Positions 1 to 64,000 of a DNA stretch of 64,000 nt are shown piece after piece. Position numbers and translations under genes: made by a program. The notes beneath the pieces were generated by a model. That model was not told the origin of the DNA. It was given only the letters and a program-made list of their open reading frames with translations, and made no database searches. The stretch lies in the IMG/VR virus record IMGVR_UViG_3300032233_002382, positions 96,001 to 160,000 of that record. One strand, written 5' to 3'. This stretch comes from a virus (taxonomy: Duplodnaviria > Caudoviricetes). How positions within the stretch are numbered: the stretch's first letter is position 1; every line of letters starts with the position of its first letter.

Positions 1-17
1 ATGCGTGTAGTAAAAAG

Positions 18-743
18 ATGTTAGATTTAAGAGAAGCGAATTTTAGCTCTGATCCATTCAGTCATTTTTACGTCGATAACTTTTTTCCAGCAGAATTCGC
101 TGAAAAAGTCCTCAATAATTTTCCGCCGCTAGACGACGCTTCCTGGGAGTTGTCTCAAGAAAAAGACATTGAAATAAAGTATAGATCGACTTGGAGATCA
201 GAGTTCGACATACCTGAAGAAATCGTTAATGCAGTAAGAATTCTTAACGGTGCCGAATTTCTTGAGTCCTTATCGAAAGTGATGGGAGTAAATAAGATAA
301 TTCCAGATCCGTATTTTACGGGCGGTGGATTAAATGTCAGCTCCAAGAGCGGACTTTTAGATGTGCACGTAGATGGGAATTATCACGATGCAACCGGCTT
401 AAATCGTCGTTTAAATGTTCTTCTTTATTTAAACAAAAATTGGGATCCGGAATGGGGAGGTCAATTCGGGTTATTCGATGAGTCAGGAGATAAATGTATA
501 AAGAAGATCGAACCAATCTTCAATAGGTTAGTAGTTTTCGAGACTCACGATCGCAGTTTTCATGGCTTTCCCGAACCACTTAAAGTGCCAGATGGTGTCA
601 CCCGTAAATCGTTGATTTTATATTATTACACGGTTGAGAAGCGTCCGGGGCATCTCGTAACGGTTGAGGAACCCCATAGCGCGTTATGGAAAAACAGAGC
701 TTTTCATGATAAGCGTGGTAACAAGACCAGGAATTTCACATAG
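18..743 (+). CDS. 2OG-Fe(II) oxygenase (prolyl-4-hydroxylase-like family)
   Basis: HxD motif (LDVHVDGN), distal His (SFHGFP) and 2OG-binding Arg (VTRKSL); WxxEWGG motif typical of this family. Confidence 0.85.
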   Translation: MLDLREANFSSDPFSHFYVDNFFPAEFAEKVLNNFPPLDDASWELSQEKDIEIKYRSTWRSEFDIPEEIVNAVRILNGAEFLESLSKVMGVNKIIPDPYFTGGGLNVSSKSGLLDVHVDGNYHDATGLNRRLNVLLYLNKNWDPEWGGQFGLFDESGDKCIKKIEPIFNRLVVFETHDRSFHGFPEPLKVPDGVTRKSLILYYYTVEKRPGHLVTVEEPHSALWKNRAFHDKRGNKTRNFT

Positions 744-1536
744 CTGATATTTGGTCTCGAATTTTCGGTATCTGGAGAAAGTCATTTAAAGTGTGAACAC
801 TTTTAAGCGTTCTGTTAATGCTTATATCTGTGTTGTGTGGCATTATATCCAGATTTAGATGGAATTTATCAGCGATGGCTTGGACTAGTTCATATTTTGA
901 AATGGAGTCGGAGAATAAATGAACGGCCCCATTTTGATATTTCTGGTGTTTGACCATCGAATATATGCAGTCTGAAAGCTGCTTCGTCGTCATGCCGTTC
1001 CACATGTGATTCATGTAGCCGTTTATGCGACCTCCATTTTGGGATTTCACCCATTCAACAAGACCCTTACTGCCAAATCGTTCTTCCCCAATTATGCTCG
1101 TTCTAATGGTCATTACATTTATGGGCTCCCCAATTGATTTCGACTTTCCGTATAAATCTAAAGCGTTGTGGGGATCTTTCTCGTCGTAATTTCCTTTCTT
1201 GCCGTCATAAACACAATCTGTACTAATGTGGAACAATTGGATGTGGTTCGCTTTGCAATAATTCGCCAATTCTAGAGGAAAAACGCCATTTATCTTAATG
1301 GTCTCAATCGGGTCAATTTCAGCTATACTTTTCACTACCCCGATACAGTTAATAATTATGTCGCTTGAGCTTAGAGCGTTCAAAGAGCATGTTTTAGGAT
1401 CAAATTTGATGAATCTAGCATCTTTAAATACAGGCTCATTTCTAGTCGAATGAATGACATCTACATTACGAGACTGGAAATATTTAACCAGTTCATAACC
1501 GAGCATACCTCTTGCGCCTAGCACTACGATTCTCAT
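736..1536 (-). CDS. RmlD-like NAD(P)-dependent sugar 4-reductase (extended SDR)
   Basis: GARGMLG Rossmann motif, HISTDCVYDG and YGKSK catalytic motif. Start moved to ATG 1536, which overlaps the upstream stop. Confidence 0.85.
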   Translation of the reverse strand: MRIVVLGARGMLGYELVKYFQSRNVDVIHSTRNEPVFKDARFIKFDPKTCSLNALSSSDIIINCIGVVKSIAEIDPIETIKINGVFPLELANYCKANHIQLFHISTDCVYDGKKGNYDEKDPHNALDLYGKSKSIGEPINVMTIRTSIIGEERFGSKGLVEWVKSQNGGRINGYMNHMWNGMTTKQLSDCIYSMVKHQKYQNGAVHLFSDSISKYELVQAIADKFHLNLDIMPHNTDISINRTLKSVHTLNDFLQIPKIRDQISAM

Positions 1537-2522
1537 ATGTAGCACCCTCTCACCAAGAGCTCTTTTGCCTTCTCTATATCTTGAACTTCGGATGAGTCGA
1601 ATTTAAGCATCGTCGTCTTGCGAATCGTATTGTAATTAATAGAACGATTGCGGGAAATTTCAATTTGAGGCTTCACGTATAAATATTGATTTCCATATTC
1701 GTACGCGTCCGCGCACTCGGACTCTGAAACTAGAGTCTCGTGGATCTTCTCTCCGGGTCTGATTCCTACTATGTTTATTTTAGTATCTTTATTTCCGTGC
1801 GCTTGTATTAGGCATTTGGCAATGTCGGTGATTTTAAAACTCGGCATTTTCATGACATAGGTGCCCACTCCGCACTCTCCACTAGCAGCCTTGAACAACA
1901 GCCCGACCGCTTCGGGAAGAGTTAGGAAAAACCTTGTCATTCGTTCATCGGTTATGTTTATTTGGTTGTACTTTTTTATCTGTTCGATAAACAACGGCAC
2001 AACCGAACCATTCGAGCCGAGAGCGTTCCCGCCACGAATACACTGGAATTCAGTGCCTACGGAGCTTGAATTCGCAGTAATAAATATTTTTTCGGCTATC
2101 GATTTGCTGTAACCGTATAGATTTATAGGAGCACACGCTTTATCTGTCGAAACCAGTATGGCTTTCTCGACTTCGGAAGATATGCAGGCATCGCGTAAAT
2201 TTGTGGTTCCTTGAATGTTAGTTTTAATGAACTCGTCAGGATTAGATTCACCAATCGGTACATGTTTCAACGCTGCTAAATGAAACACTATATCAATGCC
2301 TTTAGTAGCTTTGATTAATGAGTCTTTATCTCTAACATCACCGATGACAAATTCTAATGATGCGTCTGGTATTGACCGCTTCATCATGACTTGGGCATTC
2401 TCGTTACGAGAATAAACCCTGACGAGAGATGGATTATGATTCCTTAGAAGCTGACGGGTTAGTTCATGGCCCCATGATCCCGTTCCGCCTGTGATGAGGA
2501 TGCTCTTCTTGTCGAAATTCAT
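1533..2522 (-). CDS. UDP-GlcNAc 4,6-dehydratase/epimerase (FnlA/CapE/PseB-like)
   Basis: ITGGTGSWG, VFHLAALKHVP, STDKA, YGYSK, RGGNALGSNGSVVPLF, TDERMTRF and GIRPGEKIHE motifs. Confidence 0.9.
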   Translation of the reverse strand: MNFDKKSILITGGTGSWGHELTRQLLRNHNPSLVRVYSRNENAQVMMKRSIPDASLEFVIGDVRDKDSLIKATKGIDIVFHLAALKHVPIGESNPDEFIKTNIQGTTNLRDACISSEVEKAILVSTDKACAPINLYGYSKSIAEKIFITANSSSVGTEFQCIRGGNALGSNGSVVPLFIEQIKKYNQINITDERMTRFFLTLPEAVGLLFKAASGECGVGTYVMKMPSFKITDIAKCLIQAHGNKDTKINIVGIRPGEKIHETLVSESECADAYEYGNQYLYVKPQIEISRNRSINYNTIRKTTMLKFDSSEVQDIEKAKELLVRGCYI

Positions 2523-3580
2523 ATTTTATCCGATATGATTTGACTAACGTTTTTGGACACTTGAGGTTCTAAGTACTCTGGAGGAATGATCCATGATCGT
2601 TTATCCATTACCATATTCAGACTGCTAAGAATGTTGTCTGGATCGTAACCGCTACAAATAGTAGAACCAGCGTCCAGCAATTCCTGTCGCTCCGTCACCG
2701 GTCTTAAAGTGACAGAAGGTATGCCCAATAAACAACATTCCTCAGGAACAGTCCCGGAATCAGAGAGAACTGCCGTAGCTTTTCTTTCAATATGTTGGAA
2801 TTCAAGAAATCCGCAAGCATCACGGAGTATGACGCGATCGGGGATTGCTACTACCGATGCCGAAAGTTTCGACTTTAACCTGGGGTGAACCATTAAAACG
2901 CAGGGCAATTCTAAATGCTCTGCACACTTCCCCAGTCCTATGATGGTATTCTGGAGATTCTTAAGGTTATCGACGCATTCGGATCTATGGAGAGTAGCCA
3001 GCAAAAATCTTTCCGGCATTGGGAATTCTGAAATGCAGCGTTTGTCTTTATAGAAATTCATTACTTCTAGGATCGGATTTCCAACAACAAAGCTGTCTGC
3101 TTCCGTTCTTCCGCACTTGTATAGGTTTTTTAGCGAATGGTTAGTGTAAGCAAGGTTAAATGCTGAAGTAGCGTCTATAATTTTTCGATTGCGTTCTTCC
3201 GGTACTGAGTCATCCCAACAACGGTTACCTGCTTCAAGATGGAAGACTGGTACTCCATATCGTTCACAAATTATAGCCGAAAGACCTGAGTATGTGTCTC
3301 CGAGTATTACGGCACCATCTGGTTTTTCGGTTATCAGGATCTTTTCAACTTGAACCAAGAGATGTGCTAAATACTCGCCGGTAGTAGATCCGCGTGTAGT
3401 CAAACGGTAATCCGGCGTCCTCATATTCAAGTCAGACCAGAATATTGAGTTTAAATTTGGTTCGAAATTCTGCTGAGTGTCTACCAATATCTGCTGGAAA
3501 TTGCGGTCTAATATTCTACTGATTACCGACAGCCTGATGATCTCTGGCCTTGTTCCTACTATTGTAATTAATTTTTTCAC
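2519..3580 (-). CDS. Non-hydrolysing UDP-N-acetylhexosamine 2-epimerase (FnlC/QnlB/WecB family)
   Basis: IVGTRPEIIRLS, LGDT, HLEAGNRC, PEERNR, TLHR and SDSGTVPEE motifs; GTG start. Confidence 0.9.
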   Translation of the reverse strand: MKKLITIVGTRPEIIRLSVISRILDRNFQQILVDTQQNFEPNLNSIFWSDLNMRTPDYRLTTRGSTTGEYLAHLLVQVEKILITEKPDGAVILGDTYSGLSAIICERYGVPVFHLEAGNRCWDDSVPEERNRKIIDATSAFNLAYTNHSLKNLYKCGRTEADSFVVGNPILEVMNFYKDKRCISEFPMPERFLLATLHRSECVDNLKNLQNTIIGLGKCAEHLELPCVLMVHPRLKSKLSASVVAIPDRVILRDACGFLEFQHIERKATAVLSDSGTVPEECCLLGIPSVTLRPVTERQELLDAGSTICSGYDPDNILSSLNMVMDKRSWIIPPEYLEPQVSKNVSQIISDKI

Positions 3581-3581
3581 T

Positions 3582-4415
3582 TCAGATGACCTTTACAAGC
3601 ATGCACGACGAGCCCCATTCGAAACCACGATTGGCGACTACATCTCTCTGAGGGTTAAAGGTCTTATAGTACTCCTGATTTACGAATTGATTAGAATCTT
3701 TAGAATAAGATCGATCATGGGCCAAATGAATACCTGCTACCGAATCGTTTAGAACACATTTCATTCCGATAAGTTGCACTCTACGTCCGAAGTCTATGTC
3801 CTCCCAACCAACGCCCGCCATATATTTTTCATCGATACCGCCAAGAAGAGCAAAGTTTGATCGTTTCATTGCTCCCAGATAGTATTGATAAGCTTGGAAA
3901 TCTTCATGCCTACACCGAGCCGATCTTTTCGAAAGATTTTCCTTGCATATTGATTTAATGGTGCTTACTGAAATTCCTTTTTCTACCTCGGAAGCCACCA
4001 TTTCTTTAGGGCGTTCATCTAACCATCCATACAGAAAGTGATTCACATGCTCCGGATTTTTAAAATATTCGCGTATCTTCTGAACGTTGGTTGTTGCGTT
4101 TATGACTTCTGGGGAAGACAAGACTATTACATCGCCCTCACACATTTTAAATGCAAAATTCTGGATAGCAGATGGGTTGACATGCCCGTCATATCTTCGT
4201 TTAAAAAACGGCGATCTGGTCGGATCCACGATGGCTGCTTTAATTCTTAATCCTTTTTTACGATATTCTTCAACAGCAGCGACCCAACCACCGGGATTAT
4301 CAGAATTATCGATGGTGACTATTTCAAAGTCTATATCAGACTGACGTAGTAATGATTCTAGGTTCACTAAAAATAAATCGCTTCTATCTTTGTGAGGGTA
4401 TATGAAAGAAATCAT
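3582..4415 (-). CDS. Family 2 glycosyltransferase (paralog 1)
   Basis: EIVTIDNSD, N-FA-K-GD-I-LSSPE segment and GGIDEKYMAGVGWEDIDFGRR C-terminal GT2 motif. Confidence 0.75.
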   Translation of the reverse strand: MISFIYPHKDRSDLFLVNLESLLRQSDIDFEIVTIDNSDNPGGWVAAVEEYRKKGLRIKAAIVDPTRSPFFKRRYDGHVNPSAIQNFAFKMCEGDVIVLSSPEVINATTNVQKIREYFKNPEHVNHFLYGWLDERPKEMVASEVEKGISVSTIKSICKENLSKRSARCRHEDFQAYQYYLGAMKRSNFALLGGIDEKYMAGVGWEDIDFGRRVQLIGMKCVLNDSVAGIHLAHDRSYSKDSNQFVNQEYYKTFNPQRDVVANRGFEWGSSCMLVKVI

Positions 4416-4427
4416 TTTATATCCTAT

Positions 4428-5264
4428 CTATATGTATCTTACTAAGATTGATTCCGAACCCATACCATACTCCGTCCTACCACCGGGAGCATCTTTCGGG
4501 TTAAATTCGAAAAGTAATTTTCTATTTATGTAGTGATACTTATGCCACCAAGTTTTTTCGTGGCTGAGATGAATTCCTGCTACATTTTCTGATATTTTCG
4601 GAACAATTCCATGCATTTGAATCCTTCTAGCAAAGTCATCGTCCTCACAAGCGACTCCTTGCATGTAACGCTCATCAATTCCCCCGATCGCTTCAAAATG
4701 CTTTTTAAGTAAAGACCCGAGATAGTAATTGCAAGGGTTAAATGACTCCGGTCTGCATTTTGAGCTAGCTCGGGTCCAAGGGCCGCAAAATGCTTTTATA
4801 GTCTCATAAGTTAAATCAGCTTTCCTTAAATCTGCTGTTTCCTGAACCGACCTGTCATCAACCCAACCATATAAGAATTTAAACTCATTTTCTTTGGATT
4901 CGAAAAATGCTTTTATGTTTTTCACATTGTCAATAGCGTTAATTACTTCGGGCGAGGATAACGTTATGATATCTCCCGAGCTCATTTTGACCGCAAAATT
5001 CTGGCTGGCTGCGGGATTTACGTTTCCTTCGTATTTTTGGACGAAATGTACACACTTGGTAGGATCAACGATGGCCGCTTTAATGTTTAGTCCCTTTAGT
5101 CGATATTCTAGTACCAGATCGATCCATGGTTGCGGGTCATCGGAATTATCAACTGTAACGATTTCAAAATCATGGTCGGTCTGATTTAACAGAGAGTCTA
5201 AATTATGGCGGAATAATGTCGTCCGGTCTTTATGTGGATAGATATAAGATAGGGATTTTGTCAT
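4428..5264 (-). CDS. Family 2 glycosyltransferase (paralog 2)
   Basis: Colinear with 3582..4415 (YPHKDR, EIVTVDNSD, LSSPEVINA, GGIDERYMQGVACEDDDFARR). Confidence 0.75.
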   Translation of the reverse strand: MTKSLSYIYPHKDRTTLFRHNLDSLLNQTDHDFEIVTVDNSDDPQPWIDLVLEYRLKGLNIKAAIVDPTKCVHFVQKYEGNVNPAASQNFAVKMSSGDIITLSSPEVINAIDNVKNIKAFFESKENEFKFLYGWVDDRSVQETADLRKADLTYETIKAFCGPWTRASSKCRPESFNPCNYYLGSLLKKHFEAIGGIDERYMQGVACEDDDFARRIQMHGIVPKISENVAGIHLSHEKTWWHKYHYINRKLLFEFNPKDAPGGRTEYGMGSESILVRYI

Positions 5265-5282
5265 GATAAATAATCATACCAG

Positions 5283-5870
5283 TTAGACAATTCTGTCTAC
5301 GGCTTCATAAATACCTTTTAAATCAGGAAATGGATGCGCTTGACGAAGGGGTTTAAGTGAAGCGATCTCTCGAAACCTGACTATTTCCTTTTCGGAGGTC
5401 CAAAAGTATAAGAATAGATCTTTCCGAATTTTAGAATCTATAATATGTGTCGTGCGGTCTGAAATACGACCGAACTTTTTCATATCATAATAGACGAGGA
5501 CGCTAAGTGGTCGGAATATCATACGTCGCTTTAAGAATGCGGGCCATGGTGCCATAAAAACAAAGAAAAACCAAAAGAAGGTAAAACTAGGATAGATCGG
5601 GCTTAGTATTGATAAAAACGAGAGTCCACAAAGCACAATAGGGATGATATGAGAAAGATGGTAGGATACAGGCACGGACGATTTTAAAAAAGCATCAGAA
5701 ATGATAAAAAGAAATTCTCTGAAGTCGTCTTCATTCTGCACATTTAAGGTTAATCTTCTTAATACTCTTAAATGTCTTACCTTCTTTTTCAAATCCTTTT
5801 TCCTGCGTGCGAAAGATCCGCTTTTTGAGTACTCCTCGATCAAAATATTACAGGCAATCCCGTAATTCAT
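5283..5870 (-). CDS. Hypothetical membrane protein
   Basis: 195-aa ORF packed between neighbours, with two central hydrophobic segments. Confidence 0.6.
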   Translation of the reverse strand: MNYGIACNILIEEYSKSGSFARRKKDLKKKVRHLRVLRRLTLNVQNEDDFREFLFIISDAFLKSSVPVSYHLSHIIPIVLCGLSFLSILSPIYPSFTFFWFFFVFMAPWPAFLKRRMIFRPLSVLVYYDMKKFGRISDRTTHIIDSKIRKDLFLYFWTSEKEIVRFREIASLKPLRQAHPFPDLKGIYEAVDRIV

Positions 5871-5873
5871 AAC

Positions 5874-6896
5874 TCACCAATAGTTCCACTTTGTCCATTG
5901 TGTCTTGCACGGACTTCCAGGGCTATAATGCAGTTCGCCTAACTGTGGAACCACTATCACCGCAAAACAAGTGGACCTGTCGGGAGCATGCCTACAAATA
6001 CCGTCGTGACCTCCGTTGCCGTGGTCACCAGCGAGATCTTTTAACATATCAACATCAATTTTTCCATGGTGATTCAGCGCCCAGCTTTGCGCTTTTTGCC
6101 TTCTATACATCGAACTTTCCGGTCTTAAATTTAAATCTTTAGAGGTCAGAATATCATAGTGGTTCGTATGGACACATATGTCTTTGTCCGGCCTTATTTC
6201 GGCTGCAGATGATGAAGTACCTTCTACCATCTTGAAATCGCCAGACCCGTTTAAAACGATATTATTGTATGAACTGCTCCTGAATGGGTTTAAAAACATG
6301 CTCATTGCATCATGTATGTCGACTGACTCTAATCCCGCTCTATATGTGAGTAATCTCGGTATGCCGGGCTTTAAATCATCACATGCGAGGGCATTACCAG
6401 AAAACACCATTCCGAACGAGTTCACCGCAAAGGAAAAGAAATATGGGTCTCTCGTGATGCCAAGGATTGAAGGTTTTCCAGTTACGGAAATTCTAATTGT
6501 GCGAGGCGAGTATCCTGGTTTTTCGTCGTTAGTATGAAGAAGGCAGGTTAATTTTGATGATGTAGAACCAGGGGCACACAAAAGATCAGTACACCGTTCA
6601 GGGACGCTAGGCAGATCTTCATAGTCCCATAGCTCTTCACAAGACGCGAAGAACAAATCCCTAAATTCCACCTTTGCGGCTTCGCATATGCCCAGCATCT
6701 CCTCACAAATGTCAGGAATAAACTGCTTGGTTATTCTCATAGATTCATCGATATAATTATCTATGAATCTATCTTTAAGTCTTTTCGGTGGATTCGATAA
6801 ACTCTCATTCACCAAATCATGGATCTCCATCGGGAATGTCTGACCGATTTGGCGGCCTACTTCCCGATGGGATCCGTAAAATTCAGTGACATCCAT
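5874..6896 (-). CDS. Peptidase C45 family Ntn-hydrolase (acyl-CoA:6-APA acyltransferase-like)
   Basis: GSHREVGRQIG N-terminus, autoproteolytic Cys in ERCTD, HTNDE, NSFG, HTNHY and S-YR motifs. Confidence 0.75.
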   Translation of the reverse strand: MDVTEFYGSHREVGRQIGQTFPMEIHDLVNESLSNPPKRLKDRFIDNYIDESMRITKQFIPDICEEMLGICEAAKVEFRDLFFASCEELWDYEDLPSVPERCTDLLCAPGSTSSKLTCLLHTNDEKPGYSPRTIRISVTGKPSILGITRDPYFFSFAVNSFGMVFSGNALACDDLKPGIPRLLTYRAGLESVDIHDAMSMFLNPFRSSSYNNIVLNGSGDFKMVEGTSSSAAEIRPDKDICVHTNHYDILTSKDLNLRPESSMYRRQKAQSWALNHHGKIDVDMLKDLAGDHGNGGHDGICRHAPDRSTCFAVIVVPQLGELHYSPGSPCKTQWTKWNYW

Positions 6897-7300
6897 TAGT
6901 CACCAAAACAGAAATACTGAATGTAGTCGGTCGACGTAGGAGTCGAGATGACAACTAGTTCGCACTCTGTGATCGGCGTCGCTCCAGGAGTGGTTGAGGA
7001 AGCGAAGCAGAACTCGGAGTTTGGCGGCATGCTCAAGGTGTTAGTAACTGAACTGTTTAATCTGACACCGTACTCATTAGTCCCTAAGTTCTTTAGGATC
7101 AGGACGCGCGCGTTATTCACGGATCCGAAAGGAACGGCGATCGTATCGCCTGGAGATGCACTTGTATCGACGTCGATCTGTCCTACGTTCTGCGCTGCGC
7201 AAGAAGCGGTTACAGACAATGAGACAGTTCCAGAATTAGCAGCAGATCCTGGAGGAGTGTACTGGAGGCCGACGGTGGCGGTAGCGTTCAATGCTGGCAT
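6896..7300 (-). CDS. Hypothetical beta-rich protein, probably virion-associated
   Basis: 134-aa Ala/Thr/Ser/Val-rich ORF with an SD-like site (GGAG) upstream, next to fibre genes. Confidence 0.55.
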   Translation of the reverse strand: MPALNATATVGLQYTPPGSAANSGTVSLSVTASCAAQNVGQIDVDTSASPGDTIAVPFGSVNNARVLILKNLGTNEYGVRLNSSVTNTLSMPPNSEFCFASSTTPGATPITECELVVISTPTSTDYIQYFCFGD

Positions 7301-7376
7301 TTGAATCTCCTATCGAGAAAGGATGATATTTGGTGTTAGTCCTTTTAGTAGCAGCCTCTTATGAAGGACGGAAAAC

Positions 7377-8618
7377 GTGGCTACTCAAGTAAATGCATAT
7401 AGAACAGGCGGCACCGTCGAATTCACGGATGCCGTGATTAATGTTCTATCAGATGCCCCTCTTGATGAGCCTTCTACTCCGATTTTTGAGAATTTAACTA
7501 AAGTCTATGCAGATCTTGGTCTAGCTAGAAATCAATTTCAACTTCTATACTTGGTCTTCCAGAAAGCTACACGCCCGAGTCCAACGCAAGTAAGTTACAG
7601 CTTTACTGCCAGATTTGCCGCTCGAACCAGTAATTTAGCTGATCCATTTCGAGGCGCAAAAGGAGATGTTGGAGCTCGAGGACCTACCGGAGCATTAGGA
7701 CCTACCGGACCCATGGGGTCCATAGGGTTAGTTGGAAGCACTGGTGCTACAGGAAGTACCGGACCTACAGGTGCCTTAGGTCTAGTAGGTCCAACAGGTC
7801 CAATAGGATTTGTGGGCCCCACCGGACCGATGGGTTTAGAAGGTCTAGTCGGCCCTACGGGAAGTATGGGTCATGTCGGTCCGACAGGTCCGACTGGATT
7901 AACGGGCGACACTGGTATTCAGGGGCCTACAGGCTTCGGCGAGACCGGTCCTACAGGCTCGTCTGGTATAGAAGGTGCCACTGGCCCCACCGGCCCATTC
8001 GGTGGTCCTCCCGGACCCACCGGTCCTGTCGGTCCCACGGGTCCGACAAACGGTCCGACAGGTGCTTCGGGTCCTACAGGACCATCCGGACCGACAGGTC
8101 CAAAGGGCGATTCAGGATTCGGTGATACCGGACCCCAAGGACCTGTCGGTTCCACGGGCTCAATAGGCAACACTGGTCCAACCGGTCCAGCGGGCCAGAA
8201 TGGCATCGTAGGTCCTACTGGAAGCCACGGTCTCGTAGGGCCTACTGGTCCTCAAGGTCCTACGGGTTCCAATGCGAATATTCAGTTAAAGGTGCCGCTT
8301 GCCGAGCCTATTCTGGTCGGTCAGCTTGTTGCAATTACCTCTACAGGAGCGGTGGTTGCGGATAACAATGACGCATCTCGTCTTCCTGCTGCTGGATTTG
8401 CAGTCGTTGTCGGACCCACTGACGTATATCTAACAAACGTGGGACCTGTGTATAACTTGGCAGGACTGAATCAGGGTTTAGTATACTATTTGGGTTCGAC
8501 CGGGGCTGCTACGGCTACCGCTCCAAGCGGCGTCGTTATAAGTCAAACTGTCGGAGTGGCTGCAGATTCGACGTCTATCTTTGCCAACGTGAGTCCGTTT
8601 GGAATATACTACCCTTAG
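7377..8618 (+). CDS. Collagen-like protein with (Gly-Pro-Thr)-rich triple helix
   Basis: About 200 aa of Gly-X-Y repeats dominated by GPT, with non-collagen N- and C-terminal domains; GTG start. Confidence 0.9.
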
Positions 8619-8628
8619 TGAGGCTACT

Positions 8629-9276
8629 ATGGCTGTAAACGTTGGCGTACAGAAATTAGCGAGTAACTCGAAAAATATAATTACCGCCACAGTAGTGCTG
8701 ACTTCTGATGTGGCAATTCTTGATCCTATATCGGCTCTTTCGAATCCGTCGATAATTACTCGAATATATAATCAGTTATCTATTACTCCGGAAACATATC
8801 AACTTACTCAGGTGTCGTCTGCAGCACCGTCGATATCTAACTTAGGCTACATTTATAACTTCGCAGTTCGGTTTCAGAAAATCGGGACAGTTCCCGAAAC
8901 AAACCAATTCCTAGGTCCTCCTGGACCTGTTGGTGTTCAGGGACCTCGTGGTCCGGTCGGTCCCCCTGGCTTCATCGGGCCTGTAGGTCCCCCCGGAATC
9001 GAAGGCAATACGGGACCAAGGGGTCCAACCGGGTTCTCCGGGTCGCCAGGACTAGTGGGTCCTACTGGTCCAGCTGGTCTAAGCGTGGTAGGGCCAACCG
9101 GAGCTCCTGGATTAGTTGGGCCGACTGGATCTGCAGGTCTTGTAGGCCCGACTGGACCCGCTGGTAGTGGGTTGGTGACTGTGACCGCAGTAGATGGTGG
9201 CGGTCCCGAAATACTTTTATTGGCGGAAATAAATAATTTCTTTGTCGAGCTTGAAATCGACGGCGGCTCGCCTTAA
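8629..9276 (+). CDS. Second collagen-like protein
   Basis: GPV/GPT repeats, N-domain paralogous to 7377..8618 and IDGGSP C-terminus. ATG 8629 chosen, with GAGG upstream. Confidence 0.85.
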
Positions 9277-9290
9277 CCTAGGTGTAAATA

Positions 9291-12200
9291 ATGTCTACTT
9301 CGCAAATTCAACTTCGTCGCGGTACTGCTGCTAGCTGGTCCTCCATCAATCCTGTATTGGCTCAGGGAGAGATGGGGTATGAGACCGATACTGGCAAAAT
9401 TAAAATCGGTAATGGTACTACTGCGTGGAACGCACTGAGTTATTTCGCTGGCGGCGGCGGATCTGGAGATACCGGTCCTGCTGGTGCTACGGGACCCGCT
9501 GGTGCGGATGGTGCTACGGGTCCGGTCGGTCCCGCTGGTGCTACAGGTCCCGCAGGCGGTGGAGGAACCGGAGCTTTAGTATACTTCGATGAAGACCGAA
9601 GCGTGGCTTATAATACTATAGCGCTAAAACCAGATAGCGCTTTGCCATCAGATGTTAACGTCGCTCTAGTGGCCGGTTCAGGCGCTCTATTAGCTTCAAT
9701 ACCCGATGGGACTGTCGCTGGTGGTAATGATCGTGGCGCTTACGCTTTAGACTTCCAGCGTCTACGAGGCAATGCAAACCACGTAGCTTCCGGTGATTAC
9801 AGTTACATACTTAGCGGTGCATATAATAAAGTCCAGGGTACTGGTTCAGGTATACTTTTCAGTATCGATTCGGGAGTGGTCGGTGCGTCGAACTTCCTAG
9901 CAGTCGGTAATTCAGCTTTCTTGAATGGTGATGCAAACTCAGTTCTTTTAGGCGTGAATAGCGTCGTACAGGGTACCGGGAATTTCGCTGCCGTCGCTTA
10001 TGGTGCGACGATTTCTGGTTTCACTAACTCAGTACTATCTTCACCTCAAGCCTTTATCTCGGGTGATTCCAACTCCATACTTGGTGGCGAGTCTCAGCGC
10101 ATCACAGGCGACCACAGTGTCATCATCAGCGGCGAGAATAACCAAGTAAACGGCGGTTATTACGCGATCATTGGTAATGGTCGTAACAACATTGTGTCAG
10201 GAACCGGAACTGGCGTTCTAATCGGTGCCGAAAACAATGTATGGGGCGACTTATCGGCTGTACTTCTTGGTCAGCTTAACTCGGTAACCGCCTCGAGTTC
10301 CATAGTTCTTAATGGCCAAAATGTGATGGTGGTTGGCGATTCTCATTTAGTGGGTGCTGGATCTGGCCATACAGCTTCTGAAGGATATGGTGTAATCCTC
10401 AACGGCGTTTCGCATCGTGTGAGTGATCAATATGCAACGGTTCTAAATGGCGAAAATAACACTTCTGGAGCAAAGTTCGCAACGATTCTTAACGGTAAGA
10501 ATAACTTTGTGGGTGGGACTGCTTCTTCTGTAATAAGTGGTATGTACAACAGTGTTAACTCCCACTGGTCCGTGGCTGGCGGTGAATCGAATTTCGTAGG
10601 TGGTCGTGCGTCTGCTGTTATCGCGGGTCAAGCGAGCAATGCCAACGCCGATCTATCATTCGTGGGCGCAGGACAGCAAAACACAGTAAACGGAACAGCT
10701 TCATTAATCGGAGCAGGTCAGCGAAATACCGTATCAGATCAGTCAGCCGCGATAGTTGCTGGTAATGATAACCAGGCTTCTGGAGCTCAGTCTTTCATTG
10801 GAGCCGGTTCAAGTCATGCGGCGTCCGGACAGTATAGCTTTATCGGTTCAGGCCAATCAAATCAAGCACAGCAGCAGAGTAGTGCTGTTGTAGGCGGAAC
10901 CGACAATATAGCTTACAACTTCGCTTCATTTGTCGGCGCTGGTTCGACCAATGCTAGCGGATCCGCTTATTCTGCGGTGGTTGCCGGTTATGAAAACGAA
11001 GCTTTCGGGACTGCTTCGATAGTTGGCGCAGGTATTAGCAATAATCCCAACGGAACTGCGTCTGGCATTTTTGCTGGCCGCGATAGCTACATTGAGAGCG
11101 AAAATTCGGTTATTGTCGGTGGCCAGCAGAATACGATCGAGAGCCCGTCAGATAACGCATTCATAGGGGCTGGTTCACAGAACTACGTCGGAGGCGCTTC
11201 TGGATTCGTTGGAGCGGGTCAGTTAAATCAGGTTCAGAACTCCAATTCGCTTATCGGTGCTGGTCAAAGCAACGTTGTGTCATCGACAGAATCGTCAGTA
11301 TTGTCGGGTACCGGAAACGAAGTGTCGGGTAATAACTCGGCTATTTTGTCTGGAAGCTTTAACGCGGTGAAATCCACGAATTCTGCGGTGTTAAGTGGAT
11401 ATCAAAACACCGTCGATACCTCGGCCACCAATTCGGTGATCTTAGGCGGTCAAGGAAACACGGCGTCGGGCATCGGTTCGTTTATCGGTGGCGGCCAACA
11501 AAATATAGCACAGGGCATTCGTTCAACGGTCGTTAATGGCTTATTCAATGGGGCCGGTGCGCTTTACAGTGCTGTGATATCTGGCTATGCTAATTCCGCC
11601 ATCGGTCAGTATTCTACCATATTAAACGGCTCAGGCAACACTGCATCGGGTGATTACTCAGCTATCCTGTCTGGTATCAACAACGAGACCACAGGTTTAT
11701 ACTCCGTCATCATTTCTGGCGAGGGCCACACGGCGTCCGGAAGCAATTCATTCATAGGCGGCGGATACAGCAACGAAGTGACTGCCCAGAATTCGTCTGT
11801 TCTAGGAGGACGAGACAACGTAGCGTCAGGGCCGAATTCAGTGGTAGCCGGAGGTTATGGAAATAGCGCCCGCACCATTTACTCCGGAATACTGGGTGGT
11901 TGGAATAACGAATCGGTCGGGTCCGCCTCAGTGATCGTCGGTGGAACCTTTAACGAAGCAGGTTCTACCGCTACCGGTATTCTTGCCGGTACTAATAACC
12001 TTGCACAGAATTTAAATTCTTCGATCGCTTCGGGTAGACAGAACGTTATTACAAACTCAAGTGCTAACGATGAGTCTAGCTTTATCGGTGCAGGCATCAG
12101 CAATGATGTATCTGGAACCGCAAACACTATTGTTGCAGGGATCGGGAATCAAGTTGGCGGAACCGGATCGGCTATTGTTGCTGGTGATTTGAATTTTATC

Positions 12201-13565
12201 ACCAACGGAGTCTATAATTTTATCGGCGCCGGAGAAAATGTTTCCATACAGAGTTTAGACTTCGCATCCATAGTCGGTGGGAAGTTTAATCAGATGCTCA
12301 CGAACGCGGACTATGCTTTTATCGGAGGCGGCCAATCAAACTCTGTTAGAGGTGTGGCCTCTGTAGTCGCTGGTGGTCGTGATAACTTGACAGGCGATGA
12401 TGCAGAATATGTGGGCGTGTTAGGCGGTCGACAGAATAACATTTATGCGAGTTATTCATCCATTGTTGGTGGTAACCAGAATTCAATAGCAGCTGGAGCC
12501 GAACTTAGCGGTATTCTGTCGGGTTTCAGCAATCAAGTGTCTGCAACAGGATCAGCCATCGTCGCCGGGTATGATAACACCGTTTCCGGAAAATACTCGA
12601 TCGTAGGGGCCGGTTCCTTAAACCAGGTCACCAATGAACATTCGGCTGTCGTGGGCGGTCTAAATAACTTAACATATGATGATTATTCTACGATTGCAGG
12701 CGGTGCTTATAACGTAATATTCGACGGTTCAGCCTATGGGGCGTCTGGACTAAATGTGATTGCCGGAGGTTGGCTTAATAAGATACGCGCTGATCAAAGT
12801 GGCATTTTTTCTGGCGGTAACAATACAGTAACTGCAACTTCATATAGCGTGATCGCTGGCGGTAACAATAACACTATAGACGGCTCCTATAGGTCGATGA
12901 TCGGATCCGGTACTTTAAATCACATAAAGGACGGACAAGAAAGCGTTATCTTCGGGGGAAATAGGAACTACGTGACTGGGGCTAGCTGGGGTTCAGTAAT
13001 TGCTGGTGGATACCATAACTCCGTATCCGGTTGGTTTTCCTCGATACCTGGTGGTCGTGGGGCCAGCGATAGAGGCACTTGGGGAGTGTTCGCCTTATCT
13101 TCTAGCAGCGTCACGGGATCTGCGCAAACGAATGTGTCGCTCAGAGGAACCGCGCAGACTTCGATCTTGCCAGTAAAAACTATTACATTTGACGGTGTTA
13201 CCGAAACCACGATGACTTCATTGCAGCCGGTGTTCGGAGCAACCTCTTACGGAATTCTACAGATTCCAAACGCTTTCGCCGCTAAAGTTCGTCTGGACGT
13301 CACTGCTCGCAACGGTAATCCTGGAGAAGTCAAAGGCTGGTCTTATGATTTCATAGCTTATAATGATAGCGGAAATGTTTTCGTCGATGGTTTAACCGGA
13401 ATGTCTTATGGGTCATATGGTGGGTTTACCGACCCGACAGTGACTGGCAGTAGCTCACTTGGTGGCGTTATTGTTAACGTAATTGGTCCTGGCACTACAG
13501 CCACTACATGGGCAGGCACCTTCTACTCGACCGAAGTAGCCGGTTTAGGTGGTTGGACAGGCTAA
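9291..13565 (+). CDS. Long fibre/adhesin: Mtd/hyaluronidase-like N-terminal module, short collagen segment, beta-solenoid repeats
   Basis: IQLRRGTAASW..NPVLAQGEMGYETDTGKIKIGNG N-terminus, then more than 1000 aa of roughly 15-aa N-x-A-x-G-x-x-S-x-I-x-G-G-x-x repeats. Confidence 0.85.
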   Translation: MSTSQIQLRRGTAASWSSINPVLAQGEMGYETDTGKIKIGNGTTAWNALSYFAGGGGSGDTGPAGATGPAGADGATGPVGPAGATGPAGGGGTGALVYFDEDRSVAYNTIALKPDSALPSDVNVALVAGSGALLASIPDGTVAGGNDRGAYALDFQRLRGNANHVASGDYSYILSGAYNKVQGTGSGILFSIDSGVVGASNFLAVGNSAFLNGDANSVLLGVNSVVQGTGNFAAVAYGATISGFTNSVLSSPQAFISGDSNSILGGESQRITGDHSVIISGENNQVNGGYYAIIGNGRNNIVSGTGTGVLIGAENNVWGDLSAVLLGQLNSVTASSSIVLNGQNVMVVGDSHLVGAGSGHTASEGYGVILNGVSHRVSDQYATVLNGENNTSGAKFATILNGKNNFVGGTASSVISGMYNSVNSHWSVAGGESNFVGGRASAVIAGQASNANADLSFVGAGQQNTVNGTASLIGAGQRNTVSDQSAAIVAGNDNQASGAQSFIGAGSSHAASGQYSFIGSGQSNQAQQQSSAVVGGTDNIAYNFASFVGAGSTNASGSAYSAVVAGYENEAFGTASIVGAGISNNPNGTASGIFAGRDSYIESENSVIVGGQQNTIESPSDNAFIGAGSQNYVGGASGFVGAGQLNQVQNSNSLIGAGQSNVVSSTESSVLSGTGNEVSGNNSAILSGSFNAVKSTNSAVLSGYQNTVDTSATNSVILGGQGNTASGIGSFIGGGQQNIAQGIRSTVVNGLFNGAGALYSAVISGYANSAIGQYSTILNGSGNTASGDYSAILSGINNETTGLYSVIISGEGHTASGSNSFIGGGYSNEVTAQNSSVLGGRDNVASGPNSVVAGGYGNSARTIYSGILGGWNNESVGSASVIVGGTFNEAGSTATGILAGTNNLAQNLNSSIASGRQNVITNSSANDESSFIGAGISNDVSGTANTIVAGIGNQVGGTGSAIVAGDLNFITNGVYNFIGAGENVSIQSLDFASIVGGKFNQMLTNADYAFIGGGQSNSVRGVASVVAGGRDNLTGDDAEYVGVLGGRQNNIYASYSSIVGGNQNSIAAGAELSGILSGFSNQVSATGSAIVAGYDNTVSGKYSIVGAGSLNQVTNEHSAVVGGLNNLTYDDYSTIAGGAYNVIFDGSAYGASGLNVIAGGWLNKIRADQSGIFSGGNNTVTATSYSVIAGGNNNTIDGSYRSMIGSGTLNHIKDGQESVIFGGNRNYVTGASWGSVIAGGYHNSVSGWFSSIPGGRGASDRGTWGVFALSSSSVTGSAQTNVSLRGTAQTSILPVKTITFDGVTETTMTSLQPVFGATSYGILQIPNAFAAKVRLDVTARNGNPGEVKGWSYDFIAYNDSGNVFVDGLTGMSYGSYGGFTDPTVTGSSSLGGVIVNVIGPGTTATTWAGTFYSTEVAGLGGWTG

Positions 13566-13581
13566 ATTAGAATCATGTGAT

Positions 13582-13614
13582 CTGCCTAGACCGGATTCAT
13601 TCCGGTCTAGGCAG
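13582..13614. terminator. Strong hairpin after the fibre gene
   Basis: Perfect 14-bp inverted repeat CTGCCTAGACCGGA-TTCAT-TCCGGTCTAGGCAG; no long U-tract. Confidence 0.65.
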
Positions 13615-13647
13615 GTACAGTTATACATGAATCTCATATTGGTGTGT

Positions 13648-14349
13648 ATGACCGACGTCTTAGGCATTTACGGATCTTCAAAATCCGATTTTCCTAAGAG
13701 TATGTCATACTTAGCACCGGACGCAGCTCAGGCATATATAAACATCTGCCATATCAATCGTCTCCGAATTTCTGACATGTACCGATCGCCAGAGCAGTCC
13801 TTGATAGCTCGACAGACGAAGTCTGGAGTTCAACCGCCGGGCTTTTCCGCACACAATTTTGGGGTAGCTATCGATGTGGATGTAGACGACTGTCTTTCAA
13901 GGTTTAAGAAATCAAAGCCGCAGTTTGATTCGCTAATGGAAGGCTTCGGATGGTATTGCCACCGCAAAGATGGCAAGCGCGGATTCGAAGACTGGCACTA
14001 CAACTTCCTGGGTGACATGAAATCAGACCCGACCATAAAGTCCAAGTTCGAGTCCGGTAGTACCACAGCTGATGCGGTCGAAGAGAAGATTCGGTTAATG
14101 TACGGCAGCCATTTCACGCTTACTAGTAAACAAATACAATCCGAATTGTCTAAGCTAAAGCTATACTCAGGCGATATAGACGGAATTATCGGACCCCGTA
14201 CCAGAATGGCAGTCTCAATATTTCAGAAGACCTGGGGTTTAAAAGAGTCTGGTGAGGCAGACGAACGCACCATGCGTACATTAGTGACAGTCGCTGCCGA
14301 TAAGCACGTCATTAGTTCAGCATCCACTTTAACACATCCAGTAGGCTAA
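13648..14349 (+). CDS. Endolysin: M15-family Zn peptidase plus peptidoglycan-binding domain
   Basis: YRSPEQ, SAHNFGVAIDVD and EDWHY motifs; C-terminal PG_binding_1-like IDGIIGPRTRMAVSIFQK..GL..SGEAD. Start moved to ATG 13648. Confidence 0.8.
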   Translation: MTDVLGIYGSSKSDFPKSMSYLAPDAAQAYINICHINRLRISDMYRSPEQSLIARQTKSGVQPPGFSAHNFGVAIDVDVDDCLSRFKKSKPQFDSLMEGFGWYCHRKDGKRGFEDWHYNFLGDMKSDPTIKSKFESGSTTADAVEEKIRLMYGSHFTLTSKQIQSELSKLKLYSGDIDGIIGPRTRMAVSIFQKTWGLKESGEADERTMRTLVTVAADKHVISSASTLTHPVG

Positions 14350-15358
14350 ATTTAGCAATCCAAGCTTCAGCATCCATGTACCCAAACGTTACATACAGAT
14401 CGTTATTCTGAAGCATCATTCCAGCTGCAAATTCTATCTTCATTTGCTCTTTTAGGAAGAATGGTTTACTGTAGGCGTTTATGAAGCCTTCGTGATTGCC
14501 GTGAATGAATCGGTGACTGTAAACGCGACCGGTCGGGAATTCTGCGACTTCGTGTATAATCCCGATGAAGCCACTTCCGTAGTTAACAAACTGACTACCT
14601 CCTCGGAAATGTTCGGCAAGGCTGCCCTGAAGTTCTACTGCCCTGGTTTTTAACTCGTTTCCATCGTAGACCGTCTGAACGCAACGGTTGAAATGACTGC
14701 TTGCATACAGCCATTTCATCTCGTTCGAGGGAACAATTGGCATCCAGTTCTTTTCTTGTCTGATGATTTTTGGCGTGATGATCGTTAGATCAGTGTACTC
14801 TTCCGTCGCTTCGTTAATTTTGGCCACTCCGATCCGACAACTACCATCGTAGGGAGCCACATCTCTGACCGTAGCAGACACGTGCAGGATACCGTTAATT
14901 TCGAATAAACGGGCATCCTCAAGACCCTCGACTGAAAATCCATTCGAGACATAGAACGGATCCTTTAGTACTGATCTTCTATATACTGAAAGATCCTCAT
15001 TACAATGTAATAAAATCGATTTCGTCCTGATCTTATTATTATCTTCTGGCGGCATGATGTAGTTGCCGCTATTATACTGGTAATTGGAGCTACGAACCAT
15101 AATAACAACGGAGCCATCGGATCTTCTTAAAATGCTTGGATTGAATAACGACCAATTAGGAAATGCAGGTGGTATGTCGATCTTGGCTAGAAATACCTCC
15201 ATGTACTTCGATAATTTCTGAATGTGCGGTGCCCTTGCAAGTCTTGCCCTGTAACAATTCATCTGATCAGTATTGTTGTTCAAGTACTGATCACAGGTCA
15301 AGATCATTGCTTCGTGCTGATCTGCCTGGTTTGGTGCGTTTAGATTGGTATCGGACAT
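14312..15358 (-). CDS. Five-bladed beta-propeller, glycoside hydrolase/phosphorylase-like (GH130/GH43-like fold)
   Basis: FNPSI, GLEDARLF, EKNWMP, FRGGSQ, IIHEV, HRF and IEFAAG motifs. Confidence 0.6.
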   Translation of the reverse strand: MSDTNLNAPNQADQHEAMILTCDQYLNNNTDQMNCYRARLARAPHIQKLSKYMEVFLAKIDIPPAFPNWSLFNPSILRRSDGSVVIMVRSSNYQYNSGNYIMPPEDNNKIRTKSILLHCNEDLSVYRRSVLKDPFYVSNGFSVEGLEDARLFEINGILHVSATVRDVAPYDGSCRIGVAKINEATEEYTDLTIITPKIIRQEKNWMPIVPSNEMKWLYASSHFNRCVQTVYDGNELKTRAVELQGSLAEHFRGGSQFVNYGSGFIGIIHEVAEFPTGRVYSHRFIHGNHEGFINAYSKPFFLKEQMKIEFAAGMMLQNNDLYVTFGYMDAEAWIAKFSLLDVLKWMLN

Positions 15359-15379
15359 CTTTCACCCTGGGAGCTAATC

Positions 15380-16459
15380 GTGAAATTCGGTTCAATTACT
15401 TTATCAGGTAACAGCTCTTCCATCATCGCTGACGCCATTTCGTCAGTAGTTGATGTTGTCGATGTAGTGATTCTTATTGATACTGGTATTTCTGATGATA
15501 CTATACAGAAAGCAAGCCTAGCCGCGAAGGGCAAACTCGTTATTAAGAAATTCGCTTGGATAAATGACTTCTCGGCGGCACGCAATTATGCGCTCGAAGC
15601 GGCCAAAGAGGAGGGATGTGACTGGGCGATAATGTTAGACACTGATGAGCGGATCATTTGGAACGACGAGAATCTTACAGCCATATTAAACTCAAACACA
15701 GAAGATAAACGGAAATTTGACGTTGTGATGGTTAATTCAGTAGACGACTCATATAGCAAAGAGCGAATTTTTCGCATACCGGTTCGAGAAAAGTATTTTG
15801 GTCCGACTCATGAAACGTTCCCAGTGTATAAAGTCGGCGGTTTAATCGCCAAACGTTTAAAGTTCGTCGAGCTACCGAAATCAGACGAACAGTATCGAAA
15901 GAAATTCACTCGCGACCTCCAAATTCTTGAGAAGCACGTGCTCGAGAATCCTAAGGATCCGAGATGGTTTTATTATTTAGGAGATACTAACAAGAACTTA
16001 GGGAGATTCAAGGAAGCGATTCATGCATATGATGCTTGTTACAGAATTAACGGCTGGGATGAGGAATCTGCCTGGGCCTGCTACAGAATAGCGGAGTGTT
16101 TTGTAGCTCTAAAAGATCTTCAGTCGGCTTTAGATGCCTGTGCCAGAGGGATAGGACGACATCCAGGTATAGGCGAGTTATACTGGCTTGCTGGTTGGCT
16201 ATGTTTTCAGATGAACCAGTTCTCTAAAGCGGAGTATTGGTCATATCAGGCGATCAGCGCAGGGTTTCAAGAAGGCTTTGCTTCGAAAGTGTTCCGCATC
16301 GGATTCAGACATCCGATTGGACTGTATGATGGACCGTACGACGTTTTGCGCTGGTCACTACTAAAGCAGAATAAGCCAGTGTCTGAAGAACTTCAATCGA
16401 AATTGGTAAAGGCTATGGAGGCTAGAACAAATGGAATCAAAGCAGTCACCGGAATCTAA
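15380..16459 (+). CDS. GT2 glycosyltransferase with TPR repeats
   Basis: IDTGISDDT, WINDFSAARNYAL, LDTDE (DxD) and HE motifs, then TPRs (DPRWFYYLGDT..A..AY, WACYRIAEC). Confidence 0.85.
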   Translation: MKFGSITLSGNSSSIIADAISSVVDVVDVVILIDTGISDDTIQKASLAAKGKLVIKKFAWINDFSAARNYALEAAKEEGCDWAIMLDTDERIIWNDENLTAILNSNTEDKRKFDVVMVNSVDDSYSKERIFRIPVREKYFGPTHETFPVYKVGGLIAKRLKFVELPKSDEQYRKKFTRDLQILEKHVLENPKDPRWFYYLGDTNKNLGRFKEAIHAYDACYRINGWDEESAWACYRIAECFVALKDLQSALDACARGIGRHPGIGELYWLAGWLCFQMNQFSKAEYWSYQAISAGFQEGFASKVFRIGFRHPIGLYDGPYDVLRWSLLKQNKPVSEELQSKLVKAMEARTNGIKAVTGI

Positions 16460-16817
16460 TCAGCCGGAGTCTGGTGACCAGACCGTTGATACGATGTTGA
16501 AATTCCTTAAATCCCCTCGAAACACCTTTTTAGTCGGGGCTGTAGTCGGCGTGCTTTTTACTAATGCTTACAATATCCCTCACAATGCGGAAATCGAGGT
16601 ATGTAAAGCCACTGTTAAAGAACGCAATGAATTTATTACGAAGATGATAGAAGAGAATCGAATCGAAGCGGCTAGTCGGGAGAAATCTCTTGCTGCTCAG
16701 CGTGATTCATTCATCGAAATGGTAAGAGAAATGACTCAGAGAATGTCTCGCCAAACTATAACTCCGGTCATTGAATATAGATACCGGACTAAGCCTGCCG
16801 AAAGCACGAAAGAATAA
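16431..16817 (+). CDS. Membrane-anchored coiled-coil protein (possible lysis accessory)
   Basis: One N-terminal hydrophobic helix followed by a charged helical segment; lies between lysin genes. Confidence 0.55.
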   Translation: MESKQSPESNQPESGDQTVDTMLKFLKSPRNTFLVGAVVGVLFTNAYNIPHNAEIEVCKATVKERNEFITKMIEENRIEAASREKSLAAQRDSFIEMVREMTQRMSRQTITPVIEYRYRTKPAESTKE

Positions 16818-16864
16818 ACGAGAGCTTCTCGTTCAATAGAATTTTTCTTCCTAGTGATATGTGA

Positions 16865-16888
16865 TCATGCCTGATTTCCCAGGCATGA
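16865..16888. terminator. Intergenic hairpin
   Basis: TCATGCCTG-ATTTCC-CAGGCATGA 9-bp inverted repeat. Confidence 0.45.
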
Positions 16889-16913
16889 AATTCCGTATAT
16901 ATACGGAGGTCAC

Positions 16914-17570
16914 ATGTCACTCGTGCTCGCTTCACCCCTACCTAAAGGCGCTGAATACCTCGCCGATATTGCGGCGAAAGTCGCCCCTCAGGGCGGTGTT
17001 TCTCCGTATCTACTTCTCGGCATTCTTTATGCTGAATCAAATTTCGGCATGGCGCTTAAGCCGACCGGTCCATCTGGATCTGGCGACTTCATAGCCCGCC
17101 CCACTTCTCCAGATCGCGACAAGAGAATGGCTTCTAATCCGCTCCCTGGCGTGGTTAAGAAGACTCTGGCTGAGGGTATTAAAGCCCGTAAAATTGCTGG
17201 CCCCTGTGAAGCCTGGGTTCCCACCACCAACGGCTGGGGATGCGGCTTATTCCAAATCGATTATGAGGCCCACTACGAATTTTGCAAGTCTGGACAGTGG
17301 ACTGACCCCGAGAAGGCTTGTGCGTACGCGGTTGGAATTCTCAAGTCAGCTAGATCTTCACTCGTCAAATTAGTGCCTGGTATATCGGGCGTAAACCTGG
17401 ACCGCGCCATGATCGCCAGCTATAACGCTGGTGCTGGTCGTGTTTCGAAATTCCTGAAGGAGGGAAAGTCTCTCGATGACTGCACTTTCCACCCAGGGTA
17501 CGTCGACAAGATCTGCAATAAAGCCGACGCTCTTGCCGGTCATTCAGGTTCCTGGATGACTGTGGGGTAA
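16914..17570 (+). CDS. Lysozyme-like lytic transglycosylase (SLT/goose-type)
   Basis: LGILYAESNFG (catalytic Glu), GLFQID, ASYNAGAGRV and YVDKI motifs; GGAGGT SD. Confidence 0.8.
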   Translation: MSLVLASPLPKGAEYLADIAAKVAPQGGVSPYLLLGILYAESNFGMALKPTGPSGSGDFIARPTSPDRDKRMASNPLPGVVKKTLAEGIKARKIAGPCEAWVPTTNGWGCGLFQIDYEAHYEFCKSGQWTDPEKACAYAVGILKSARSSLVKLVPGISGVNLDRAMIASYNAGAGRVSKFLKEGKSLDDCTFHPGYVDKICNKADALAGHSGSWMTVG

Positions 17571-17603
17571 GAAAGACCTAATCAACGCCAAGAGGAGCGA
17601 AAA

Positions 17604-19964
17604 ATGCGTAAACATATTTTTAGTATAACTATTTCTTTTCTCCTCTTGGCTCCGGTGGTTAGTCCTGCACTAGACTCCGATTCGGATGGTCTAGATGACG
17701 CCGACGAAGTTTTAGCAGGACTACCACCGCTGGTTAGGGATTCTGATGCAGATGGTATGTGGGACGTATCAGATGATGATATGGATGGAGACGGGATACC
17801 CAATCTATCAGAGTGCAGCCTTGGCGCTACTACAGTCGTTTCTTTGGTAAATGGAAGCTTTGAATTACCAACATTTTCCGGCACAAACTTATTTTTCCCT
17901 ACTGAAGCTAATATGCCGGGATGGAAGTCTACAGCTCCGGACCACACCTTCGAGCTGTGGCCTAACGGAAATTTCAGTGGGTTTAACGCCTTAGACGGGC
18001 GAGTGTTTGTCGAACTGAATGCGAATTACGTTTCAACTCTATACCAAGACGTGCCCACCACACCGGGAAACAGATTTCTTTATTCGTTCGCCCATTCAGG
18101 ACGCCAGGGTACGGACACTATGGACTTCTTGCTGGGGACCCCAGGAGGCTCACTAGTCCAGCAGAGACGCTGCATAACTCCGGCCCGCACCTGGACTAGG
18201 TACAGCGGCGTTGTTCAGATTCCTGCAGGCCAAACCACCACCAGATTTGCATTTGCAAGCATCTCTTCCTCTTGTGGATCTTCATGTGGAAATTTCTTGG
18301 ATGCCATTAATTTTCGTCCCGCTTGTTTTTCTGATTTCGATCAAGACGGAATCCCAGACGCTCTAGACACTGACTCCGACAACGATGGTCTATCTGACCG
18401 CGTTGAGGGGATGTCGTTTTTCCGAATTGCCGACCGAGACGATGATGGGTGGCTAGACGGAAGCGATAACTGCCCATCTATATCAAACCCTAACCAAGCT
18501 GATTTAGATAGAGACGGTATTGGCGACCTATGTGACAATGATGACGACGGCGACGAGATCGCTGACAATATCGACAACTGTCCGCTTTACAGCAACTTTG
18601 ACCAATTAAACACCGACCATGATTTCTTCGGTGATGTTTGTGATGGTGATGATGATGGAGATTCCATAAGCGACGTAGTTGATAATTGTCCTCTGCATTA
18701 TAACGTAGCGCAAGAAGATCTAGACGGAGATTCAATAGGCGACATATGTGACCTAGACGATGATGGTGATGGGGCTAACGATGATGCGGACAATTGTCCT
18801 TGCCTGGCTAATCCTAGCCAGGCGAATCTAGATAACGATTCTGAAGGAGATGCTTGTGATAGCGATGACGACGGAGACATGGTACCGGATGATGTTGACA
18901 ACTGCTCAAGAATCGCTAATGCTGATCAGTCCGACATGGACCATGATTTAGTCGGTGACATGTGCGATAGTGATCTTGATGGAGATGGGCTTGGAAATGA
19001 TCTAGATAACTGTCCGAACATATCCAACGGCGATCAACGAAACATTGACGATGATGCATTTGGAGACTCATGCGACTTAGATAAAGATAATGACAGCATC
19101 TCAAATTCAGAAGACAACTGTGATGTCATACACAACCCACTACAGTCTGATATGGATCTAGACGGTATCGGCGATGAGTGTGACTCCGACGTTGACGGAG
19201 ATGAAATATCGAATCTAACGGACAACTGCCCCTTGCTTCGGAACGGAACTCAGTTTGACCAAGATCTCGATGGAATAGGAGACATCTGCGATCCGGATGT
19301 GGACGGAGATTCAGTTGTCGATGGTATCGACAACTGCCCTGGGGTGACAAACGCTAGTCAGAATGATACAGACTCAGACGGAATTGGAGATGCTTGCGAT
19401 GTAGATGCTGACGGCGACGGGATAGCGGACAATCATGATAACTGCACAGGGCTATCGAACGCTGACCAGACTGATACCGACACTGACGGGATTGGTGATA
19501 TGTGCGACCCCGACGCAGATGGCGACGGCGTTCCGAATATCGAGGAAGAGAAGATCGGGACAAATCCGCTTGTAGTCGATACTGATGGTGACGGGTATTC
19601 AGATGCCGAAGAAGCAAAGCAAGGTAGTAGTCCCACGGACCCTGGCCAAGTCCCACCGGGAATCTATTCAGGTGGGTGTTCTTCCTCTGGTCCCGTATCA
19701 ACTGGGTCGACTACGTTCGGGTCTAATGCTCCGAACGATCGATCATCCAGTGCTTTTTATGCCTTAGCTTTTATCCCACTCTTTATGCGTCGCAAGCGGA
19801 ACTTTTTCCTTGCTTTGTTGCTTGTTTCTTCGGTCGCTTCGGCAGACCAAGGTGTCCAAGTCTCCGTTCCGCGTGAATTAGAACTATCTTTGACTTCACC
19901 GGAGATAGGATCGGAATTCGTTACTGTGCCTTCCAGTCAATTTAAGGACGGCACCCATTTTTGA
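17604..19964 (+). CDS. Secreted TSP3 (thrombospondin type 3) repeat protein with jelly-roll domain and MYXO-CTERM-like tail; frame runs on into the start of an OM-barrel domain
   Basis: Signal peptide, VNGSFE..FLDAINF carbohydrate-binding-like domain and ten 36-aa DNC..N.Q.D.D.DG.GD.CD repeats. These are followed by GGC + Ser linker + hydrophobic + RRKR, then a second signal-like segment. Confidence 0.85.
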   Translation: MRKHIFSITISFLLLAPVVSPALDSDSDGLDDADEVLAGLPPLVRDSDADGMWDVSDDDMDGDGIPNLSECSLGATTVVSLVNGSFELPTFSGTNLFFPTEANMPGWKSTAPDHTFELWPNGNFSGFNALDGRVFVELNANYVSTLYQDVPTTPGNRFLYSFAHSGRQGTDTMDFLLGTPGGSLVQQRRCITPARTWTRYSGVVQIPAGQTTTRFAFASISSSCGSSCGNFLDAINFRPACFSDFDQDGIPDALDTDSDNDGLSDRVEGMSFFRIADRDDDGWLDGSDNCPSISNPNQADLDRDGIGDLCDNDDDGDEIADNIDNCPLYSNFDQLNTDHDFFGDVCDGDDDGDSISDVVDNCPLHYNVAQEDLDGDSIGDICDLDDDGDGANDDADNCPCLANPSQANLDNDSEGDACDSDDDGDMVPDDVDNCSRIANADQSDMDHDLVGDMCDSDLDGDGLGNDLDNCPNISNGDQRNIDDDAFGDSCDLDKDNDSISNSEDNCDVIHNPLQSDMDLDGIGDECDSDVDGDEISNLTDNCPLLRNGTQFDQDLDGIGDICDPDVDGDSVVDGIDNCPGVTNASQNDTDSDGIGDACDVDADGDGIADNHDNCTGLSNADQTDTDTDGIGDMCDPDADGDGVPNIEEEKIGTNPLVVDTDGDGYSDAEEAKQGSSPTDPGQVPPGIYSGGCSSSGPVSTGSTTFGSNAPNDRSSSAFYALAFIPLFMRRKRNFFLALLLVSSVASADQGVQVSVPRELELSLTSPEIGSEFVTVPSSQFKDGTHF

Positions 19965-21094
19965 TTGCCCCGCTGTTCTCGGTCGATCTATTAAGATGGA
20001 CTGGGCAGCGGGGCGAATCGCTAAATTTGATCCCAAATCTACTAAGTTCGAGCGCTGCTTTCGCTTACGCAGGGAAGTACTGGTTTGTGGGGTTGACCTC
20101 TGAACTAATTACGAGATTAGGCTCGGAGCGCATCGGTGGATTTCAGATCTTAAAACCAGAGGCGTTCGCAGGTGCTCAATTCCGAATCAAATTCCTATCT
20201 GCAAGTGTTCGGGCTGTAACGAATATTCCGATTTCCTATAATAGCTATTTCAACTCGAGCCAGTCTTTAAACGCGATTCTCGCTCTCGGTTTTAAAATCG
20301 ATAAGTTCGATGCTTCATTATCTTCTTCTTACGGCACTAGTGGATTACGCCTAAAGTCAGGCGTTAAGTATAGCTTGTTCGATTGGTTGGGGTTTTCGAT
20401 CGAATCAGATTTAAGCCACCAGATCGGAACGTATTCAGTGTTTCGACTCGGTAATAGATTTTCTGCTATCGCCGGAGTTGCATTCGCTGTAAAGAGCGGA
20501 CCCGGAATTCCTCGATTCGACTCCGTTTTAGGGGTTCGACTTGTACCACCCGATCCTGTGGATAGCCCGGCCGTGGTCGTTGAACGGCCACACCCAGTTG
20601 TTGTGTTGCCATTAGACCCAAAATCGGATCCAGAATCGATCGATTCGACTGCGATAGTCACACCCGTAATCCAGCCTGACGTAACCAGCGATCCCGACCT
20701 AGGCGCAAGCCCGTTGCCGGTTTTAAGTCCAGATCCTTCACCCGAGATCGTTTCGGAAGCGCCGTCTGAAATAAAACCGGTAGTTTCTAACGATATCAAG
20801 CTTCCTACAGTCGAACAGAAGAAGGTCGTATTCGATAAAACCGAGTTAAAGCAATTTGAGCTCATCGAAAAATGGCAGTACTTTCTGAAAGGTCACCCCG
20901 AGATCGAGTTAGTGAGCATTAATTTCGTCGGTGGAAAGATGAGTATGAATGAGGGCTACAACCGAATTAAAAAAGTCAAGGAATTTTTGATTTCTTCCGG
21001 TGTCGAGAAAGAAAGGATACGCCTCGGAAAAATGATTAAATTTTCGGGTGATCCGTACATAAGAATCGACATCATAAGAATCCGGGGTGAATAA
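19961..21094 (+). CDS. OM beta-barrel + Pro-rich linker + degenerate OmpA-like domain (-1 frame continuation of 17604..19964)
   Basis: Alternating amphipathic beta-strands, PDPV..P linker and KVKEFLISSGVEKERI OmpA-like end. The TTG start has no SD and no signal peptide of its own. Confidence 0.7.
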   Translation: MIAPLFSVDLLRWTGQRGESLNLIPNLLSSSAAFAYAGKYWFVGLTSELITRLGSERIGGFQILKPEAFAGAQFRIKFLSASVRAVTNIPISYNSYFNSSQSLNAILALGFKIDKFDASLSSSYGTSGLRLKSGVKYSLFDWLGFSIESDLSHQIGTYSVFRLGNRFSAIAGVAFAVKSGPGIPRFDSVLGVRLVPPDPVDSPAVVVERPHPVVVLPLDPKSDPESIDSTAIVTPVIQPDVTSDPDLGASPLPVLSPDPSPEIVSEAPSEIKPVVSNDIKLPTVEQKKVVFDKTELKQFELIEKWQYFLKGHPEIELVSINFVGGKMSMNEGYNRIKKVKEFLISSGVEKERIRLGKMIKFSGDPYIRIDIIRIRGE

Positions 21095-21831
21095 TGGAGG
21101 ATAATCGGCCCGTATGCGACATTACGCTAAATAAGGATGGATCGATACCATTCGAATCTATCGCTAACTTAGATCCTAACTGTCGAGTGCCTAAGGCTGT
21201 TAAGAATGTAATCATACCTATGGAAGGAGAGCGAGATTCTGTGAAGAATAAAAAACATACGGAGATAAAGACCACCGAAGAAGTTACCTTAAACCAGGAG
21301 GAAGTTCCAATGGCCCAGACCGAATCAGTAAAATCAGTAGACACCCAGGTTTCTGAAGCCCCCGCAACCGTAGCTACGGTAGGTGTCGACCAAGCTGTAA
21401 GTCAGGTAAAATCTCTTATACCGGCAGGGTCAGACGCCAGTCCGGCTTTGATGATTGGCGGGGCAGCGATTCTAGCAGTCGTGGGTGCTGCGATAAAATT
21501 TGGCCCGTCGATGCTAAAAGCTCGGGCTGAAAAGGCCGAAAGAGAACACGAAGCCAAGATGAAACAGCTCGAGATCGAAGAGAAGAAGAGCGAAAAACAG
21601 GAAGACCAGCACCAACAGTGCAATGCATCAAGGCTCGCTCTTGAAGCTAAGGTGGGTGCTCTCGCTTCTCAAGTCGAATCACTATCTGGCAAAGTGGAAA
21701 AATCAGGGTCCTCTTCGTTAAGTTTAGGAGATATGGACTCTGAAGAGCTAGTGGAAAAACTCGAAAAGCATGATAAAGCGATCAAAGCCCTCGATAAGAA
21801 TGTGAAGGCGTTAAAGAAAATATTAGGGTAG
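21094..21831 (+). CDS. Membrane-anchored coiled-coil protein
   Basis: One TM helix (ALMIGGAAILAVVGAAIKF) followed by a coiled coil; possible second start at ATG 21310 with GGAGG. Confidence 0.6.
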   Translation: MEDNRPVCDITLNKDGSIPFESIANLDPNCRVPKAVKNVIIPMEGERDSVKNKKHTEIKTTEEVTLNQEEVPMAQTESVKSVDTQVSEAPATVATVGVDQAVSQVKSLIPAGSDASPALMIGGAAILAVVGAAIKFGPSMLKARAEKAEREHEAKMKQLEIEEKKSEKQEDQHQQCNASRLALEAKVGALASQVESLSGKVEKSGSSSLSLGDMDSEELVEKLEKHDKAIKALDKNVKALKKILG

Positions 21832-21860
21832 TCAGACGGTTAATGGTGAGGAGGAATAAG

Positions 21861-22880
21861 ATGAAAACTAACAAACTGCTCCTCCTCACCATTGGTCTAA
21901 TGCTGTTGATAATCGGAATTCAACATAAACAGCTCCAAGATGCGAATAGTAAACTGACCAAAGTAATCGATCAAAAAGACATTGGCGGTGGGATAGTTCG
22001 GTCTTCCACGTCTGTAGGCACTAGCGCCGACATAGATTCGATGGCCTTGGATGCAGGCGTCGATATTTCTCGAATTCGTTCAGATGCCACCGACAACGGA
22101 GCAGTCGTTACTGGTATAAACGTTACGACCGCCAATACGTCTGGTTCCAACTCGACCAACGTTCGAAGCAGCCGCTCTAAGCCTCGAACGGATGTCGCCC
22201 AGCCGAATTTCGGATCGTGTGTTTGTCCTCCAAATCAAGGCTCAAGCTCGGATATAAAGATCCCACCACCTACGGCTCCCGCTTGTGCACCCGGAAGGTA
22301 CGAAAATTCGGAGCAGGTGTTGGATATTAACGAGCCTGTAACGGACCAAAATATCCCATTCGGGGAAGTCACTTTTAAGGCTTGGAAAGAGGATCCGTGG
22401 AGTCTATCAGTGTTCCCCCGAAGCTATAAATCATCCGTGGTATTTGCAGAGGATGATGATGGAAGAAAAATCGCATATTCGCACATGGAGATCATACAAG
22501 GAGATAATAAAGTCACCTTGCCGATTTCAACGGCCGAAATGGTCATGACCCCGAAACCAGCTAAGTTTAGGTGGGCGAGTCGACTTCATCTAGGGGTATC
22601 GGGAGGTATCCACACCACCCTTGGAATTACTGGTAATGCTGGTCTAGCATTTTACTTTGCTAATTACGGTTCAGACAAATTCCTGCCTGATTTCACTTTC
22701 ATCGGCGCTGGACTCGGATACGACTTCTTAAACTCATCTCCGGTCATATCATTAAACCCCGCATCCTATAGGATTGGTCAGCACTTACCCTTCGTACAGG
22801 ATTTATACTTGTCGCCACAATTGACGCTAGATCTGTCATTGAAGGTCGGTTTGCTAGTTTCGATATCGACTGCTTTATGA
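21861..22880 (+). CDS. Hypothetical exported/membrane protein
   Basis: N-terminal signal/anchor and beta-rich C-terminus; GAGGAGG SD before ATG 21861. Confidence 0.6.
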   Translation: MKTNKLLLLTIGLMLLIIGIQHKQLQDANSKLTKVIDQKDIGGGIVRSSTSVGTSADIDSMALDAGVDISRIRSDATDNGAVVTGINVTTANTSGSNSTNVRSSRSKPRTDVAQPNFGSCVCPPNQGSSSDIKIPPPTAPACAPGRYENSEQVLDINEPVTDQNIPFGEVTFKAWKEDPWSLSVFPRSYKSSVVFAEDDDGRKIAYSHMEIIQGDNKVTLPISTAEMVMTPKPAKFRWASRLHLGVSGGIHTTLGITGNAGLAFYFANYGSDKFLPDFTFIGAGLGYDFLNSSPVISLNPASYRIGQHLPFVQDLYLSPQLTLDLSLKVGLLVSISTAL

Positions 22881-23156
22881 CATAAACTCAGACAAGACGA
22901 CTTCTATTTCTTTTTTGGCTAAGTCAAGACTCTTAGCAGGGCCTTCTATCCAGGTCCTACCGTTTCGACTTATCCACCAATAAGCGTCAGATTTTGATAT
23001 TTGAATAGCAAACGCGTTGTGTTCACGGTCTATAGTCTTTGACCACCCCGATGGAAGCTCGACCCAACTTTTCGACTCGGTTCTAGTCACGGGTCTACGA
23101 ATTTTCGATAAAGCAAACCCGACGGCGAACGAAATTACCATACACACTATTATCAT
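22875..23156 (-). CDS. Small hypothetical membrane protein
   Basis: 93-aa ORF with a hydrophobic N-terminus and GGGGA SD-like site. Confidence 0.55.
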   Translation of the reverse strand: MIIVCMVISFAVGFALSKIRRPVTRTESKSWVELPSGWSKTIDREHNAFAIQISKSDAYWWISRNGRTWIEGPAKSLDLAKKEIEVVLSEFMS

Positions 23157-23164
23157 TTAATCCC

Positions 23165-23374
23165 CTAAGATACTATTACCAATCTTAATATATATCGGTC
23201 ATCTATCATGTGTTCAATACTGCATCGGATTTTCTTATAAAGGTAAGGTTCTATGACTGAAACAAGGTCCGAGTTTATAGCGATTTTAATTTGGTTTAAA
23301 GGACCCGTAACTAGATGAATCCAGTAAGCTTCGTTTTCATATTCTATTGAGCGAACTTCACCAGAAATAATCAC
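23165..23374 (-). CDS. Small hypothetical protein (possible OB-like beta fold)
   Basis: 69-aa GTG ORF filling a gap, with AGGA upstream. Confidence 0.45.
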   Translation of the reverse strand: MIISGEVRSIEYENEAYWIHLVTGPLNQIKIAINSDLVSVIEPYLYKKIRCSIEHMIDDRYILRLVIVS

Positions 23375-23407
23375 GAATCATCCTGATTTATTTTACCGAG
23401 TTTAAAC

Positions 23408-23905
23408 ATGAAAAGAAAGTCAAGACGAGCCAGTGTGAAGAAGCAGGACCGAAACATTAAATACGGTGAAAACGGATATAGATTATGCCGATTTTGCCGG
23501 AAAGAGGTGAAACCTCCGAAAAGAACTATATGTAGTGCAGTCTGCTTACATGAATGGAAACTAAGGTCAGATGTCAAATATCTCAGGGATCATGTATATC
23601 AGAGAGATCTAGGTCAATGTGCTATCTGCAAGATAGACACAAGATACCAAAAAATCAAAGTCGAGGACCTAAAAAGATCAGCAAAGACATCTGGGGCAAA
23701 CGATGAACTTAATCAGTATTTAGCGGATATTCGGGTGACGCCGTTTGAGAGCAGCAAGTCTCTATGGCATGCAGATCATATACTGGCAGTTATGGACGGC
23801 GGCGGACAATGTGGAATCGACAACATCCGCACGTTGTGCGTCTCATGTCATAAGGGGGTAACACGAGACGCACAACGATCCCGCGCTAAGAAGGTAAAGC
23901 GATGA
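23408..23905 (+). CDS. HNH endonuclease with Cys-rich zinc-binding segments
   Basis: CRFC, ICSAVC, QRDLGQCAIC, WHADHIL..GGG....NIRTLCVSCH. Confidence 0.85.
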   Translation: MKRKSRRASVKKQDRNIKYGENGYRLCRFCRKEVKPPKRTICSAVCLHEWKLRSDVKYLRDHVYQRDLGQCAICKIDTRYQKIKVEDLKRSAKTSGANDELNQYLADIRVTPFESSKSLWHADHILAVMDGGGQCGIDNIRTLCVSCHKGVTRDAQRSRAKKVKR

Positions 23906-24362
23906 ATCCTTCTGCAAAGGCAAATATCTTGTGTTCCTTACCCTTAATCGAGCGAGATCCTAAGGACCCGTCCTTCACGATTTCAATCGGAACTGAAAAG
24001 GGTTTCCACTTCTTGTCGCCAGCTAACTTCCAATTTTTACCCTTGAACTTTAGAACGTCGACACTTGCGCTGTCGTTGGTTTCGGACATTGCTTTGTACT
24101 CCTTAGGTAATAGAGACACCACCTTCATAGGGTCTCTGGGTGTTGCCTGTTGAAGTATTTCAACAGGCTGAGCATAAAAAGAGTCGTCCATACACTGAAA
24201 TACCCCGAACTCCAACCCCTTGAATTTCTTCAATCCTAGAAAAGATTCATATCCGTTGGGCACATATGTTGGCCAGTATATCCAGTTAGAGGTAGGTAAA
24301 TCCCACGCTTTATCAGAGCATGAAAGACCCTCGCCTCTTTTTAAACTATACTTATCAGGCAT
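23886..24362 (-). CDS. Hypothetical protein
   Basis: 158-aa ORF with GAGGT SD and an upstream AGTGTATGAT motif. Confidence 0.6.
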   Translation of the reverse strand: MPDKYSLKRGEGLSCSDKAWDLPTSNWIYWPTYVPNGYESFLGLKKFKGLEFGVFQCMDDSFYAQPVEILQQATPRDPMKVVSLLPKEYKAMSETNDSASVDVLKFKGKNWKLAGDKKWKPFSVPIEIVKDGSLGSRSIKGKEHKIFAFAEGFIALPS

Positions 24363-24407
24363 ACTTACCTCACAGACCAGTTAATCTAATATCATACACT
24401 GACTACC

Positions 24408-24599
24408 ATGATAAGTCTAGGGCTAGCATTAACCATAATTGCGATTATATTATATGCTTCTAGTGTATTATATGTTAACGACGGAGAAAGCATTCCCACG
24501 TGCGGTGCTTGTTTGAATGAATACTACAAATGCCACTTAGACAAAGACCATCAGGGTCAACATCAATGCGATGATTTCGGGTCAGTAGTCAAATGGTGA
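24408..24599 (+). CDS. Small membrane protein with CxxC
   Basis: 63 aa; TM helix followed by CGAC..C..H.H.C. Confidence 0.5.
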   Translation: MISLGLALTIIAIILYASSVLYVNDGESIPTCGACLNEYYKCHLDKDHQGQHQCDDFGSVVKW

Positions 24600-24763
24600 A
24601 CAGCAAGAAGATACTAAAATCGATTGTGGCGCCCTCATTATCCGTGGTAGGATTAGCTTCTATATGTAAGATAAGCTATACTAACCTCTGGATTATCTTT
24701 ATATTCTCAGCTGCATATAATTACTTGATTAGTGTCTTGTTAGGTATTGAATCGAATGATTAA
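24593..24763 (+). CDS. Small membrane protein (not in ORF track)
   Basis: Hand-translated 56 aa MVNSKKILKSIVAPSLSVVGLASICKISYTNLWIIFIFSAAYNYLISVLLGIESND, overlapping the previous stop. Confidence 0.5.
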   Translation: MVNSKKILKSIVAPSLSVVGLASICKISYTNLWIIFIFSAAYNYLISVLLGIESND

Positions 24764-24783
24764 CCTTGCACCATGGGAATTAA

Positions 24784-24936
24784 GGGGATCGCTGCGCAGT
24801 CGCCAGACCGGTGGAAGGTCACGACTGGGCCGTTGGGGATCATCAACGGCATCCAAAAATGGGCCAGCCATTGATGTTGGTTTCGCGGTCGTGTTGTGTC
24901 GCTTATTCAGCGCTGGCCTCTTCCCGCGCCACTTTT
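24784..24936. ncRNA. Candidate structured RNA in an otherwise non-coding gap
   Basis: Stems CAGTCG/CGACTG (24797-802/24822-27) with inner GACC/GGTC; GCCGTTG/CAACGGC (24829-35/24844-50); GGCCAGC/GCTGGCC (24862-68/24912-18). Possible closing pair GGGGA/TTCCC, then a T5 run. Confidence 0.3.
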
Positions 24937-25092
24937 TCGGCTTGCAGATCGATCCAAAATTCGCGTTTTATTATGCTTCTATGGAGTCGAGACCATGAGA
25001 TAAACCATCATATAATCTACAGTAAATTTCACTGTCATACTATCTTACCCTCCAACCCTCTAACCCCTAACTGGCAACTTTCTAGGAATCAA

Positions 25093-25533
25093 ATGGGCAA
25101 CAAATTGTTCGTAGGCAATCTCTCCTGGTCGGCTACTGAAACTGAACTTAAGTCACATTTTTCGAGCGTCGGAACCGTGAAGGACGCCCGTATCATGATG
25201 GATCGCGAAACAGGTCGTAGCCGTGGTTTCGCTTTCGTCACGATGTCTTCCGATGAGGAGGCAAACCGGGCCGTAGGCGAATTTCACGGTGTGATGTTCA
25301 TGGGACGCGATCTGATCGTGAACGAAGCTCGCGATCGTAATGCTCCCGGTGCTCCTCCTGCTGCTTCCATGCACCGCGAGTCGACTCACAGGCCGCGACC
25401 CAGACCCTCTGTTGATCAGGGTCATTTCCAGGACGCGCCAATGTTTGCGGAACCTCCTCCAGATCGCTCGCGTGGTCGTCGCTTTAACCAGAATGACCGT
25501 CGTAAGCGTGGTGGGTATGATGATTTCGAGTAA
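25093..25533 (+). CDS. RRM-domain RNA-binding protein
   Basis: RNP2 LFVGNL, RNP1 RGFAFVTM, DRETGRSRG and Arg/Gly-rich tail. True start is ATG 25093 with AGGA SD. Confidence 0.9.
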   Translation: MGNKLFVGNLSWSATETELKSHFSSVGTVKDARIMMDRETGRSRGFAFVTMSSDEEANRAVGEFHGVMFMGRDLIVNEARDRNAPGAPPAASMHRESTHRPRPRPSVDQGHFQDAPMFAEPPPDRSRGRRFNQNDRRKRGGYDDFE

Positions 25534-25576
25534 GTGATCCGGCTTTTAATCCCTCATGGTATCATTAGGAGATACC

Positions 25577-26032
25577 ATGAGGGAAATCACTCTAAATTCT
25601 TATCCGTACGTTGTGAACGAGATTATACCGAATTTGTTTATGGGCGCGGCTCCTCCCATAAACGTTGACTATGACAAGTCATTCGGATGTTTAGTCCTGT
25701 GTGCGGCGGAGTATCAGCCTTCTTCTCATTGTTTCCCTGGTTTAGACGTGTTGAACTGTCCGTTTACTGACTCTGCCGATCCTATTAACGCAAGCATGTC
25801 TGATTTGATCGACCGAACTTCTCGCAGAGTAGCGGAAATGGTCAAGTCAAATGAACCCGTTCTAGTCACTTGTTTAGCTGGCCTGAATAGGTCTGGGTTA
25901 GTTACAGCTTTAGCGATGAGCAAATTTCTCAAACACGACATCAACAAGACGATCGGGTTGATTAAGAGTAACCGAGCCCCGGCGGCTTTGAGCAACCCAT
26001 ACTTTGTGTCGCTGTTAAAAAACGGATTCTAA
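25577..26032 (+). CDS. Dual-specificity protein phosphatase
   Basis: CX5R loop VTCLAGLNRSG; AGGAG SD before ATG 25577. Confidence 0.85.
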   Translation: MREITLNSYPYVVNEIIPNLFMGAAPPINVDYDKSFGCLVLCAAEYQPSSHCFPGLDVLNCPFTDSADPINASMSDLIDRTSRRVAEMVKSNEPVLVTCLAGLNRSGLVTALAMSKFLKHDINKTIGLIKSNRAPAALSNPYFVSLLKNGF

Positions 26033-26313
26033 TGTATACTTTGGTGCGTTTATTAGGGTATGGAATTGGTATTCTAAGTCTTAACGGGTCATTGTCGGAA
26101 CCTGCCGACATACTTGTCGATAATGGATTCCGAGTACAGGAACTACTGAAGATCGACGACAATCGATTCCTTTTTATGTGCGGGAACGGTCTTGAGCCGA
26201 CCGAATGGAATATTAGGCAGTTCGATAAAGATGAAATTAGCGAAATGCGATCATTCATTGAAGACCATGCAAGCGATGCTTTGAAATCTCGATTCGATCT
26301 TGTATTTAACTGA
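26032..26313 (+). CDS. Hypothetical protein
   Basis: 93-aa ORF translationally coupled by TAATG overlap. Confidence 0.55.
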   Translation: MYTLVRLLGYGIGILSLNGSLSEPADILVDNGFRVQELLKIDDNRFLFMCGNGLEPTEWNIRQFDKDEISEMRSFIEDHASDALKSRFDLVFN

Positions 26314-26359
26314 CGGAAATTCCTGGCTTATGTATTTTCTCCCGTAGCTGGGAGAATCG

Positions 26360-26530
26360 ATGGTCCATCAGTGGCGCTTAGTAGACGGTAGTAACATAGT
26401 CTATCGATGTGATCTATGCAAATTGTTCGGATATATTGATAGAGATTGTCCAGAAGGGCAATTTCGAATTGTACCTGCCGCTAAAGTGGAATGTCAAGTC
26501 GAAACCGCCCGAACTATCATGGAGGCGTAG
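26360..26530 (+). CDS. Small Cys-containing (zinc-ribbon-like) protein (not in ORF track)
   Basis: Hand-translated 56 aa MVHQWRLVDGSNIVYRCDLCKLFGYIDRDCPEGQFRIVPAAKVECQVETARTIMEA; GGAGA SD; stop lies 1 nt before the ruvB GTG. Confidence 0.6.
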   Translation: MVHQWRLVDGSNIVYRCDLCKLFGYIDRDCPEGQFRIVPAAKVECQVETARTIMEA

Positions 26531-26531
26531 A

Positions 26532-27452
26532 GTGTCCATTCGTCCTTTGACGTTGTCAGAGTATATTGGTCAGTCCGACATTAAAAACGCACTGGCTGTA
26601 TATCTATCCTCATCTCGGAAGACTAAGAAGCAGTTCGGTCATACACTTATTTATGGTCATGCAGGTCTCGGCAAGACTTCGCTTGCTTCGATCATTGCTA
26701 ACGAATTAGACTACGATTTTGTCAGCATTAACGGAACAAGCTTTTCGATCAAAGGCGAGTTGCTATCAGTACTTATGTCGTGTGCAGATAAACAGACCGT
26801 CGTTTTCATAGACGAAATTCACGCGGTAAAGACTCAGCTGCTCGAATGCCTTTATACAATTATGGAAGATGGATTTATTGATCTGACGGCTCCCGGTGAA
26901 AGTGTTCGATTCCATTTCGGTCCAATCACAATCATCGGGGCCACGACAGAAATCGGGTCTTTGCCGAAACCGCTACTCGATAGGTTTAGTCATAAACTCG
27001 AGCTTAATGCTCTGGATGATAACGAGAAATCTCAACTTATTCGAACGTTAGCGAATAAATCATCGATCCTAGTAGACGACTTGGCTGTAGAGATCTCGGT
27101 GACGAGGCTTTCGGGGATCCCTAGGGAGATCGTATCTTTCTTTGAGCGATGTGTTGATCATATGGTGTTTCTTGATAAGGATAGGATCGATCAGGATGTG
27201 GTGTTATCTACATTTAATACACTTGGAATCGACGGTGTAGGTATGGACAAAACCTGTCGAAAATACTTAAGAATTCTGGGTAGCTCGAATCGAATGGGAG
27301 TTAAATCTCTGGCTAATGCGCTCGGAGAATCAGTGTCGACTATCGAAAATGTCGTGGAACCAAAGTGTATGTCTATGGGATTCATTACTCGATCAATTAA
27401 CGGCCGCTCCATTACGGATAAGGCTAAGTCTTACCTTGCTACTCAAATGTAG
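26532..27452 (+). CDS. ruvB: Holliday junction branch-migration ATPase RuvB
   Basis: RPLTLSEYIGQ, Walker A GHAGLGKT, VFIDEIH, IIGATT..GSL.KPLLDRF and winged-helix C-terminus. GTG 26532 with GGAGG SD. Confidence 0.9.
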   Translation: MSIRPLTLSEYIGQSDIKNALAVYLSSSRKTKKQFGHTLIYGHAGLGKTSLASIIANELDYDFVSINGTSFSIKGELLSVLMSCADKQTVVFIDEIHAVKTQLLECLYTIMEDGFIDLTAPGESVRFHFGPITIIGATTEIGSLPKPLLDRFSHKLELNALDDNEKSQLIRTLANKSSILVDDLAVEISVTRLSGIPREIVSFFERCVDHMVFLDKDRIDQDVVLSTFNTLGIDGVGMDKTCRKYLRILGSSNRMGVKSLANALGESVSTIENVVEPKCMSMGFITRSINGRSITDKAKSYLATQM

Positions 27453-27460
27453 GATTCATT

Positions 27461-27754
27461 ATGAATGTCACTAATTTCACCATATCGTACGCCTTCGATT
27501 CCAATACATCAGGATTCCGTAAATCTAGCAATTTTGTATCTGTGACATTTTCTTTGCCTAACCCAGTCGACCCCGCTCAATTCGAACTGACTCGGTTAGA
27601 AGCTAGCAGGAAAGTGACGGTATGGGCCATACAAGACGCCGTAATGCGTGGAGAGATGTCTCAGTCGGACGCCAAAGAACGAATGGAAATACTTAAGCAT
27701 AATTTCGACGGAATGAGCGAATCGATTTCAAAAAAGGTGAACGCCAATGAATGA
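27461..27754 (+). CDS. Hypothetical protein
   Basis: 97-aa ORF preceded by AATG-TAGGAT-N5-ATG. Confidence 0.55.
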   Translation: MNVTNFTISYAFDSNTSGFRKSSNFVSVTFSLPNPVDPAQFELTRLEASRKVTVWAIQDAVMRGEMSQSDAKERMEILKHNFDGMSESISKKVNANE

Positions 27755-28511
27755 GCAGCTAACTCCCGAGAAGCTTTCTCAGATTCTCGACGAAGTCGGG
27801 TCCTATGAGATTAACTTGGAAGTGGACCCAACACTGCCTCATCTAGGTAACGCATATCTGCAAAAGGCTATATCGACCTGTCGAAATTACATGAACCGTG
27901 TTAATTATTATATGCAGATGGTTAAAATGCAAGAGAGGACTTTACGTACGGCTCTTAAGACTGCCGAGTTAGACTTTGATATGAAGATCTCTGAGAAGCT
28001 TGCGGATGATGCTTTGGTACGCAAACAACCCTCCATTGAGGATCGTAAGGCATTGGCCATGACGATGTTGCGCACAGAGCATGAGCTGGTTGCGACCATT
28101 AAATCGGATCTTCAGGATATCGAAGAAACAGGTAAACTCCTTAAGATGAAGTATGACCATCTTAAGGGAACTGTTGCCGATATAAAAATGCAGCGCAGCT
28201 TAGTAAAGGATGACGCAATTATTAGAATGGGTGGAGAAGATGGCTATTCTCGTCCTGTGATTAATCAAAACGGGACGGTTCCGAATGGGATGAGAGCTCC
28301 TGTTACTGCCGATCCAATCGATCCTAAGGACCTTCTTGATCCTAATAAGCGGCCCGAGCACATGCCAGAACCGCTAGATAATGCACATGCTCAAATGATC
28401 GCTAACTTTTTTAAATCGACACCGACACATCCAAACGCGCCTTCACCAAAACCGGGAAATGATGAAGAGAATGAAGTTAAATCGATTTCATATGAGGACC
28501 TTTTGTCTTGA
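27747..28511 (+). CDS. Coiled-coil protein, possibly UvsY-like recombination mediator
   Basis: Long amphipathic helices, then a Pro-rich tail ending SYEDLLS; sits in the recombination cluster. UvsY resemblance is by eye only. Confidence 0.45.
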   Translation: MNEQLTPEKLSQILDEVGSYEINLEVDPTLPHLGNAYLQKAISTCRNYMNRVNYYMQMVKMQERTLRTALKTAELDFDMKISEKLADDALVRKQPSIEDRKALAMTMLRTEHELVATIKSDLQDIEETGKLLKMKYDHLKGTVADIKMQRSLVKDDAIIRMGGEDGYSRPVINQNGTVPNGMRAPVTADPIDPKDLLDPNKRPEHMPEPLDNAHAQMIANFFKSTPTHPNAPSPKPGNDEENEVKSISYEDLLS

Positions 28512-29266
28512 AGATAATTTCTAAATTTACTGATTATTATGACGTAGCGCTCGGACTTGGGATCGATCCTAATCTCACGTATGTGCGGAAGACTGAAGAA
28601 CTCGAGCTGAAGACTCCTTATCATCAAAGAATAAGACATGACCGGTACATCCACAAGGGTGAGGTTATAGAGTATTTTGTAGGTCTTCTTAGCTTTTGCG
28701 GTGTGATTTATCCATACTACAAATTCACTAGGTCATGGATCGACAGGGATCTTGGTGGCTTACAGGTTCGTAAGTATGAAGACTACTATGCTTGGACTAA
28801 GGAGCAATATGTCGAGTATTTGACTAAATTCCCTCAGGACCCCAACAGATACTCAAAGTGGTGGTCCGGGAATATGCTTCCAGAAAAAAGCGCCGGTATG
28901 TGGGGAGGCAATTACCACAACCATTTTGAATCCGTGGGTCAATCCGACCACTCGTTGCACATCGATTGCAAAACTCCTATCATATTATTCGATTCCCGCA
29001 CACAATCCATGTCAGGTAAACGGTTTATTCCGCCAAAATATACGTGCATTCTGAACCCTAATCTTAAGCAGATTCAGTTCTCTAAAAGGCTTGAAGCGCT
29101 TAAAGCTTACCAGGAAATTTCAATGTACGTTGGTGGTGTGCTGCCTCGTTCGGGTCGAGAGATGGTCGAGATATCAGACGTCGATAAACGAGATAAGCAC
29201 GGATTTGATAACTCTTCGTTTAAAACTAGTTCACCTGGCAAAAAAGCCAACCGTCGCAGTAAATAA
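28508..29266 (+). CDS. Hypothetical phage protein
   Basis: 252-aa ORF with coupled TTG start and MKIISKFTDYYD N-terminus. Confidence 0.6.
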   Translation: MKIISKFTDYYDVALGLGIDPNLTYVRKTEELELKTPYHQRIRHDRYIHKGEVIEYFVGLLSFCGVIYPYYKFTRSWIDRDLGGLQVRKYEDYYAWTKEQYVEYLTKFPQDPNRYSKWWSGNMLPEKSAGMWGGNYHNHFESVGQSDHSLHIDCKTPIILFDSRTQSMSGKRFIPPKYTCILNPNLKQIQFSKRLEALKAYQEISMYVGGVLPRSGREMVEISDVDKRDKHGFDNSSFKTSSPGKKANRRSK

Positions 29267-29292
29267 CCGCCCTGTGGGCATCTGGAGGAAAC

Positions 29293-31590
29293 GTGAAGTC
29301 ATTTAAAATCAACGACAAGCTTACTTTGGTACAGCATGAGCTCGCATTCAAGGAACCTCCGAAGAAAGTCGAGCAAAAGACTCATCATATTGCGGTAATT
29401 GACTGCTCAGGTAGCATGACCTGGGACTTGCCTAAGGTTCGTGATCAGCTTAAGAAGAAGCTGCCAAAGCTGCTTAAGGATTCCGATACCGTTTCAATCA
29501 TTTGGTTCAGCGGCAAGGGAGAGTTCGGAACCCTCCTAGAAGCAGAGGCGGTCTCGTCTCTTACAGATCTTAAGAATGTTAACTCTGCTATTGACCGGTG
29601 GCTCAAGCCCGTGGGTCTTACGGGTTTTAAGGAGCCTATGGAGGAAGTATCGGCTCTTGTCGATCGTATCCAGAAGAAGGATAGTGATGGCGTCTTCTCG
29701 CTGATGTTTATGAGCGACGGACAGGACAATCAATGGCCGAAGGATCAGATCATTAAGGCAGTCGAATCATCTTCCGGTAAACTAGCGTCCGCTACGTTTA
29801 TCGAGTATGGATATTATGCGGATCGACCGACTCTGACTAAGATGGCTGAGGCGGCCGGTGGCGCTTTAGTGTTTGCTGAAGATTTCGATAAATTCGACCC
29901 TGTTTTTGATGCTGTTATTCAGAAGAAGATTTCGGGCAAGCCTAAGATCGAGGTGAAGCTTGACTTTAAGCCGATTCGTGATTTTGCATTTGCTCTTTCT
30001 GATGGTGAGCTCATTAGTTACGGTGTGGATGGTAGCAGCGTGAAGATTCCGGAAGACTCGTCTGCCGTGTGGTATGTTGCCGAGAGCGTTACCGGGTCCG
30101 AGAGTATCGATGTTCAGAGCAATGACCCGTCCGTGTCGGCGCTTTATGCTGCAATCTCGCTTTACAGCGTCCGTATGGCGCCAGACATCGTTTTGCCGCT
30201 CCTCAAGACGTCAGGTGATGTCACATTCATTGATGCTTTTGGTGGATGCTTCGGGAAGCAGAAATATAGCGAATTCATGGACATGACGAAGGCTGCAGCC
30301 TTTGATAAGAGCAAGAGACTAGTCGAAGGATATGATCCTAACAAGGTGCCCGCTGATGATGCTTTTACCGTTCTTGATGTGCTTAACGCTCTGGCAGATG
30401 ATGAAGGTAATAAGCTGCTTCTCGACTCTCCCGAATTTAAGTATACAAAGATCGGTCGCGGACGAGTCGATGCCGATGAATCGCTTACCGCAGACGAGCA
30501 GAAGCAGATAGAGGATCTCACGAATCAAATGACTGCTACCAAGGACCCTAAGAAGGTGGCAGAGCTAGCTGCTCAGATTGCATCTATTACGGCCAGCAAG
30601 AAGCCCGCGCTCAAGTTCGTATCGCAGCCATCACCTGATGGATACTCGATCAGTAACCTCACTTATAACGAAGATCGTCCTAATATCTCGGTATTGGTGC
30701 GTAAGGAAGGAACGGTTGATGTCTCAGACCGTCTTCCTACTTCGCTCGAAGGAAAAATCCCGAAGCAGTTCCCCACTTCGATCTATCGGAATTATGCGAT
30801 TCTTAAGGACGGTTTGGTAAACGTTTCGCTTTTGCCTGTAAAGCTTACCCCCAGGACAGTTACCAAGCTAGCTAACGCAGTGTCGACCGGAAAGGCGCCC
30901 AAGGAAGCATTCGAATTCAACCCGAATGGTGCGAGCAAGATCCACCTTAATAAGTTGCCGGTTATTAACCGTCAGATGGTTAAGTCGATCAGCGCCAGGA
31001 CCTTCTTCGAGACCCAGTGGGAACTGCTGAAGTCTCAGGCAGAAAAGAAGGTATTCGACTCATTTAGCAAAGAACTATCACCCGAGAAGAAGAGCGAAGG
31101 GTTTGTGGCTCTTTATGGGGATGAGGGGGCTGCTTGGCTTAAAGAGAACGGCTTCACGGACTTCGGTTTTAATCCTAAGTCAGTGGTCGCGGAATCGACC
31201 GACTTTTATATGGGCAAAGAACTCAAGGCTTCTATAAAGGGGTATTCGACGATCCCAAGCCTTAAGGACCTTCGTGGACAGATGGCTAAGGGTAAACTCA
31301 ATGGTCCTGGAAGTCTCATGAAGCCCTTCTTCGACGAAGCCGAGAAGATCTCCACCGGAACTGCACCGCTTGAGGAGCGTATCGCTATCCTTAATGAGCG
31401 CGGTCGTCAGGCGAAGTCTCGTTCTAACGGCTTCATTCGGAAGATCGCTGCTGACACATTTACCATTGTCGTCGGTCAGGTTTGGCCTTCTGAGTGGGCG
31501 AGCATTGACGATAATACCATTCAGCTGAATCTAGACGGTAATTCGGTTGAGTGCAAGCTTGAATCTAAGGAAGTACAGGTTAAGATTTAG
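29293..31590 (+). CDS. von Willebrand factor A (vWA) domain protein
   Basis: MIDAS motif VIDCSGSM, T in VGLT and MSDG; GGAGG SD; strong AAG/GAG codon preference. Confidence 0.8.
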   Translation: MKSFKINDKLTLVQHELAFKEPPKKVEQKTHHIAVIDCSGSMTWDLPKVRDQLKKKLPKLLKDSDTVSIIWFSGKGEFGTLLEAEAVSSLTDLKNVNSAIDRWLKPVGLTGFKEPMEEVSALVDRIQKKDSDGVFSLMFMSDGQDNQWPKDQIIKAVESSSGKLASATFIEYGYYADRPTLTKMAEAAGGALVFAEDFDKFDPVFDAVIQKKISGKPKIEVKLDFKPIRDFAFALSDGELISYGVDGSSVKIPEDSSAVWYVAESVTGSESIDVQSNDPSVSALYAAISLYSVRMAPDIVLPLLKTSGDVTFIDAFGGCFGKQKYSEFMDMTKAAAFDKSKRLVEGYDPNKVPADDAFTVLDVLNALADDEGNKLLLDSPEFKYTKIGRGRVDADESLTADEQKQIEDLTNQMTATKDPKKVAELAAQIASITASKKPALKFVSQPSPDGYSISNLTYNEDRPNISVLVRKEGTVDVSDRLPTSLEGKIPKQFPTSIYRNYAILKDGLVNVSLLPVKLTPRTVTKLANAVSTGKAPKEAFEFNPNGASKIHLNKLPVINRQMVKSISARTFFETQWELLKSQAEKKVFDSFSKELSPEKKSEGFVALYGDEGAAWLKENGFTDFGFNPKSVVAESTDFYMGKELKASIKGYSTIPSLKDLRGQMAKGKLNGPGSLMKPFFDEAEKISTGTAPLEERIAILNERGRQAKSRSNGFIRKIAADTFTIVVGQVWPSEWASIDDNTIQLNLDGNSVECKLESKEVQVKI

Positions 31591-31596
31591 ATTTCA

Positions 31597-31606
31597 AGTG
31601 TAAAAT
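31597..31606 (+). promoter_or_regulatory. ARTGTAnnnT motif (AGTGTAAAAT) upstream of the SSB-like gene
   Basis: Identical 10-mer at 33343; variants at 40800, 46337, 54249, 27446 and on the minus strand at 24391, 56335 and 57059. Confidence 0.55.
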
Positions 31607-31661
31607 CCAAACGGCGATTAAGCCAACCGGGCGGTATAGCCCACCAGCGAAGGACGGTACG

Positions 31662-32540
31662 ATGTCAGAGATCATGGAATTCGGGTTCGACGACGGCAAG
31701 GTCATCAAGAACAATGCGATCGAGAACTGGAAGCAGACGCGCCCTGGAGAGAAGTCTCGAGTCTCCATCATCAGCTACAAGAAGTTTTCTGATGGTGTTC
31801 TGGCTCAGAAGGCTCGAGATAAGGGCGCAGCTCTTACTGACGCTGAGAAGGCAGACTTCATCAGCAAGATCGACAAGAAGCTGGCGGAGCAGCTTGGTAA
31901 GCCGGTCGAGGCGCTTACTGAGGTGGATCGCCTCGATATTAAGGCACCTCGTTTTGCTTTCGCTTACACCCATTATCGCGACGGCGTCGGCTCTATCCGT
32001 TGTGCCTCGAAGTATGAGGGTAGCACGGTTTCCAAGCCAGAGTTGTGCTGCAACAAGTTAGGTGATGCGGATCAGACTGTAGCTGCCATCATCATGACCT
32101 ACCCGGTCAAGGATGGTATGCAGGTAGACGAAGAGCTTCTTGCAGCTCGTAAGTACGTGAATTTCTACATCTGGAAGATGAGCGCCAAGAAGTTCCGCAA
32201 GGTCGAGGACGCCTACAAGGAAGCGCGAGGTGATGATAAGTACACCATCGACCTCCTGGTTACGCTGGATGGCGACCCGAAGTACCAGAAGCAGCAGATC
32301 GCAGCTGGTTCGAACGCGGTGTGGGCCAAGGGTAAGCTCGATGCTGAGGCTCGTGCTTGGGTACTCGATCAGGGTCTTCGTAACTGGAAGCACGTCTCGA
32401 ATAGCCTTGGCTTCGAGATGAAGATGGACAAGCTGGCGGAGAAGCTCGGAATGGGCGGTGCTTCTTCTGCTGCTTTGATGGGTGACTCTGGTGCGGAGAC
32501 CCCAAAGCTCATTAGCTCGTACGACGATCTTATCAGCTAA
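31662..32540 (+). CDS. Putative single-stranded DNA-binding protein (T4 gp32-like)
   Basis: THY..RC..ELCC possible Zn ligands, FYIWKMSAKKF segment and acidic hydrophobic tail SYDDLIS; biased codon usage; located next to ruvC-like and recA. Confidence 0.55.
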   Translation: MSEIMEFGFDDGKVIKNNAIENWKQTRPGEKSRVSIISYKKFSDGVLAQKARDKGAALTDAEKADFISKIDKKLAEQLGKPVEALTEVDRLDIKAPRFAFAYTHYRDGVGSIRCASKYEGSTVSKPELCCNKLGDADQTVAAIIMTYPVKDGMQVDEELLAARKYVNFYIWKMSAKKFRKVEDAYKEARGDDKYTIDLLVTLDGDPKYQKQQIAAGSNAVWAKGKLDAEARAWVLDQGLRNWKHVSNSLGFEMKMDKLAEKLGMGGASSAALMGDSGAETPKLISSYDDLIS

Positions 32541-32556
32541 GTCTGGCTAATTCGGA

Positions 32557-32586
32557 ATGTGGCCTGGTTTAACCGCCAGGCCACAT
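32557..32586. terminator. Hairpin after the SSB-like gene
   Basis: Perfect 11-bp inverted repeat ATGTGGCCTGG-TTTAACCG-CCAGGCCACAT. Confidence 0.65.
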
Positions 32587-32602
32587 CTGTATTCGGAGTA
32601 CT

Positions 32603-33334
32603 ATGCGCACACTTGGTCTTGATCCGAGCTTGTCCGCTTACGGGTGGGCTATCCATGATAGTGATGCCACCGGAATGCAAAGAAGGGTAGCTTCCGGTCA
32701 TGAAGGAACGCTTCCTTCCGCCGTTCCGGTAGCAAGATTCATGCACTATAGAGCACTGGTGGAAAGGCTTCTTCTTGAATACCAGCCTGATGTAGTCGGC
32801 ATTGAGTCTCCTGCATATGATGCAGGACCGTTTCAAACCATCCACTTCGGATTGATGATGTTTAGTATGGAGAGCATATTCAAGCGGCGTAAAGATTTAG
32901 TGTTATTTGATCCAGCAACGCTTAAAGGGCTTGCTAGATTCGGTCTAAAAAACAAGATAGGGATGATATCGAAACAGGATATGCAGCGTTTTGTTCAGTT
33001 AGATACTTTGGATACAAACATTATCGACAATAATGAGGCCGATGCATACTGTGTGGCATATTTTTCTGCGAGGTTTATGGGCGTGATCAACGGTTCGATA
33101 AATCCTGAAGACCTGACCCAGTCAGAGTTGAACACTTTCCTACTTAGAAAGAAGAACGTGAAAACTGTAAGGGGTAAGAAAATCAAGATGGTATCACATG
33201 CATTTAGAGAGAATTCTAGGTATTTCCGGTTTAGTGCAGTGCCTGAGGGCGAAGTAAACTTACCTAACAAAGCGAGCGTAAATCCCGACCTGATCGAGTA
33301 TCTTGAGGCTTTAGAACCTAACATCAAGCTCTGA
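32603..33334 (+). CDS. RuvC-like Holliday junction resolvase
   Basis: LGLDPSLSAYGWA, VGIES, P.TLK and NEADAYCVA acidic catalytic motifs. Confidence 0.8.
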   Translation: MRTLGLDPSLSAYGWAIHDSDATGMQRRVASGHEGTLPSAVPVARFMHYRALVERLLLEYQPDVVGIESPAYDAGPFQTIHFGLMMFSMESIFKRRKDLVLFDPATLKGLARFGLKNKIGMISKQDMQRFVQLDTLDTNIIDNNEADAYCVAYFSARFMGVINGSINPEDLTQSELNTFLLRKKNVKTVRGKKIKMVSHAFRENSRYFRFSAVPEGEVNLPNKASVNPDLIEYLEALEPNIKL

Positions 33335-33342
33335 CATTTATA

Positions 33343-33352
33343 AGTGTAAAAT
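33343..33352 (+). promoter_or_regulatory. ARTGTAnnnT motif upstream of recA
   Basis: AGTGTAAAAT in a 37-bp intergenic gap, followed by GAGGGAG SD. Confidence 0.55.
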
Positions 33353-33371
33353 ATTCTAGAGGGAGAACACA

Positions 33372-34700
33372 ATGGCCAAAGCTCAACCAGTCGCGAAGTT
33401 ACACCCTAAGCTTGCTAGATTTATGGCAGGAATGGAAAAGAAATCCGGCATTGATATGCAGGATATTGTTGTTACTCCATCGCTTAAGATGGAACATATT
33501 AACACGGGTTCGACAGTATTAAACATGCTTATTGGCGGCTCTCGGGTTGGAGACGGTTCCTTCCTGTGCCCAGGATATCCTAGAGGCAAAATTATCGAAA
33601 TCTACGGTCGTGAGTCGAGCGGCAAATCCACAATAGCGTTGATGGCGGCCGGTCAGGCTGTTGCATCTAACGGTGGAACTGGAAGCGTGCTTTATGTGGA
33701 TCTTGAGCACGCTGTTGTAGATGCGTATGCATTGAAGCTTGGCGTTGACTTTCGGCCTATAGAGCTTGGCGGTAACGGTCAAGCTATCCGCGTTGCACCC
33801 CACATCTTCGAAGAGACTGAGGCTCTTGTTAACGGGGCTGCCCTGAACGGAGTCGATCTGATCGTGGTTGACTCGGTTGCTGGTCTTGTGTCGCGACGTG
33901 AGGCCTCAAGAGATCTCACCAATGAGAAAGAAAAGCAGGGCGTCGCTGAAATCCCGCGCTTGATGAGCGCTTGGATGCCTAAGCTACAGGCCATTATTGC
34001 AAAGACAGGCACCACCGTTATATTCCTTAACCAGACTCGAGACAAAATCGGAGCTATGGGATATACGGAAGAAGCTCTGAAGAGCACCACTGGTGGTAAC
34101 GCGCTCAAATTCTGGGCCTCTCTACGCATGATGCTAAAGCCTAAGCAATCGGCGAAAGCGAAGGTGTTTAATCCGATCATTAAGGAGTATGAGGAAGTCC
34201 CCGTAGCTACCGACGTTGAAGTCAAAAACATAAAGAATAAGATTGATGCCCGCCAGGGACATACTGGTCTCATTACGATCCGTTATGGAGTCGGCATTGA
34301 TGAAATGCGGACGATGTTAAACGTGGCAGAAGCGTATAACATCGTGAAAATGAGCAAAAACGCTCGCAAGCAGGAGGTTTATACTTATAAATGTGCAGCT
34401 ACTGGTGATGTGATTGAAGCTATTGGGGTGGAGAAGTTCCGGGTTGCTATGCAGCGCAATTCTACTGCATTTGAAGAGATGATGAGCGCTTGCCGTGATC
34501 GTATCATTCAAGGATTCCGAGCTATTGACGACGAGCAGCTTGCCCAATTGGCTGAAGATGCGGTCACTAAGAAGATCGACGATGAAGATGAATATTTAGA
34601 CGACTCGTCTACTGCGTTGGTGAGTCCAAATGATATGGGACTTGACGATTCGGAAGAAGACTCCGATTCGAATGTCACTATTTCAGCCGACGACGTCTAA
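33372..34700 (+). CDS. recA: RecA/UvsX recombinase with long acidic C-terminal tail
   Basis: GYPRGKIIEIYGRESSGKST, LYVDLEHA, LIVVDSVAGL, IFLNQTRDKIG, TTGGNALKFWASLR. Confidence 0.92.
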   Translation: MAKAQPVAKLHPKLARFMAGMEKKSGIDMQDIVVTPSLKMEHINTGSTVLNMLIGGSRVGDGSFLCPGYPRGKIIEIYGRESSGKSTIALMAAGQAVASNGGTGSVLYVDLEHAVVDAYALKLGVDFRPIELGGNGQAIRVAPHIFEETEALVNGAALNGVDLIVVDSVAGLVSRREASRDLTNEKEKQGVAEIPRLMSAWMPKLQAIIAKTGTTVIFLNQTRDKIGAMGYTEEALKSTTGGNALKFWASLRMMLKPKQSAKAKVFNPIIKEYEEVPVATDVEVKNIKNKIDARQGHTGLITIRYGVGIDEMRTMLNVAEAYNIVKMSKNARKQEVYTYKCAATGDVIEAIGVEKFRVAMQRNSTAFEEMMSACRDRIIQGFRAIDDEQLAQLAEDAVTKKIDDEDEYLDDSSTALVSPNDMGLDDSEEDSDSNVTISADDV

Positions 34701-34711
34701 GGAGGAAACCT

Positions 34712-36769
34712 ATGGAAAACGCTTACTGGTCTCTACCTGTTATAGGTCCGCTGCTTCGTTCGCTTAATGTACAAGACCGAGAAGGTCTAATGTCTCTAAA
34801 TATATCCGATCTCGTGACGCGCAATGGTGTGGGTCGCACCAAAATGATGGCGTTGGTTGACCTCATCAATGCCGAAAAGAAGCAAAAGGAAATCGCCGGA
34901 ATTTCGTCTGATCTATATACGCTGTGTAAACCCTACCTCCATCTACCTGCTAAGTCCTGTTTGGGAAGGCTGAACTCCCGGTTAGAATCTAAGATAGATG
35001 AATATAACCTTCATACTGTAGCTGATGTCATTCGTTGGATCGAAGCAGTGGATGTTAAAGATGAACTAAACTACGGCCATAAAACACATGAATGGGCTAA
35101 AACAAGACTCTCTGATCTGTCTCGGGTAGGTCCGAACGTGTTAGTATTCGGACAGAATACCAGTCCTCAAACCGCTGATGAATTCGTGGAGTTGTACTTC
35201 AAGAATATCGAGAATCCTGCTTATCTTTCGATATTTAAGGAGTATTTTGCAGATGACAAAACGCTGGATGAAATCGGAAAAACTCGGACTCCACCCGTTA
35301 CGCGCGAGAGAATTCGCCAGATTATGGACATTCAAGTCCGTAGAGATTCGGACGGATGGTCTCGAGTCGCAGCTGACATACTAGATGTCCTTACCAGAAA
35401 GCTCGATGCTCAAAACGGCGTAGTGACGGAGTCTGCAGCTTTAAGTCTTACTGGTGCGAAGTACACTTGGCAAATCGATTTGCTGTCAAAGATTGCTGGA
35501 AGAGAGTTACACTTCCCCCGTGGTCGGCGCGAGGGAATTGTGTGTATTTATAAATCAGATGAACTATCGGATCTATGTAGTGAACTTGGCGAAGCGATCG
35601 ATTCGATACTTGAAGAATCGAATGTGCTAGTCAATCTACAGGAAAAGCTCAAGGATTATGGATTCGAATATGGGGATGAATTTAAGAACATCCTTCCCAT
35701 CCTTGCGAACGTAGAAATTAATGGAGATAGAGTATATGATAGTCGTAAGAAGATAAACACTTCTTACGTTGAGACATTAAGATCATTCGGACGACCTGCG
35801 ACCGCGAGAGAAATCACGGAAAAGCTGTCGGAATCTGATTCTAGTATATCTAACAGGCTCCATACTACGATTACTCAGCTTCGTCGGTCGTCTGAAGTAT
35901 TTAAGACGGATGACCACAAGTTCGTCCACGAAGAACACCTCGGTTTCAGCGTTAAACAGCTTAAAGCACTTGCAGTGGAAGCCTGCAAGCTTGTACCTCG
36001 AAATGGTTCTGCTGTAAACGTACGCCGGTTACTTAAAGAGCTAAGCGCTAGTAACCAGATTCCTGCTTCTCTGAGCCCTTTTACCTTGCGTGATGCCATG
36101 ATGTTGGTTGGAGATGTTAGGAGCTGGAGAGCTGGTTGTGATGTCGCTTGGATCTGTGAGAATACTCATCGGCTTACAATCCCCGAGTACTTTGATGAGA
36201 TAGCGCCAACATTGGATCAGCCGTTTTCGATGAAGGATCTCGTAGACTCGGTTTGTAAGATCAGCGGCTATTTGCCTGAATCTGTTAAAATGCAGTTTCA
36301 TTCAAATGAGTCTACTGTTCATATTGGTTACAATCTCTACGTAGCAAGGTCGGCGATTGAACCGGACTCCGCAAAATTCGACCAGTTGGTCAACGTTGCC
36401 GCGTCGCACGTGCCTGCTGTCGGTGTCGTAACGGGTCATGAGTTAGCAGCGTCTTGTAAAGAGCTTAAGTTATTAGCTAAAAAGCATGGTCCTGGTTTAA
36501 TATGGGGTCTTGCTAAACTTCACAAGAATATCGTGGCACGTTCACGTGGGCTTTTGCTTTACTCAGCGGCACACCCCAATCTGTGGAGCGCCTTTAAATC
36601 CGACCCACGCTGGAAGCTGCCGTCGACTTTCACAAGTGACGATCTGAGAAAGTGTATCATAGGCGAATTCAAGATAAATACCTACAGCTATTCTTATTAT
36701 CTGTTAAAGGACGCAATGTCTACTAAGGAAGTATCACTTAATCATGCAGACATGTACACGTCAGCGTAA
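34712..36769 (+). CDS. Protein with RNAP alpha-CTD-like helix-hairpin-helix repeats, a sigma-70 region 4 HTH and winged-helix-like domains
   Basis: LMSLNISDLVTRNGVGRTKM (alpha-CTD-like) and KTLDEIG..PVTRERIRQIM (sigma region 4); GGAGG SD. Confidence 0.6.
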   Translation: MENAYWSLPVIGPLLRSLNVQDREGLMSLNISDLVTRNGVGRTKMMALVDLINAEKKQKEIAGISSDLYTLCKPYLHLPAKSCLGRLNSRLESKIDEYNLHTVADVIRWIEAVDVKDELNYGHKTHEWAKTRLSDLSRVGPNVLVFGQNTSPQTADEFVELYFKNIENPAYLSIFKEYFADDKTLDEIGKTRTPPVTRERIRQIMDIQVRRDSDGWSRVAADILDVLTRKLDAQNGVVTESAALSLTGAKYTWQIDLLSKIAGRELHFPRGRREGIVCIYKSDELSDLCSELGEAIDSILEESNVLVNLQEKLKDYGFEYGDEFKNILPILANVEINGDRVYDSRKKINTSYVETLRSFGRPATAREITEKLSESDSSISNRLHTTITQLRRSSEVFKTDDHKFVHEEHLGFSVKQLKALAVEACKLVPRNGSAVNVRRLLKELSASNQIPASLSPFTLRDAMMLVGDVRSWRAGCDVAWICENTHRLTIPEYFDEIAPTLDQPFSMKDLVDSVCKISGYLPESVKMQFHSNESTVHIGYNLYVARSAIEPDSAKFDQLVNVAASHVPAVGVVTGHELAASCKELKLLAKKHGPGLIWGLAKLHKNIVARSRGLLLYSAAHPNLWSAFKSDPRWKLPSTFTSDDLRKCIIGEFKINTYSYSYYLLKDAMSTKEVSLNHADMYTSA

Positions 36770-46121: not shown

Positions 46122-46148
46122 ATTTCACATTACTCGGTACTGTTGTGC

Positions 46149-46328
46149 ATGAAGAAGCCAATTTCACCGAACTGGAATGAACTGTTCAAGTATGCCGTGA
46201 CTGAAGCAGAGAAGAAATCTCTGAATAAAATGGTAGCGGTCTTAAAGAACAATGAGGGCCGTAAAGAGTATATATGCAGAAAATTAGGTATTATATCAAT
46301 AAATGACGTACGCCGAATGATAAAATGA
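46149..46328 (+). CDS. Small hypothetical protein
   Basis: MKKPISPNW start with G-TACTGT-N5-ATG. Confidence 0.55.
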   Translation: MKKPISPNWNELFKYAVTEAEKKSLNKMVAVLKNNEGRKEYICRKLGIISINDVRRMIK

Positions 46329-46380
46329 CCTGCTTAAGTGTAATATTATACAGGTCCTTCATGACCTAATGGGGATATAC

Positions 46381-47163
46381 ATGGCTAAAATCAAGAAGGC
46401 AGCAAAGACAGTCAAGCAGAAAGTAACTCCGAAACCGCCGACGAAATCGGCAAAGCCTTCAAAGGTCGTTAAACCTTCGGCCACAATCAAGGCCGAAGTC
46501 AAAGCGCCGACTAAAGAGGCTGTAGCGACGGTTGTCAAGGTCAAACAGACAACAGCTGCTATCTCGAGGATCATTAAAGGTATCGACAACGAGGCCGTGT
46601 CGGTTAAGAAAGCCCATGAAGCCTTGACTAAGAAGATCGATAAAATCAACGCGTCGGTCAGCGTGGCGAACAAACTCCTCTCTGGACTTTCAAATATCTC
46701 GGTCGCATCTTTACCGAAGGCTATCCCTAATCCGGTTTCGAAGCCCGAAGGAAAGCCCTCTAAGACGCCTGAGAAGGTGGTCGCAGCGGTTAAGGCGCCT
46801 ACTACAAAAGATACGACGTTATCTGTGCCGAAAGACGCACCAGAGGCTTCATCGGTTTCGAATGGGTCTCGAGTCCCCCTCAAGACCGCGATCGACGATG
46901 TCATCAGCAGTTCTGATAAGCCCCTGAGCGCAGCGACCATTTATGCTGGAGTGACTTCTAAGCATGGTCAGTGGAGTCGTCAGAGCCTCTATAATGCATT
47001 AAAGGACGACACGCGGTACGTCAAGACCGGGGACGGTGCTAACGCCGCGTATTCGATCAAGTCCGCTGCCGGTGTCACGGTTCCGGGATCTACCGAAGAA
47101 GAGGCTGATGCGTTGATTCAGAAAATGACGGATAACTCCGCTCCTCTTGCCAATTTAGTTTAA
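46381..47163 (+). CDS. Lys/Ala/Pro-rich histone-H1-like protein with a C-terminal winged helix
   Basis: AKIKKAAK/PAK-like repeats and KPLSAATIY..SRQSLYNAL..RYVKTG wHTH; upstream AGTGTAATAT motif at 46337. Confidence 0.65.
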   Translation: MAKIKKAAKTVKQKVTPKPPTKSAKPSKVVKPSATIKAEVKAPTKEAVATVVKVKQTTAAISRIIKGIDNEAVSVKKAHEALTKKIDKINASVSVANKLLSGLSNISVASLPKAIPNPVSKPEGKPSKTPEKVVAAVKAPTTKDTTLSVPKDAPEASSVSNGSRVPLKTAIDDVISSSDKPLSAATIYAGVTSKHGQWSRQSLYNALKDDTRYVKTGDGANAAYSIKSAAGVTVPGSTEEEADALIQKMTDNSAPLANLV

Positions 47164-47166
47164 ACT

Positions 47167-47200
47167 TGACCCCCTAAGGTATCATTACTTTAGGGGGTCA
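47167..47200. terminator. Hairpin after the histone-like gene
   Basis: TGACCCCCTAA/TTAGGGGGTCA 11-bp stem, extendable to 15 bp with one G-T pair and a TCAT loop. Confidence 0.65.
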
Positions 47201-47211
47201 TTCGTATCCAT

Positions 47212-47808
47212 ATGAAATTACCTATATTTAAAAATGTCGAAGAGCTTCGGGCAAATCTGGTAGAGCATAACTCCACTAAAGTATATGAGTCTCTTACTAA
47301 GTCAGGAATAAAACCGAGCTGCAAAAAAGGCTGTGCCTCATGTTGTTATCGAAAGATATATGTGACGTTAGCTGAGGCTATAATCATCTATAGAGAAATA
47401 AAGAAAAAGAAGATACTACAAGAGGTACTCAAGGACTGTAAAAAGAATGAATCCATAGTGAGTGAAACAGATGCGAACTCTTATTTTGTTATGAAAATTC
47501 CGTGTCCCTTATTGAATACGAAAACGAATTCATGTAGAGTGTATTCTGTTAGGCCGGTTGGATGTTCCACTCACTGGGTTTTATCAAGCCCTAAGCTTTG
47601 TGACCCGTGGAATTCAACGAATGCACAGTATAGACCTTTCCAGTTTAACTCAATAGCGAATTCCTTTTATAAGATTGCCGCTCGTAAGAATGGTACTCAG
47701 GCGCTAATACGTCTTCCGATTCAGCAGGCATTACTAATAGTCGATGGTATGACGAAGCGGCAGTTTGCCTCGTTAGAGGATTTCATAATCGAAGCGGGTA
47801 AAAGATGA
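47212..47808 (+). CDS. YkgJ-family cysteine-cluster (Fe-S/Zn) protein
   Basis: CKKGCASCC, CPLL..C.VY..RP.GC. Confidence 0.8.
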   Translation: MKLPIFKNVEELRANLVEHNSTKVYESLTKSGIKPSCKKGCASCCYRKIYVTLAEAIIIYREIKKKKILQEVLKDCKKNESIVSETDANSYFVMKIPCPLLNTKTNSCRVYSVRPVGCSTHWVLSSPKLCDPWNSTNAQYRPFQFNSIANSFYKIAARKNGTQALIRLPIQQALLIVDGMTKRQFASLEDFIIEAGKR

Positions 47809-48068
47809 CAGGACCTTGCCTTTTTTGTGACAAGCCTTCGCCATTGCGTGTAAAAGCGAATACCGTAGAGAATAATAGAGACTTGCATGTGTGCGATATG
47901 CACTGGAAGATACTTCAAAATCCGCACACAGCTTTACCTTTTTTGCGTGGCGTAAGCATGATGCAGCTACAAAGAGACGAAATAAAATATGACGGAACCG
48001 TTAAGAAGCTAGTTGAAGGGTATTTTGATAGTATCGCTAAGTGGAAAAAGCAAAATCCGAAGAATTAG
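47805..48068 (+). CDS. Hypothetical Cys/His-containing protein
   Basis: CLFC..VCDMHW; ATGA-coupled. Confidence 0.5.
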   Translation: MTGPCLFCDKPSPLRVKANTVENNRDLHVCDMHWKILQNPHTALPFLRGVSMMQLQRDEIKYDGTVKKLVEGYFDSIAKWKKQNPKN

Positions 48069-48696
48069 AAACAACACCATTTATTTTATGGCGTATTTCT
48101 CGTATGTGCTTGTTCGTGATGGTCTTCCCGCCGTAAGATAAAGCTAGGCGGATAACCTCAACGTTCGCTCCGGTGCGAGCAGCTCTAATGAATTTTGCGC
48201 AGTCATACATCTTCTTTTGTCGGCATATTTCTTCAAGTTCAAGAACGCTTTCACTTTCCACAAAATTGCTCGATGGTTCCATCTCGGCTGTCTCTACGAG
48301 CGGTCGTTCTTCATCATTCATTGGTTCATAAATGCTGTCTTTTTCCTTGTCGTACCTTCTCTTTTTGTGAACAAGGTTTATACACACGTTGTTCGCGACC
48401 ATGTAAACATAGTGACCGAAACTCGACTTGCGCGGATCATGGGCGCTTTTCGTGTAATTCTTGTGAAGGATCGCTGCATAAACCTCCTGGAGCAGTTCTT
48501 CCATAGGAATACCTTCAACACTAAAAAATTTGTGTACTAGCTTAATGATATCCTGACGCTTCTTTAGAACGTCGATTCCCAGATCCACTTTGTCATTATC
48601 AACAGCTTTACGTGGCCATGGATACTTTGTGGGAGCTTTTTTGAGTTCTTTTTCGGTCCGAATATAAGCAATCGCTGGCTGGTCGGCTGCGCTCAT
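48037..48696 (-). CDS. ECF-like RNA polymerase sigma factor
   Basis: Region 2 pattern ELLQEVYAAI..HDPRKSSFGHYVYMVANNVCINLVHKKRR and C-terminal helical region; GAGGG SD. Confidence 0.7.
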   Translation of the reverse strand: MSAADQPAIAYIRTEKELKKAPTKYPWPRKAVDNDKVDLGIDVLKKRQDIIKLVHKFFSVEGIPMEELLQEVYAAILHKNYTKSAHDPRKSSFGHYVYMVANNVCINLVHKKRRYDKEKDSIYEPMNDEERPLVETAEMEPSSNFVESESVLELEEICRQKKMYDCAKFIRAARTGANVEVIRLALSYGGKTITNKHIREIRHKINGVVSNSSDFAFST

Positions 48697-48731
48697 TAGT
48701 CGCCCTCTTGTCTAATATGGTCTAGTTTATG

Positions 48732-48763
48732 GTTCTAGTGGAAGAGTATTCTATCATTAGAAC
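48732..48763. promoter_or_regulatory. Imperfect inverted repeat in the divergent gap upstream of the sigma gene
   Basis: GTTCTAGTG-N14-CATTAGAAC (one G-T mismatch). Confidence 0.3.
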
Positions 48764-48796
48764 TTAAAAAGCGCAATATATTCGGTAAAGTATATC

Positions 48797-49390
48797 ATGA
48801 AAGCCGATTTCTTAAAAGAATGTCATGGTGAAATTACCGCAAAAGCGGGTATGCCAGTTCCTTTGAATGACTTCATGAATGAGTATTGCAGAATTTGCCA
48901 AAATAAAGACTGCGGACGATCTGCTGGATCGAACAGTTTAATGTTTAATCGAGCCATAAACTGGCAAAATCGTCTATTTCTAGATGTTAAGCAAGACGTT
49001 AACGATCCAAAGTACGATCTGATTCGTAGCAAATGGTTTAAGCAAGAACAGATTTCAGTAAATGGTGAATTACTCGAAAATGCAAATCAAACGACAGAAT
49101 TTGTGAATTCACCTCCGGAACCCCAAGAACGCACTCCACCTGAGCCTGTTGGTTCTGATACGGTATTGTCTATCAGTAATGTCGAGCCCACAGAGTATGA
49201 AAACCGTTCAACCGAAGAGCCTAGAGATGTGATTAAAATAGAAGAGCCTAGAGGTGTGCTTAAGATAGAAGAGGTACCCAACAACCGAACCGTTGATTCT
49301 ATAATCCCACCTGACGGCGAACAATTCTTGGATGATGGTCGAAATGATGTAGTTATAAAACCTGGCGGCTCATTTACTTTCGGTGATTAA
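48797..49390 (+). CDS. Hypothetical protein (leaderless-type start)
   Basis: G-TAAAGT-N5-ATG; Cys cluster YCRICQNKDC; internal 27-bp imperfect tandem repeat at 49214-49273. Confidence 0.6.
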   Translation: MKADFLKECHGEITAKAGMPVPLNDFMNEYCRICQNKDCGRSAGSNSLMFNRAINWQNRLFLDVKQDVNDPKYDLIRSKWFKQEQISVNGELLENANQTTEFVNSPPEPQERTPPEPVGSDTVLSISNVEPTEYENRSTEEPRDVIKIEEPRGVLKIEEVPNNRTVDSIIPPDGEQFLDDGRNDVVIKPGGSFTFGD

Positions 49391-50070
49391 TGTCGACAGC
49401 ATTACTAAGCACGGATGACATCAGTATTCTTAATCAGACGCGTCGGTCGATAAACTCTCAAGACATTGATTCAGTCGCACTTGAGATCGAAACCAACCAT
49501 CCAAATCTACCAGTACACATTAAAGAAAGACTGTTGACTGAATTCAGTGTCATGCTGTCTGATCCAGGAACGTACTTGATCGATGAGTCTACCGGTTCGG
49601 TAATATTCAAGATTTCGGCAGAAATGTTAGTGCAATACCCTGATCTCAAAAGAGAAGATGGACGTTTAGTCTCGCGTGACAAGACGCTTCATCCCAAATT
49701 CACGAGTGCATTAGCTCTTAGCAGACATCACCAAACTAAGCTAGATCGGGTTATAAGGGATCAGCCATTCGAATCAGTCGAACATATCGTCGATCCGAAG
49801 AGTATTCTTAGAGAAGCCAAAACGCTTACTAAGAAAACCTATGCGAACTTACCGGTCGATAGTGAAACAGACTTGATTGAGATAGGCCGTGAGAATGTGA
49901 ACGGTATATTCCAGGCTTTCAATCCTAAATTCATTAGAACCAACATGTATGGGGCCCAGCTAGCTAAGGTCCTGGACCAAATAGAGCATCCGAATTATGA
50001 ATTCTTAGGAATAAAAATGAGATCTAATTACAAAGAGATGTGGTACGAGGTGTTAGTTCGAATCGGATAG
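49390..50070 (+). CDS. Hypothetical protein
   Basis: 226-aa ORF with TAATG coupling. Confidence 0.6.
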   Translation: MSTALLSTDDISILNQTRRSINSQDIDSVALEIETNHPNLPVHIKERLLTEFSVMLSDPGTYLIDESTGSVIFKISAEMLVQYPDLKREDGRLVSRDKTLHPKFTSALALSRHHQTKLDRVIRDQPFESVEHIVDPKSILREAKTLTKKTYANLPVDSETDLIEIGRENVNGIFQAFNPKFIRTNMYGAQLAKVLDQIEHPNYEFLGIKMRSNYKEMWYEVLVRIG

Positions 50071-50601
50071 CAAATTTTTCGGAATTTCAAATATTTGTAG
50101 CACTTTGTGTAATACCGATGACATGGCTAATTGAAAATCGCTAACCCCAACCACCCTGATGCTCTCTAAGCTCTCGAGAAGTTCTAATATTCGATCGATT
50201 TCGCATTTATAAGTAAAATCGATGTATATACCCAGTGGAAGCATTGGCACGATATCGGCCGGGTCCGTTAGATGCTGAGATATGTTCTTAAAAATAAGAC
50301 ATGTCCTATTAAGCTCTGCATGTAGAGCGGAATTCACCGATGCTGATATGGAACGTACAGACCTTGCTGGTAGACTGAATCTTTCATCCGTTAGCTGTGG
50401 CATCCACGTGGCGACAGGATCGGCGATTCGAAAATTCTCAATTATTCCACGGGGGAGTAAGACTGGACTTAAAGTCTGAAACAATATACAAGGAATCCTG
50501 ATTTCTATGGAAGCGCGTCGCTTAATCGGATCACATGCATCGAGACGCACTTGTCCATGCTCGAAGAATGTCGCATCATCAAGCGGCGCCGGATCACTCA
50601 T
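50053..50601 (-). CDS. Degenerate ThyX-fold protein lacking the RHR-x7-S catalytic motif
   Basis: EHGQVRLDA, SIEIRIPC, TWMP and MLPLGIYIDFTY..LELL align by eye to ThyX structural segments; coupled to dcd. Confidence 0.5.
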   Translation of the reverse strand: MSDPAPLDDATFFEHGQVRLDACDPIKRRASIEIRIPCILFQTLSPVLLPRGIIENFRIADPVATWMPQLTDERFSLPARSVRSISASVNSALHAELNRTCLIFKNISQHLTDPADIVPMLPLGIYIDFTYKCEIDRILELLESLESIRVVGVSDFQLAMSSVLHKVLQIFEIPKNLLSDSN

Positions 50602-51139
50602 TGCGTCTTTTACCTTTCGCAGGCGTGGCCCCCATCTGCATGTTGTAGTGGGATTTCAGACGGCTGCTACCATATAAGGTTTGACTTGGGGAAGTCATCG
50701 TAAAATACGATAGTTGTGCGATCTTCATTCCTTCATACAGCACAATTTCCCAAGGACCGTGGTTAACTATTTCAAGCGTAATTTGGCCTCGGAATCCAGC
50801 GTCCACCACGCCCGCTGTAACGTGGATCGCCAAAAACAAACGACCTAGACTGCTCTTTCCTTCTACTCGTGCCGATAAATCCTGAGGACACTCGACGATT
50901 TCCTGAGTGCATCCCAGAATAGACTCGCCTGGCAAAATAATAAACTCGTTTGCGCGGATTATCGTCATACATTTCGAGGGATCATCATCTCTGAGATCGA
51001 TTCTCACCCCGAGGTGGGGCAGTGCGAACGAATCTGACAGGGATAGATCATAGCTTGAAGGTTGAACACGGCCTTCTGCAAACGGCTTAATAAGATCAGG
51101 TCCTCTTGCAAGTATTTCACGATCGCTAAGCACACTCAT
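50594..51139 (-). CDS. dcd: dCTP deaminase
   Basis: VQPSSYDL, ARVEGKSSLGRL, AGVVDAGFRGQITLEI and IAQLSYF; GGAG SD. Confidence 0.9.
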   Translation of the reverse strand: MSVLSDREILARGPDLIKPFAEGRVQPSSYDLSLSDSFALPHLGVRIDLRDDDPSKCMTIIRANEFIILPGESILGCTQEIVECPQDLSARVEGKSSLGRLFLAIHVTAGVVDAGFRGQITLEIVNHGPWEIVLYEGMKIAQLSYFTMTSPSQTLYGSSRLKSHYNMQMGATPAKGKRRNE

Positions 51140-51163
51140 CACTACTCCGAAGTATAGTTAAAT

Positions 51164-51427
51164 ATGAAAGACTCGTTGACGGCTGAAGAGTTCAAGACAG
51201 CTATGATGTTGGTGAACCATTTAGACAACAATACTGTATCCGAAGAGCTCGAACGTCTGAGTCAACGAGAGCTCGACCTCCTAAATGTTCCCACGATCAC
51301 ACCCGAAGACAGGGAAATAATCCTATATAACCTCGTGGTTCTAAGCGCGGCATCTGCTAGAATAAAGCATGCTATTGTGATAGAAGAACCTAGTTATTCT
51401 CTAACCGACACCGAAGAGTCGGGATAA
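51164..51427 (+). CDS. Hypothetical protein (leaderless-type start)
   Basis: G-TATAGT-N5-ATG. Confidence 0.55.
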   Translation: MKDSLTAEEFKTAMMLVNHLDNNTVSEELERLSQRELDLLNVPTITPEDREIILYNLVVLSAASARIKHAIVIEEPSYSLTDTEESG

Positions 51428-54247
51428 TATCTCGAATTCAGGCACGCTTATCTTCGGAGATTTCTCCTCTGATATCAAAATCTTATTCGACGTATTAAGC
51501 ACACGAAGTGGGGTTCGGCCTTCGGCAAGTATGCAGATGGCGTGAAATTTCCTGAGGTTTAGTTCATTCATAGGAGCCCTGAACACGAACCTATGTACCG
51601 AGTTATCAGCATTAATCGCTTCTGGTGGCGCTGCATTTGAAGAATCAGTCGTGTTGACTACTGTCTTAGGATCAGCATGATCAATACGCTCTTCAAGTAC
51701 GCTGTCGCTGCGTTCACGATCCACGCTAGATACTTGCGATACTTCCGTGCTTAGAGCCTGTATGGGTGGATCGAGTTCTACTTCGTTGTGATGTTCCACT
51801 GATTCAGAAGATGGAGACTCGGATTCGGGATTAGATACGACTTCAGCCTCAAACGGATTCGGCTCTTCAGATTTCGCTTCTACTTCACTCGCTCGTCGGA
51901 TCCAACTGGCCAAGAAATCTGGGACTTTCTGATATACTCGTCCGTTGTCGTAGTATTCATCTTTCTTAAGCTTGCCTTTAAAATTCCCATCAATATCGAA
52001 TTCTTTGGGTTGAGGCTTAACGCCATCAACCATCTTAAAGTAGTCATAACGAGCTTTCCAGTTTATGTCGATACCCGGTTCAGTCAGCAAAGGTACTACC
52101 CAATCGCGACCGTGAGCCTTAGGCAGCTTCCAAGGCATTGTCATCCATTCATCTAACTTACGCACTGCTTCCATGAGAAGTTCGGGCTTAATCTCGTATA
52201 CGACTTCATCATGGACCGTAAGGACATACTTTACCTTATCCTCCCAACCGTTCGCTCTAATATTCTTATCGACAAAACACATGGCGAATTTAAGGATGTC
52301 GGCAGAGGTTGCCTGAATTGTATAATTGATCGCACACCGTTCCGCTTTTGAACGGATCATCCTTATTGGGCTATCAATTGTCGGGATTGGTATACGCCGC
52401 CCATAAGCCGTGAAGATCGCTTTGTGCTTCTTGGCGAAATTCTTCTGATGGTCCACGTACCCCATGAGAACCGGCACATCGCGCTTAAGATTTTCCATGT
52501 GACGACCTGCGTCCTCCATGGAACACCCGATATTGCGCTGGATGGCGCCAGCACCACCACCGTAAATGAAGGCAAAGTTACACCGTTTGCCACGGTTACG
52601 TTCATCTTTGCTGACTACATCTTTACCGAATAATGTCTTTGCCGTAATTGCATGAACGTCACCGTCTTTATTTAAGAAGGAATCGGTCCAAATGGGATCG
52701 CCTGAAAGATTCGTAACCACCCGAAGTTCTTCGCCTGCGAAGTCTAGCTTGACTAAGAAATAACCAGGTCTAGGAGTAATGCAAGACCTTATCTGCTTGA
52801 ACAACTCCGGTTTATCATCATCTGAATCTCGGGGGATACCTTGGAAATTTATGCCGGAGTAACCGTTCTCGATATCACCAGCTCTAGACGCGAGACGAGC
52901 AGTATCGGTCCCCATCTGTCGGAAGTCAGGTCGAACGTCACCGTTTTTGTCGACTGCCAAAGAAAGGGGCTCGACGTAACTTCCTTTCATCTTTAGATAG
53001 TGTCGCCATTCGATGATCAATTCGAACAAACTGATCATCTTCTGCTTGCCGTCTTTATCCAGGTGGCCCTTATGGGGTAGCATGAACTTAGCCCCGTAGG
53101 CTTCGTGCAAACTCTTCATCGCTTCATCTTTAAGCGAGTATTGCTTTTGTGCCTCCCCTGGCGTCTCAGACACATCATCGTCATCATCTGAGTCCGAAGA
53201 GGCGTTCCCGCCTTGTTCCTGCTCCCCCAACATAACGGAAGTAGGCTTTAGCTTAAGACCTTCCGGATCTGTAATGAGAGCGGTTGATAATTGCTTCGGA
53301 CTGCCTACGTTGAGAGTCGACCAACGACCGGTCTTACCGGTCCTAGACTCAATACAGTTCCTGATCTGGTCACCGACTTCTAGTAATTCTCTGTCGCATT
53401 CGATCGCCAATTGCTTTACACGTTCTACGTCTACATGGACGCGATTGCGTTCCATCTTACGTAGCACATTGCAGAAACTCTTCTCAAGGTTATATATCTT
53501 TTTGTCGCCTTCAGATAGTTTCTCCTGTAAGGCGAAGTTCAGAAGGTATGTGAAAATCCCGTCACTACATCCGTACTCAAGACCTTCCTTCGGATGAAGA
53601 ACACCGAAGTTGTGGGTCGATCTCTTCTCTCTCTTGAGCTGAGCTCTCATTTCATCGGTAAAGAGTTCATCAAGTTCGATCATATCTACGTTAAAATAAA
53701 CTTTAGCTAGTTGCTTTAACCCGCTTGGTGATCCCTTGAGCGGATTGAGAACTTTAGTCATCAAAAACGTGTCTTCATATTCATCGATTTTCCAGGTCTC
53801 TTTACCGGTCACCGCATAAAGGAATTCCTGGTCGAATTTCGCATTATGAAATACAGCTTTCGATTTAGAATGAACAAGTCGCTCGATTTCATTCCAAGCC
53901 AAGTCCCACTCTAAATTGGGGCTACCCTCAGGTTCATGAGAGAGTGGAATGTAATAACCATTCTTTCCATCAAAGGAAATGCAAACGCCTACAATGCGAT
54001 CGATCGTTCGCATCCCATGACGAGTCAGCTTCCCATCGTCGAAGTATGAATCTTCATATACTCGATTATCAACGCCCGTCGTTTCTAAGTCTAATGAATA
54101 AACATTACGGGAAATACACATGTCAACCAGCTTGGCTAATTGAGATATGCTAGACACAAGGTGGAACTTATAGTCAGACATCCAATTACGCATCACGCTG
54201 GGTTTGTCGTCGTACTGTAATAAATTCAAGGCATCCTCCGATACCAT
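51401..54247 (-). CDS. polA: Family A DNA polymerase (3'-5' exonuclease + polymerase, no 5'-3' nuclease), with C-terminal extension
   Basis: ExoI SLDLETTG, ExoII FHNAKFD, ExoIII YGCSD; motif A LDFAGEELR, motif B RGKRCNFAFIYG, motif C TVHDEVV. Exact start uncertain. Confidence 0.9.
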   Translation of the reverse strand: MVSEDALNLLQYDDKPSVMRNWMSDYKFHLVSSISQLAKLVDMCISRNVYSLDLETTGVDNRVYEDSYFDDGKLTRHGMRTIDRIVGVCISFDGKNGYYIPLSHEPEGSPNLEWDLAWNEIERLVHSKSKAVFHNAKFDQEFLYAVTGKETWKIDEYEDTFLMTKVLNPLKGSPSGLKQLAKVYFNVDMIELDELFTDEMRAQLKREKRSTHNFGVLHPKEGLEYGCSDGIFTYLLNFALQEKLSEGDKKIYNLEKSFCNVLRKMERNRVHVDVERVKQLAIECDRELLEVGDQIRNCIESRTGKTGRWSTLNVGSPKQLSTALITDPEGLKLKPTSVMLGEQEQGGNASSDSDDDDDVSETPGEAQKQYSLKDEAMKSLHEAYGAKFMLPHKGHLDKDGKQKMISLFELIIEWRHYLKMKGSYVEPLSLAVDKNGDVRPDFRQMGTDTARLASRAGDIENGYSGINFQGIPRDSDDDKPELFKQIRSCITPRPGYFLVKLDFAGEELRVVTNLSGDPIWTDSFLNKDGDVHAITAKTLFGKDVVSKDERNRGKRCNFAFIYGGGAGAIQRNIGCSMEDAGRHMENLKRDVPVLMGYVDHQKNFAKKHKAIFTAYGRRIPIPTIDSPIRMIRSKAERCAINYTIQATSADILKFAMCFVDKNIRANGWEDKVKYVLTVHDEVVYEIKPELLMEAVRKLDEWMTMPWKLPKAHGRDWVVPLLTEPGIDINWKARYDYFKMVDGVKPQPKEFDIDGNFKGKLKKDEYYDNGRVYQKVPDFLASWIRRASEVEAKSEEPNPFEAEVVSNPESESPSSESVEHHNEVELDPPIQALSTEVSQVSSVDRERSDSVLEERIDHADPKTVVNTTDSSNAAPPEAINADNSVHRFVFRAPMNELNLRKFHAICILAEGRTPLRVLNTSNKILISEEKSPKISVPEFEILSRLFGVG

Positions 54248-54248
54248 C

Positions 54249-54258
54249 AATGTACATT
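54249..54258. promoter_or_regulatory. Palindromic ARTGTAnnnT motif between the divergent pol and dnaJ genes
   Basis: AATGTACATT is a perfect 10-bp palindrome. Confidence 0.5.
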
Positions 54259-54272
54259 TAATCGAGGTTAGA

Positions 54273-55292
54273 ATGGATTATTACGAGGTATTAGGGGTAA
54301 CAAGAGCGTCTGACGAAGAGACGATAAAGAAAGCATACAGGAAACTAGCCTTCGAATATCATCCGGACCGGAACAATGGCGATAGCTTAAAAGAAGCTAA
54401 GTTCAAGGAGATAAACGAGGCCTATGCTACCCTAAGCGACGCTGCTAAACGAAAGTCGTACGATGCGAAGTTCTCTGGGGCGCCCAAGATCGACGATATT
54501 TTCAATGAGATATTTCGTAATTTCCACAGAAGGCAATCTCAAGAATTTAGAGTCGAATCACTGCCGGGCGCTGACATTGAAGTAAACGTTAAAATATCTC
54601 TAATCGACTCATATGTCGGTAAGTCCATCGACGTAGACGTTCCTCACAGTAACGAATGCGGTACCTGCCGAGCGACGGGAGCAAAACCAGGAAGCCGTGT
54701 CATTACATGCCAAACTTGCTACGGTAATGGATACTTTAGGGATCCATTCAATATAGGAAATCGGAAGTGTCCGGCGTGTAAAGGACGAAAAGTATTTCCG
54801 ATCGAAAAATGTGACGCCTGTGCTGGTGAAGGATCTAAGGCCACGAAGGAATCCGTGAACGTTAAACTACCATCGGGCATTAAAGACGGGCATGTCATAA
54901 AAATTAATGGTAAAGGCGAACCCGGAGATCCAAACGGAGATCTGCTATTAAACATCATCACCATTATGACACCAGGCATTCGCCGTGTCGGTGATGACTG
55001 TTATCACGACCTAGAATTACCTATATCGTTAATGATAACAGGAGGACGACATACCTTCCCCACGCAGATGGGTTATTCACTAGACGTTTCAGTAGAACCG
55101 AACAGCAAAACCGATGATTTCGTCCAGATAAAAGGTAAAGGATTTCGCAATCTATCGACGAATGGGATCGGGGATTTGTACTTGATTCTGAAACCACAAT
55201 TACCATCGAATATTCCGGAAACTGCAAAAGAGCTTCTTAATAAATTCATCGAAGAATGCGAAAATCATAACTGCTTTAGTCGGGACAAATGA
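54273..55292 (+). CDS. dnaJ: DnaJ chaperone
   Basis: MDYYEVLGV, YHPDRN, four CxxCxGx repeats and GDLLL C-domain; GAGG SD before ATG 54273. Confidence 0.9.
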   Translation: MDYYEVLGVTRASDEETIKKAYRKLAFEYHPDRNNGDSLKEAKFKEINEAYATLSDAAKRKSYDAKFSGAPKIDDIFNEIFRNFHRRQSQEFRVESLPGADIEVNVKISLIDSYVGKSIDVDVPHSNECGTCRATGAKPGSRVITCQTCYGNGYFRDPFNIGNRKCPACKGRKVFPIEKCDACAGEGSKATKESVNVKLPSGIKDGHVIKINGKGEPGDPNGDLLLNIITIMTPGIRRVGDDCYHDLELPISLMITGGRHTFPTQMGYSLDVSVEPNSKTDDFVQIKGKGFRNLSTNGIGDLYLILKPQLPSNIPETAKELLNKFIEECENHNCFSRDK

Positions 55293-55725
55293 TAACGGTT
55301 CTCTTTTCTCGCCATTTCCGCGAGAATTCAGTCATTATAAAGCGTTCTATTGGGTCTTCGGAATGATATTCATAACATATGGGAAAAATAGGTTCAGATC
55401 TTAAAGAAGCGTTAAGTCTGCAAATGTTGGACTCATAGTTGCTGCACTTATCTCTAAGTGCGCAGTGGATCGGACCTAGTTTAGCTAGAACCACATGTGG
55501 TGGTGAAGATAACTGCTTCGTAAACTGCGAATCATATCCTCTGATCGCAGCGTCTATTGCTTCACGACTGATCGACGGAACGCGTAAGACTGGCTTCTCC
55601 ACCAGATGCTTCTTAACATCTAAATCTGATATGCGATCCAGCGACAATTCTGATATGAGAATTCGTTCACGATTTCTGAGGTTGAGCTCAAAGTCATTGA
55701 ATTCAAGCAAGTTATATGAACTCAT
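55276..55725 (-). CDS. Hypothetical protein
   Basis: 149-aa ORF with Cys cluster HCALRDKC..C..CY. Confidence 0.55.
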   Translation of the reverse strand: MSSYNLLEFNDFELNLRNRERILISELSLDRISDLDVKKHLVEKPVLRVPSISREAIDAAIRGYDSQFTKQLSSPPHVVLAKLGPIHCALRDKCSNYESNICRLNASLRSEPIFPICYEYHSEDPIERFIMTEFSRKWREKRTVIICPD

Positions 55726-56329
55726 TTGACTCCGAGATCATCTTGTCTAGCTTTTCAGAGGCTTTTTTCAGGATAATAATCATGTCCTTCGTTGGTGTGC
55801 CTGTCTTATCGAAGTCCCACGCGACTCTATCGAGAACTCGGCATATCTTTACATAATCCACAAAAGGAGCGACACTTCGAGTTCTTGAAAGCTTTTTCTC
55901 TAAGATCGCAAGGTGTCTAGGGATGTCTAGCCATGCCTCACTTTTATAATTCTCGCCTTTATCCTTAAACACATCAAGAATCGGCTCCTCAAGCTTAGGA
56001 ACGACAATGTGGAATCTTCTTTCGAGCTTAGAAAGAGCATCTGTAAACTTTAAGTTATGGAATCTAGCGAATAAACCTATCCCATTAAGGTTTATCTTGC
56101 ATTTGAAACAGAAAAAGTGTGATTTCTCTCTACCTGAAGACGAATAATATCGAGCCGCTGGAGTGTTCTTATTATCGTGAAATGGGCAGAATATTTGAAC
56201 ACTTGTCGACTCATCCGGGATTTCGACGCCGTTTTCAATGAGCGCCATATAAGCAGAATAAACAGCCGTTACCGCCTCAACCCGACGGTTAAACCACTGT
56301 TTTTGCGCTGTTTCGTTAGATGAAATCAC
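55712..56329 (-). CDS. Stand-alone primase CHC2 zinc-finger protein
   Basis: FCPFHD..TP....FFCFKC; no TOPRIM domain; AATG-TACGAT-N5-GTG start. Confidence 0.75.
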   Translation of the reverse strand: MISSNETAQKQWFNRRVEAVTAVYSAYMALIENGVEIPDESTSVQIFCPFHDNKNTPAARYYSSSGREKSHFFCFKCKINLNGIGLFARFHNLKFTDALSKLERRFHIVVPKLEEPILDVFKDKGENYKSEAWLDIPRHLAILEKKLSRTRSVAPFVDYVKICRVLDRVAWDFDKTGTPTKDMIIILKKASEKLDKMISESNEFI

Positions 56330-56342
56330 TTCTTATCGTACA

Positions 56343-56696
56343 TTAGAACAGTCGCATCTGCTTAGATGGCTCAGGAAATTTAACTTCAATCGGTTTCTCT
56401 TCGACATAATTCCGTTCGATCACTTGAACCGAATCATCTGATCTGTTCTGCTTAAGAACCGCGTTAATAATTCGACGTTCATATTTGTCTGCAAGGTCCA
56501 TGAGATCCCACTGATTCCCAGTCTTTTTGCCAACTTCGATCTTTAACTGCTTTAGCATGGTAACAGCATCGCCCAGCTCTACGCGCCGACCATGTTCGCG
56601 CCATAGACCGTAGATATCGTTCAAACGATTTTTACTGAGTACCACAGTTGAAGTGGCCCCGCTAATGCGAACGGCAATGTCGATTAGCGGGGCCAT
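56343..56696 (-). CDS. Hypothetical protein
   Basis: 117-aa ORF with AGGAG SD. Confidence 0.55.
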   Translation of the reverse strand: MAPLIDIAVRISGATSTVVLSKNRLNDIYGLWREHGRRVELGDAVTMLKQLKIEVGKKTGNQWDLMDLADKYERRIINAVLKQNRSDDSVQVIERNYVEEKPIEVKFPEPSKQMRLF

Positions 56697-56704
56697 GCTA
56701 GCTC

Positions 56705-57016
56705 CTAGGAGTTTCGCTCCTCAAAGATTTCCTCTCGAGGATCAAGCCTCAAAATAGCTTCATTGATCCTCGGGAAGGCTCGCTTACGGCACGCAGCCAC
56801 TTGTTCTTCAGCAATAGCCAACACAAACGCTCTCGTCTTCGGACCCAAGTCGAGACCCAGCTCGAGCGCCTTTTTGCGAATTACCTCATCAGGATTCTTA
56901 CCGCCGAAATCGGTTCTCACTAGCTGCTTCGCGACCTTTAGCACCTTAGACGTTGGCTCATCTGACAGGTCGGTCTTTCTCTGGCCAGGGAGTCTAACGC
57001 TCTTCACATTTTCCAT
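56705..57016 (-). CDS. Hypothetical basic protein
   Basis: 103-aa ORF; upstream gap holds AATGTATAGT and a GTGAGA/TCTCAC hairpin. Confidence 0.55.
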   Translation of the reverse strand: MENVKSVRLPGQRKTDLSDEPTSKVLKVAKQLVRTDFGGKNPDEVIRKKALELGLDLGPKTRAFVLAIAEEQVAACRKRAFPRINEAILRLDPREEIFEERNS

Positions 57017-57068
57017 TTTATAGCCCCAGAAGAAGTGAGACCATTCTCACCCCAAGGAACTATACATT

Positions 57069-57464
57069 TCAAGTTTTATCATCAGCTGCATTCATTTGCC
57101 TGACAAGCTTGTTCGCCCAACTCCGCCCTGGAGATCCACCCCACAGAGCCCAGGCTATTTTGCCGTTGCTCGGTTGACCATTGTCCAGGACACCTGATTT
57201 ATTCTTCTCATGGCGATCGAAAAACGCTTTCATACGTCGAGCTGTTCGGGGGCTAATGCGCTTGCCGTTAGACAGGTCTCGAGCCCTTGCAATACCTACT
57301 TCCGTGCCCCCGCGACCGTATTTCGAACGCCACTTAAGACCACGCGCTGCGGCTTTCTTAACGCTCTTAGGTGGAGTAAACTTAATGTGTTTATACTTTT
57401 CAGGGGTAGACGAAGAACCATCAGCGGCGATAGATATTCTATAGGCTATTTCAGATAGGTCCAT
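57069..57464 (-). CDS. Basic hypothetical phage protein
   Basis: PP.SV..AA.RGL.W..GRGGT.VG..RARDL..IAWALWGG..G.SWA pattern; start tentatively at MDLSEIAYR. Confidence 0.6.
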   Translation of the reverse strand: MDLSEIAYRISIAADGSSSTPEKYKHIKFTPPKSVKKAAARGLKWRSKYGRGGTEVGIARARDLSNGKRISPRTARRMKAFFDRHEKNKSGVLDNGQPSNGKIAWALWGGSPGRSWANKLVRQMNAADDKT

Positions 57465-57484
57465 AGTAATAGGTAGCATAAAAA

Positions 57485-58015
57485 ATGCATATAATAATAT
57501 CAAAGCGCATTCCTACTAACAAGAAACTCTGGAACAAGATGCAAGACCTTGTGTCAGGTCGATCGTCATATATAACATGGAATGATCAGAGGATCGACGG
57601 ACCCCGTGATGGTCAAGGATTTAAGAAACATCCTTCCGCATATAGCAATGGATGGGCAGCCAAGAAGTACAAGGAACTAGGCGGAAAATGGAAAGAGAAG
57701 AAAAAACGAAGTCGCAAAGCCTCAACGGTTGAATCTATAGCTATTCGAATAGCGGGATTAGATGAGTGGTTCGACAAAGACAGCCCGAAGGGTGATTGGG
57801 TGGCGATAGACACGGAAGGCAATATCGTAGGACCGTGCGCGCAGTCTGATAAGAGAGAAAAAGAGACGAAGAAAGGCGCAGATCCATTAAAGTGTATGCC
57901 AAGGTCTAAGGCACACGACTTAGGAAAAAAGGAGAGAGCCAAATCGGCAAAAAGAAAGAAACGCAAAGAACGAGGATCTAAGAATACTAAAAAGCCAGTC
58001 CATGCTCCTACTTAG
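57485..58015 (+). CDS. Basic hypothetical phage protein (on + strand; ORF track labels it -)
   Basis: The + strand reads ATG CAT ATA ATA at 57485 and ends TAG at 58015; G-TAGCAT-N5-ATG start; PSAYSNGW, DEWF..DWV..C..KC.P motifs. Confidence 0.7.
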   Translation: MHIIISKRIPTNKKLWNKMQDLVSGRSSYITWNDQRIDGPRDGQGFKKHPSAYSNGWAAKKYKELGGKWKEKKKRSRKASTVESIAIRIAGLDEWFDKDSPKGDWVAIDTEGNIVGPCAQSDKREKETKKGADPLKCMPRSKAHDLGKKERAKSAKRKKRKERGSKNTKKPVHAPT

Positions 58016-58202
58016 GTCCTGATGACTCATCTAAGGAATCGCACAGACGTCTCACCAAATCCCTTTCAGCAGGATCGCAGTGCATGATAGCATCGATAGC
58101 CACATGACATGGTGGTCTTAACATGAGATCTATAAGATGATGAATTTCCTTCATATCAGAAGACCACTTCTTCTTAAGCTCTAGAAGCTCATCTCTCTTC
58201 AT
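58008..58202 (-). CDS. Small hypothetical protein
   Basis: 64 aa; G-TAATGT-N6-ATG. Confidence 0.5.
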   Translation of the reverse strand: MKRDELLELKKKWSSDMKEIHHLIDLMLRPPCHVAIDAIMHCDPAERDLVRRLCDSLDESSGPK

Positions 58203-58218
58203 AACGCAACATTACCAT

Positions 58219-58581
58219 TTAGATCTTCTGGATTTCGGATATTCCTAGCGATGATGAAGTCGCGGAGATTCGATCTCCAGCACTCAACGAGGACACCAAA
58301 GGACGAATTTCTGGAGCAACCAGGAATGTAGTTATCCAGACGTAGCCACTTTCTGTCTTGCTTTCATCAGCCTGTATGTGAACCAATTCACCATCACAGA
58401 ACGAACCTTTAAAAATGCCGGTGAATTGAATAGGGTCTCTACCGTTAAGTTTAGACTTCGCGTGTGCTTTGGATATATGATCCCACATTTCTTTATTGGC
58501 TTCTACAGTTTCCTTAATCTGTTTTGCCGCATCAGCTTGCTGGCTTCGACGTTGTGATTCGATCAATTCGGAGATTCGCAT
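58219..58581 (-). CDS. Hypothetical protein
   Basis: 120-aa ORF with GAGGT SD. Confidence 0.55.
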   Translation of the reverse strand: MRISELIESQRRSQQADAAKQIKETVEANKEMWDHISKAHAKSKLNGRDPIQFTGIFKGSFCDGELVHIQADESKTESGYVWITTFLVAPEIRPLVSSLSAGDRISATSSSLGISEIQKI

Positions 58582-58593
58582 TTCCAGTTACCT

Positions 58594-60102
58594 CTAGGCT
58601 ATCATGTCTTCTGCAGTAAGAGATATCGCGTTAGCTGTCGAAACGATGCGGTCAGCGTTCATGTCAATCATGCCGGTCTCAATGTGCCTCATGCGTTTGG
58701 TATTCCAAAAGATCTTCCCAAGGAACGGCTCGAATACTGGATTGTCTCGATTTTTTAGGCATCCGATTTTAAACTTCGCATCCCGCCTTAATTGATCATT
58801 CAGATAAGTGTAGGTGATTACATCGGCGTCTTTCTCCAATTGGTTCGCGTAGCTGATAGCGGCACTGTCGTACCGACCGTCCGCTTTGTCGGCTCGTAGC
58901 TTACCTTGACGATTCATGTGGAATAAGCCTAGAACGGGGACCGTGTTACCGCGAGCGAAATTTAAAGCTAAAAACCGACATTCAGTAACGACGCTATTAA
59001 TCATCGTGACGAAATCGTTTGTTCGATGCTTTGGTTTCATATTGCCAATGTTATCGAGTATGATGCCATCGCACCCGTACTTATTATGAAACATCTCCGA
59101 TTTCTTACGTACTTCGTCACATCCCACTTGCATTGGGGGACGCCATACGTACATTTTTCCTTTTGAGTTAGCCTTAAAATCCTGTGCAATGAGCTTGAGT
59201 CTCTTAAGCTCAAGCTCATCTAGCTTACCATCACGAACTCGTCGATAATCAAGACCAACGTAAGGATTAGGTCGACCCGCCTTAACGTCCTCTCGATACC
59301 ACTCTGTTACAAACTTTCCGTGGCTTGAATGAATTACATACAACTGACGACGCAATTGCTTGTATGGCATCTCGAAGATGCCATAGAAGATATTCTTACC
59401 GTAAATATAGGCATTATTATATGCATAATTAAGAGCCAGCGAAGTCTTAAGTTCACCTGGGTAAGCACAATGAACCCAGAACTCACCGGATTTGTGTCCT
59501 TCACAGGCATCATCAATTGGGTCGAGTCCAAAAATGTTACGGCCGGTGTACACATTAGAACGTGTGGATAGTTCATATTCTTCTAGGAATTCATCTGCGT
59601 CTTCTTCGACGAATCCTTCGAGTTTCTCACCAGACTCAAAGTGAGAAAAACCCGACATGCGATCAAACATCCAGCCCATAGCATCAGGAACACCACGAAG
59701 TACCTTTTTCCCATTGATGGGCTTATCGATGTTACGACCGTGCTCTGCGATATTCGCAGCATCACGACAAGCTAAGACGAAAGCTTTCAGCTGTTGTTGT
59801 TCTTGTTCAGATCGTACAATCGATAGAAAGTTCGTTCTAATGTAATGCTGAGCCTTGCTTATTTCTTCAAGTCTATTAACTACTTCAATATCATCCTGCT
59901 TTTCAAAATAGTCTTTGACAATTAAATAGTCAGGTGGTGCAGCCATCTGGCCATAGAAATCGGACAGGTATTTGTGAAGGCGAGCATCTTCCTCGTCAGG
60001 ATATGAAAGATTGTGTTCTTGAAGCTTATGCCAGTTAGCTAAGGCTTCTTCAGCATCAGGAACACTGCCTACGGTAATTACGCTTCTTAAAATACGGTTC
60101 AC
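58594..60102 (-). CDS. dnaB: DnaB-like replicative helicase
   Basis: P-loop-like AYPGELKTS, GIFEMP, IILDNI, HMNR, LEKDAD and LKNRD; GTG start. Confidence 0.75.
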   Translation of the reverse strand: MNRILRSVITVGSVPDAEEALANWHKLQEHNLSYPDEEDARLHKYLSDFYGQMAAPPDYLIVKDYFEKQDDIEVVNRLEEISKAQHYIRTNFLSIVRSEQEQQQLKAFVLACRDAANIAEHGRNIDKPINGKKVLRGVPDAMGWMFDRMSGFSHFESGEKLEGFVEEDADEFLEEYELSTRSNVYTGRNIFGLDPIDDACEGHKSGEFWVHCAYPGELKTSLALNYAYNNAYIYGKNIFYGIFEMPYKQLRRQLYVIHSSHGKFVTEWYREDVKAGRPNPYVGLDYRRVRDGKLDELELKRLKLIAQDFKANSKGKMYVWRPPMQVGCDEVRKKSEMFHNKYGCDGIILDNIGNMKPKHRTNDFVTMINSVVTECRFLALNFARGNTVPVLGLFHMNRQGKLRADKADGRYDSAAISYANQLEKDADVITYTYLNDQLRRDAKFKIGCLKNRDNPVFEPFLGKIFWNTKRMRHIETGMIDMNADRIVSTANAISLTAEDMIA

Positions 60103-60971
60103 GACCGATTCCTATTCTTGAACTTGTTCTTAGATGAATTCAGTCCGGAACCATACAACGAAAGGCCACCAGTATCGGCGTCTTCATCGGTTGACGGTTT
60201 GATCCTTACCTTGGTCTTAGGCTTGCTGGCCGTTTTCGATACTTCTGAAGTCTCCAGAACGCCGTCCACTACATCCTCTTGCAAAGGCATCGGTTCAGTT
60301 ATGACGAGGTCATTCTGTGATTGACCAACATTGTTCACAGGTTCCGGCATCAAATTCAGGTCTTCCCCTAAGTTGATGCTGGGCAGAATTCGAGGAATGC
60401 GGACTATAGGGAAATTCGTCTTAATTACGTCTGCTATTGAATCCGAATAGGCATGGCTACCGACCGTAAACGGCCTATCGCAGTCGGAATAAAGCCAGGT
60501 AGGTTTATCTCTGTCGATTCGATAGCAAATAGCTTCTTCAAGGGCTCCAGGAGCAGCTTTATTTTTATATGACAATTCATTAAGTCTTACTATACATAGA
60601 CTCGGAGGTTCCATTAAATCTTCTAGGCTATTGTATATCGATCCTTCTTCGTCGCCTCTTGCGGCTCTTGATTTACTTCCGACATATACATCCCGAATTT
60701 CTCGGTCGCTCGTAATTCGAATAAACATGTTTGGGTTAGAAATCATCGCAGCTTTGACTACAGATTTCATGTCCTGCCAAGCACTGATGACTAGAGCGTG
60801 TTTCTTTAGGGCAGCCATGATCGGAAGCGAAACATGCTCTTTACGAACTTCAGCCCGCCTAATATACGCGGGCATACTAGCAGCCATCCTCCTTACGAAT
60901 GCACAGTGGCACTCGAATGTCTTATTATCTTTCTCTATGACGCCTGTATTACCACAGACTTTGCAATTCAT
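60099..60971 (-). CDS. DnaC/DnaI-like helicase loader with degenerate ATPase motifs
   Basis: N-terminal CKVC..ECHC zinc motif and YRIDRDKPTW segment, but no GxxGxGK or hhhhDD motif; acidic/basic tail. Confidence 0.5.
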   Translation of the reverse strand: MNCKVCGNTGVIEKDNKTFECHCAFVRRMAASMPAYIRRAEVRKEHVSLPIMAALKKHALVISAWQDMKSVVKAAMISNPNMFIRITSDREIRDVYVGSKSRAARGDEEGSIYNSLEDLMEPPSLCIVRLNELSYKNKAAPGALEEAICYRIDRDKPTWLYSDCDRPFTVGSHAYSDSIADVIKTNFPIVRIPRILPSINLGEDLNLMPEPVNNVGQSQNDLVITEPMPLQEDVVDGVLETSEVSKTASKPKTKVRIKPSTDEDADTGGLSLYGSGLNSSKNKFKNRNRS

Positions 60972-60979
60972 GGTATACC

Positions 60980-63034
60980 TTAGATATCGCTTAGATCGAT
61001 TTCAACTGTGTCTATCTTCGGCTCGGACGCTTTCACTTCAGCATTCATCTTCGGCTTCACGGGACTGGCTTTCTTAATCGATTTATTTGATTTAAACTTT
61101 GAGTCCTTCTTCTCGTCACTGCGCATGTATGACAGAATATCTTGAACGGCGTCTTTAGACTCAAATGATAAACCACCGACCAAAGAATTTCCGGCTACTT
61201 TATCTGCGAGCTTCTTCTTTTCTCTTAGCGCCTTAAGTACGTGATGATCTATAGTCTTCTCGCCGGAGATTCGGACTCCCAGCATGTGGTGAGCCACGAC
61301 CGTCTTATGAGAAGAGCCGATGCGTATCATTCGGCCTAGAAGCTGGTCATAATCACCATAAGACCAAGGGAGATCGACGAAAACGAAGTGTTCTGCCGCC
61401 TGCAGGTTTAGAGATTCAGAACCGGCCATCGTAATCATTATCACGTTAACGCCGGAGTTCGGATCTTGAAATTTCTCTCTTGCGTTTTGACGCATTTTTG
61501 GATCAGATTCTTTCCCTGTGATTCTAACGTATTTAATGTTTGATTCTTTTAATGATACTTCGATTTGACTAATCATTTTCTCGAATCGAGAGAAAATGAT
61601 CACTTTCTGGTCAAACGCGTCATTCTCAAGAAGGTCGATAAGAGATTCTATTTTAGTGGAACTTCCATCAAACGGCTCACCCTCCTCATTCAATATGAGC
61701 TGCGGTGCATTGACTGCCTGAGCACACATGGTCAGGGAAGCTAGTATCTCCGCACCCGCTCCTTCCTCTGTATCATCCGAACCTCCAACACCAGACTCTG
61801 CCATATCATAAAGATCATCTTGTATTTGGCTAAGTTCACAAGGAATTTCTACCGAAATAAGCTCGGGTAATTCTTTGGCGACTTCGTGCTTTTTTCGAGA
61901 GAGATAATAGGGTTCGATTTTTTCGACGAATTTATCTAGATTCTTATATCCGACCACAATTGGAACTTGTCTACCGCCGCCTACTCTCTGAAGCTTAGTA
62001 ACGCAATATTCGTTCTGAAAGGCTGTGACCTTAGGGAATAAAGACGGATTAACAATTCGGAATATCCCGAAAAATTCCATCAGTTTATTCTTGACGGGCG
62101 TTGCAGTCATCCCCACAATGCGATCACATTGTAGAGAAATCGCCCTGACTTTATCATGTACTTGGCTACGATAATTTTTTACTTTGTGGGCTTCATCCAT
62201 CACCAGCATGAACTTTAAATTAGGATTTTCGGCCTTCAGAGTCGACACGCGTTCAGCGAGGCCTATTGTGGTCATAGGTGGCGAAATTTTATTGGATATG
62301 CTCTCGATTTCTAGTCTCGTCGATTCGAATTTTACTTTAAGCCCGATGGTGCGGTTTAAGATAAGCTGATCATCATCTGACCATCCATACGGGCGCGGGA
62401 GACTTTTGCCATTTAGGCTAGAGAAAACATACTCTGCATCTTCGAATTTTCGAGAATCAGTGATACTTCGTAGAACACTCATACCAGATTCTAATTGCGA
62501 TTTTATATCGTTAAATTCGTCCTTTTTATTCTTGAGTAATTTCTTAAGCTTAGGATCAGGCTTGACGCTACGATCCTTGACGACCGTCGAGTCTAGATCT
62601 CGGAATAGCGTGTCATACGTGATTAGCAGTATTTTCCGATGCGACTCTGAGTCAAAGAATTCTTCATACTGTAGCTGTCGTTCATGGGGCTCGCCATGAA
62701 TAACGACAGGCTGCATGCCAGTCATGAATTTTAAGGTTTCTGACTCCCACTGAAATAGGGCTGATTTCGTGGTTAAAATAATGGGTATATAGTCTGGCTC
62801 TTTCATCCAAACGTAACCAATAGTGCTCAGCACCTGGATAGTCTTTCCAAGACCTGTGCCGTCACCCAGAATAGTCCGTGGCGCTAAAAGAAGATTAGCA
62901 ATACCGCTTTTCTGATAATTCCGGAGAATGATAGGGTCCCCGTTCGCAAACGCTGGTTTTAGGAACGGGGATCCTGGTAAATTTAACTTATCTGATGTGC
63001 GGATATCACGAAGTTTCTGGATGGCGTCAGACAT
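60980..63034 (-). CDS. SNF2-family helicase/ATPase
   Basis: LRNYQ, GDGTGLGKT, MDEAH, MTATPVKN, IIFSRF, AGSESLNLQAA and QLLGRMIRIG. Confidence 0.88.
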   Translation of the reverse strand: MSDAIQKLRDIRTSDKLNLPGSPFLKPAFANGDPIILRNYQKSGIANLLLAPRTILGDGTGLGKTIQVLSTIGYVWMKEPDYIPIILTTKSALFQWESETLKFMTGMQPVVIHGEPHERQLQYEEFFDSESHRKILLITYDTLFRDLDSTVVKDRSVKPDPKLKKLLKNKKDEFNDIKSQLESGMSVLRSITDSRKFEDAEYVFSSLNGKSLPRPYGWSDDDQLILNRTIGLKVKFESTRLEIESISNKISPPMTTIGLAERVSTLKAENPNLKFMLVMDEAHKVKNYRSQVHDKVRAISLQCDRIVGMTATPVKNKLMEFFGIFRIVNPSLFPKVTAFQNEYCVTKLQRVGGGRQVPIVVGYKNLDKFVEKIEPYYLSRKKHEVAKELPELISVEIPCELSQIQDDLYDMAESGVGGSDDTEEGAGAEILASLTMCAQAVNAPQLILNEEGEPFDGSSTKIESLIDLLENDAFDQKVIIFSRFEKMISQIEVSLKESNIKYVRITGKESDPKMRQNAREKFQDPNSGVNVIMITMAGSESLNLQAAEHFVFVDLPWSYGDYDQLLGRMIRIGSSHKTVVAHHMLGVRISGEKTIDHHVLKALREKKKLADKVAGNSLVGGLSFESKDAVQDILSYMRSDEKKDSKFKSNKSIKKASPVKPKMNAEVKASEPKIDTVEIDLSDI

Positions 63035-63065
63035 GGTAACCTCTGACGATAGCTTACATCAGAAT

Positions 63066-64000
63066 CTAGTTAGGTTTATTGCTTGTGTAAGCAATCGCAT
63101 CATTTCTTAGTGTCTCTTGACCTGAAGTGGTAGTGCCAGCGTAAGCGGTCTCTAGACCTTTCGGCCAAATAGACGTAAGTCCGTTGAAAGCCCCCGAACC
63201 ATTCTTTCCGATGCCGACAATACGAGCAAAAGCGTTTGCACTAGTTTGGCAAGCGTTACCGGTCACGATGGCTCGTGGGGTCGCTGAAGAAGCCGCATTT
63301 GCGTTTGTTAGTAAAATAGCCGGAATACCGATATCATTTACCCTGATATCATTGTTTATGATTCTTACCGCTGAACTCGTTCCATTAACTGCTGGAACGC
63401 ATAAAATTCCAGCAGTCTGAAGAAACGTGGTCATCGGGGTCGGTCCGGAGTATAGATTTCCATTCAGGTAAATTCGATTGTTACTTACTGTGATAAAGCC
63501 GATATTAGTGGTGTTAGTAGTCCAATCGATTCGTATACCCTGACAAACTACAGTGTTCGAGTAAGGAGCCGCGTAAATGGTGTTACCGTCTAAAATAATT
63601 GTCCCTGTCGGGCATTTATCGATCCGAATACCTACATCACCCGAATAATAGTTCGCCGTACTGGTACCTCCAAAGAATTCACAGTTCCGCACGATCACAT
63701 TACTTAGGGCATTCGGCTTTTCTGTCGTGGATGTCAGTAACATTAACGTGCCGGGACCTATCGCGCTGTTCATAATGAAATTGTTAACCGTGCACTTTTC
63801 GTAAAGAACATTGGCCGCGACATTCTTAACGAAGGCTACATTACAAAATTGAGATGAAGACTGAGAAGATCCTGAGAGTCGTAGATTTCGGATAATTGCC
63901 TGAGGACTCGCGACGCTGTTCGGGGTATTGAAAATCCCAGACGATGATGAAGTTACATATTCTACCCCAACGCGCACCTGAGGAATCCCTAAAGTAGATG
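63066..64000 (-). CDS. C-terminal part of a right-handed beta-helix protein (fibre/spike-like); 5' end lies beyond the window
   Basis: Frame is open to position 64000; Asn/Ile/Gly-rich parallel beta-helix repeats (IILDGNTI, ITVSNNRI, RIINNDI, IVTGNAC). Confidence 0.65.
   Translation of the reverse strand, partial: STLGIPQVRVGVEYVTSSSSGIFNTPNSVASPQAIIRNLRLSGSSQSSSQFCNVAFVKNVAANVLYEKCTVNNFIMNSAIGPGTLMLLTSTTEKPNALSNVIVRNCEFFGGTSTANYYSGDVGIRIDKCPTGTIILDGNTIYAAPYSNTVVCQGIRIDWTTNTTNIGFITVSNNRIYLNGNLYSGPTPMTTFLQTAGILCVPAVNGTSSAVRIINNDIRVNDIGIPAILLTNANAASSATPRAIVTGNACQTSANAFARIVGIGKNGSGAFNGLTSIWPKGLETAYAGTTTSGQETLRNDAIAYTSNKPN

Follow-up and report, generated by a model that had tools for sequence, protein, structure and literature searches.

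In C. difficile, the 358-aa enzyme SgtA, which joins a GT-A domain to a TPR domain, is encoded beside bclA3 and places beta-O-GlcNAc on Thr residues of the collagen repeats (PMC7157674). The glycocin S-glycosyltransferases SunS and ThuS and the Listeria flagellin O-GlcNAc transferase GmaR are also GT-A+TPR enzymes with peptide or protein acceptors. In giant viruses, the fibrils of Megavirinae carry L-RhaNAc and L-QuiNAc that the virus makes by means of a dehydratase, a reductase and a 2-epimerase, and Mimivirus L230 combines a 2OG oxygenase with a glycosyltransferase whose substrates are collagen-like proteins of the same virus (PMC9614988). Mycobacteriophage glycosyltransferases (Freeman et al. 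2023) decorate the phages' own virion proteins, namely the C-termini of capsid and tail-tube subunits, according to the summary in PMC12619734, which describes no collagen-like substrate, GT2-TPR/propeller pair or phage sugar pathway. An earlier note on the DNA analyzed here had referred to the C. difficile and giant-virus cases, and the published accounts agree with it on both.

The DNA in question (the window) is a 64-kb stretch covering positions 96,001–160,000 of a 307,777-bp IMG/VR virus record. It opens within a glycosylation island of ~25 kb, in which rare-sugar genes and ~12 glycosyltransferase-like enzymes are arranged around three fibre genes. The features of the island that lie in the window are as follows.

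18–743 (+): 2OG-Fe(II) oxygenase of the prolyl-hydroxylase type (PF13640, 2OG-FeII_Oxy_3, 61.8 bits)
736–1545 (−): RmlD-like 4-reductase, short (269 aa) and without a cupin domain (PF04321, 85 bits; TIGR01214, 87 bits, under the cut-off)
1533–2522 (−): UDP-GlcNAc 4,6-dehydratase of the PseB/FnlA/CapE (inverting) type (PF02719, Polysacc_synt_2, 309 bits)
2519–3580 (−): non-hydrolysing UDP-HexNAc 2-epimerase, WecB-like (PF02350, 220.7 bits; TIGR00236, 183.7 bits, cut-off 210)
3582–4415 (−): GT2 paralog a, soluble GT-A whose C-terminus has a weak Glyco_transf_7C-like motif (profile match; no transmembrane segment)
4428–5264 (−): GT2 paralog b (paralogs a and b share 48% identity)
5283–5870 (−): family-less 195-aa protein with one hydrophobic segment (Kyte-Doolittle 19-residue maximum 2.10)
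5874–6896 (−): C45-family autoproteolytic acyltransferase/hydrolase, Ntn fold (NF040521, 138.7 bits, cut-off 85; PF03417, 49.8 bits)
6896–7300 (−): hypothetical 134-aa protein that opens the minus-strand operon (from the ORF list)
7377–8618 (+): collagen-like fibre protein 1, 413 aa, with globular N- and C-terminal domains flanking the repeats (PF01391, 90 bits)
8599–9276 (+): collagen-like fibre protein 2, 225 aa (PF01391, 46.6 bits)
9291–13565 (+): 1424-aa fibre with Mtd_N, a Gly-X-Y stretch and a long Ser/Gly/Asn-rich beta-roll (PF18454, 58.5 bits; PF21300, 124 bits)
13549–14349 (+): VanY-type peptidase with PG_binding_1 (lysin), closing the fibre operon (profile and PHROG matches)
14312–15358 (−): five-bladed beta-propeller of GH130/GT108 fold, with a helical hairpin at the N-terminus (AF2 model, pLDDT 88.4)
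15380–16459 (+): GT2-TPR glycosyltransferase, 359 aa (PF00535 and TPR families; AF2 model, pLDDT 89.3)

Every element that the earlier note had named, that is, a nucleotide-sugar pathway, two GT2 paralogs, a prolyl-hydroxylase-like oxygenase, a glycosidase/phosphorylase-like propeller, a GT2-TPR enzyme and three genes with Gly-X-Y repeats, was found where the note had placed it. The genes at 5283–5870, 5874–6896 and 6896–7300 and the lysin gene had been missed, and the island exceeds the extent given there, because ~8.7 kb more of glycosylation genes (about eight) sit immediately 5' of the window. A plus-strand run of GT17, GT2 and GT32-like genes begins there, outside the window, and ends with the oxygenase gene. 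The sugar trio, the two soluble GT2 enzymes, the C45 Ntn-type enzyme and the two hypothetical proteins form an eight-gene minus-strand operon reading from 7300 to 736, and family searches with the 5283–5870 product gave no match. A 76-bp intergenic region (7301–7376) divides this operon from the divergent plus-strand fibre operon, which encodes the two collagen-like proteins, the Mtd_N/beta-roll fibre and the lysin; the propeller and GT2-TPR genes sit 3' of it. None of the glycosyltransferases of the island has a transmembrane segment, and genes for a priming phosphoglycosyl transferase, a flippase, a polymerase or a membrane glycosyltransferase are absent from the island.

The three sugar genes (736–3580) have stops that overlap the neighbouring starts. 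The dehydratase scored 324.7 bits with the PseB model and 221 bits with the FnlA model, both under the cut-offs, and matched FlaA1 (4.6e-70), WbjB (1.5e-63) and CapE (2.4e-59) in the PDB; the top PDB matches of the reductase were RmlD proteins, and CapF was absent from its matches. Because all three enzymes fall under the equivalog cut-offs, the predicted product, UDP-6-deoxy-L-HexNAc, is assigned from family membership alone. The set resembles Mg534–Mg539 of Megavirus chilensis and WbvB/WbvR/WbvD in having a dehydratase/5-epimerase, an RmlD-like reductase and a 2-epimerase that start from UDP-GlcNAc. As here, the sugar pathway of Megavirinae is grouped with glycosyltransferases, and these viruses decorate their virion fibrils (PMC9614988). 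However, the glycans on their fibrils are polysaccharides, and the fibril proteins that carry them are not collagens, whereas the present locus belongs to a tailed bacterial phage. The family of GT2 paralog a is very rare (4 proteins in 5.8 billion), and a third paralog (39%) lies upstream of the window at genome positions 89175–89990.

The earlier note had spoken of GPT-collagen fibres and of three genes with Thr-rich Gly-X-Y repeats, and the GPT-collagen description suits these genes unequally. In collagen 1, 22 triplets are GPT and Thr takes 41% of the Y positions; collagen 2 fits less well, with 5 GPT; and the 1424-aa fibre does not fit, with just 13 Gly-X-Y triplets, 0 GPT and 13.3% Ser. 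Collagen 1 and the N-terminus of the 1424-aa fibre both gave PHROG tail-fibre matches, and the C-terminal domain of the latter also occurs in another collagen gene of the genome (positions 185701–186597). Thr at Y is a general trait of prokaryotic collagens and therefore does not discriminate.

The oxygenase contains the motif H117-x-D119...H182, and its closest solved structures in the PDB are the prolyl hydroxylases HIF-PHD, OGFOD1 and EGLN. In collagen 2, Pro occupies Y in 5 of 28 triplets (3 GPP, GSP and GAP), and the cluster has no canonical prolyl-4-hydroxylase sites besides these. Mimivirus L230 differs in that Lys is hydroxylated and the hydroxylysine glucosylated, whereas Lys makes up 0–4% of the Y positions in the cluster's collagens and the phage oxygenase is of the prolyl-hydroxylase type and encoded by a separate gene.

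Next, we consider the GT2-TPR enzyme, which belongs to the peptide/protein-glycosylating GT-A+TPR class. Its PDB sequence matches include GmaR (4.7e-10, the best) and SunS (8e-9), and in a Foldseek search with its AF2 model, SunS and ThuS were the sole full-length neighbours (TMq 0.62–0.64). However, its identity to SunS, ThuS and GmaR is just 11–19%, and no counterpart of the Cys in glycocin precursors or the Ser/Thr in flagellin, on which these enzymes act, was seen in the phage. The likeness to SgtA–BclA3 includes size (~358 versus 359 aa), a GT-A domain with a C-terminal TPR domain, solubility and a Gly-X-Thr collagen-like fibre encoded nearby; the BclA exosporium glycoproteins of Bacillus are a looser parallel. 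The setting is a phage and not a spore, and whereas SgtA is encoded adjacent to its fibre gene, the gene of the phage enzyme is separated by 1.8 kb from that of the 1424-aa fibre and by 6–8 kb from the collagen-rich genes, with the lysin and propeller genes between. Unlike the SgtA system, the phage adds a GH130-fold partner, a rare-sugar pathway and ~10 further glycosyltransferase-like genes. The phage enzyme also differs from SgtA in belonging to a distinct, highly conserved clade (45–58% identity between members), in a family with an invariant DTDER motif. Since the closest cellular relatives (34–48% identity; myxobacterial, proteobacterial and planctomycete) have no collagen neighbour, this clade can have other substrates. 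We regard the enzyme as a candidate starter of protein O-glycosylation.

The propeller had no match in a Pfam search. Foldseek with its AF2 model retrieved GH130 phosphorylases (1.4e-11, TMq 0.58) and also Leishmania MPT (GT108) mannosyltransferases. In a related jumbo phage (locus L008), a propeller homolog adjoins the GT2-TPR gene, and a GT2-TPR-like region was present in 46 of the 148 best representatives of the propeller family. Four of these 46 fusions also contain an HtrL-like domain with 32–35% identity to a gene of the upstream island, and one such triple fusion has a collagen gene directly after it. Stand-alone propeller homologs occur within the structural modules of 42–44 kb phages, near short GPT-repeat ORFs. 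The propeller is probably the partner of the GT2-TPR enzyme in glycan elongation or processing.

We also surveyed 80 phage loci with a GT2-TPR relative (66 after redundancy removal), 119 random IMG/VR loci and 80 bacterial loci. Collagen-like ORFs occurred in 31 of the 80 phage loci, at a density of 3.0 per 100 kb compared with 0.46 in the random loci (~6.6-fold), and their Y positions are mostly Thr, or Thr with Gln. A collagen ORF lay within 600 bp of the relative in 9 of the 66 non-redundant loci, against ~1.0 expected (Poisson p ~1e-6), a significant association. Of the 11 phage relatives closest to the enzyme, which belong to its clade, six lie within 7 kb of collagen ORFs. In one locus (L211), a GT2-TPR-propeller fusion 46% identical to the phage enzyme is encoded directly 3' of the gene for a collagen protein of 404 aa (149 bits with PF01391), a tail-fibre gene that lies downstream of Baseplate_J in a baseplate module. 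Among the bacterial loci, 33 of 80 contained collagen ORFs, many of them immediately downstream of the relative; nearly all were from spore-forming Bacillota, where the gene arrangement is that of SgtA/BclA3. A literature search found no published description of the GT2-TPR/collagen pairing in phages. Relatives of the oxygenase, the GT2 paralogs or the sugar pathway were absent from the 80 phage loci, except for one weak PseB-like match; the tie of these genes to the fibres is their position in this genome only.

Based on this comparison with other phages and bacteria, we lean towards the reading that the phage attaches O-linked glycans to its own collagen-like fibres. Host UDP-GlcNAc would be converted to UDP-L-RhaNAc and then to UDP-L-QuiNAc, following the logic of WbvB/R/D or Mg534–536. 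The GT2-TPR enzyme, cytoplasmic like SgtA, GmaR and SunS, would engage the fibre proteins through its TPR domain and put the first sugar on Thr in the Gly-X-Thr repeats; addition of the rare sugar to the growing glycan may then fall to the propeller, the HtrL-like proteins and the remaining soluble glycosyltransferases. The oxygenase would hydroxylate the few X-Pro-Gly sites, chiefly in collagen 2, and the trimeric decorated fibres would be mounted on the virion. The earlier note had proposed the same, to which the enzyme class, the collagen association and the propeller/HtrL fusions lend support; the distance of 6–8 kb between the GT2-TPR and collagen genes does not. That lack of adjacency, the collagen-less cellular relatives and L008, which has the GT2-TPR/propeller pair along with further sugar genes but no collagen ORF within 10 kb, all count against fibre glycosylation. 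Shielding, mimicry and host range as uses of such a glycan are speculation.

The main rival, which we consider rather unlikely, is that a host envelope glycan is what the sugar pathway and most soluble glycosyltransferases act on, remodelling it in the course of infection, with at most the GT2-TPR enzyme acting on protein. The targets could be O-antigen, capsule or exopolysaccharide units on undecaprenyl phosphate, handled by the host's own flippase and polymerase, and the outcome a superinfection block or an altered cell surface. Soluble peripheral glycosyltransferases are normal in Und-PP pathways, and the sugar genes and GT2 paralogs have no conserved collagen link in other phages. The classic sugars of O-antigen and capsule include L-QuiNAc, L-RhaNAc and L-FucNAc, and the fact that 6-deoxy-L-HexNAc sugars are typical of O-antigen counts against the fibre reading; envelope remodelling is also the published reading of jumbo-phage sugar/glycosyltransferase clusters (PMC7824862). 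However, the island lacks all of the export machinery listed above, which counts for fibre glycosylation, and the sugar and fibre operons have the 76-bp divergent control region in common. In addition, HtrL-like and propeller genes are elsewhere fused to GT2-TPR enzymes of the protein-glycosylating class, and the same sugar trio serves virion fibrils in giant viruses (PMC9614988).

It is less probable again that virion proteins are glycosylated at sites other than the collagen repeats, such as the Ser-rich beta-roll (as in bacterial adhesins), proteins of the capsid or tail (the mycobacteriophage case) or a neighbouring TSP3-repeat surface protein. The gene nearest to the GT2-TPR/propeller pair is indeed that of the beta-roll fibre, the L008 pair has no collagen gene nearby, and the only virion glycosylation demonstrated in phages is that of capsid and tail-tube subunits (Freeman et al. 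2023, as summarized in PMC12619734). However, the statistical link in phages and Bacillota is specifically to collagen-like ORFs, and the fused enzymes of L211 and L213 lie immediately beside collagen genes.

Modification of phage DNA bases to evade restriction is the classic job of phage glycosyltransferases, and one GT2-TPR relative (G001) lies amid nucleotide-metabolism genes, adjoining a Mom-family protein and ThyX, but we consider it highly improbable here: the whole 308-kb record has no thymidylate-synthase/hydroxymethylase homolog, and this lack of a hydroxymethyl-pyrimidine route counts for the fibre reading; the GT2-TPR fold class is known for peptide/protein acceptors only; the collagen association would be left unexplained; and we know of no 6-deoxy-L-HexNAc on DNA.

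For fibre glycosylation, the earlier note had spoken of convergence with giant viruses. This wording may be too weak, since the modules shared with them suggest a common toolkit. The propeller aligned with BFVD models of giant-virus proteins at TMq 0.81–0.84, and its fold recurs in multidomain glycosylation proteins of giant viruses.

The window derives from a 307,777-bp IMG/VR virus record that was judged 72% complete, and the remainder of the window has genes for phage replication (a DNA polymerase, DnaB-like and other helicases, a UvsX-like recombinase and a clamp loader). We therefore regard the source as a jumbo phage. The G+C content of the window is ~45%, and megablast against isolated phages returned no DNA near-identical to it. 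Genes were called from an ORF listing together with Pfam, NCBIfam and PHROG scans, and all the elements that the earlier note had named were found at their positions. Eight genes on the minus strand, with ends touching or overlapping, run from 7300 down to 736 and are separated by a 76-bp gap from a divergent fibre operon on the plus strand. Beyond the fibre operon lie a 348-aa ORF on the minus strand (14312-15358; hereafter the propeller) and then, on the plus strand, a 359-aa glycosyltransferase with a TPR region (GT2-TPR; 15380-16459). We also examined the upstream region (genome 80,001-98,000) and found a further glycosylation block that extends the island.

Gene content of the two operons and of the upstream block
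Starting at 7300, minus strand: 134-aa uncharacterised protein, first gene of the eight-gene operon (ORF listing)
5874-6896, minus strand: C45-family autoproteolytic acyltransferase/hydrolase (NF040521, 138.7 bits)
Between the C45 gene and the GT2 paralogs, minus strand: 195-aa uncharacterised protein with one hydrophobic segment (ORF listing)
3582-4415 and 4428-5264, minus strand: two GT2 paralogs, 48% identical (pairwise comparison)
3580 down to 736, minus strand: WecB-like 2-epimerase, PseB/FnlA/CapE-like 4,6-dehydratase and 269-aa RmlD-like reductase (Pfam/NCBIfam/PDB matches)
7377-14349, plus strand: fibre operon of four genes, collagen 1 (413 aa), collagen 2 (225 aa), the 1424-aa fibre and a VanY/PG_binding lysin
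Genome 87,240-95,933 (L004:7240-15933), upstream of the window: cytidylyltransferase (TagD-size), two GT32-like, two GT2, GT17, two HtrL/YibB-like and a 393-aa GalE/GMD-like SDR

With the upstream block, the island therefore spans ~25 kb and holds about eleven glycosyltransferase-like genes. One of the two upstream GT2 genes is a third paralog of the window pair, and the oxygenase gene (18-743, plus strand) closes a series of GT17, GT2 and GT32 genes that all read in one direction. Atlas searches with the 195-aa and 134-aa proteins yielded no usable result. Other GT2 genes of the record are located at genome 28.9 and 31.1 kb.

The GT-A domain of the GT2-TPR enzyme scores 24.6 bits with PF00535 (cut-off 23.3), and its DxD motif (D87-T-D89-E-R) is invariant among 30 homologs. 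Several TPR families match residues 174-292, and the AF2 model (pLDDT 89) consists of a Rossmann-like beta/alpha core (1-165) and helical repeats (169-357). Hydropathy analysis showed no transmembrane segment in this enzyme, the hydrophobic peak at residues 15-33 being a core strand. By sequence, the solved proteins most similar to it are GmaR (Listeria flagellin O-GlcNAc transferase) and SunS; the model aligns with SunS and ThuS along its entire length, GT-A and TPR together (TMq 0.62-0.64), and its other structural matches cover the TPR half or the GT-A half only. The acceptors of GmaR, SunS and ThuS are all peptides or proteins. It has been reported that C. difficile SgtA, the gene of which adjoins bclA3, attaches beta-O-GlcNAc to Thr residues in the collagen repeats (PMC7157674). 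SgtA has the same size (~360 aa) and architecture as the GT2-TPR enzyme; however, the closest Gly-X-Y-bearing gene here ends 1.8 kb from the transferase gene and the collagen-rich genes lie 6-8 kb away, rather than adjoining it as bclA3 does.

Homologs of the enzyme at 45-58% identity number 570, and its close cellular relatives come partly from Polyangiaceae and Chondromyces. When the best 80 bacterial loci were surveyed, about ten close relatives (from proteobacteria, planctomycetes and similar MAGs) had no collagen neighbour. The remaining group of about seventy, at 24-31% identity, comes almost entirely from spore-forming Bacillota, and half of these loci contain Thr-rich collagen ORFs, often directly downstream, which is the gene arrangement of SgtA/BclA.

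Next, we searched IMG/VR with a profile, which gave 379 GT2-TPR relatives, and examined the best 80 of these 379 loci within +/-10 kb for collagen-like ORFs, defined by Gly-X-Y runs of eight or more triplets that together make up 30 residues or more. Such ORFs were present in 31 of the best 80 loci (3.0 per 100 kb). In 119 random IMG/VR loci drawn by an arbitrary 14-mer, five were found in 1.09 Mb (0.46 per 100 kb). These random loci served as the control in place of a non-TPR glycosyltransferase set, the three GT2 paralogs, which was dropped because an alignment search of IMG/VR with them yielded one locus only. After near-identical loci had been clustered into 66 groups, 22 groups contained a collagen ORF, and in nine of the 66 its distance to the transferase was no more than 600 bp, where about 1.0 would be expected (Poisson p about 1e-6). 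The Y position of these ORFs is mostly Thr, or Thr with Gln. Six of the 11 phage loci closest to our enzyme (32-50% identity) have collagen ORFs at 0.3-6.4 kb, and locus L211 shows direct adjacency within its clade. The jumbo phage locus L008 has no collagen neighbour. By tblastn of the oxygenase, C45 protein, sugar enzymes, lysin and propeller against the 80 phage loci, we obtained Mtd_N matches and one weak PseB-like match only, and no oxygenase relative; these window genes therefore have no conserved linkage to GT2-TPR. In a related 257-kb phage (L005; G001, IMGVR_UViG_3300027754_000034), GT2-TPR is flanked by genes for a 507-aa Mom-family-domain protein (5782-7305) and a 437-aa double ThyX (11874-13187), amid purine-metabolism genes, a context unlike that of the window.

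The 348-aa ORF, described earlier as a glycosidase/phosphorylase-like propeller, has no Pfam match, and this description holds at the level of fold. Its AF2 model (pLDDT 88) is a five-bladed beta-propeller that matches GH130 beta-mannoside phosphorylases in Foldseek at 1.4e-11 (TMq 0.55-0.60) and Leishmania MPT-2, one of the GDP-Man-dependent transferases of GT108, at 2e-8; the sequences are only 12-15% identical. A homolog in L008 (35% identity, 1.6e-61) directly adjoins GT2-TPR, with further sugar genes beside it. That sugar island (GT4, two GT2 and SDR; ENA GROS21 scaffold_106, 1945-12165) is split by a TubZ gene, and farther along there are an intein-containing SpoVR and a PrkA gene (18105-20642). 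An exhaustive search found 2178 propeller relatives, and 69 of the 148 best representatives reach 550 aa or more. A GT2-TPR-like region was detected in 46 of these 148, with the two domains in either order and identities of up to 46%; in four fusions an HtrL-like domain with 32-35% identity to the HtrL-like gene of the upstream island is present as well, at the N-terminus. The architectures of two fusion proteins, P0239 (GT2-TPR+propeller) and P0333 (HtrL+GT2-TPR+propeller), were borne out by Pfam. The gene for P0239 is situated in a myovirus baseplate/tail-fibre module, directly after a 404-aa collagen protein (PF01391, 149 bits) and before a TPR+propeller protein; a 277-aa collagen protein comes directly after P0333. 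Lone propeller homologs in 42-44 kb phages lie between head-tail joining and tape-measure genes, with short GPT-repeat ORFs nearby. The same propeller occurs in giant-virus multidomain glycosylation proteins (TMq up to 0.84; BFVD and Atlas). The fusions tie the GT2-TPR, propeller and HtrL-like genes of the island into one predicted functional unit. Complex prediction for GT2-TPR with the propeller scored 0.00, which is no verdict and weighs neither for nor against binding.

Of the three genes that the earlier note had taken for GPT-type collagens, collagen 1 (7377-8618) is clearly one, with 22 GPT triplets and Thr at 41% of Y positions; collagen 2 (8599-9276) fits less well, and the third gene (9291-13565) does not fit. 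The latter encodes the 1424-aa fibre, in which 13 Gly-X-Y triplets lie between an Mtd_N domain and a beta-roll. Pfam and PDB searches with the N- and C-terminal globular domains of the collagens and the fibre gave no match. Given the fusion and propeller contexts, the Mtd_N domain and PHROG tail-fibre matches, such collagens are likely to be virion fibres. Three more collagen-containing ORFs occur in the record (genome 8854-10998, 185701-186597 and 247097-249772), two of which have an N-terminal domain in common and long, probably beta-helical C-terminal parts. The 299-aa one of these three has its C-terminal domain in common with the 1424-aa fibre.

Pro at the Y position is the canonical prolyl 4-hydroxylase site. 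Collagen 2 is the only one of the three genes with several Pro at Y (5 of 28 triplets), and it has five X-Pro-Gly sites, compared with one each in collagen 1 and the fibre. The proposed prolyl-hydroxylase-like nature of the oxygenase, a 2OG-Fe(II) enzyme of the double-stranded beta-helix class, was supported by a PF13640 match at 61.8 bits, an intact HxD...H triad (H117, D119 and H182) and its best PDB relatives, which are PHD, OGFOD1 and a P4H alpha-domain protein.

We also analyzed the sugar pathway. The dehydratase (PF02719, 309 bits) matches H. pylori FlaA1 (PseB), A. baumannii WbjB and S. aureus CapE in PDB at 1e-59 to 1e-70, all of which are inverting enzymes that open the L-series. The reductase (269 aa) matches PF04321 only; its PDB matches are RmlD proteins, with no CapF among them, and a cupin domain was not seen. 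The 2-epimerase is WecB-like and non-hydrolysing (PF02350, 220.7 bits), and the genes overlap in the same operon. No aminotransferase was found near the pathway, and the sole DegT-like match of the record is weak and 150 kb away. This is the same logic (inverting dehydratase, short RmlD-like reductase and 2-epimerase) as in WbvB/R/D and Megavirus Mg534-536, a route that leads to UDP-L-RhaNAc and then UDP-L-QuiNAc (PMC9614988). By this analogy, the product here is probably UDP-L-RhaNAc and then UDP-L-QuiNAc, a prediction only, because none of the three enzymes reaches an NCBIfam equivalog cut-off (for the dehydratase, 324.7 vs 407.75 for PseB and 221 vs 730 for FnlA).

Taken together, the best-supported reading, which we consider moderately probable, is a cytoplasmic protein O-glycosylation system that acts on the phage's own collagen-like fibres. 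GT2-TPR would be the initiator, the propeller, HtrL-like proteins and other soluble transferases would extend the glycan, and the operon-encoded 6-deoxy-L-HexNAc would be one of the building blocks; hydroxylation of the few X-Pro-Gly sites would probably fall to the oxygenase. The sugar genes, GT2 paralogs and oxygenase are linked to the fibres only by position in this genome. For GT2 paralog a, a homolog search gave a family of only four proteins, and a PDB profile search gave marginal matches to C-terminal parts of chondroitin synthase and beta4GalT, too weak to indicate an acceptor. Host surface remodelling, the published reading of such jumbo-phage clusters (PMC7824862), is a less likely but real alternative for the non-TPR part of the cluster. 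No priming phosphoglycosyl transferase, flippase or polymerase family was found among the 27 island genes, and hydropathy analysis showed no transmembrane segment in any island glycosyltransferase; the island thus lacks these components and the membrane glycosyltransferase of an Und-P (O-antigen/capsule) pathway, although host enzymes could supply them. Virion substrates other than the collagen repeats are a possible but still less likely alternative. In Chondromyces crocatus (L006, CP012159), the GT2-TPR homolog is directly downstream of five tandem Cys-rich paralogs (3253-9952), which are predicted to be lipoproteins of about 380-398 aa and have Gly/Ser-rich linkers. These are candidate non-collagen substrates in that clade, which therefore can serve other substrates. 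DNA glycosylation is very improbable because no hydroxymethylase homolog is present in the record.

As a possible but not probable extension of the fibre-glycosylation reading, jumbo phages and giant viruses may share one modular cytoplasmic protein-glycosylation toolkit, composed of a GT-A+TPR initiator, a GH130-fold propeller transferase and an HtrL-like module, fused or split. Here it would place a complex heteroglycan with L-RhaNAc or L-QuiNAc on collagen-like fibres, and the hydroxyproline supplied by the oxygenase would either stabilise the helix or serve as a second, Skp1-like glycan attachment site. The common modules hint at an evolutionary link between the phage and giant-virus glycosylation machineries.

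Each ingredient is already known: SgtA with BclA3, giant-virus fibril glycosylation with its L-QuiNAc trio and Mimivirus L230, which acts on viral collagen (both PMC9614988), and mycobacteriophage virion glycosylation (Freeman et al. 2023, as summarised in PMC12619734). Our literature searches found no description of the phage GT2-TPR/collagen pairing or of the propeller fusions. If the fibre-glycosylation reading is true, then tailed phages would join spores and giant viruses in showing glycosylated collagen-like fibres, which they would make with enzymes and a rare sugar of their own. Receptor binding, protease and antibody resistance and host range could then depend on a glycan that is invisible to sequence-based annotation, and the usual view of jumbo-phage sugar clusters as devices for modifying the host surface would be called into question. 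The pairing is apparently common, given the 379 enzyme relatives in IMG/VR. In addition, the fusion and neighbourhood data define a set of parts (GT2-TPR, propeller, HtrL-like protein and collagen) that can be tested by co-expression without phage culture.

Several other genes of the window were also observed. A 786-aa protein with 11 thrombospondin type-3 repeats is encoded at 17604-21094, and the next ORF is 377 aa long. Unusually for a phage, the ORF at 24811-25533 has an RNA recognition motif of eukaryote type (RRM_1, 74.7 bits). Finally, the 507-aa protein at 43028-44551 (phrog_11956) has weak matches to glutamine amidotransferase and NAD synthetase, and may be a phage NAD+ synthase.

What the first reader, a model, noticed from the sequence alone, without database searches (positions are those of the whole stretch)
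19785..21094. One adhesin gene split by a single-base shift at CAT-TTT-TGA (T5 run): phase variation, -1 recoding or assembly error
Seen: frame 0 encodes a signal-like segment (MRRKRNFFLALLLVSSVASA|DQG, ATG 19785) and the first barrel residues, then stops at TGA 19962. The -1 frame is open only from 19946 and continues seamlessly as ..KDGTHF-LIAPLFSVDLLRW.. through the barrel to the OmpA-like end. Its TTG has no SD or signal peptide. A T6 allele, or P-site slippage UUU to UUU with a stop codon in the A site, would give a roughly 1163-aa fusion. Inference: an ON/OFF or ratio switch between an anchored and an unanchored surface protein.
Basis: partly seen in the sequence, partly recalled or inferred. 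Interest (0 to 1): 0.8.

Follow-up and report, generated by a model that had tools for sequence, protein, structure and literature searches.

The report
Programmed -1 frameshift in phage envelope gene
A giant freshwater phage makes a 1163-residue cell-envelope protein (a calcium-repeat adhesin joined to an outer-membrane barrel) only when ribosomes slip back one base at a U-run that sits in front of a very strong RNA hairpin; two diverged relatives keep this signal, so the "broken gene" is a programmed frameshift, not an error.

Summary
ORF A (17604-19964, 786 aa) stops at CAT TTT TGA, and ORF B (19961-21094, 377 aa) continues in the -1 frame, which is open only from 19946.

Evidence that this is a programmed -1 ribosomal frameshift:
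- Two diverged relatives need the same -1 shift at the homologous Phe codon. They are L002 (49% identity in ORF B) and L005 (22%).
- Each has U_UUU, a 5-nt spacer and the stem GCCCCGYUG/CAGCGGGGC. An AGGA-like element ends 10 nt upstream in all three.
- In the window this hairpin is the most stable 56-nt fold on the + strand of all 64 kb.
- Synonymous codons are frozen in the stem arms (6/7 against 3/32 elsewhere, p = 1.7e-4).
- L002 has no start codon for ORF B.
- Two more distant homologues (1137 and 1166 aa) encode the whole protein in one frame. They align without a gap across the junction and lack the U-run, the hairpin and the AGGA element.
- An independent 2015 freshwater assembly, about 5% diverged, shows no indel.

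Assembly error, phase variation and separate genes are therefore unlikely.

ATG 19785 is not a gene start. It lies inside a conserved junction made of a MYXO-CTERM-like tag (GGC, a membrane helix, RRKR) followed directly by a signal-peptide-like segment ending in AxA. This suggests a two-protein precursor whose ratio is set by the frameshift. The shift itself has not been measured.

The parts
17604..19964 (+). ORF A, the frame-0 product (786 aa). It holds an N-terminal signal peptide (17604-17669), a beta-sandwich-like N-domain, about 11 TSP3 calcium-binding repeats (about 18327-19625, with DNC every 36 residues), the sorting junction, a 39-aa stub and the stop.
   Evidence: (PF02412, E 6.7e-89, 11 stretches).
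19668..19802 (+). MYXO-CTERM-like tag lying inside the protein: SGGCSSS motif (19668-19688), hydrophobic helix AFYALAFIPLF (19752-19784) and basic cluster MRRKRN (19785-19802).
   Evidence: The layout is conserved in all five homologues. The tail of P0013 passes TIGR03382 (17.5 bits against a cut-off of 15.85); the window's tail does not reach any cut-off.
19803..19844 (+). Second hydrophobic segment, FFLALLLVSSVASA, with AxA before D748. It looks like an internal signal peptide that shares its basic n-region with the tag.
   Evidence: AxA is conserved in all five homologues (ASA, ASA, AQA, AKA, ANA). The Met is not conserved. Cleavage is inferred.
19945..19949 (+). SD-like AAGGA, ending 10 nt 5' of the UUU codon. 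Candidate 5' stimulator, as in dnaX.
   Evidence: GAGGA in L002 and GGGAG in L005 sit at the same distance. It is absent in the unshifted L003 and L008. Many genes in the window have SD-like motifs. Function is inferred.
19958..19964 (+). Shift site U_UUU (19958-19961), followed by the frame-0 stop UGA (19962-19964). tRNA-Phe re-pairs one base 5', and the next codon read is UUG (Leu).
   Evidence: L002 has CAU UUU UAA and L005 has CGU UUU ACC UAG.
19967..20014 (+). 3' stimulatory stem-loop. The outer stem is 9 bp (GCCCCGCUG / CAGCGGGGC), followed by inner helices. The spacer after UUU is 5 nt.
   Evidence: Folding energy is -37.1 kcal/mol, rank 1 of 15,986 windows of 56 nt; z -4.3. The structure is conserved in L002 and L005. 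Stem-arm codons are identical in 6/7 cases against 3/32 elsewhere.
19961..21094 (+). ORF B, the -1 frame part (377 aa). It holds a beta-barrel (about 20078-20542), a Pro-rich linker (about 20558-20848) and an OmpA-C-like domain (about 20849-21082).
21094..21831 (+). Downstream 245-aa protein with a membrane segment and a coiled coil. Its start overlaps the ORF B stop (TAATG). It is a conserved neighbour and possible partner.
   Evidence: Homologues follow the gene in L002, L003 and L008. Function is unknown.

Best explanation
Bases 17604-21094 are one gene of a freshwater jumbo phage (record of 307,777 bp), decoded in two ways. Ribosomes that stay in frame 0 end at UGA 19962 and make a 786-aa product. 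That product consists of a signal peptide, a lectin-like N-domain, TSP3 calcium repeats, a MYXO-CTERM-like tag, a second hydrophobic segment and a 39-aa stub. A fraction of ribosomes slip back one base when tRNA-Phe on UUU (19959-61) re-pairs with the overlapping UUU (19958-60). The slip is promoted by the very stable hairpin that starts 5 nt downstream, and probably by an SD-like AAGGA that ends 10 nt upstream. These ribosomes go on to make the 1163-aa form, which adds an outer-membrane beta-barrel, a Pro-rich linker and an OmpA-C-like domain. Shown here: the layout, its conservation, the hairpin, and the lack of any other way to translate ORF B in L002. Inferred: ribosomal slippage as the event, its efficiency, and the role of the SD-like element. 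Also inferred: a host myxosortase cuts at the Cys tag and signal peptidase cuts after AxA, so the gene yields a lipid-anchored surface adhesin plus a variable, sub-stoichiometric amount of a TraB-like barrel/OmpA partner.
For: 1. The same break is found in diverged relatives. L002 has ...GNHF, CAU UUU UAA, and then the -1 frame reads L-IAPLYSANLLRWTGQRGE. L005 has CGU UUU ACC UAG, and then the -1 frame reads Y-LAPLYAADSLFWQGQRGE.
2. L002 has no ATG, GTG or TTG in the -1 frame from its opening to 90 nt past the site, yet the first 30 or so residues are strongly conserved.
3. The hairpin has the same 9-bp outer stem and the same 5-nt spacer in all three. In that stem every cell pairs, and the single change (C to U) keeps a G-U pair. 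Over all 20 pairs, 88% of cells pair, against 37-55% when the partners are slid. It is the most stable local fold on the window's + strand.
4. Synonymous sites are frozen in the stem arms: 6/7 against 3/32, Fisher p = 1.7e-4.
5. The unshifted homologues P0008 and P0013 are single ORFs, collinear and gapless across the junction. They have no U-run, no hairpin (-14.7 and -10.8 kcal/mol per 105 nt, against -41.4 and -32.9) and no SD-like element.
6. An independent assembly (run X2, 2015, 64 substitutions in 1201 nt) has no gap. L005 and L006 give the same junction.
7. ORF B is a barrel protein with no signal peptide of its own. Only the frame-0 segment upstream can export it.
Against: No protein or ribosome data exist, so the shift has not been observed. 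Only three independent shifted sequences are known, and covariation is weak: one pair changes on both sides, and the shuffle controls are not significant. The case rests on conservation. U_UUU is not a classical X_XXY_YYZ heptamer; the P-site His or Arg tRNA could not re-pair, so efficiency may be low. In the window alone, a TTG overlapping the stop with AAGGA 11 nt upstream could allow some re-initiation. The host, and therefore its anti-SD sequence and tRNA set, is unknown.
Confidence: 0.8

Rival explanations
1. Two separate genes. ORF B is started on its own, or by termination-reinitiation at the UUGA overlap, and the hairpin has some other role.
For: In the window, TTG 19961 overlaps the stop, and AAGGA lies 11 nt upstream. 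L005 has a TTG four codons into the -1 frame.
Against: L002 has no canonical start for 90 nt, yet it keeps the conserved N-terminal residues. A product started there would have no signal peptide although it is a barrel protein. Unshifted homologues are single ORFs that align without a gap. The shift site lies inside a predicted barrel strand. The hairpin would bury the start region.
Confidence: 0.07
2. A dead gene or a sequencing or assembly error: a one-base deletion in a T run (true T6), with ORF B not expressed.
For: Homopolymer indels are the commonest assembly error. The source run X1 is not independent.
Against: Four independent sequences share the same phase, with T5, T5, T5 and T4. ORF B stays open for 307-377 codons at 22-49% identity, which implies purifying selection. 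A dedicated hairpin is conserved only in the shifted lineages.
Confidence: 0.04
3. Slippage at the nucleic-acid level: phase variation of the T run in DNA, or RNA polymerase slippage that adds one U to part of the mRNAs.
For: The site is a homopolymer. An extra U would give the same protein.
Against: T5, and T4 in L005, is far shorter than known phase-variable or transcriptional slippage tracts (general knowledge; review PMC5009743). No length variant appears in any assembly. A hairpin 5 nt downstream together with a 5' SD-like element is the layout of a ribosomal stimulator.
Confidence: 0.06

Closest known systems
E. coli dnaX -1 frameshift cassette (5' SD-like element, slippery site, 3' stem-loop)
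   Same: It has the same three-part layout. An SD-like element ends 10 nt upstream, a stable stem-loop starts 5 nt downstream, and one gene gives two products that share an N-terminus. The review PMC5009743 also notes bacteria in which the longer dnaX product comes from the shift and the frame-0 stop lies directly after the site, as it does here.
   Different: The slip site is U_UUU (tRNA-Phe only), not A_AAA_AAG. The gene family is unrelated. The longer product is the shifted one. Efficiency is unknown. The role of the SD-like element is inferred from spacing alone.
Phage tail assembly chaperone G/GT -1 frameshift
   Same: Both are conserved programmed -1 shifts in a dsDNA phage that set a fixed ratio between a short and an extended protein.
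   Different: This gene is not a tail gene. It encodes exported host-envelope proteins. G/GT sites are usually heptamers and often have no strong hairpin.
Myxococcus xanthus TraA/TraB (traAB operon, PMC3325183) and the MYXO-CTERM/myxosortase pathway (PMC11980579)
   Same: A surface protein with a lectin-like head, a repeat stalk and a tag made of Cys, a membrane helix and an Arg-rich tail is followed directly by an envelope protein with an OmpA-like domain. In traAB the two ORFs overlap by 4 bases, so a fusion is a small step. The language-model search put TraB-type clusters among the neighbours (0.84, a lead only).
   Different: Here the two parts form one ORF joined tag-to-signal-peptide. 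The head and stalk are a different fold plus TSP3 repeats, not PA14 plus Cys repeats. The window's tag fails the HMM cut-offs. No homology to TraA or TraB was shown. The gene is on a phage.
MtsC (NCBIfam NF047638, MXAN_1334)
   Same: It is a TSP3-repeat surface protein with a Cys-containing sorting tag. The score is 493 bits against a cut-off of 350.
   Different: The score is the sum of four stretches of repeat matches; the best covers model positions 89-265 of 428. Orthology is therefore not shown. MtsC has no fused barrel.

Membership tests
Programmed -1 ribosomal frameshift site | The downstream ORF is in the -1 frame, has a short overlap and no usable start of its own. | tested here: met
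   The overlap is 19 nt in the window and in L002. L002 has no ATG, GTG or TTG up to +90 nt.
Programmed -1 ribosomal frameshift site | A slippery sequence lets tRNA re-pair in the -1 frame. | tested here: met
   U_UUU is present in all three shifted sequences. Only tRNA-Phe can re-pair. The classical heptamer X_XXY_YYZ is not present.
Programmed -1 ribosomal frameshift site | A stable RNA structure lies 5-9 nt 3' of the site. | tested here: met
   The spacer is 5 nt. Energy is -37.1 kcal/mol, rank 1 of 15,986. The structure is conserved, and stem-arm codons are frozen.
Programmed -1 ribosomal frameshift site | The cassette is conserved in relatives that need the shift and absent in those that do not. 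| tested here: met
   It is present in the window, L002 and L005, and absent in L003 and L008.
Programmed -1 ribosomal frameshift site | The trans-frame protein is observed. | not testable with these tools
   The phage is uncultured and no RNA run was listed.
MYXO-CTERM sorting domain (TIGR03901 / TIGR03382) | A Cys motif, then a membrane helix, then an Arg/Lys-rich tail. | tested here: met
   SGGC...AFYALAFIPLF-MRRKRN. The same order is found in all five homologues.
MYXO-CTERM sorting domain (TIGR03901 / TIGR03382) | The HMM score is above the curated cut-off. | tested here: not met
   The window has no MYXO-CTERM hit, only sub-threshold CGP-CTERM and Synerg-CTERM hits (E 0.3-0.4). The homologue P0013 passes TIGR03382 (17.5 against 15.85).
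MYXO-CTERM sorting domain (TIGR03901 / TIGR03382) | It is located at the extreme C-terminus. | tested here: not met
   It is followed by 53 residues in frame 0, or 430 in the fusion.
MYXO-CTERM sorting domain (TIGR03901 / TIGR03382) | A cognate myxosortase (CPBP protease) is present. | tested here: inconclusive
   PF02517 has no match in the 307-kb phage record, which is about 72% complete. The host is unknown.
OmpA C-terminal-like domain (PF00691) | The Pfam HMM matches. | tested here: not met
   No hit for the window. One of the 12 family members scanned reaches E 0.068.
OmpA C-terminal-like domain (PF00691) | The fold is the alpha/beta fold of OmpA-C, Pal and MotB. | tested here: met
   VIA Z is 8.4-9.1 with rmsd 2.3-3.0 over 82-92 residues. 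11 of 13 weak profile hits in the PDB are Pal or OmpA (E 0.012-0.9). These Z values stand only a little above the tool's stated typical best scores (7 to 8 for models without a clear match). pLDDT for this region is 83-93.
Phase-variable homopolymer (contingency) locus | A long tract whose length varies between strains or reads. | tested here: not met
   The tract is T5, T5, T5 and T4, with no indel in an independent assembly. Raw-read mixtures could not be inspected, because only contigs were available.
MtsC equivalog (NF047638) | A full-length match above the cut-off. | tested here: inconclusive
   The score is 493 bits against 350, but it comes from four repeat stretches, the best covering model positions 89-265 of 428.

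The most novel reading that the evidence does not exclude
The gene is a natural two-in-one envelope precursor. A C-terminal-type sorting tag (Cys, membrane helix, RRKR) is fused back-to-back with an N-terminal-type signal peptide, and the two share the basic cluster. The host myxosortase and signal peptidase would then cut one polypeptide into a lipid-anchored surface adhesin and a TraB-like barrel/OmpA partner. In one phage clade a dnaX-like -1 frameshift was then laid inside the barrel's second strand, tuning the partner to below 1:1. This would be a phage copy of a myxobacterial-type cell-cell adhesion or outer-membrane-exchange module, built as a polyprotein with translational control of stoichiometry.
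Probability: 0.4. Interest if true: 0.8.

Novelty: new member of a known kind. Interest (0 to 1): 0.62.

Why it matters
This adds a well-supported, testable recoding site outside the usual phage tail-chaperone and transposase contexts. Nature also supplies a control here, because sister lineages encode the same protein without any shift. It shows that annotation splits this gene wrongly: databases hold ORF B as an orphan 377- or 315-aa protein. It also reveals a jumbo phage carrying a myxobacterial-style surface adhesin with an outer-membrane partner. That hints at the host range (bacteria with Cys-tag sorting) and at phage control of the surface of the infected cell. The junction, where a sorting tag sits next to a signal peptide, is a simple system for asking whether C-terminal sorting tags can work inside a protein.

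Tried and rejected
- More relatives were sought and not found. Scans of viral contigs with the protein, with two alignments and with the hairpin pattern gave nothing. The phages tblastn search found no match. Metagenome contigs returned only the L002 contig again.
- The genome contigs protein scan found none. The hairpin pattern gave two hits there, both unrelated chance matches.
- The word-index searches added only P0003, P0011 and P0013.
- Rfam gave no family, only sub-threshold microRNA hairpin matches.
- Pfam, NCBIfam and PHROGs gave nothing for ORF B.
- No RNA holder was listed among public runs, so expression could not be examined.
- Only Logan contigs could be laid, not raw reads, so a minor T6 sub-population cannot be excluded.
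- Relatives in host genomes could not be drawn, because the record is a virus.
- The MtsC paper (PMC2168718) is not held.
- Stop-codon read-through is rejected. The three frame-0 stops are UGA, UAA and UAG, and in the window another frame-0 stop follows within 10 codons.
- Independent initiation at ATG 19785 is rejected, because the Met is not conserved.
- The barrel's similarity to autotransporter translocators (NalP Z 12.9) is no better than its similarity to KdgM (Z 13.2), so it is taken as a generic 12-strand barrel.
Full report
**What is there**

The window is bases 96001-160000 of a 307,777-bp IMG/VR virus record. Nearby genes include an Mtd_N tail-fibre-like protein, a VanY/PG-binding peptidase, an SLT-like protein, an HNH endonuclease and RuvB. 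Contigs from freshwater metagenomes match part or all of the stretch.

Frame 0 ends ...CAT TTT TGA. The T run is 19958-19962. The -1 frame opens at 19946, so a frame change must occur within 19 nt.

ORF A holds, in order:
- a signal peptide;
- an N-domain with no Pfam match (one PHROG of unknown function covers residues 81-223); I read it as a beta-sandwich from the sequence alone;
- 11 TSP3 repeat matches (PF02412, E 6.7e-89), with a DNC motif every 36 residues;
- the motif SGGCSSS, a hydrophobic helix and MRRKRN;
- a second hydrophobic stretch ending ASA/D;
- 39 further residues.

**ATG 19785 is not a gene start**

In L002 the aligned residue is Phe, in L005 Lys and in the two distant homologues Gln. 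The whole junction is nevertheless conserved in all five proteins: the Cys motif, helix 1, the basic cluster, helix 2 and AxA.

**The frameshift is conserved**

L002 is an NCBI metagenome contig with the same gene order. It is 66% identical over the whole protein and 49% over ORF B. It reads ...AAC CAT TTT TAA, and the -1 frame then continues L-IAPLYSANLLRWTGQRGEDLNLIP. The window reads L-IAPLFSVDLLRWTGQRGESLNLIP at this point. L002 has no ATG, GTG or TTG in that frame until more than 90 nt later.

L005 is an ENA contig with 51% GC and 22% identity in ORF B. It reads CGT TTT ACC TAG and again needs a -1 shift at the aligned Phe codon. L006, a Logan contig, is identical to L005 over its whole 1550 bases, including this junction.

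Run X2, from a 2015 freshwater study, yields a contig covering 19400-20600 with 64 substitutions and no gap.

The three frame-0 stops are UGA, UAA and UAG. This rules out a recoded stop.

**Natural controls**

P0008 (1137 aa; L003 and L004) and P0013 (1166 aa; L008) are single ORFs on AT-rich phage-like contigs. They have the same architecture. The read-through product of the window aligns to them without any gap at the junction.

At the homologous place they have no U-run, no SD-like element and only weak folding. Energies are -14.7 and -10.8 kcal/mol per 105 nt, against -41.4 for the window and -32.9 for L002.

**The stimulators**

All three shifted sequences have U_UUU, a 5-nt spacer (UGAUU, UAAUA, ACCUA) and a hairpin whose 9-bp outer stem is GCCCCGYUG/CAGCGGGGC, with further inner pairs.

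- In the window this is the most stable 56-nt fold on the + strand of the whole 64 kb, at -37.1 kcal/mol, rank 1 of 15,986. That is stronger than the terminator-like hairpins elsewhere in the window.
- On the three-sequence alignment 88% of pair cells are standard pairs, against 37-55% when the partners are slid.
- The only change in the outer stem (C to U) keeps a G-U pair. One inner pair changes on both sides.
- With three sequences, covariation alone is not significant.
- The stronger test is at synonymous sites. Among residues identical in all three, the codon is also identical in 6 of 7 in the stem arms but in only 3 of 32 elsewhere in ORF B (Fisher p = 1.7e-4).
- An SD-like element (AAGGA, GAGGA, GGGAG) ends exactly 10 nt 5' of the UUU in all three. 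Many genes in the window have SD-like motifs upstream.

This layout matches the dnaX cassette. The comparison rests on established knowledge and the review PMC5009743.

**Mechanism**

The only tRNA that can re-pair is tRNA-Phe, from UUU to the overlapping UUU. Two timings are possible:
- The slip occurs with UUU in the P site and a slowly decoded A site. That A site holds a stop codon in the window and in L002, but ACC in L005.
- The slip occurs with UUU in the A site. This fits the 5-nt spacer of canonical -1 sites, but then the P-site His or Arg tRNA cannot re-pair.

Both give ...THF-LIAPLF.... The efficiency cannot be computed.

**What the parts are**

The AlphaFold2 model of ORF B (mean pLDDT 65) shows three parts: a beta-barrel (residues 40-194, pLDDT about 80-89), a disordered Pro-rich linker, and a confident alpha/beta domain (297-374, pLDDT 83-93).
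- The barrel matches 12-strand outer-membrane barrels: KdgM Z 13.2, a COG4313 channel Z 13.0 and NalP Z 12.9.
- The last domain matches OmpA-C, Pal and MotB: Z 8.4-9.1, rmsd 2.3-3.0.
- A profile of the family finds mostly Pal and OmpA chains in the PDB, at weak E-values of 0.012-0.9.
- Pfam finds nothing.

In the model of the unshifted homologue, one predicted strand precedes the residue aligned to the shift site and a second spans it. The frame-0 product therefore cannot form the barrel.

The Cys-helix-Arg segment has the three-part design of MYXO-CTERM-type tags (PMC11980579, PMC3325183). The aligned segment of P0013 passes TIGR03382; the window's own does not reach a cut-off. No CPBP protease is encoded in the phage record.

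**Interpretation**

Frame-0 translation gives the adhesin with its tag. The shifted product adds the barrel/OmpA-like module.

The tag is followed at once by a signal-peptide-like segment with a conserved AxA. The most economical reading is a precursor cut into two envelope proteins. The frameshift then sets their ratio, which would be 1:1 in the unshifted clade and lower here.

The pairing of a Cys-tagged surface protein with an OmpA-like partner recalls traAB, whose ORFs overlap by 4 bases (PMC3325183). The language-model search placed TraB-type clusters among the neighbours, but at lead level only. The processing steps and the biological role are inferred, not shown.

**Verdict**

The recoding site is a new member of a known kind. 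The tag-to-signal-peptide junction is the less expected feature.

Noticed in passing
window 24811-25533 (and L002 2800-3270): A phage protein with a clear eukaryote-type RNA recognition motif (PF00076 RRM_1, E 5e-21). It is also present next to the HNH gene in the related contig L002. RRM_1 strikes me as unusual in a phage.
   Followed up: no
window 21094-21831: A 245-aa protein with a membrane segment, a conserved Cys and a C-terminal coiled coil. Its ATG overlaps the ORF B stop (TAATG). Homologues follow the adhesin-barrel gene in L002, L003 and L008, so it may be a third component of the module.
   Followed up: partly
window 16914-17570: An SLT-like lytic transglycosylase gene lies directly upstream of the adhesin gene, in the same order as in L002. 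Together with the VanY/PG-binding peptidase at 13549-14349, this makes the region rich in cell-wall enzymes.
   Followed up: no
window 18465-19439: The TSP3 repeats are strictly periodic. The DNC motif recurs exactly every 36 residues, ten times (residues 288-612).
   Followed up: partly
window 9291-13565: A 1424-aa protein with an Mtd_N (major tropism determinant N-terminal) domain and four 'antifreeze beta-roll' matches. It is followed by a perfect 16-bp stem hairpin at 13565-13620 (-32.9 kcal/mol), which looks like a terminator.
   Followed up: no
window 19965-19967 in run X3: In one freshwater run the contigs break exactly between 19965 and 19967, at the foot of the hairpin, where strains differ (T or A at 19966). 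This is a graph break at a variant, not an indel.
   Followed up: partly
L003 / L008: The unshifted homologues sit on AT-rich (35% GC) phage-like contigs. These also carry adenylosuccinate synthetase, GIY-YIG, HAD_SAK_1 and DUF5856 genes, so the adhesin-barrel gene is shared by phage lineages of very different base composition.
   Followed up: no

What the first reader, a model, noticed from the sequence alone, without database searches (positions are those of the whole stretch)
17604..21094. Phage-encoded myxobacterial-style cell-surface adhesin (jelly-roll + TSP3 + MYXO-CTERM-like + OM barrel/OmpA)
Seen: an export signal, a putative ligand-binding jelly-roll, ten Ca-binding TSP3 repeats and a GGC-linker-hydrophobic-RRKR tail, then a barrel and an OmpA-like domain lacking the usual GHTD and NRRV peptidoglycan-binding residues. 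Established: MYXO-CTERM tails are typical of Myxococcota, and the TraA (MYXO-CTERM receptor) / TraB (barrel-TSP3-OmpA) pair drives kin recognition and outer-membrane exchange. Inference: the infected cell displays a viral adhesin that could alter cell-cell contact, help spread through swarms or block superinfection. It also points to the host phylum.
Basis: partly seen in the sequence, partly recalled or inferred. Interest (0 to 1): 0.72.

Follow-up and report, generated by a model that had tools for sequence, protein, structure and literature searches.

The report
Frameshifted phage adhesin-anchor polyprotein gene
A giant uncultured freshwater phage carries one gene, read in two frames through a conserved ribosome slip, that encodes a sugar-binding, calcium-stiffened surface stalk and an outer-membrane anchor; the layout matches adhesin-anchor pairs of myxobacteria, so the phage probably re-dresses the surface of the cell it infects.

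Summary
These are an export signal, a CBM-type jelly-roll, ten 36-residue TSP3 repeats, a GGC/hydrophobic/RRKR tag, a 12-strand outer-membrane barrel, and an OmpA-C-like domain that lacks the GHTD loop.

Two corrections change the picture:
- **The tag is internal, not a tail.** It runs straight into a second, signal-peptide-like helix with a conserved AxA site.
- **The two ORFs are one gene.** Related phage contigs encode the whole thing as one 1137-1166-residue ORF. In the window and in a 75%-identical relative it is split by a -1 shift at CAU-UUU-UGA/UAA. A strong hairpin follows, and only the split members have it. The downstream frame is under purifying selection from the first codon. Independent metagenome assemblies show no indel there.

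Most likely this is a precursor cut in the inner membrane into a lipid-tagged lectin stalk and a barrel/OmpA-like partner, with frameshifting setting their ratio.

The fused layout (internal MYXO-CTERM, then barrel and OmpA) was noted for Myxococcus MXAN_5598 (PMC11980579). This scan has also found it repeatedly in cellular Myxococcota. The phage copy with recoding is a new variant. The MYXO-CTERM, TraA and TraB models do not score on it. The host phylum is unresolved.

The parts
17604..19964 (+). ORF1 (786 aa), zero frame of the gene: signal peptide, lectin-like head, TSP3 stalk, internal sorting tag, internal signal-peptide-like helix, first 39 residues of the barrel protein. Stop TGA at 19962-19964.
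   Evidence: It is 61% identical over residues 11-694 to the single-ORF homologue P0008.
17604..17669 (+). N-terminal Sec-type signal peptide (residues 1-22, predicted cut SPA|LD).
   Evidence: Read from the sequence. Homologues keep an equivalent AxA|(V/L)D site. No signal-peptide predictor was available.
17811..18326 (+). Jelly-roll (CBM4/16/22-like beta-sandwich) head, residues ~70-241.
   Evidence: AF2 pLDDT 82, pTM 0.78. Foldseek PDB E 1.5e-8 to CBM4-2. The same domain heads many surface proteins (308 hits).
18330..19643 (+). Calcium-binding stalk: ten 36-residue thrombospondin type 3 repeats, each with a Cys pair, plus bacterial TSP3 motifs (residues ~243-680).
   Evidence: Pfam TSP_3 E 6.7e-89 and TSP3_bac 1.8e-8. 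Invariant D/N/C columns across homologues.
19668..19799 (+). Internal Cys-type sorting tag: SGGC (Cys692 at 19677-19679), Ser/Gly-rich spacer, 12-residue hydrophobic helix (19752-19787), RRKR (19788-19799).
   Evidence: Sequence. Invariant G690 G691 C692 S693 R729 R732. No TIGR03901 hit here; 12.6 bits in P0008.
19800..19844 (+). Internal signal-peptide-like helix (residues 733-747), with a predicted signal peptidase I site ASA|DQ after A747.
   Evidence: An AxA site followed by D or E is kept in all six homologues. A747 is invariant. Cleavage itself is inferred.
19958..19964 (+). Shift site U-UUU-UGA: tRNA-Phe on UUU (19959-19961) can re-pair one base back, and TTG 19961-19963 is then read as Leu.
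   Evidence: Same T5 run and frame change in L002, which has TAA instead of TGA. No indel in independent assemblies X2 and X4. The fusion aligns without a gap to the single-ORF homologues.
19962..20020 (+). Stimulatory hairpin. The core 9-bp G+C stem is 19967-19975 / 20005-20013, five bases after the UUU codon.
   Evidence: MFE -38.4 kcal/mol, z -5.25, z -7.1. Present in L002. Absent at the same place in homologues that do not shift there. 8 of 8 codons in the arms are identical against a 41% background, with one compensatory pair.
19961..20545 (+). Rest of the outer-membrane beta-barrel (ORF2 residues 1-195, about 12 strands), in the -1 frame.
   Evidence: AF2 model. VIA Z 15.0 KdgM, 14.1 FapF, 13.9 COG4313 channel. 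Foldseek PcoB E 1.1e-4.
20546..20833 (+). Proline-rich linker predicted with low confidence (ORF2 residues ~196-291).
   Evidence: pLDDT 41-55 and no secondary structure. Highest non-synonymous divergence, pN 0.53.
20834..21094 (+). Degenerate OmpA-C-like domain (ORF2 residues 292-377) and stop codon.
   Evidence: pLDDT 85-94. Z 8.6, rmsd 2.7, 80 residues to 9uu2_A. GHTD loop deleted. Most conserved part of ORF2, pN 0.14. No Pfam OmpA hit.
16914..17570 (+). Upstream SLT-type lytic transglycosylase, same strand, 33 bases before ORF1.
   Evidence: Pfam SLT 24.7 bits, cut-off 21.3. Same position in L002 (88% identity) and on the P0126 contig.
21094..22880 (+). Two downstream genes kept with the module: a 245-aa protein with a mid-protein membrane helix followed by a coiled coil with one Cys, and a 345-aa protein with an N-terminal membrane helix and a beta-rich C-terminus.
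   Evidence: 67% and 48% identical in L002, in the same order. No informative family hit. Whether they belong functionally is not shown.

Best explanation
ORF1 and ORF2 are one phage gene for a two-part envelope device, made as a precursor.

**Shown**
- The gene has a signal peptide, a CBM-type lectin head, a stalk of ten TSP3 repeats, an internal Cys/hydrophobic/Arg tag, a second signal-peptide-like helix, a 12-strand outer-membrane barrel, a Pro-rich linker and a degenerate OmpA-C-like domain.
- Related phage contigs encode all of this in one frame.
- In the window the barrel part lies in the -1 frame behind a conserved U-UUU-UGA site and hairpin. It is under purifying selection.

**Inferred mechanism**
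1. The precursor enters the Sec pathway.
2. The tag helix stops transfer, and RRKR stays in the cytoplasm.
3. The next helix restarts export and is cut by signal peptidase I at ASA|DQ.
4. This yields a stalked adhesin held by the tag and a separate barrel/OmpA-like protein that goes to the outer membrane.
5. The adhesin's tag is then processed at Cys692 by a host sorting enzyme of the myxosortase (CPBP) type, and the adhesin is moved to the cell surface.
6. Ribosomes that stop at UGA make the adhesin only. Ribosomes that slip -1 make both parts. Frameshifting therefore sets an adhesin-to-anchor ratio above 1:1.
7. On the infected cell, the sugar-binding head would alter adhesion or capture glycans. 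What it binds is unknown.
For: **One gene**
- P0007 (1166 aa) and P0008 (1137 aa) are continuous ORFs matching ORF1 (61% identity) and ORF2 (24%, E 5e-11). They sit on contigs that look like related phages.
- The ORF1 tail and ORF2 align end to end with them.

**Real, selected shift**
- The T5 run and frame change are the same in L002, at 75% DNA identity and with a different stop codon.
- L002 has no ATG, GTG or TTG for 34 codons after the site, yet that stretch is conserved.
- Synonymous sites are saturated (pS 0.79-0.89). Non-synonymous divergence is 0.23 in the first 45 ORF2 codons and 0.14 in the C-domain.
- Contigs from other studies, about 94% identical, cross the site with no gaps.

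**Signal**
- The hairpin folds at -38.4 kcal/mol, z -5 to -7, and is also present in L002.
- It is absent at the same position in homologues that do not shift there (z +0.9, -0.5, +0.3).
- Codons in the stem arms are identical in 8 of 8 cases against a 41% background, and there is one compensatory change from G.U to U-A.

**Folds**
-.

**Polyprotein logic**
- The tag columns and the AxA site are conserved in six homologues.
- ORF2 has no signal peptide of its own.
- A Polyangiaceae genome has the same two parts as neighbouring genes.
- A Myxococcota MAG has them fused, with an internal MYXO-CTERM of 22.6 bits and a TraB-like barrel at E 1.7e-8. That genome is unpublished (G002).
- PMC11980579 proposes processing of the internal tag of MXAN_5598.
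Against: - No expression, protein or cleavage data exist, and the frameshift efficiency is unknown.
- U-UUU-UGA is a single-tRNA slip site next to a stop, not a canonical X-XXY-YYZ heptamer.
- The hairpin evidence rests on two sequences with DNA in hand.
- The window's tag does not score with TIGR03901, and its Cys-to-helix spacer (24 residues) is longer than in the relatives (6-12).
- The phage has no CPBP protease and the host is unknown, so the sorting step is conjecture.
- Barrel similarity to the myxobacterial examples is not significant.
- Two other relatives are broken at a different place, in the middle of the barrel. That could mean the anchor part is decaying in some lineages.
- The OmpA-like domain lacks the usual peptidoglycan-binding loop.
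Confidence: 0.6

Rival explanations
1. Two separate genes, as first read: an adhesin ending in a sorting tail, and an independently translated barrel/OmpA-like partner starting at TTG 19961, perhaps coupled to the overlapping TGA.
For: TTG at 19961 overlaps the stop (TTGA). An AAGGA lies 12 bases upstream. traA and traB are separate overlapping genes in Myxococcus.
Against: - L002 has TTA ATA at that place and no canonical start for 34 conserved codons.
- ORF2 has no signal peptide.
- ORF1 runs 54 residues past RRKR.
- The signal peptide and the start of the mature barrel protein of the single-ORF homologues are encoded in ORF1.
Confidence: 0.05
2. The shift is an inherited disabling mutation. 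Only the 786-residue adhesin is made, and the barrel/OmpA part is a decaying remnant.
For: Other relatives are also broken, at another place. In L014 the C-terminal domain looks degenerate. T5 is not a classic slippery heptamer.
Against: - ORF2 stays open for 377 and 363 codons in two lineages whose synonymous sites are saturated.
- pN is 0.14 in the C-domain and 0.23 right after the site.
- A conserved hairpin with conserved wobble bases sits exactly at the break, and only in the members split there.
Confidence: 0.1
3. The precursor is not cut. It works as one chain, either as an autotransporter-like protein whose barrel exports the passenger, or as a tether spanning the inner and outer membranes as part of the neighbouring lysis-type genes (SLT enzyme, membrane coiled-coil protein).
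For: - The barrel also resembles 12-strand autotransporter and intimin barrels (Z 10-12).
- About 65 poorly ordered residues lie between the second helix and the first confident strand.
- The module sits between an SLT gene and a spanin-like coiled-coil gene in three relatives.
Against: - A basic, two-helix membrane hairpin between passenger and barrel does not fit type V secretion.
- An OmpA-like domain follows the barrel.
- The AxA|D/E site is kept in all six homologues.
- The myxobacterial counterpart exists as two separate genes.
Confidence: 0.12
4. It is a virion part (a fibre or decoration protein with a sugar-binding head), not a protein placed in the host envelope.
For: CBM-like domains occur in phage tailspikes (5w6h). 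A mostly viral cluster has a similar 200-residue domain.
Against: - It has a Sec signal peptide, a membrane hairpin, a transmembrane beta-barrel and an OmpA-like domain.
- The disulfide-type TSP3 repeats need an oxidising compartment.
- There is no PHROG structural family hit.
Confidence: 0.08

Closest known systems
MXAN_5598 of Myxococcus xanthus, and like fusions in Myxococcota: adhesin, internal MYXO-CTERM, outer-membrane barrel, OmpA domain (Guo, Haft & Wall 2025, mBio, PMC11980579)
   Same: Same order of parts: large secreted adhesin, Cys/helix/Arg tag in mid-protein, then barrel and OmpA-type domain. The authors likewise propose that the N-terminal part is processed and anchored at the surface. 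A Myxococcota MAG example found here (L050, unpublished genome) adds the internal signal-peptide-like helix.
   Different: - The window's gene is in a phage.
- Its tag does not reach the TIGR03901 cut-off.
- The barrel part is reached only through a -1 frameshift.
- The linker is Pro-rich rather than TSP3.
- The OmpA-like domain has lost the GHTD loop.
- No significant sequence similarity of the barrels was found. MXAN_5598 itself was not compared, because I held no sequence of it.
[quoted passage not shown]
   Same: A head domain on a stalk with a Cys sorting tag (TraA), plus a barrel and OmpA-like partner (TraB). The genes are adjacent and overlapping. TSP3 repeats are present in the system.
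   Different: - No TraA or TraB model hit.
- The head is a CBM-type jelly-roll, not the TraA variable domain.
- The stalk is TSP3, not Cys-rich repeats.
- The TSP3 repeats are in the adhesin, not between barrel and OmpA.
- There is no evidence of homotypic recognition or membrane exchange.
Programmed -1 ribosomal frameshifting in phage and bacterial genes (lambda G/GT tail chaperones, dnaX, IS3-family transposases; own knowledge)
   Same: A U-rich slip site, a stable stem-loop a few bases downstream, two products sharing an N-terminus, and conservation of both frames.
   Different: The site is a single-codon slip against a stop codon (U-UUU-UGA/UAA) rather than a tandem heptamer. It joins two secreted proteins of an envelope device rather than structural or replication proteins. 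It has not been demonstrated experimentally.
Polyproteins cut at an internal signal peptide, such as the Bradyrhizobium cytochrome b/c1 precursor FbcH (own knowledge, not checked here)
   Same: One precursor with an internal export signal, cut by signal peptidase into two membrane or periplasmic proteins.
   Different: Here the internal signal follows a sorting tag and shares its Arg cluster. The second product is an outer-membrane barrel. Cleavage is only predicted.
Phage-encoded OmpA-like / outer-membrane proteins (for example Cellulophaga phage phi17:2 OmpA-domain protein, and metagenomic Myoviridae 'outer membrane protein' entries in BFVD)
   Same: Phage genes predicted to have a barrel and/or OmpA-like fold.
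   Different: The matches are weak (TM below 0.2). None shows the adhesin, the tag or a frameshift. No isolated phage in INPHARED has a relative of ORF2.

Membership tests
MYXO-CTERM sorting domain (TIGR03901) | Short Gly-rich signature with an invariant Cys | tested here: met
   SGGC at 689-692; G690 G691 C692 S693 are invariant in six homologues.
MYXO-CTERM sorting domain (TIGR03901) | Hydrophobic helix followed by an Arg-rich cluster | tested here: met
   Residues 717-728 are hydrophobic, then RRKR 729-732. The helix length equals that of the TraA tag quoted in PMC11980579.
MYXO-CTERM sorting domain (TIGR03901) | Lies at the C-terminus of the protein | tested here: not met
   54 more residues follow in ORF1, and 377 more follow through the frameshift. 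Rare internal cases are known.
MYXO-CTERM sorting domain (TIGR03901) | Scores at or above the curated cut-off (20 bits) | tested here: not met
   No hit at E<=10 for ORF1, residues 660-786 or residues 680-720. Homologue P0008 scores 12.6. The positive controls L040 (24.5) and L050 (22.6) pass.
MYXO-CTERM sorting domain (TIGR03901) | Host is a member of Myxococcota with myxosortase MrtX | not testable with these tools
   Host unknown. There is no CPBP (PF02517) gene in the 308-kb phage record.
TraB, outer membrane exchange protein (NF033763) | Matches the family model | tested here: not met
   No hit for ORF2 at E<=10. L040 ORF2 scores 152.6 bits, and the L050 barrel part hits at E 1.7e-8.
TraB, outer membrane exchange protein (NF033763) | Signal peptide, outer-membrane barrel, TSP3 linker, OmpA domain | tested here: inconclusive
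   The barrel and OmpA-like fold are present. The signal peptide is supplied by ORF1. The linker is Pro-rich with no TSP3.
TraA, outer membrane exchange receptor | TraA-type variable head, Cys-rich repeat stalk, family model match | tested here: not met
   No TraA-named model is among the NCBIfam hits at E<=10. The head is CBM-like and the stalk is TSP3.
MtsC, cell-cell cohesion MYXO-CTERM protein (NF047638, equivalog) | Score above 350 bits over the whole model, with a C-terminal MYXO-CTERM | tested here: not met
   The score is 493 bits, but it comes from six repeat stretches. The best stretch covers only model positions 89-265 of 428. Unrelated TSP3-rich proteins also pass (L040 364, L050 853). 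There is no terminal tag.
OmpA-C-like domain (PF00691) | Pfam model match | tested here: not met
   No Pfam hit for ORF2 or for seven members of its C-domain family. A profile built without a true OmpA sequence finds Pal only at E 0.48.
OmpA-C-like domain (PF00691) | OmpA-C-like alpha/beta fold | tested here: met
   Residues 290-373 match 9uu2_A at Z 8.6, rmsd 2.7, 80 aligned. P0131, a true OmpA-domain protein, hits ORF2 at E 7e-4 in the whole library.
OmpA-C-like domain (PF00691) | Peptidoglycan-binding residues (GHTD loop Asp, SxxRA Arg, NRRVE) | tested here: not met
   The GHTD loop is deleted and NRRVE is replaced by IRIDI. Only the helix Arg (R335) is mostly kept.
Adhesin / internal sorting tag / barrel / OmpA fusions (MXAN_5598 type) | Secreted adhesin, mid-protein Cys tag followed by a signal-peptide-like helix, then barrel and OmpA-type domain | tested here: met
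   The description of MXAN_5598 is.
Adhesin / internal sorting tag / barrel / OmpA fusions (MXAN_5598 type) | Sequence homology to MXAN_5598 or its NCBIfam model | not tested
   No sequence of MXAN_5598 was in hand. No AgmC- or SgmI-named model appeared among the NCBIfam hits.
Programmed -1 ribosomal frameshift site | Slippery sequence that allows re-pairing in the -1 frame | tested here: inconclusive
   UUU can re-pair on UUU one base back (U5 run). It is not a tandem X-XXY-YYZ heptamer, and a stop codon occupies the A site.
Programmed -1 ribosomal frameshift site | Stable downstream structure at 5-9 bases, conserved, and specific to the shifting members | tested here: met
Programmed -1 ribosomal frameshift site | Both frames coding and under selection; not an assembly error | tested here: met
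Programmed -1 ribosomal frameshift site | Shifted product observed | not testable with these tools
   No RNA or protein data are available.
Type Va autotransporter | Passenger joined to a C-terminal 12-strand barrel by a pore-spanning linker, with the barrel at the very C-terminus | tested here: not met
   A basic two-helix membrane hairpin separates passenger and barrel. A linker and an OmpA-like domain follow the barrel.

The most novel reading that the evidence does not exclude
A clade of giant freshwater phages carries its own adhesin-plus-anchor device of the TraA/TraB kind as a core gene. The phage gets the host's Cys-tag sorting pathway (myxosortase type) to install it on the infected cell. 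In some lineages recoding (a -1 slip here, a possible prfB-like +1 slip elsewhere) tunes how much anchor is made per adhesin. This would be the first phage-encoded substrate of such a sorting system and the first frameshift that sets the stoichiometry of a cell-surface device. It would also point to hosts with such a sorting pathway.
Probability: 0.3. Interest if true: 0.8.

Novelty: new variant of a known kind. Interest (0 to 1): 0.62.

Why it matters
If the reading holds, it bears on four questions.

- **Phage biology.** Very large phages would not only kill cells but also equip them with a stalked, sugar-binding surface protein and its anchor. That could change aggregation, adsorption of further phages, or spread.
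- **Protein sorting.** A "C-terminal" sorting tag would work in mid-protein, back to back with an internal signal peptide. This is a compact way to make two envelope proteins from one chain. It is so far only proposed for Myxococcus MXAN_5598.
- **Recoding.** A new, simple slip site (U-UUU-stop plus hairpin) would join two secreted proteins. It is easy to test in a reporter.
- **Annotation.** The NCBIfam MtsC equivalog model would name this phage protein, and other TSP3-rich proteins, wrongly.

Tried and rejected
- **Searches for more relatives of ORF2.** The IMG/VR scan with the protein found none, as did the scan with the alignment. An 18-base pattern of the shift site gave seven loci, all unrelated chance matches. 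The metagenome scan returned only the L002 contig again. The 1.84-billion-representative search gave only L002's protein, five small C-domain-only or fragment proteins, and one true OmpA protein at E 7e-4. A search with the C-part of P0008 found only P0007.
- **Isolated phages.** There is no relative of ORF2. Only the head domain of ORF1 hits four unannotated Listeria phage records.
- **OmpA by sequence alone.** My first profile contained a true OmpA sequence and therefore hit OmpA structures. I discarded that result. Without that sequence there was no significant hit. The OmpA-like call now rests on fold.
- **Barrel homology to myxobacterial examples.** Not significant by hhalign (probability 29% for the C-domain only; 5% for the barrel).
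- **Complex prediction.** Run on the base of the ORF1 stalk (590-695) with the ORF2 barrel (1-200). The result was no verdict, score 0.01. It is not evidence either way.
- **RNA data.** No RNA holder is listed among public runs. There is no Rfam match at the hairpin.
- **Host.** There is no CPBP gene and no second tagged protein in the phage record. A 42% G+C MAG labelled "Myxococcales" that carries a head-domain relative has no MYXO-CTERM hits. No tRNA lies in the window.
- **Missing DNA.** The contigs of P0006 and P0126 could not be fetched, so their frame breaks could not be examined.
- **Phase variation at the T5 run.** Rejected, because all four assemblies laid on the stretch show no indel and the run is short.
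- **Hairpin as terminator.** Rejected, because no U tract follows it.

Full report
**Setting.** The window is bases 96001-160000 of a 307,777-base IMG/VR virus record (CheckV completeness 72%, 46% G+C). Neighbouring genes include collagen-like tail fibres, glycosyltransferases and an HNH endonuclease. Public runs that hold the stretch are freshwater and riverine metagenomes. Two + strand ORFs fill the finding. ORF1 is 17604-19964 (786 aa). ORF2 is 19961-21094 (377 aa), starts at TTG and lies in the -1 frame relative to ORF1.

**Checking the observation: ORF1.**
- It starts with a typical Sec signal (basic start, hydrophobic core, SPA|LD).
- Residues 60-265 fold with confidence (pLDDT 82, pTM 0.78) into a beta-sandwich. 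Its best solved matches are carbohydrate-binding modules CBM4-2, CBM16, CBM22 and CBM61 (Foldseek E 1.5e-8, TM 0.58/0.70).
- The same domain heads many surface proteins of very different bacteria, including Streptomyces DUF11/DUF7507 fimbrial proteins, T9SS proteins, a Polyangium TSP3 protein and PEP-CTERM proteins. It is a portable lectin-type head.
- Pfam finds TSP_3 at E 6.7e-89 in 12 stretches, plus TSP3_bac.
- The tag is S689-G-G-C692, a Ser/Gly-rich spacer, a 12-residue hydrophobic stretch (717-728) and RRKR (729-732).

**Checking the observation: ORF2.**
- The model has about 12 strands over residues 1-195. It matches KdgM (Z 15.0), FapF (14.1), a COG4313 channel (13.9) and NanC (13.1).
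- Residues 200-291 are a Pro-rich stretch predicted with low confidence (pLDDT 41-55).
- Residues 292-377 form a confident alpha/beta domain (pLDDT 85-94) that matches an OmpA-C-like domain (9uu2_A, Z 8.6, rmsd 2.7, 80 residues).
- Aligned to a true OmpA domain, the GHTD loop is deleted and NRRVE is replaced.
- No Pfam or NCBIfam model hits ORF2. The OmpA-like call rests on fold and on one weak sequence link (P0131, E 7e-4).
- An earlier profile of mine that contained that true OmpA sequence was biased. I do not use it.

**First correction: the tag is not a tail.** After RRKR the ORF continues with NFFLALLLVSSVASA|DQ, a textbook signal-peptide core and AxA site, and then with 39 more residues. 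All six homologues have the same arrangement: SGGC, a hydrophobic helix, an Arg cluster, a second hydrophobic helix, then AxA followed by D or E. The Met before RRKR is not conserved, so this is not a nested gene start.

**Second correction: ORF1 and ORF2 are one gene.**
- The head-domain search found P0007 (1166 aa) and P0008 (1137 aa). Each is a single ORF that matches ORF1 at about 61% and ORF2 at 24%, E 5e-11.
- Their contigs carry GIY-YIG, DUF5856 and adenylosuccinate-synthetase-like genes. This fits the PurZ-bearing phage lineage described in earlier notes on this genome.
- The ORF1 tail and ORF2 align end to end with these proteins. The junction F786|L1 needs no gap.

**The frame break is real and selected.**
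- A relative at 75% DNA identity (L002, a 51.9-kb contig of an NCBI assembly) has the same five-T run and the same -1 change of frame, but with TAA TAG instead of TGA.
- In L002 the -1 frame has no ATG, GTG or TTG for 34 codons after the site, yet these codons encode nearly the same peptide as in the window.
- Between the two phages, synonymous sites are saturated (pS 0.79-0.89). Non-synonymous divergence is 0.19 for ORF1, 0.23 for the first 45 codons of ORF2 and 0.14 for the C-domain. The downstream frame is therefore translated from the shift site on.
- Contigs from other studies (a 2015 freshwater run and a 2025 riverine run), about 94% identical, cross the site without any gap. The T5 run is thus neither an assembly error nor visibly phase-variable.

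**A frameshift signal sits at the break.**
- Five bases after the UUU codon starts a 9-bp G+C stem (19967-19975 with 20005-20013), extended by an inner stem. The MFE is -38.4 kcal/mol with z -5.25 in the window, and -27.2 with z -3.3 in L002.
- In my own re-fold of 66 bases, z is -7.1 and -3.9.
- The equivalent stretch of three homologues that do not shift there has no structure (z +0.9, -0.5, +0.3).
- All 8 codons in the stem arms are identical between window and L002. Only 41% of conserved-residue codons are identical elsewhere in ORF2, which gives about 0.41^8 = 8e-4.
- One inner pair changed on both sides through two synonymous changes, TCG to TCT and ACT to ACA, turning G.U into U-A.
- The simplest mechanism is that tRNA-Phe on UUU, facing a stop codon, slips one base back onto UUU, and TTG/TTA is read next. 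This is inference. The site is not a canonical tandem heptamer, and only two sequences with DNA support the structure.

**How it most likely works.** Steps are marked as shown or inferred.
- Shown: the order of parts, the conservation of the tag columns and the AxA site, the absence of a signal peptide on ORF2, and the folds.
- Inferred: the precursor enters the Sec pathway. The tag helix stops transfer with RRKR in the cytoplasm. The next helix restarts export and is cut by signal peptidase I.
- Inferred: this releases a barrel/OmpA-like protein for the outer membrane. It leaves the lectin stalk held by a tag, which a host enzyme processes at the Cys.
- Ribosomes that terminate at UGA still make the complete adhesin, tag and hairpin. 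Only those that slip make the anchor. The ratio of adhesin to anchor would therefore exceed 1:1, whereas the single-ORF relatives make them 1:1.
- What the head binds, and what the device does for the phage, is open. Candidates are adhesion, capture of glycans (perhaps those of the phage's own glycosylated fibres next door) and exclusion of other phages.

**Comparison with what is known.**
- The layout is that of myxobacterial adhesin-anchor pairs. In a Polyangiaceae genome (L040), a 1218-residue TSP3 protein with a true MYXO-CTERM (TIGR03901, 24.5 bits) is followed 31 bases later by a 618-residue barrel-TSP3-OmpA protein. That protein hits the TraB model at 152.6 bits, below its cut-off of 700.
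- In a Myxococcota MAG (L050), one 1686-residue ORF has an internal MYXO-CTERM above cut-off (22.6 bits), a signal-peptide-like helix ending AHA|EV, and a barrel hitting TraB model positions 6-209 (E 1.7e-8). The genome has 33 MYXO-CTERM matches. It is marked unpublished (G002). The statements about L050 rest on it and need the depositors' permission before publication.
- Earlier notes of this scan led me to Guo, Haft & Wall 2025. The paper states that MXAN_5598 has an internal MYXO-CTERM between a large adhesin region and barrel plus OmpA domains, compares this with TraA plus TraB, and proposes processing (tag definition and pathway; TraB architecture).
- The scan's notes report several more cellular examples. 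One has a JDVT-CTERM-type tag outside Myxococcota, and one has a frameshift-like signal. I did not test those.

**Membership.**
- The window's tag has the three parts of a MYXO-CTERM, but it is internal and does not score (no hit at E<=10).
- Relatives' tags score 12.6 bits (TIGR03901, cut-off 20), 12.6 (TIGR03382, cut-off 15.85) and 22.0 (Synerg-CTERM, cut-off 22.5).
- No TraA or TraB model hits.
- The MtsC equivalog model is exceeded (493 against 350 bits), but only through repeated TSP3 matches. The best stretch covers model positions 89-265 of 428, and the model is exceeded by unrelated TSP3 proteins as well. I do not file the protein as MtsC.
- I file the gene as working like the MXAN_5598-type fusion, not as a member of any named family.

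**Host.**
- The gene is an old, conserved gene of this phage group (57-73% identity in the ORF1 part) on contigs of 35%, 46% and 55% G+C.
- The phage has no CPBP-type protease and no other tagged protein.
- The language-model look-alikes of ORF2 are barrel-OmpA proteins of Bdellovibrionota, Acidobacteriota and Myxococcota alike.
- My own estimate is about 0.3 for Myxococcota.

**Other frame breaks.**
- P0009 (L014/L015) stops in mid-barrel at CUU-CUU-UAG, preceded by GGAGG. The rest of the barrel follows in the +1 frame, with a hairpin downstream.
- The P0126 contig has the same kind of split, 886 aa then 214 aa in the +1 frame. P0006 also ends in mid-barrel.
- Of seven lineages, five are broken between adhesin and anchor.
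- This fits recurrent recoding. It equally fits decay of the anchor in some lineages, and L014's C-domain does look degenerate. I could not fetch the DNA needed to decide.

**Verdict.** The main new result is that this is a single, conserved, frameshifted precursor gene in a giant phage. It is a new variant of a fusion noted once in Myxococcus and seen repeatedly by this scan in cellular Myxococcota.

Noticed in passing
L014:4690-4790 (also L015): The homologue P0009 ends in mid-barrel at CUU-CUU-UAG, six bases after GGAGG. The barrel continues in the +1 frame. This resembles the prfB +1 shift site. A 14-bp hairpin follows about 9 bases later (-23.9 kcal/mol, z -2.2).
   Followed up: partly
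contig of P0126 (JGI 3300059473, no DNA available): Same module order as in the window: SLT 222 aa, TSP3 protein 886 aa, then a 214-aa ORF in the +1 frame overlapping by 23 bases that carries the barrel end, linker and C-domain. This is a second lineage with the mid-barrel split.
   Followed up: partly
window 16431-17570 and 21094-22880: The adhesin gene sits in a same-strand block kept in L002 and on the P0126 contig. The block has a small membrane protein, an SLT-type transglycosylase, then (after the adhesin) a 245-aa protein with a membrane helix plus a Cys-containing coiled coil (i-spanin-like), and a 345-aa membrane or beta-rich protein. It may be a lysis or envelope cassette.
   Followed up: partly
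L050:1331-6388 (unpublished genome G002): A Myxococcota MAG has one 1686-aa ORF with TSP3 repeats, an internal MYXO-CTERM above cut-off, an internal signal-peptide-like helix and a TraB-like barrel, but no OmpA domain after it.
   Followed up: partly
L040:3527-9071: A Polyangiaceae MAG has the unfused form: a TSP3 adhesin with a true MYXO-CTERM, then 31 bases later a barrel-TSP3-OmpA gene of the TraB type.
   Followed up: yes
NCBIfam NF047638 (MtsC) on window 17604-19964, L040, L050: This equivalog model is exceeded by any TSP3-rich protein (493, 364 and 853 bits against a cut-off of 350). Automatic annotation would therefore mislabel such proteins as MtsC.
   Followed up: yes
P0127-P0130 (metagenomic proteins, 104-183 aa): Small stand-alone proteins consist of little more than the degenerate OmpA-like C-domain (motif HPEIELV...GV...RI). 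At least two (P0128, P0130) have an N-terminal hydrophobic segment. This is a domain family without a Pfam model.
   Followed up: no
window 17582-17947 (- strand): A 121-aa antisense ORF over the start of ORF1 appears conserved in relatives. This is explained by conservation of the ORF1 coding strand and is probably not a gene.
   Followed up: no
L011:9419-10420, L012:8168-9166: The single-ORF homologues lie a few kb from adenylosuccinate-synthetase-like genes. This fits the PurZ-type lineage noted for this genome by earlier reports.
   Followed up: no
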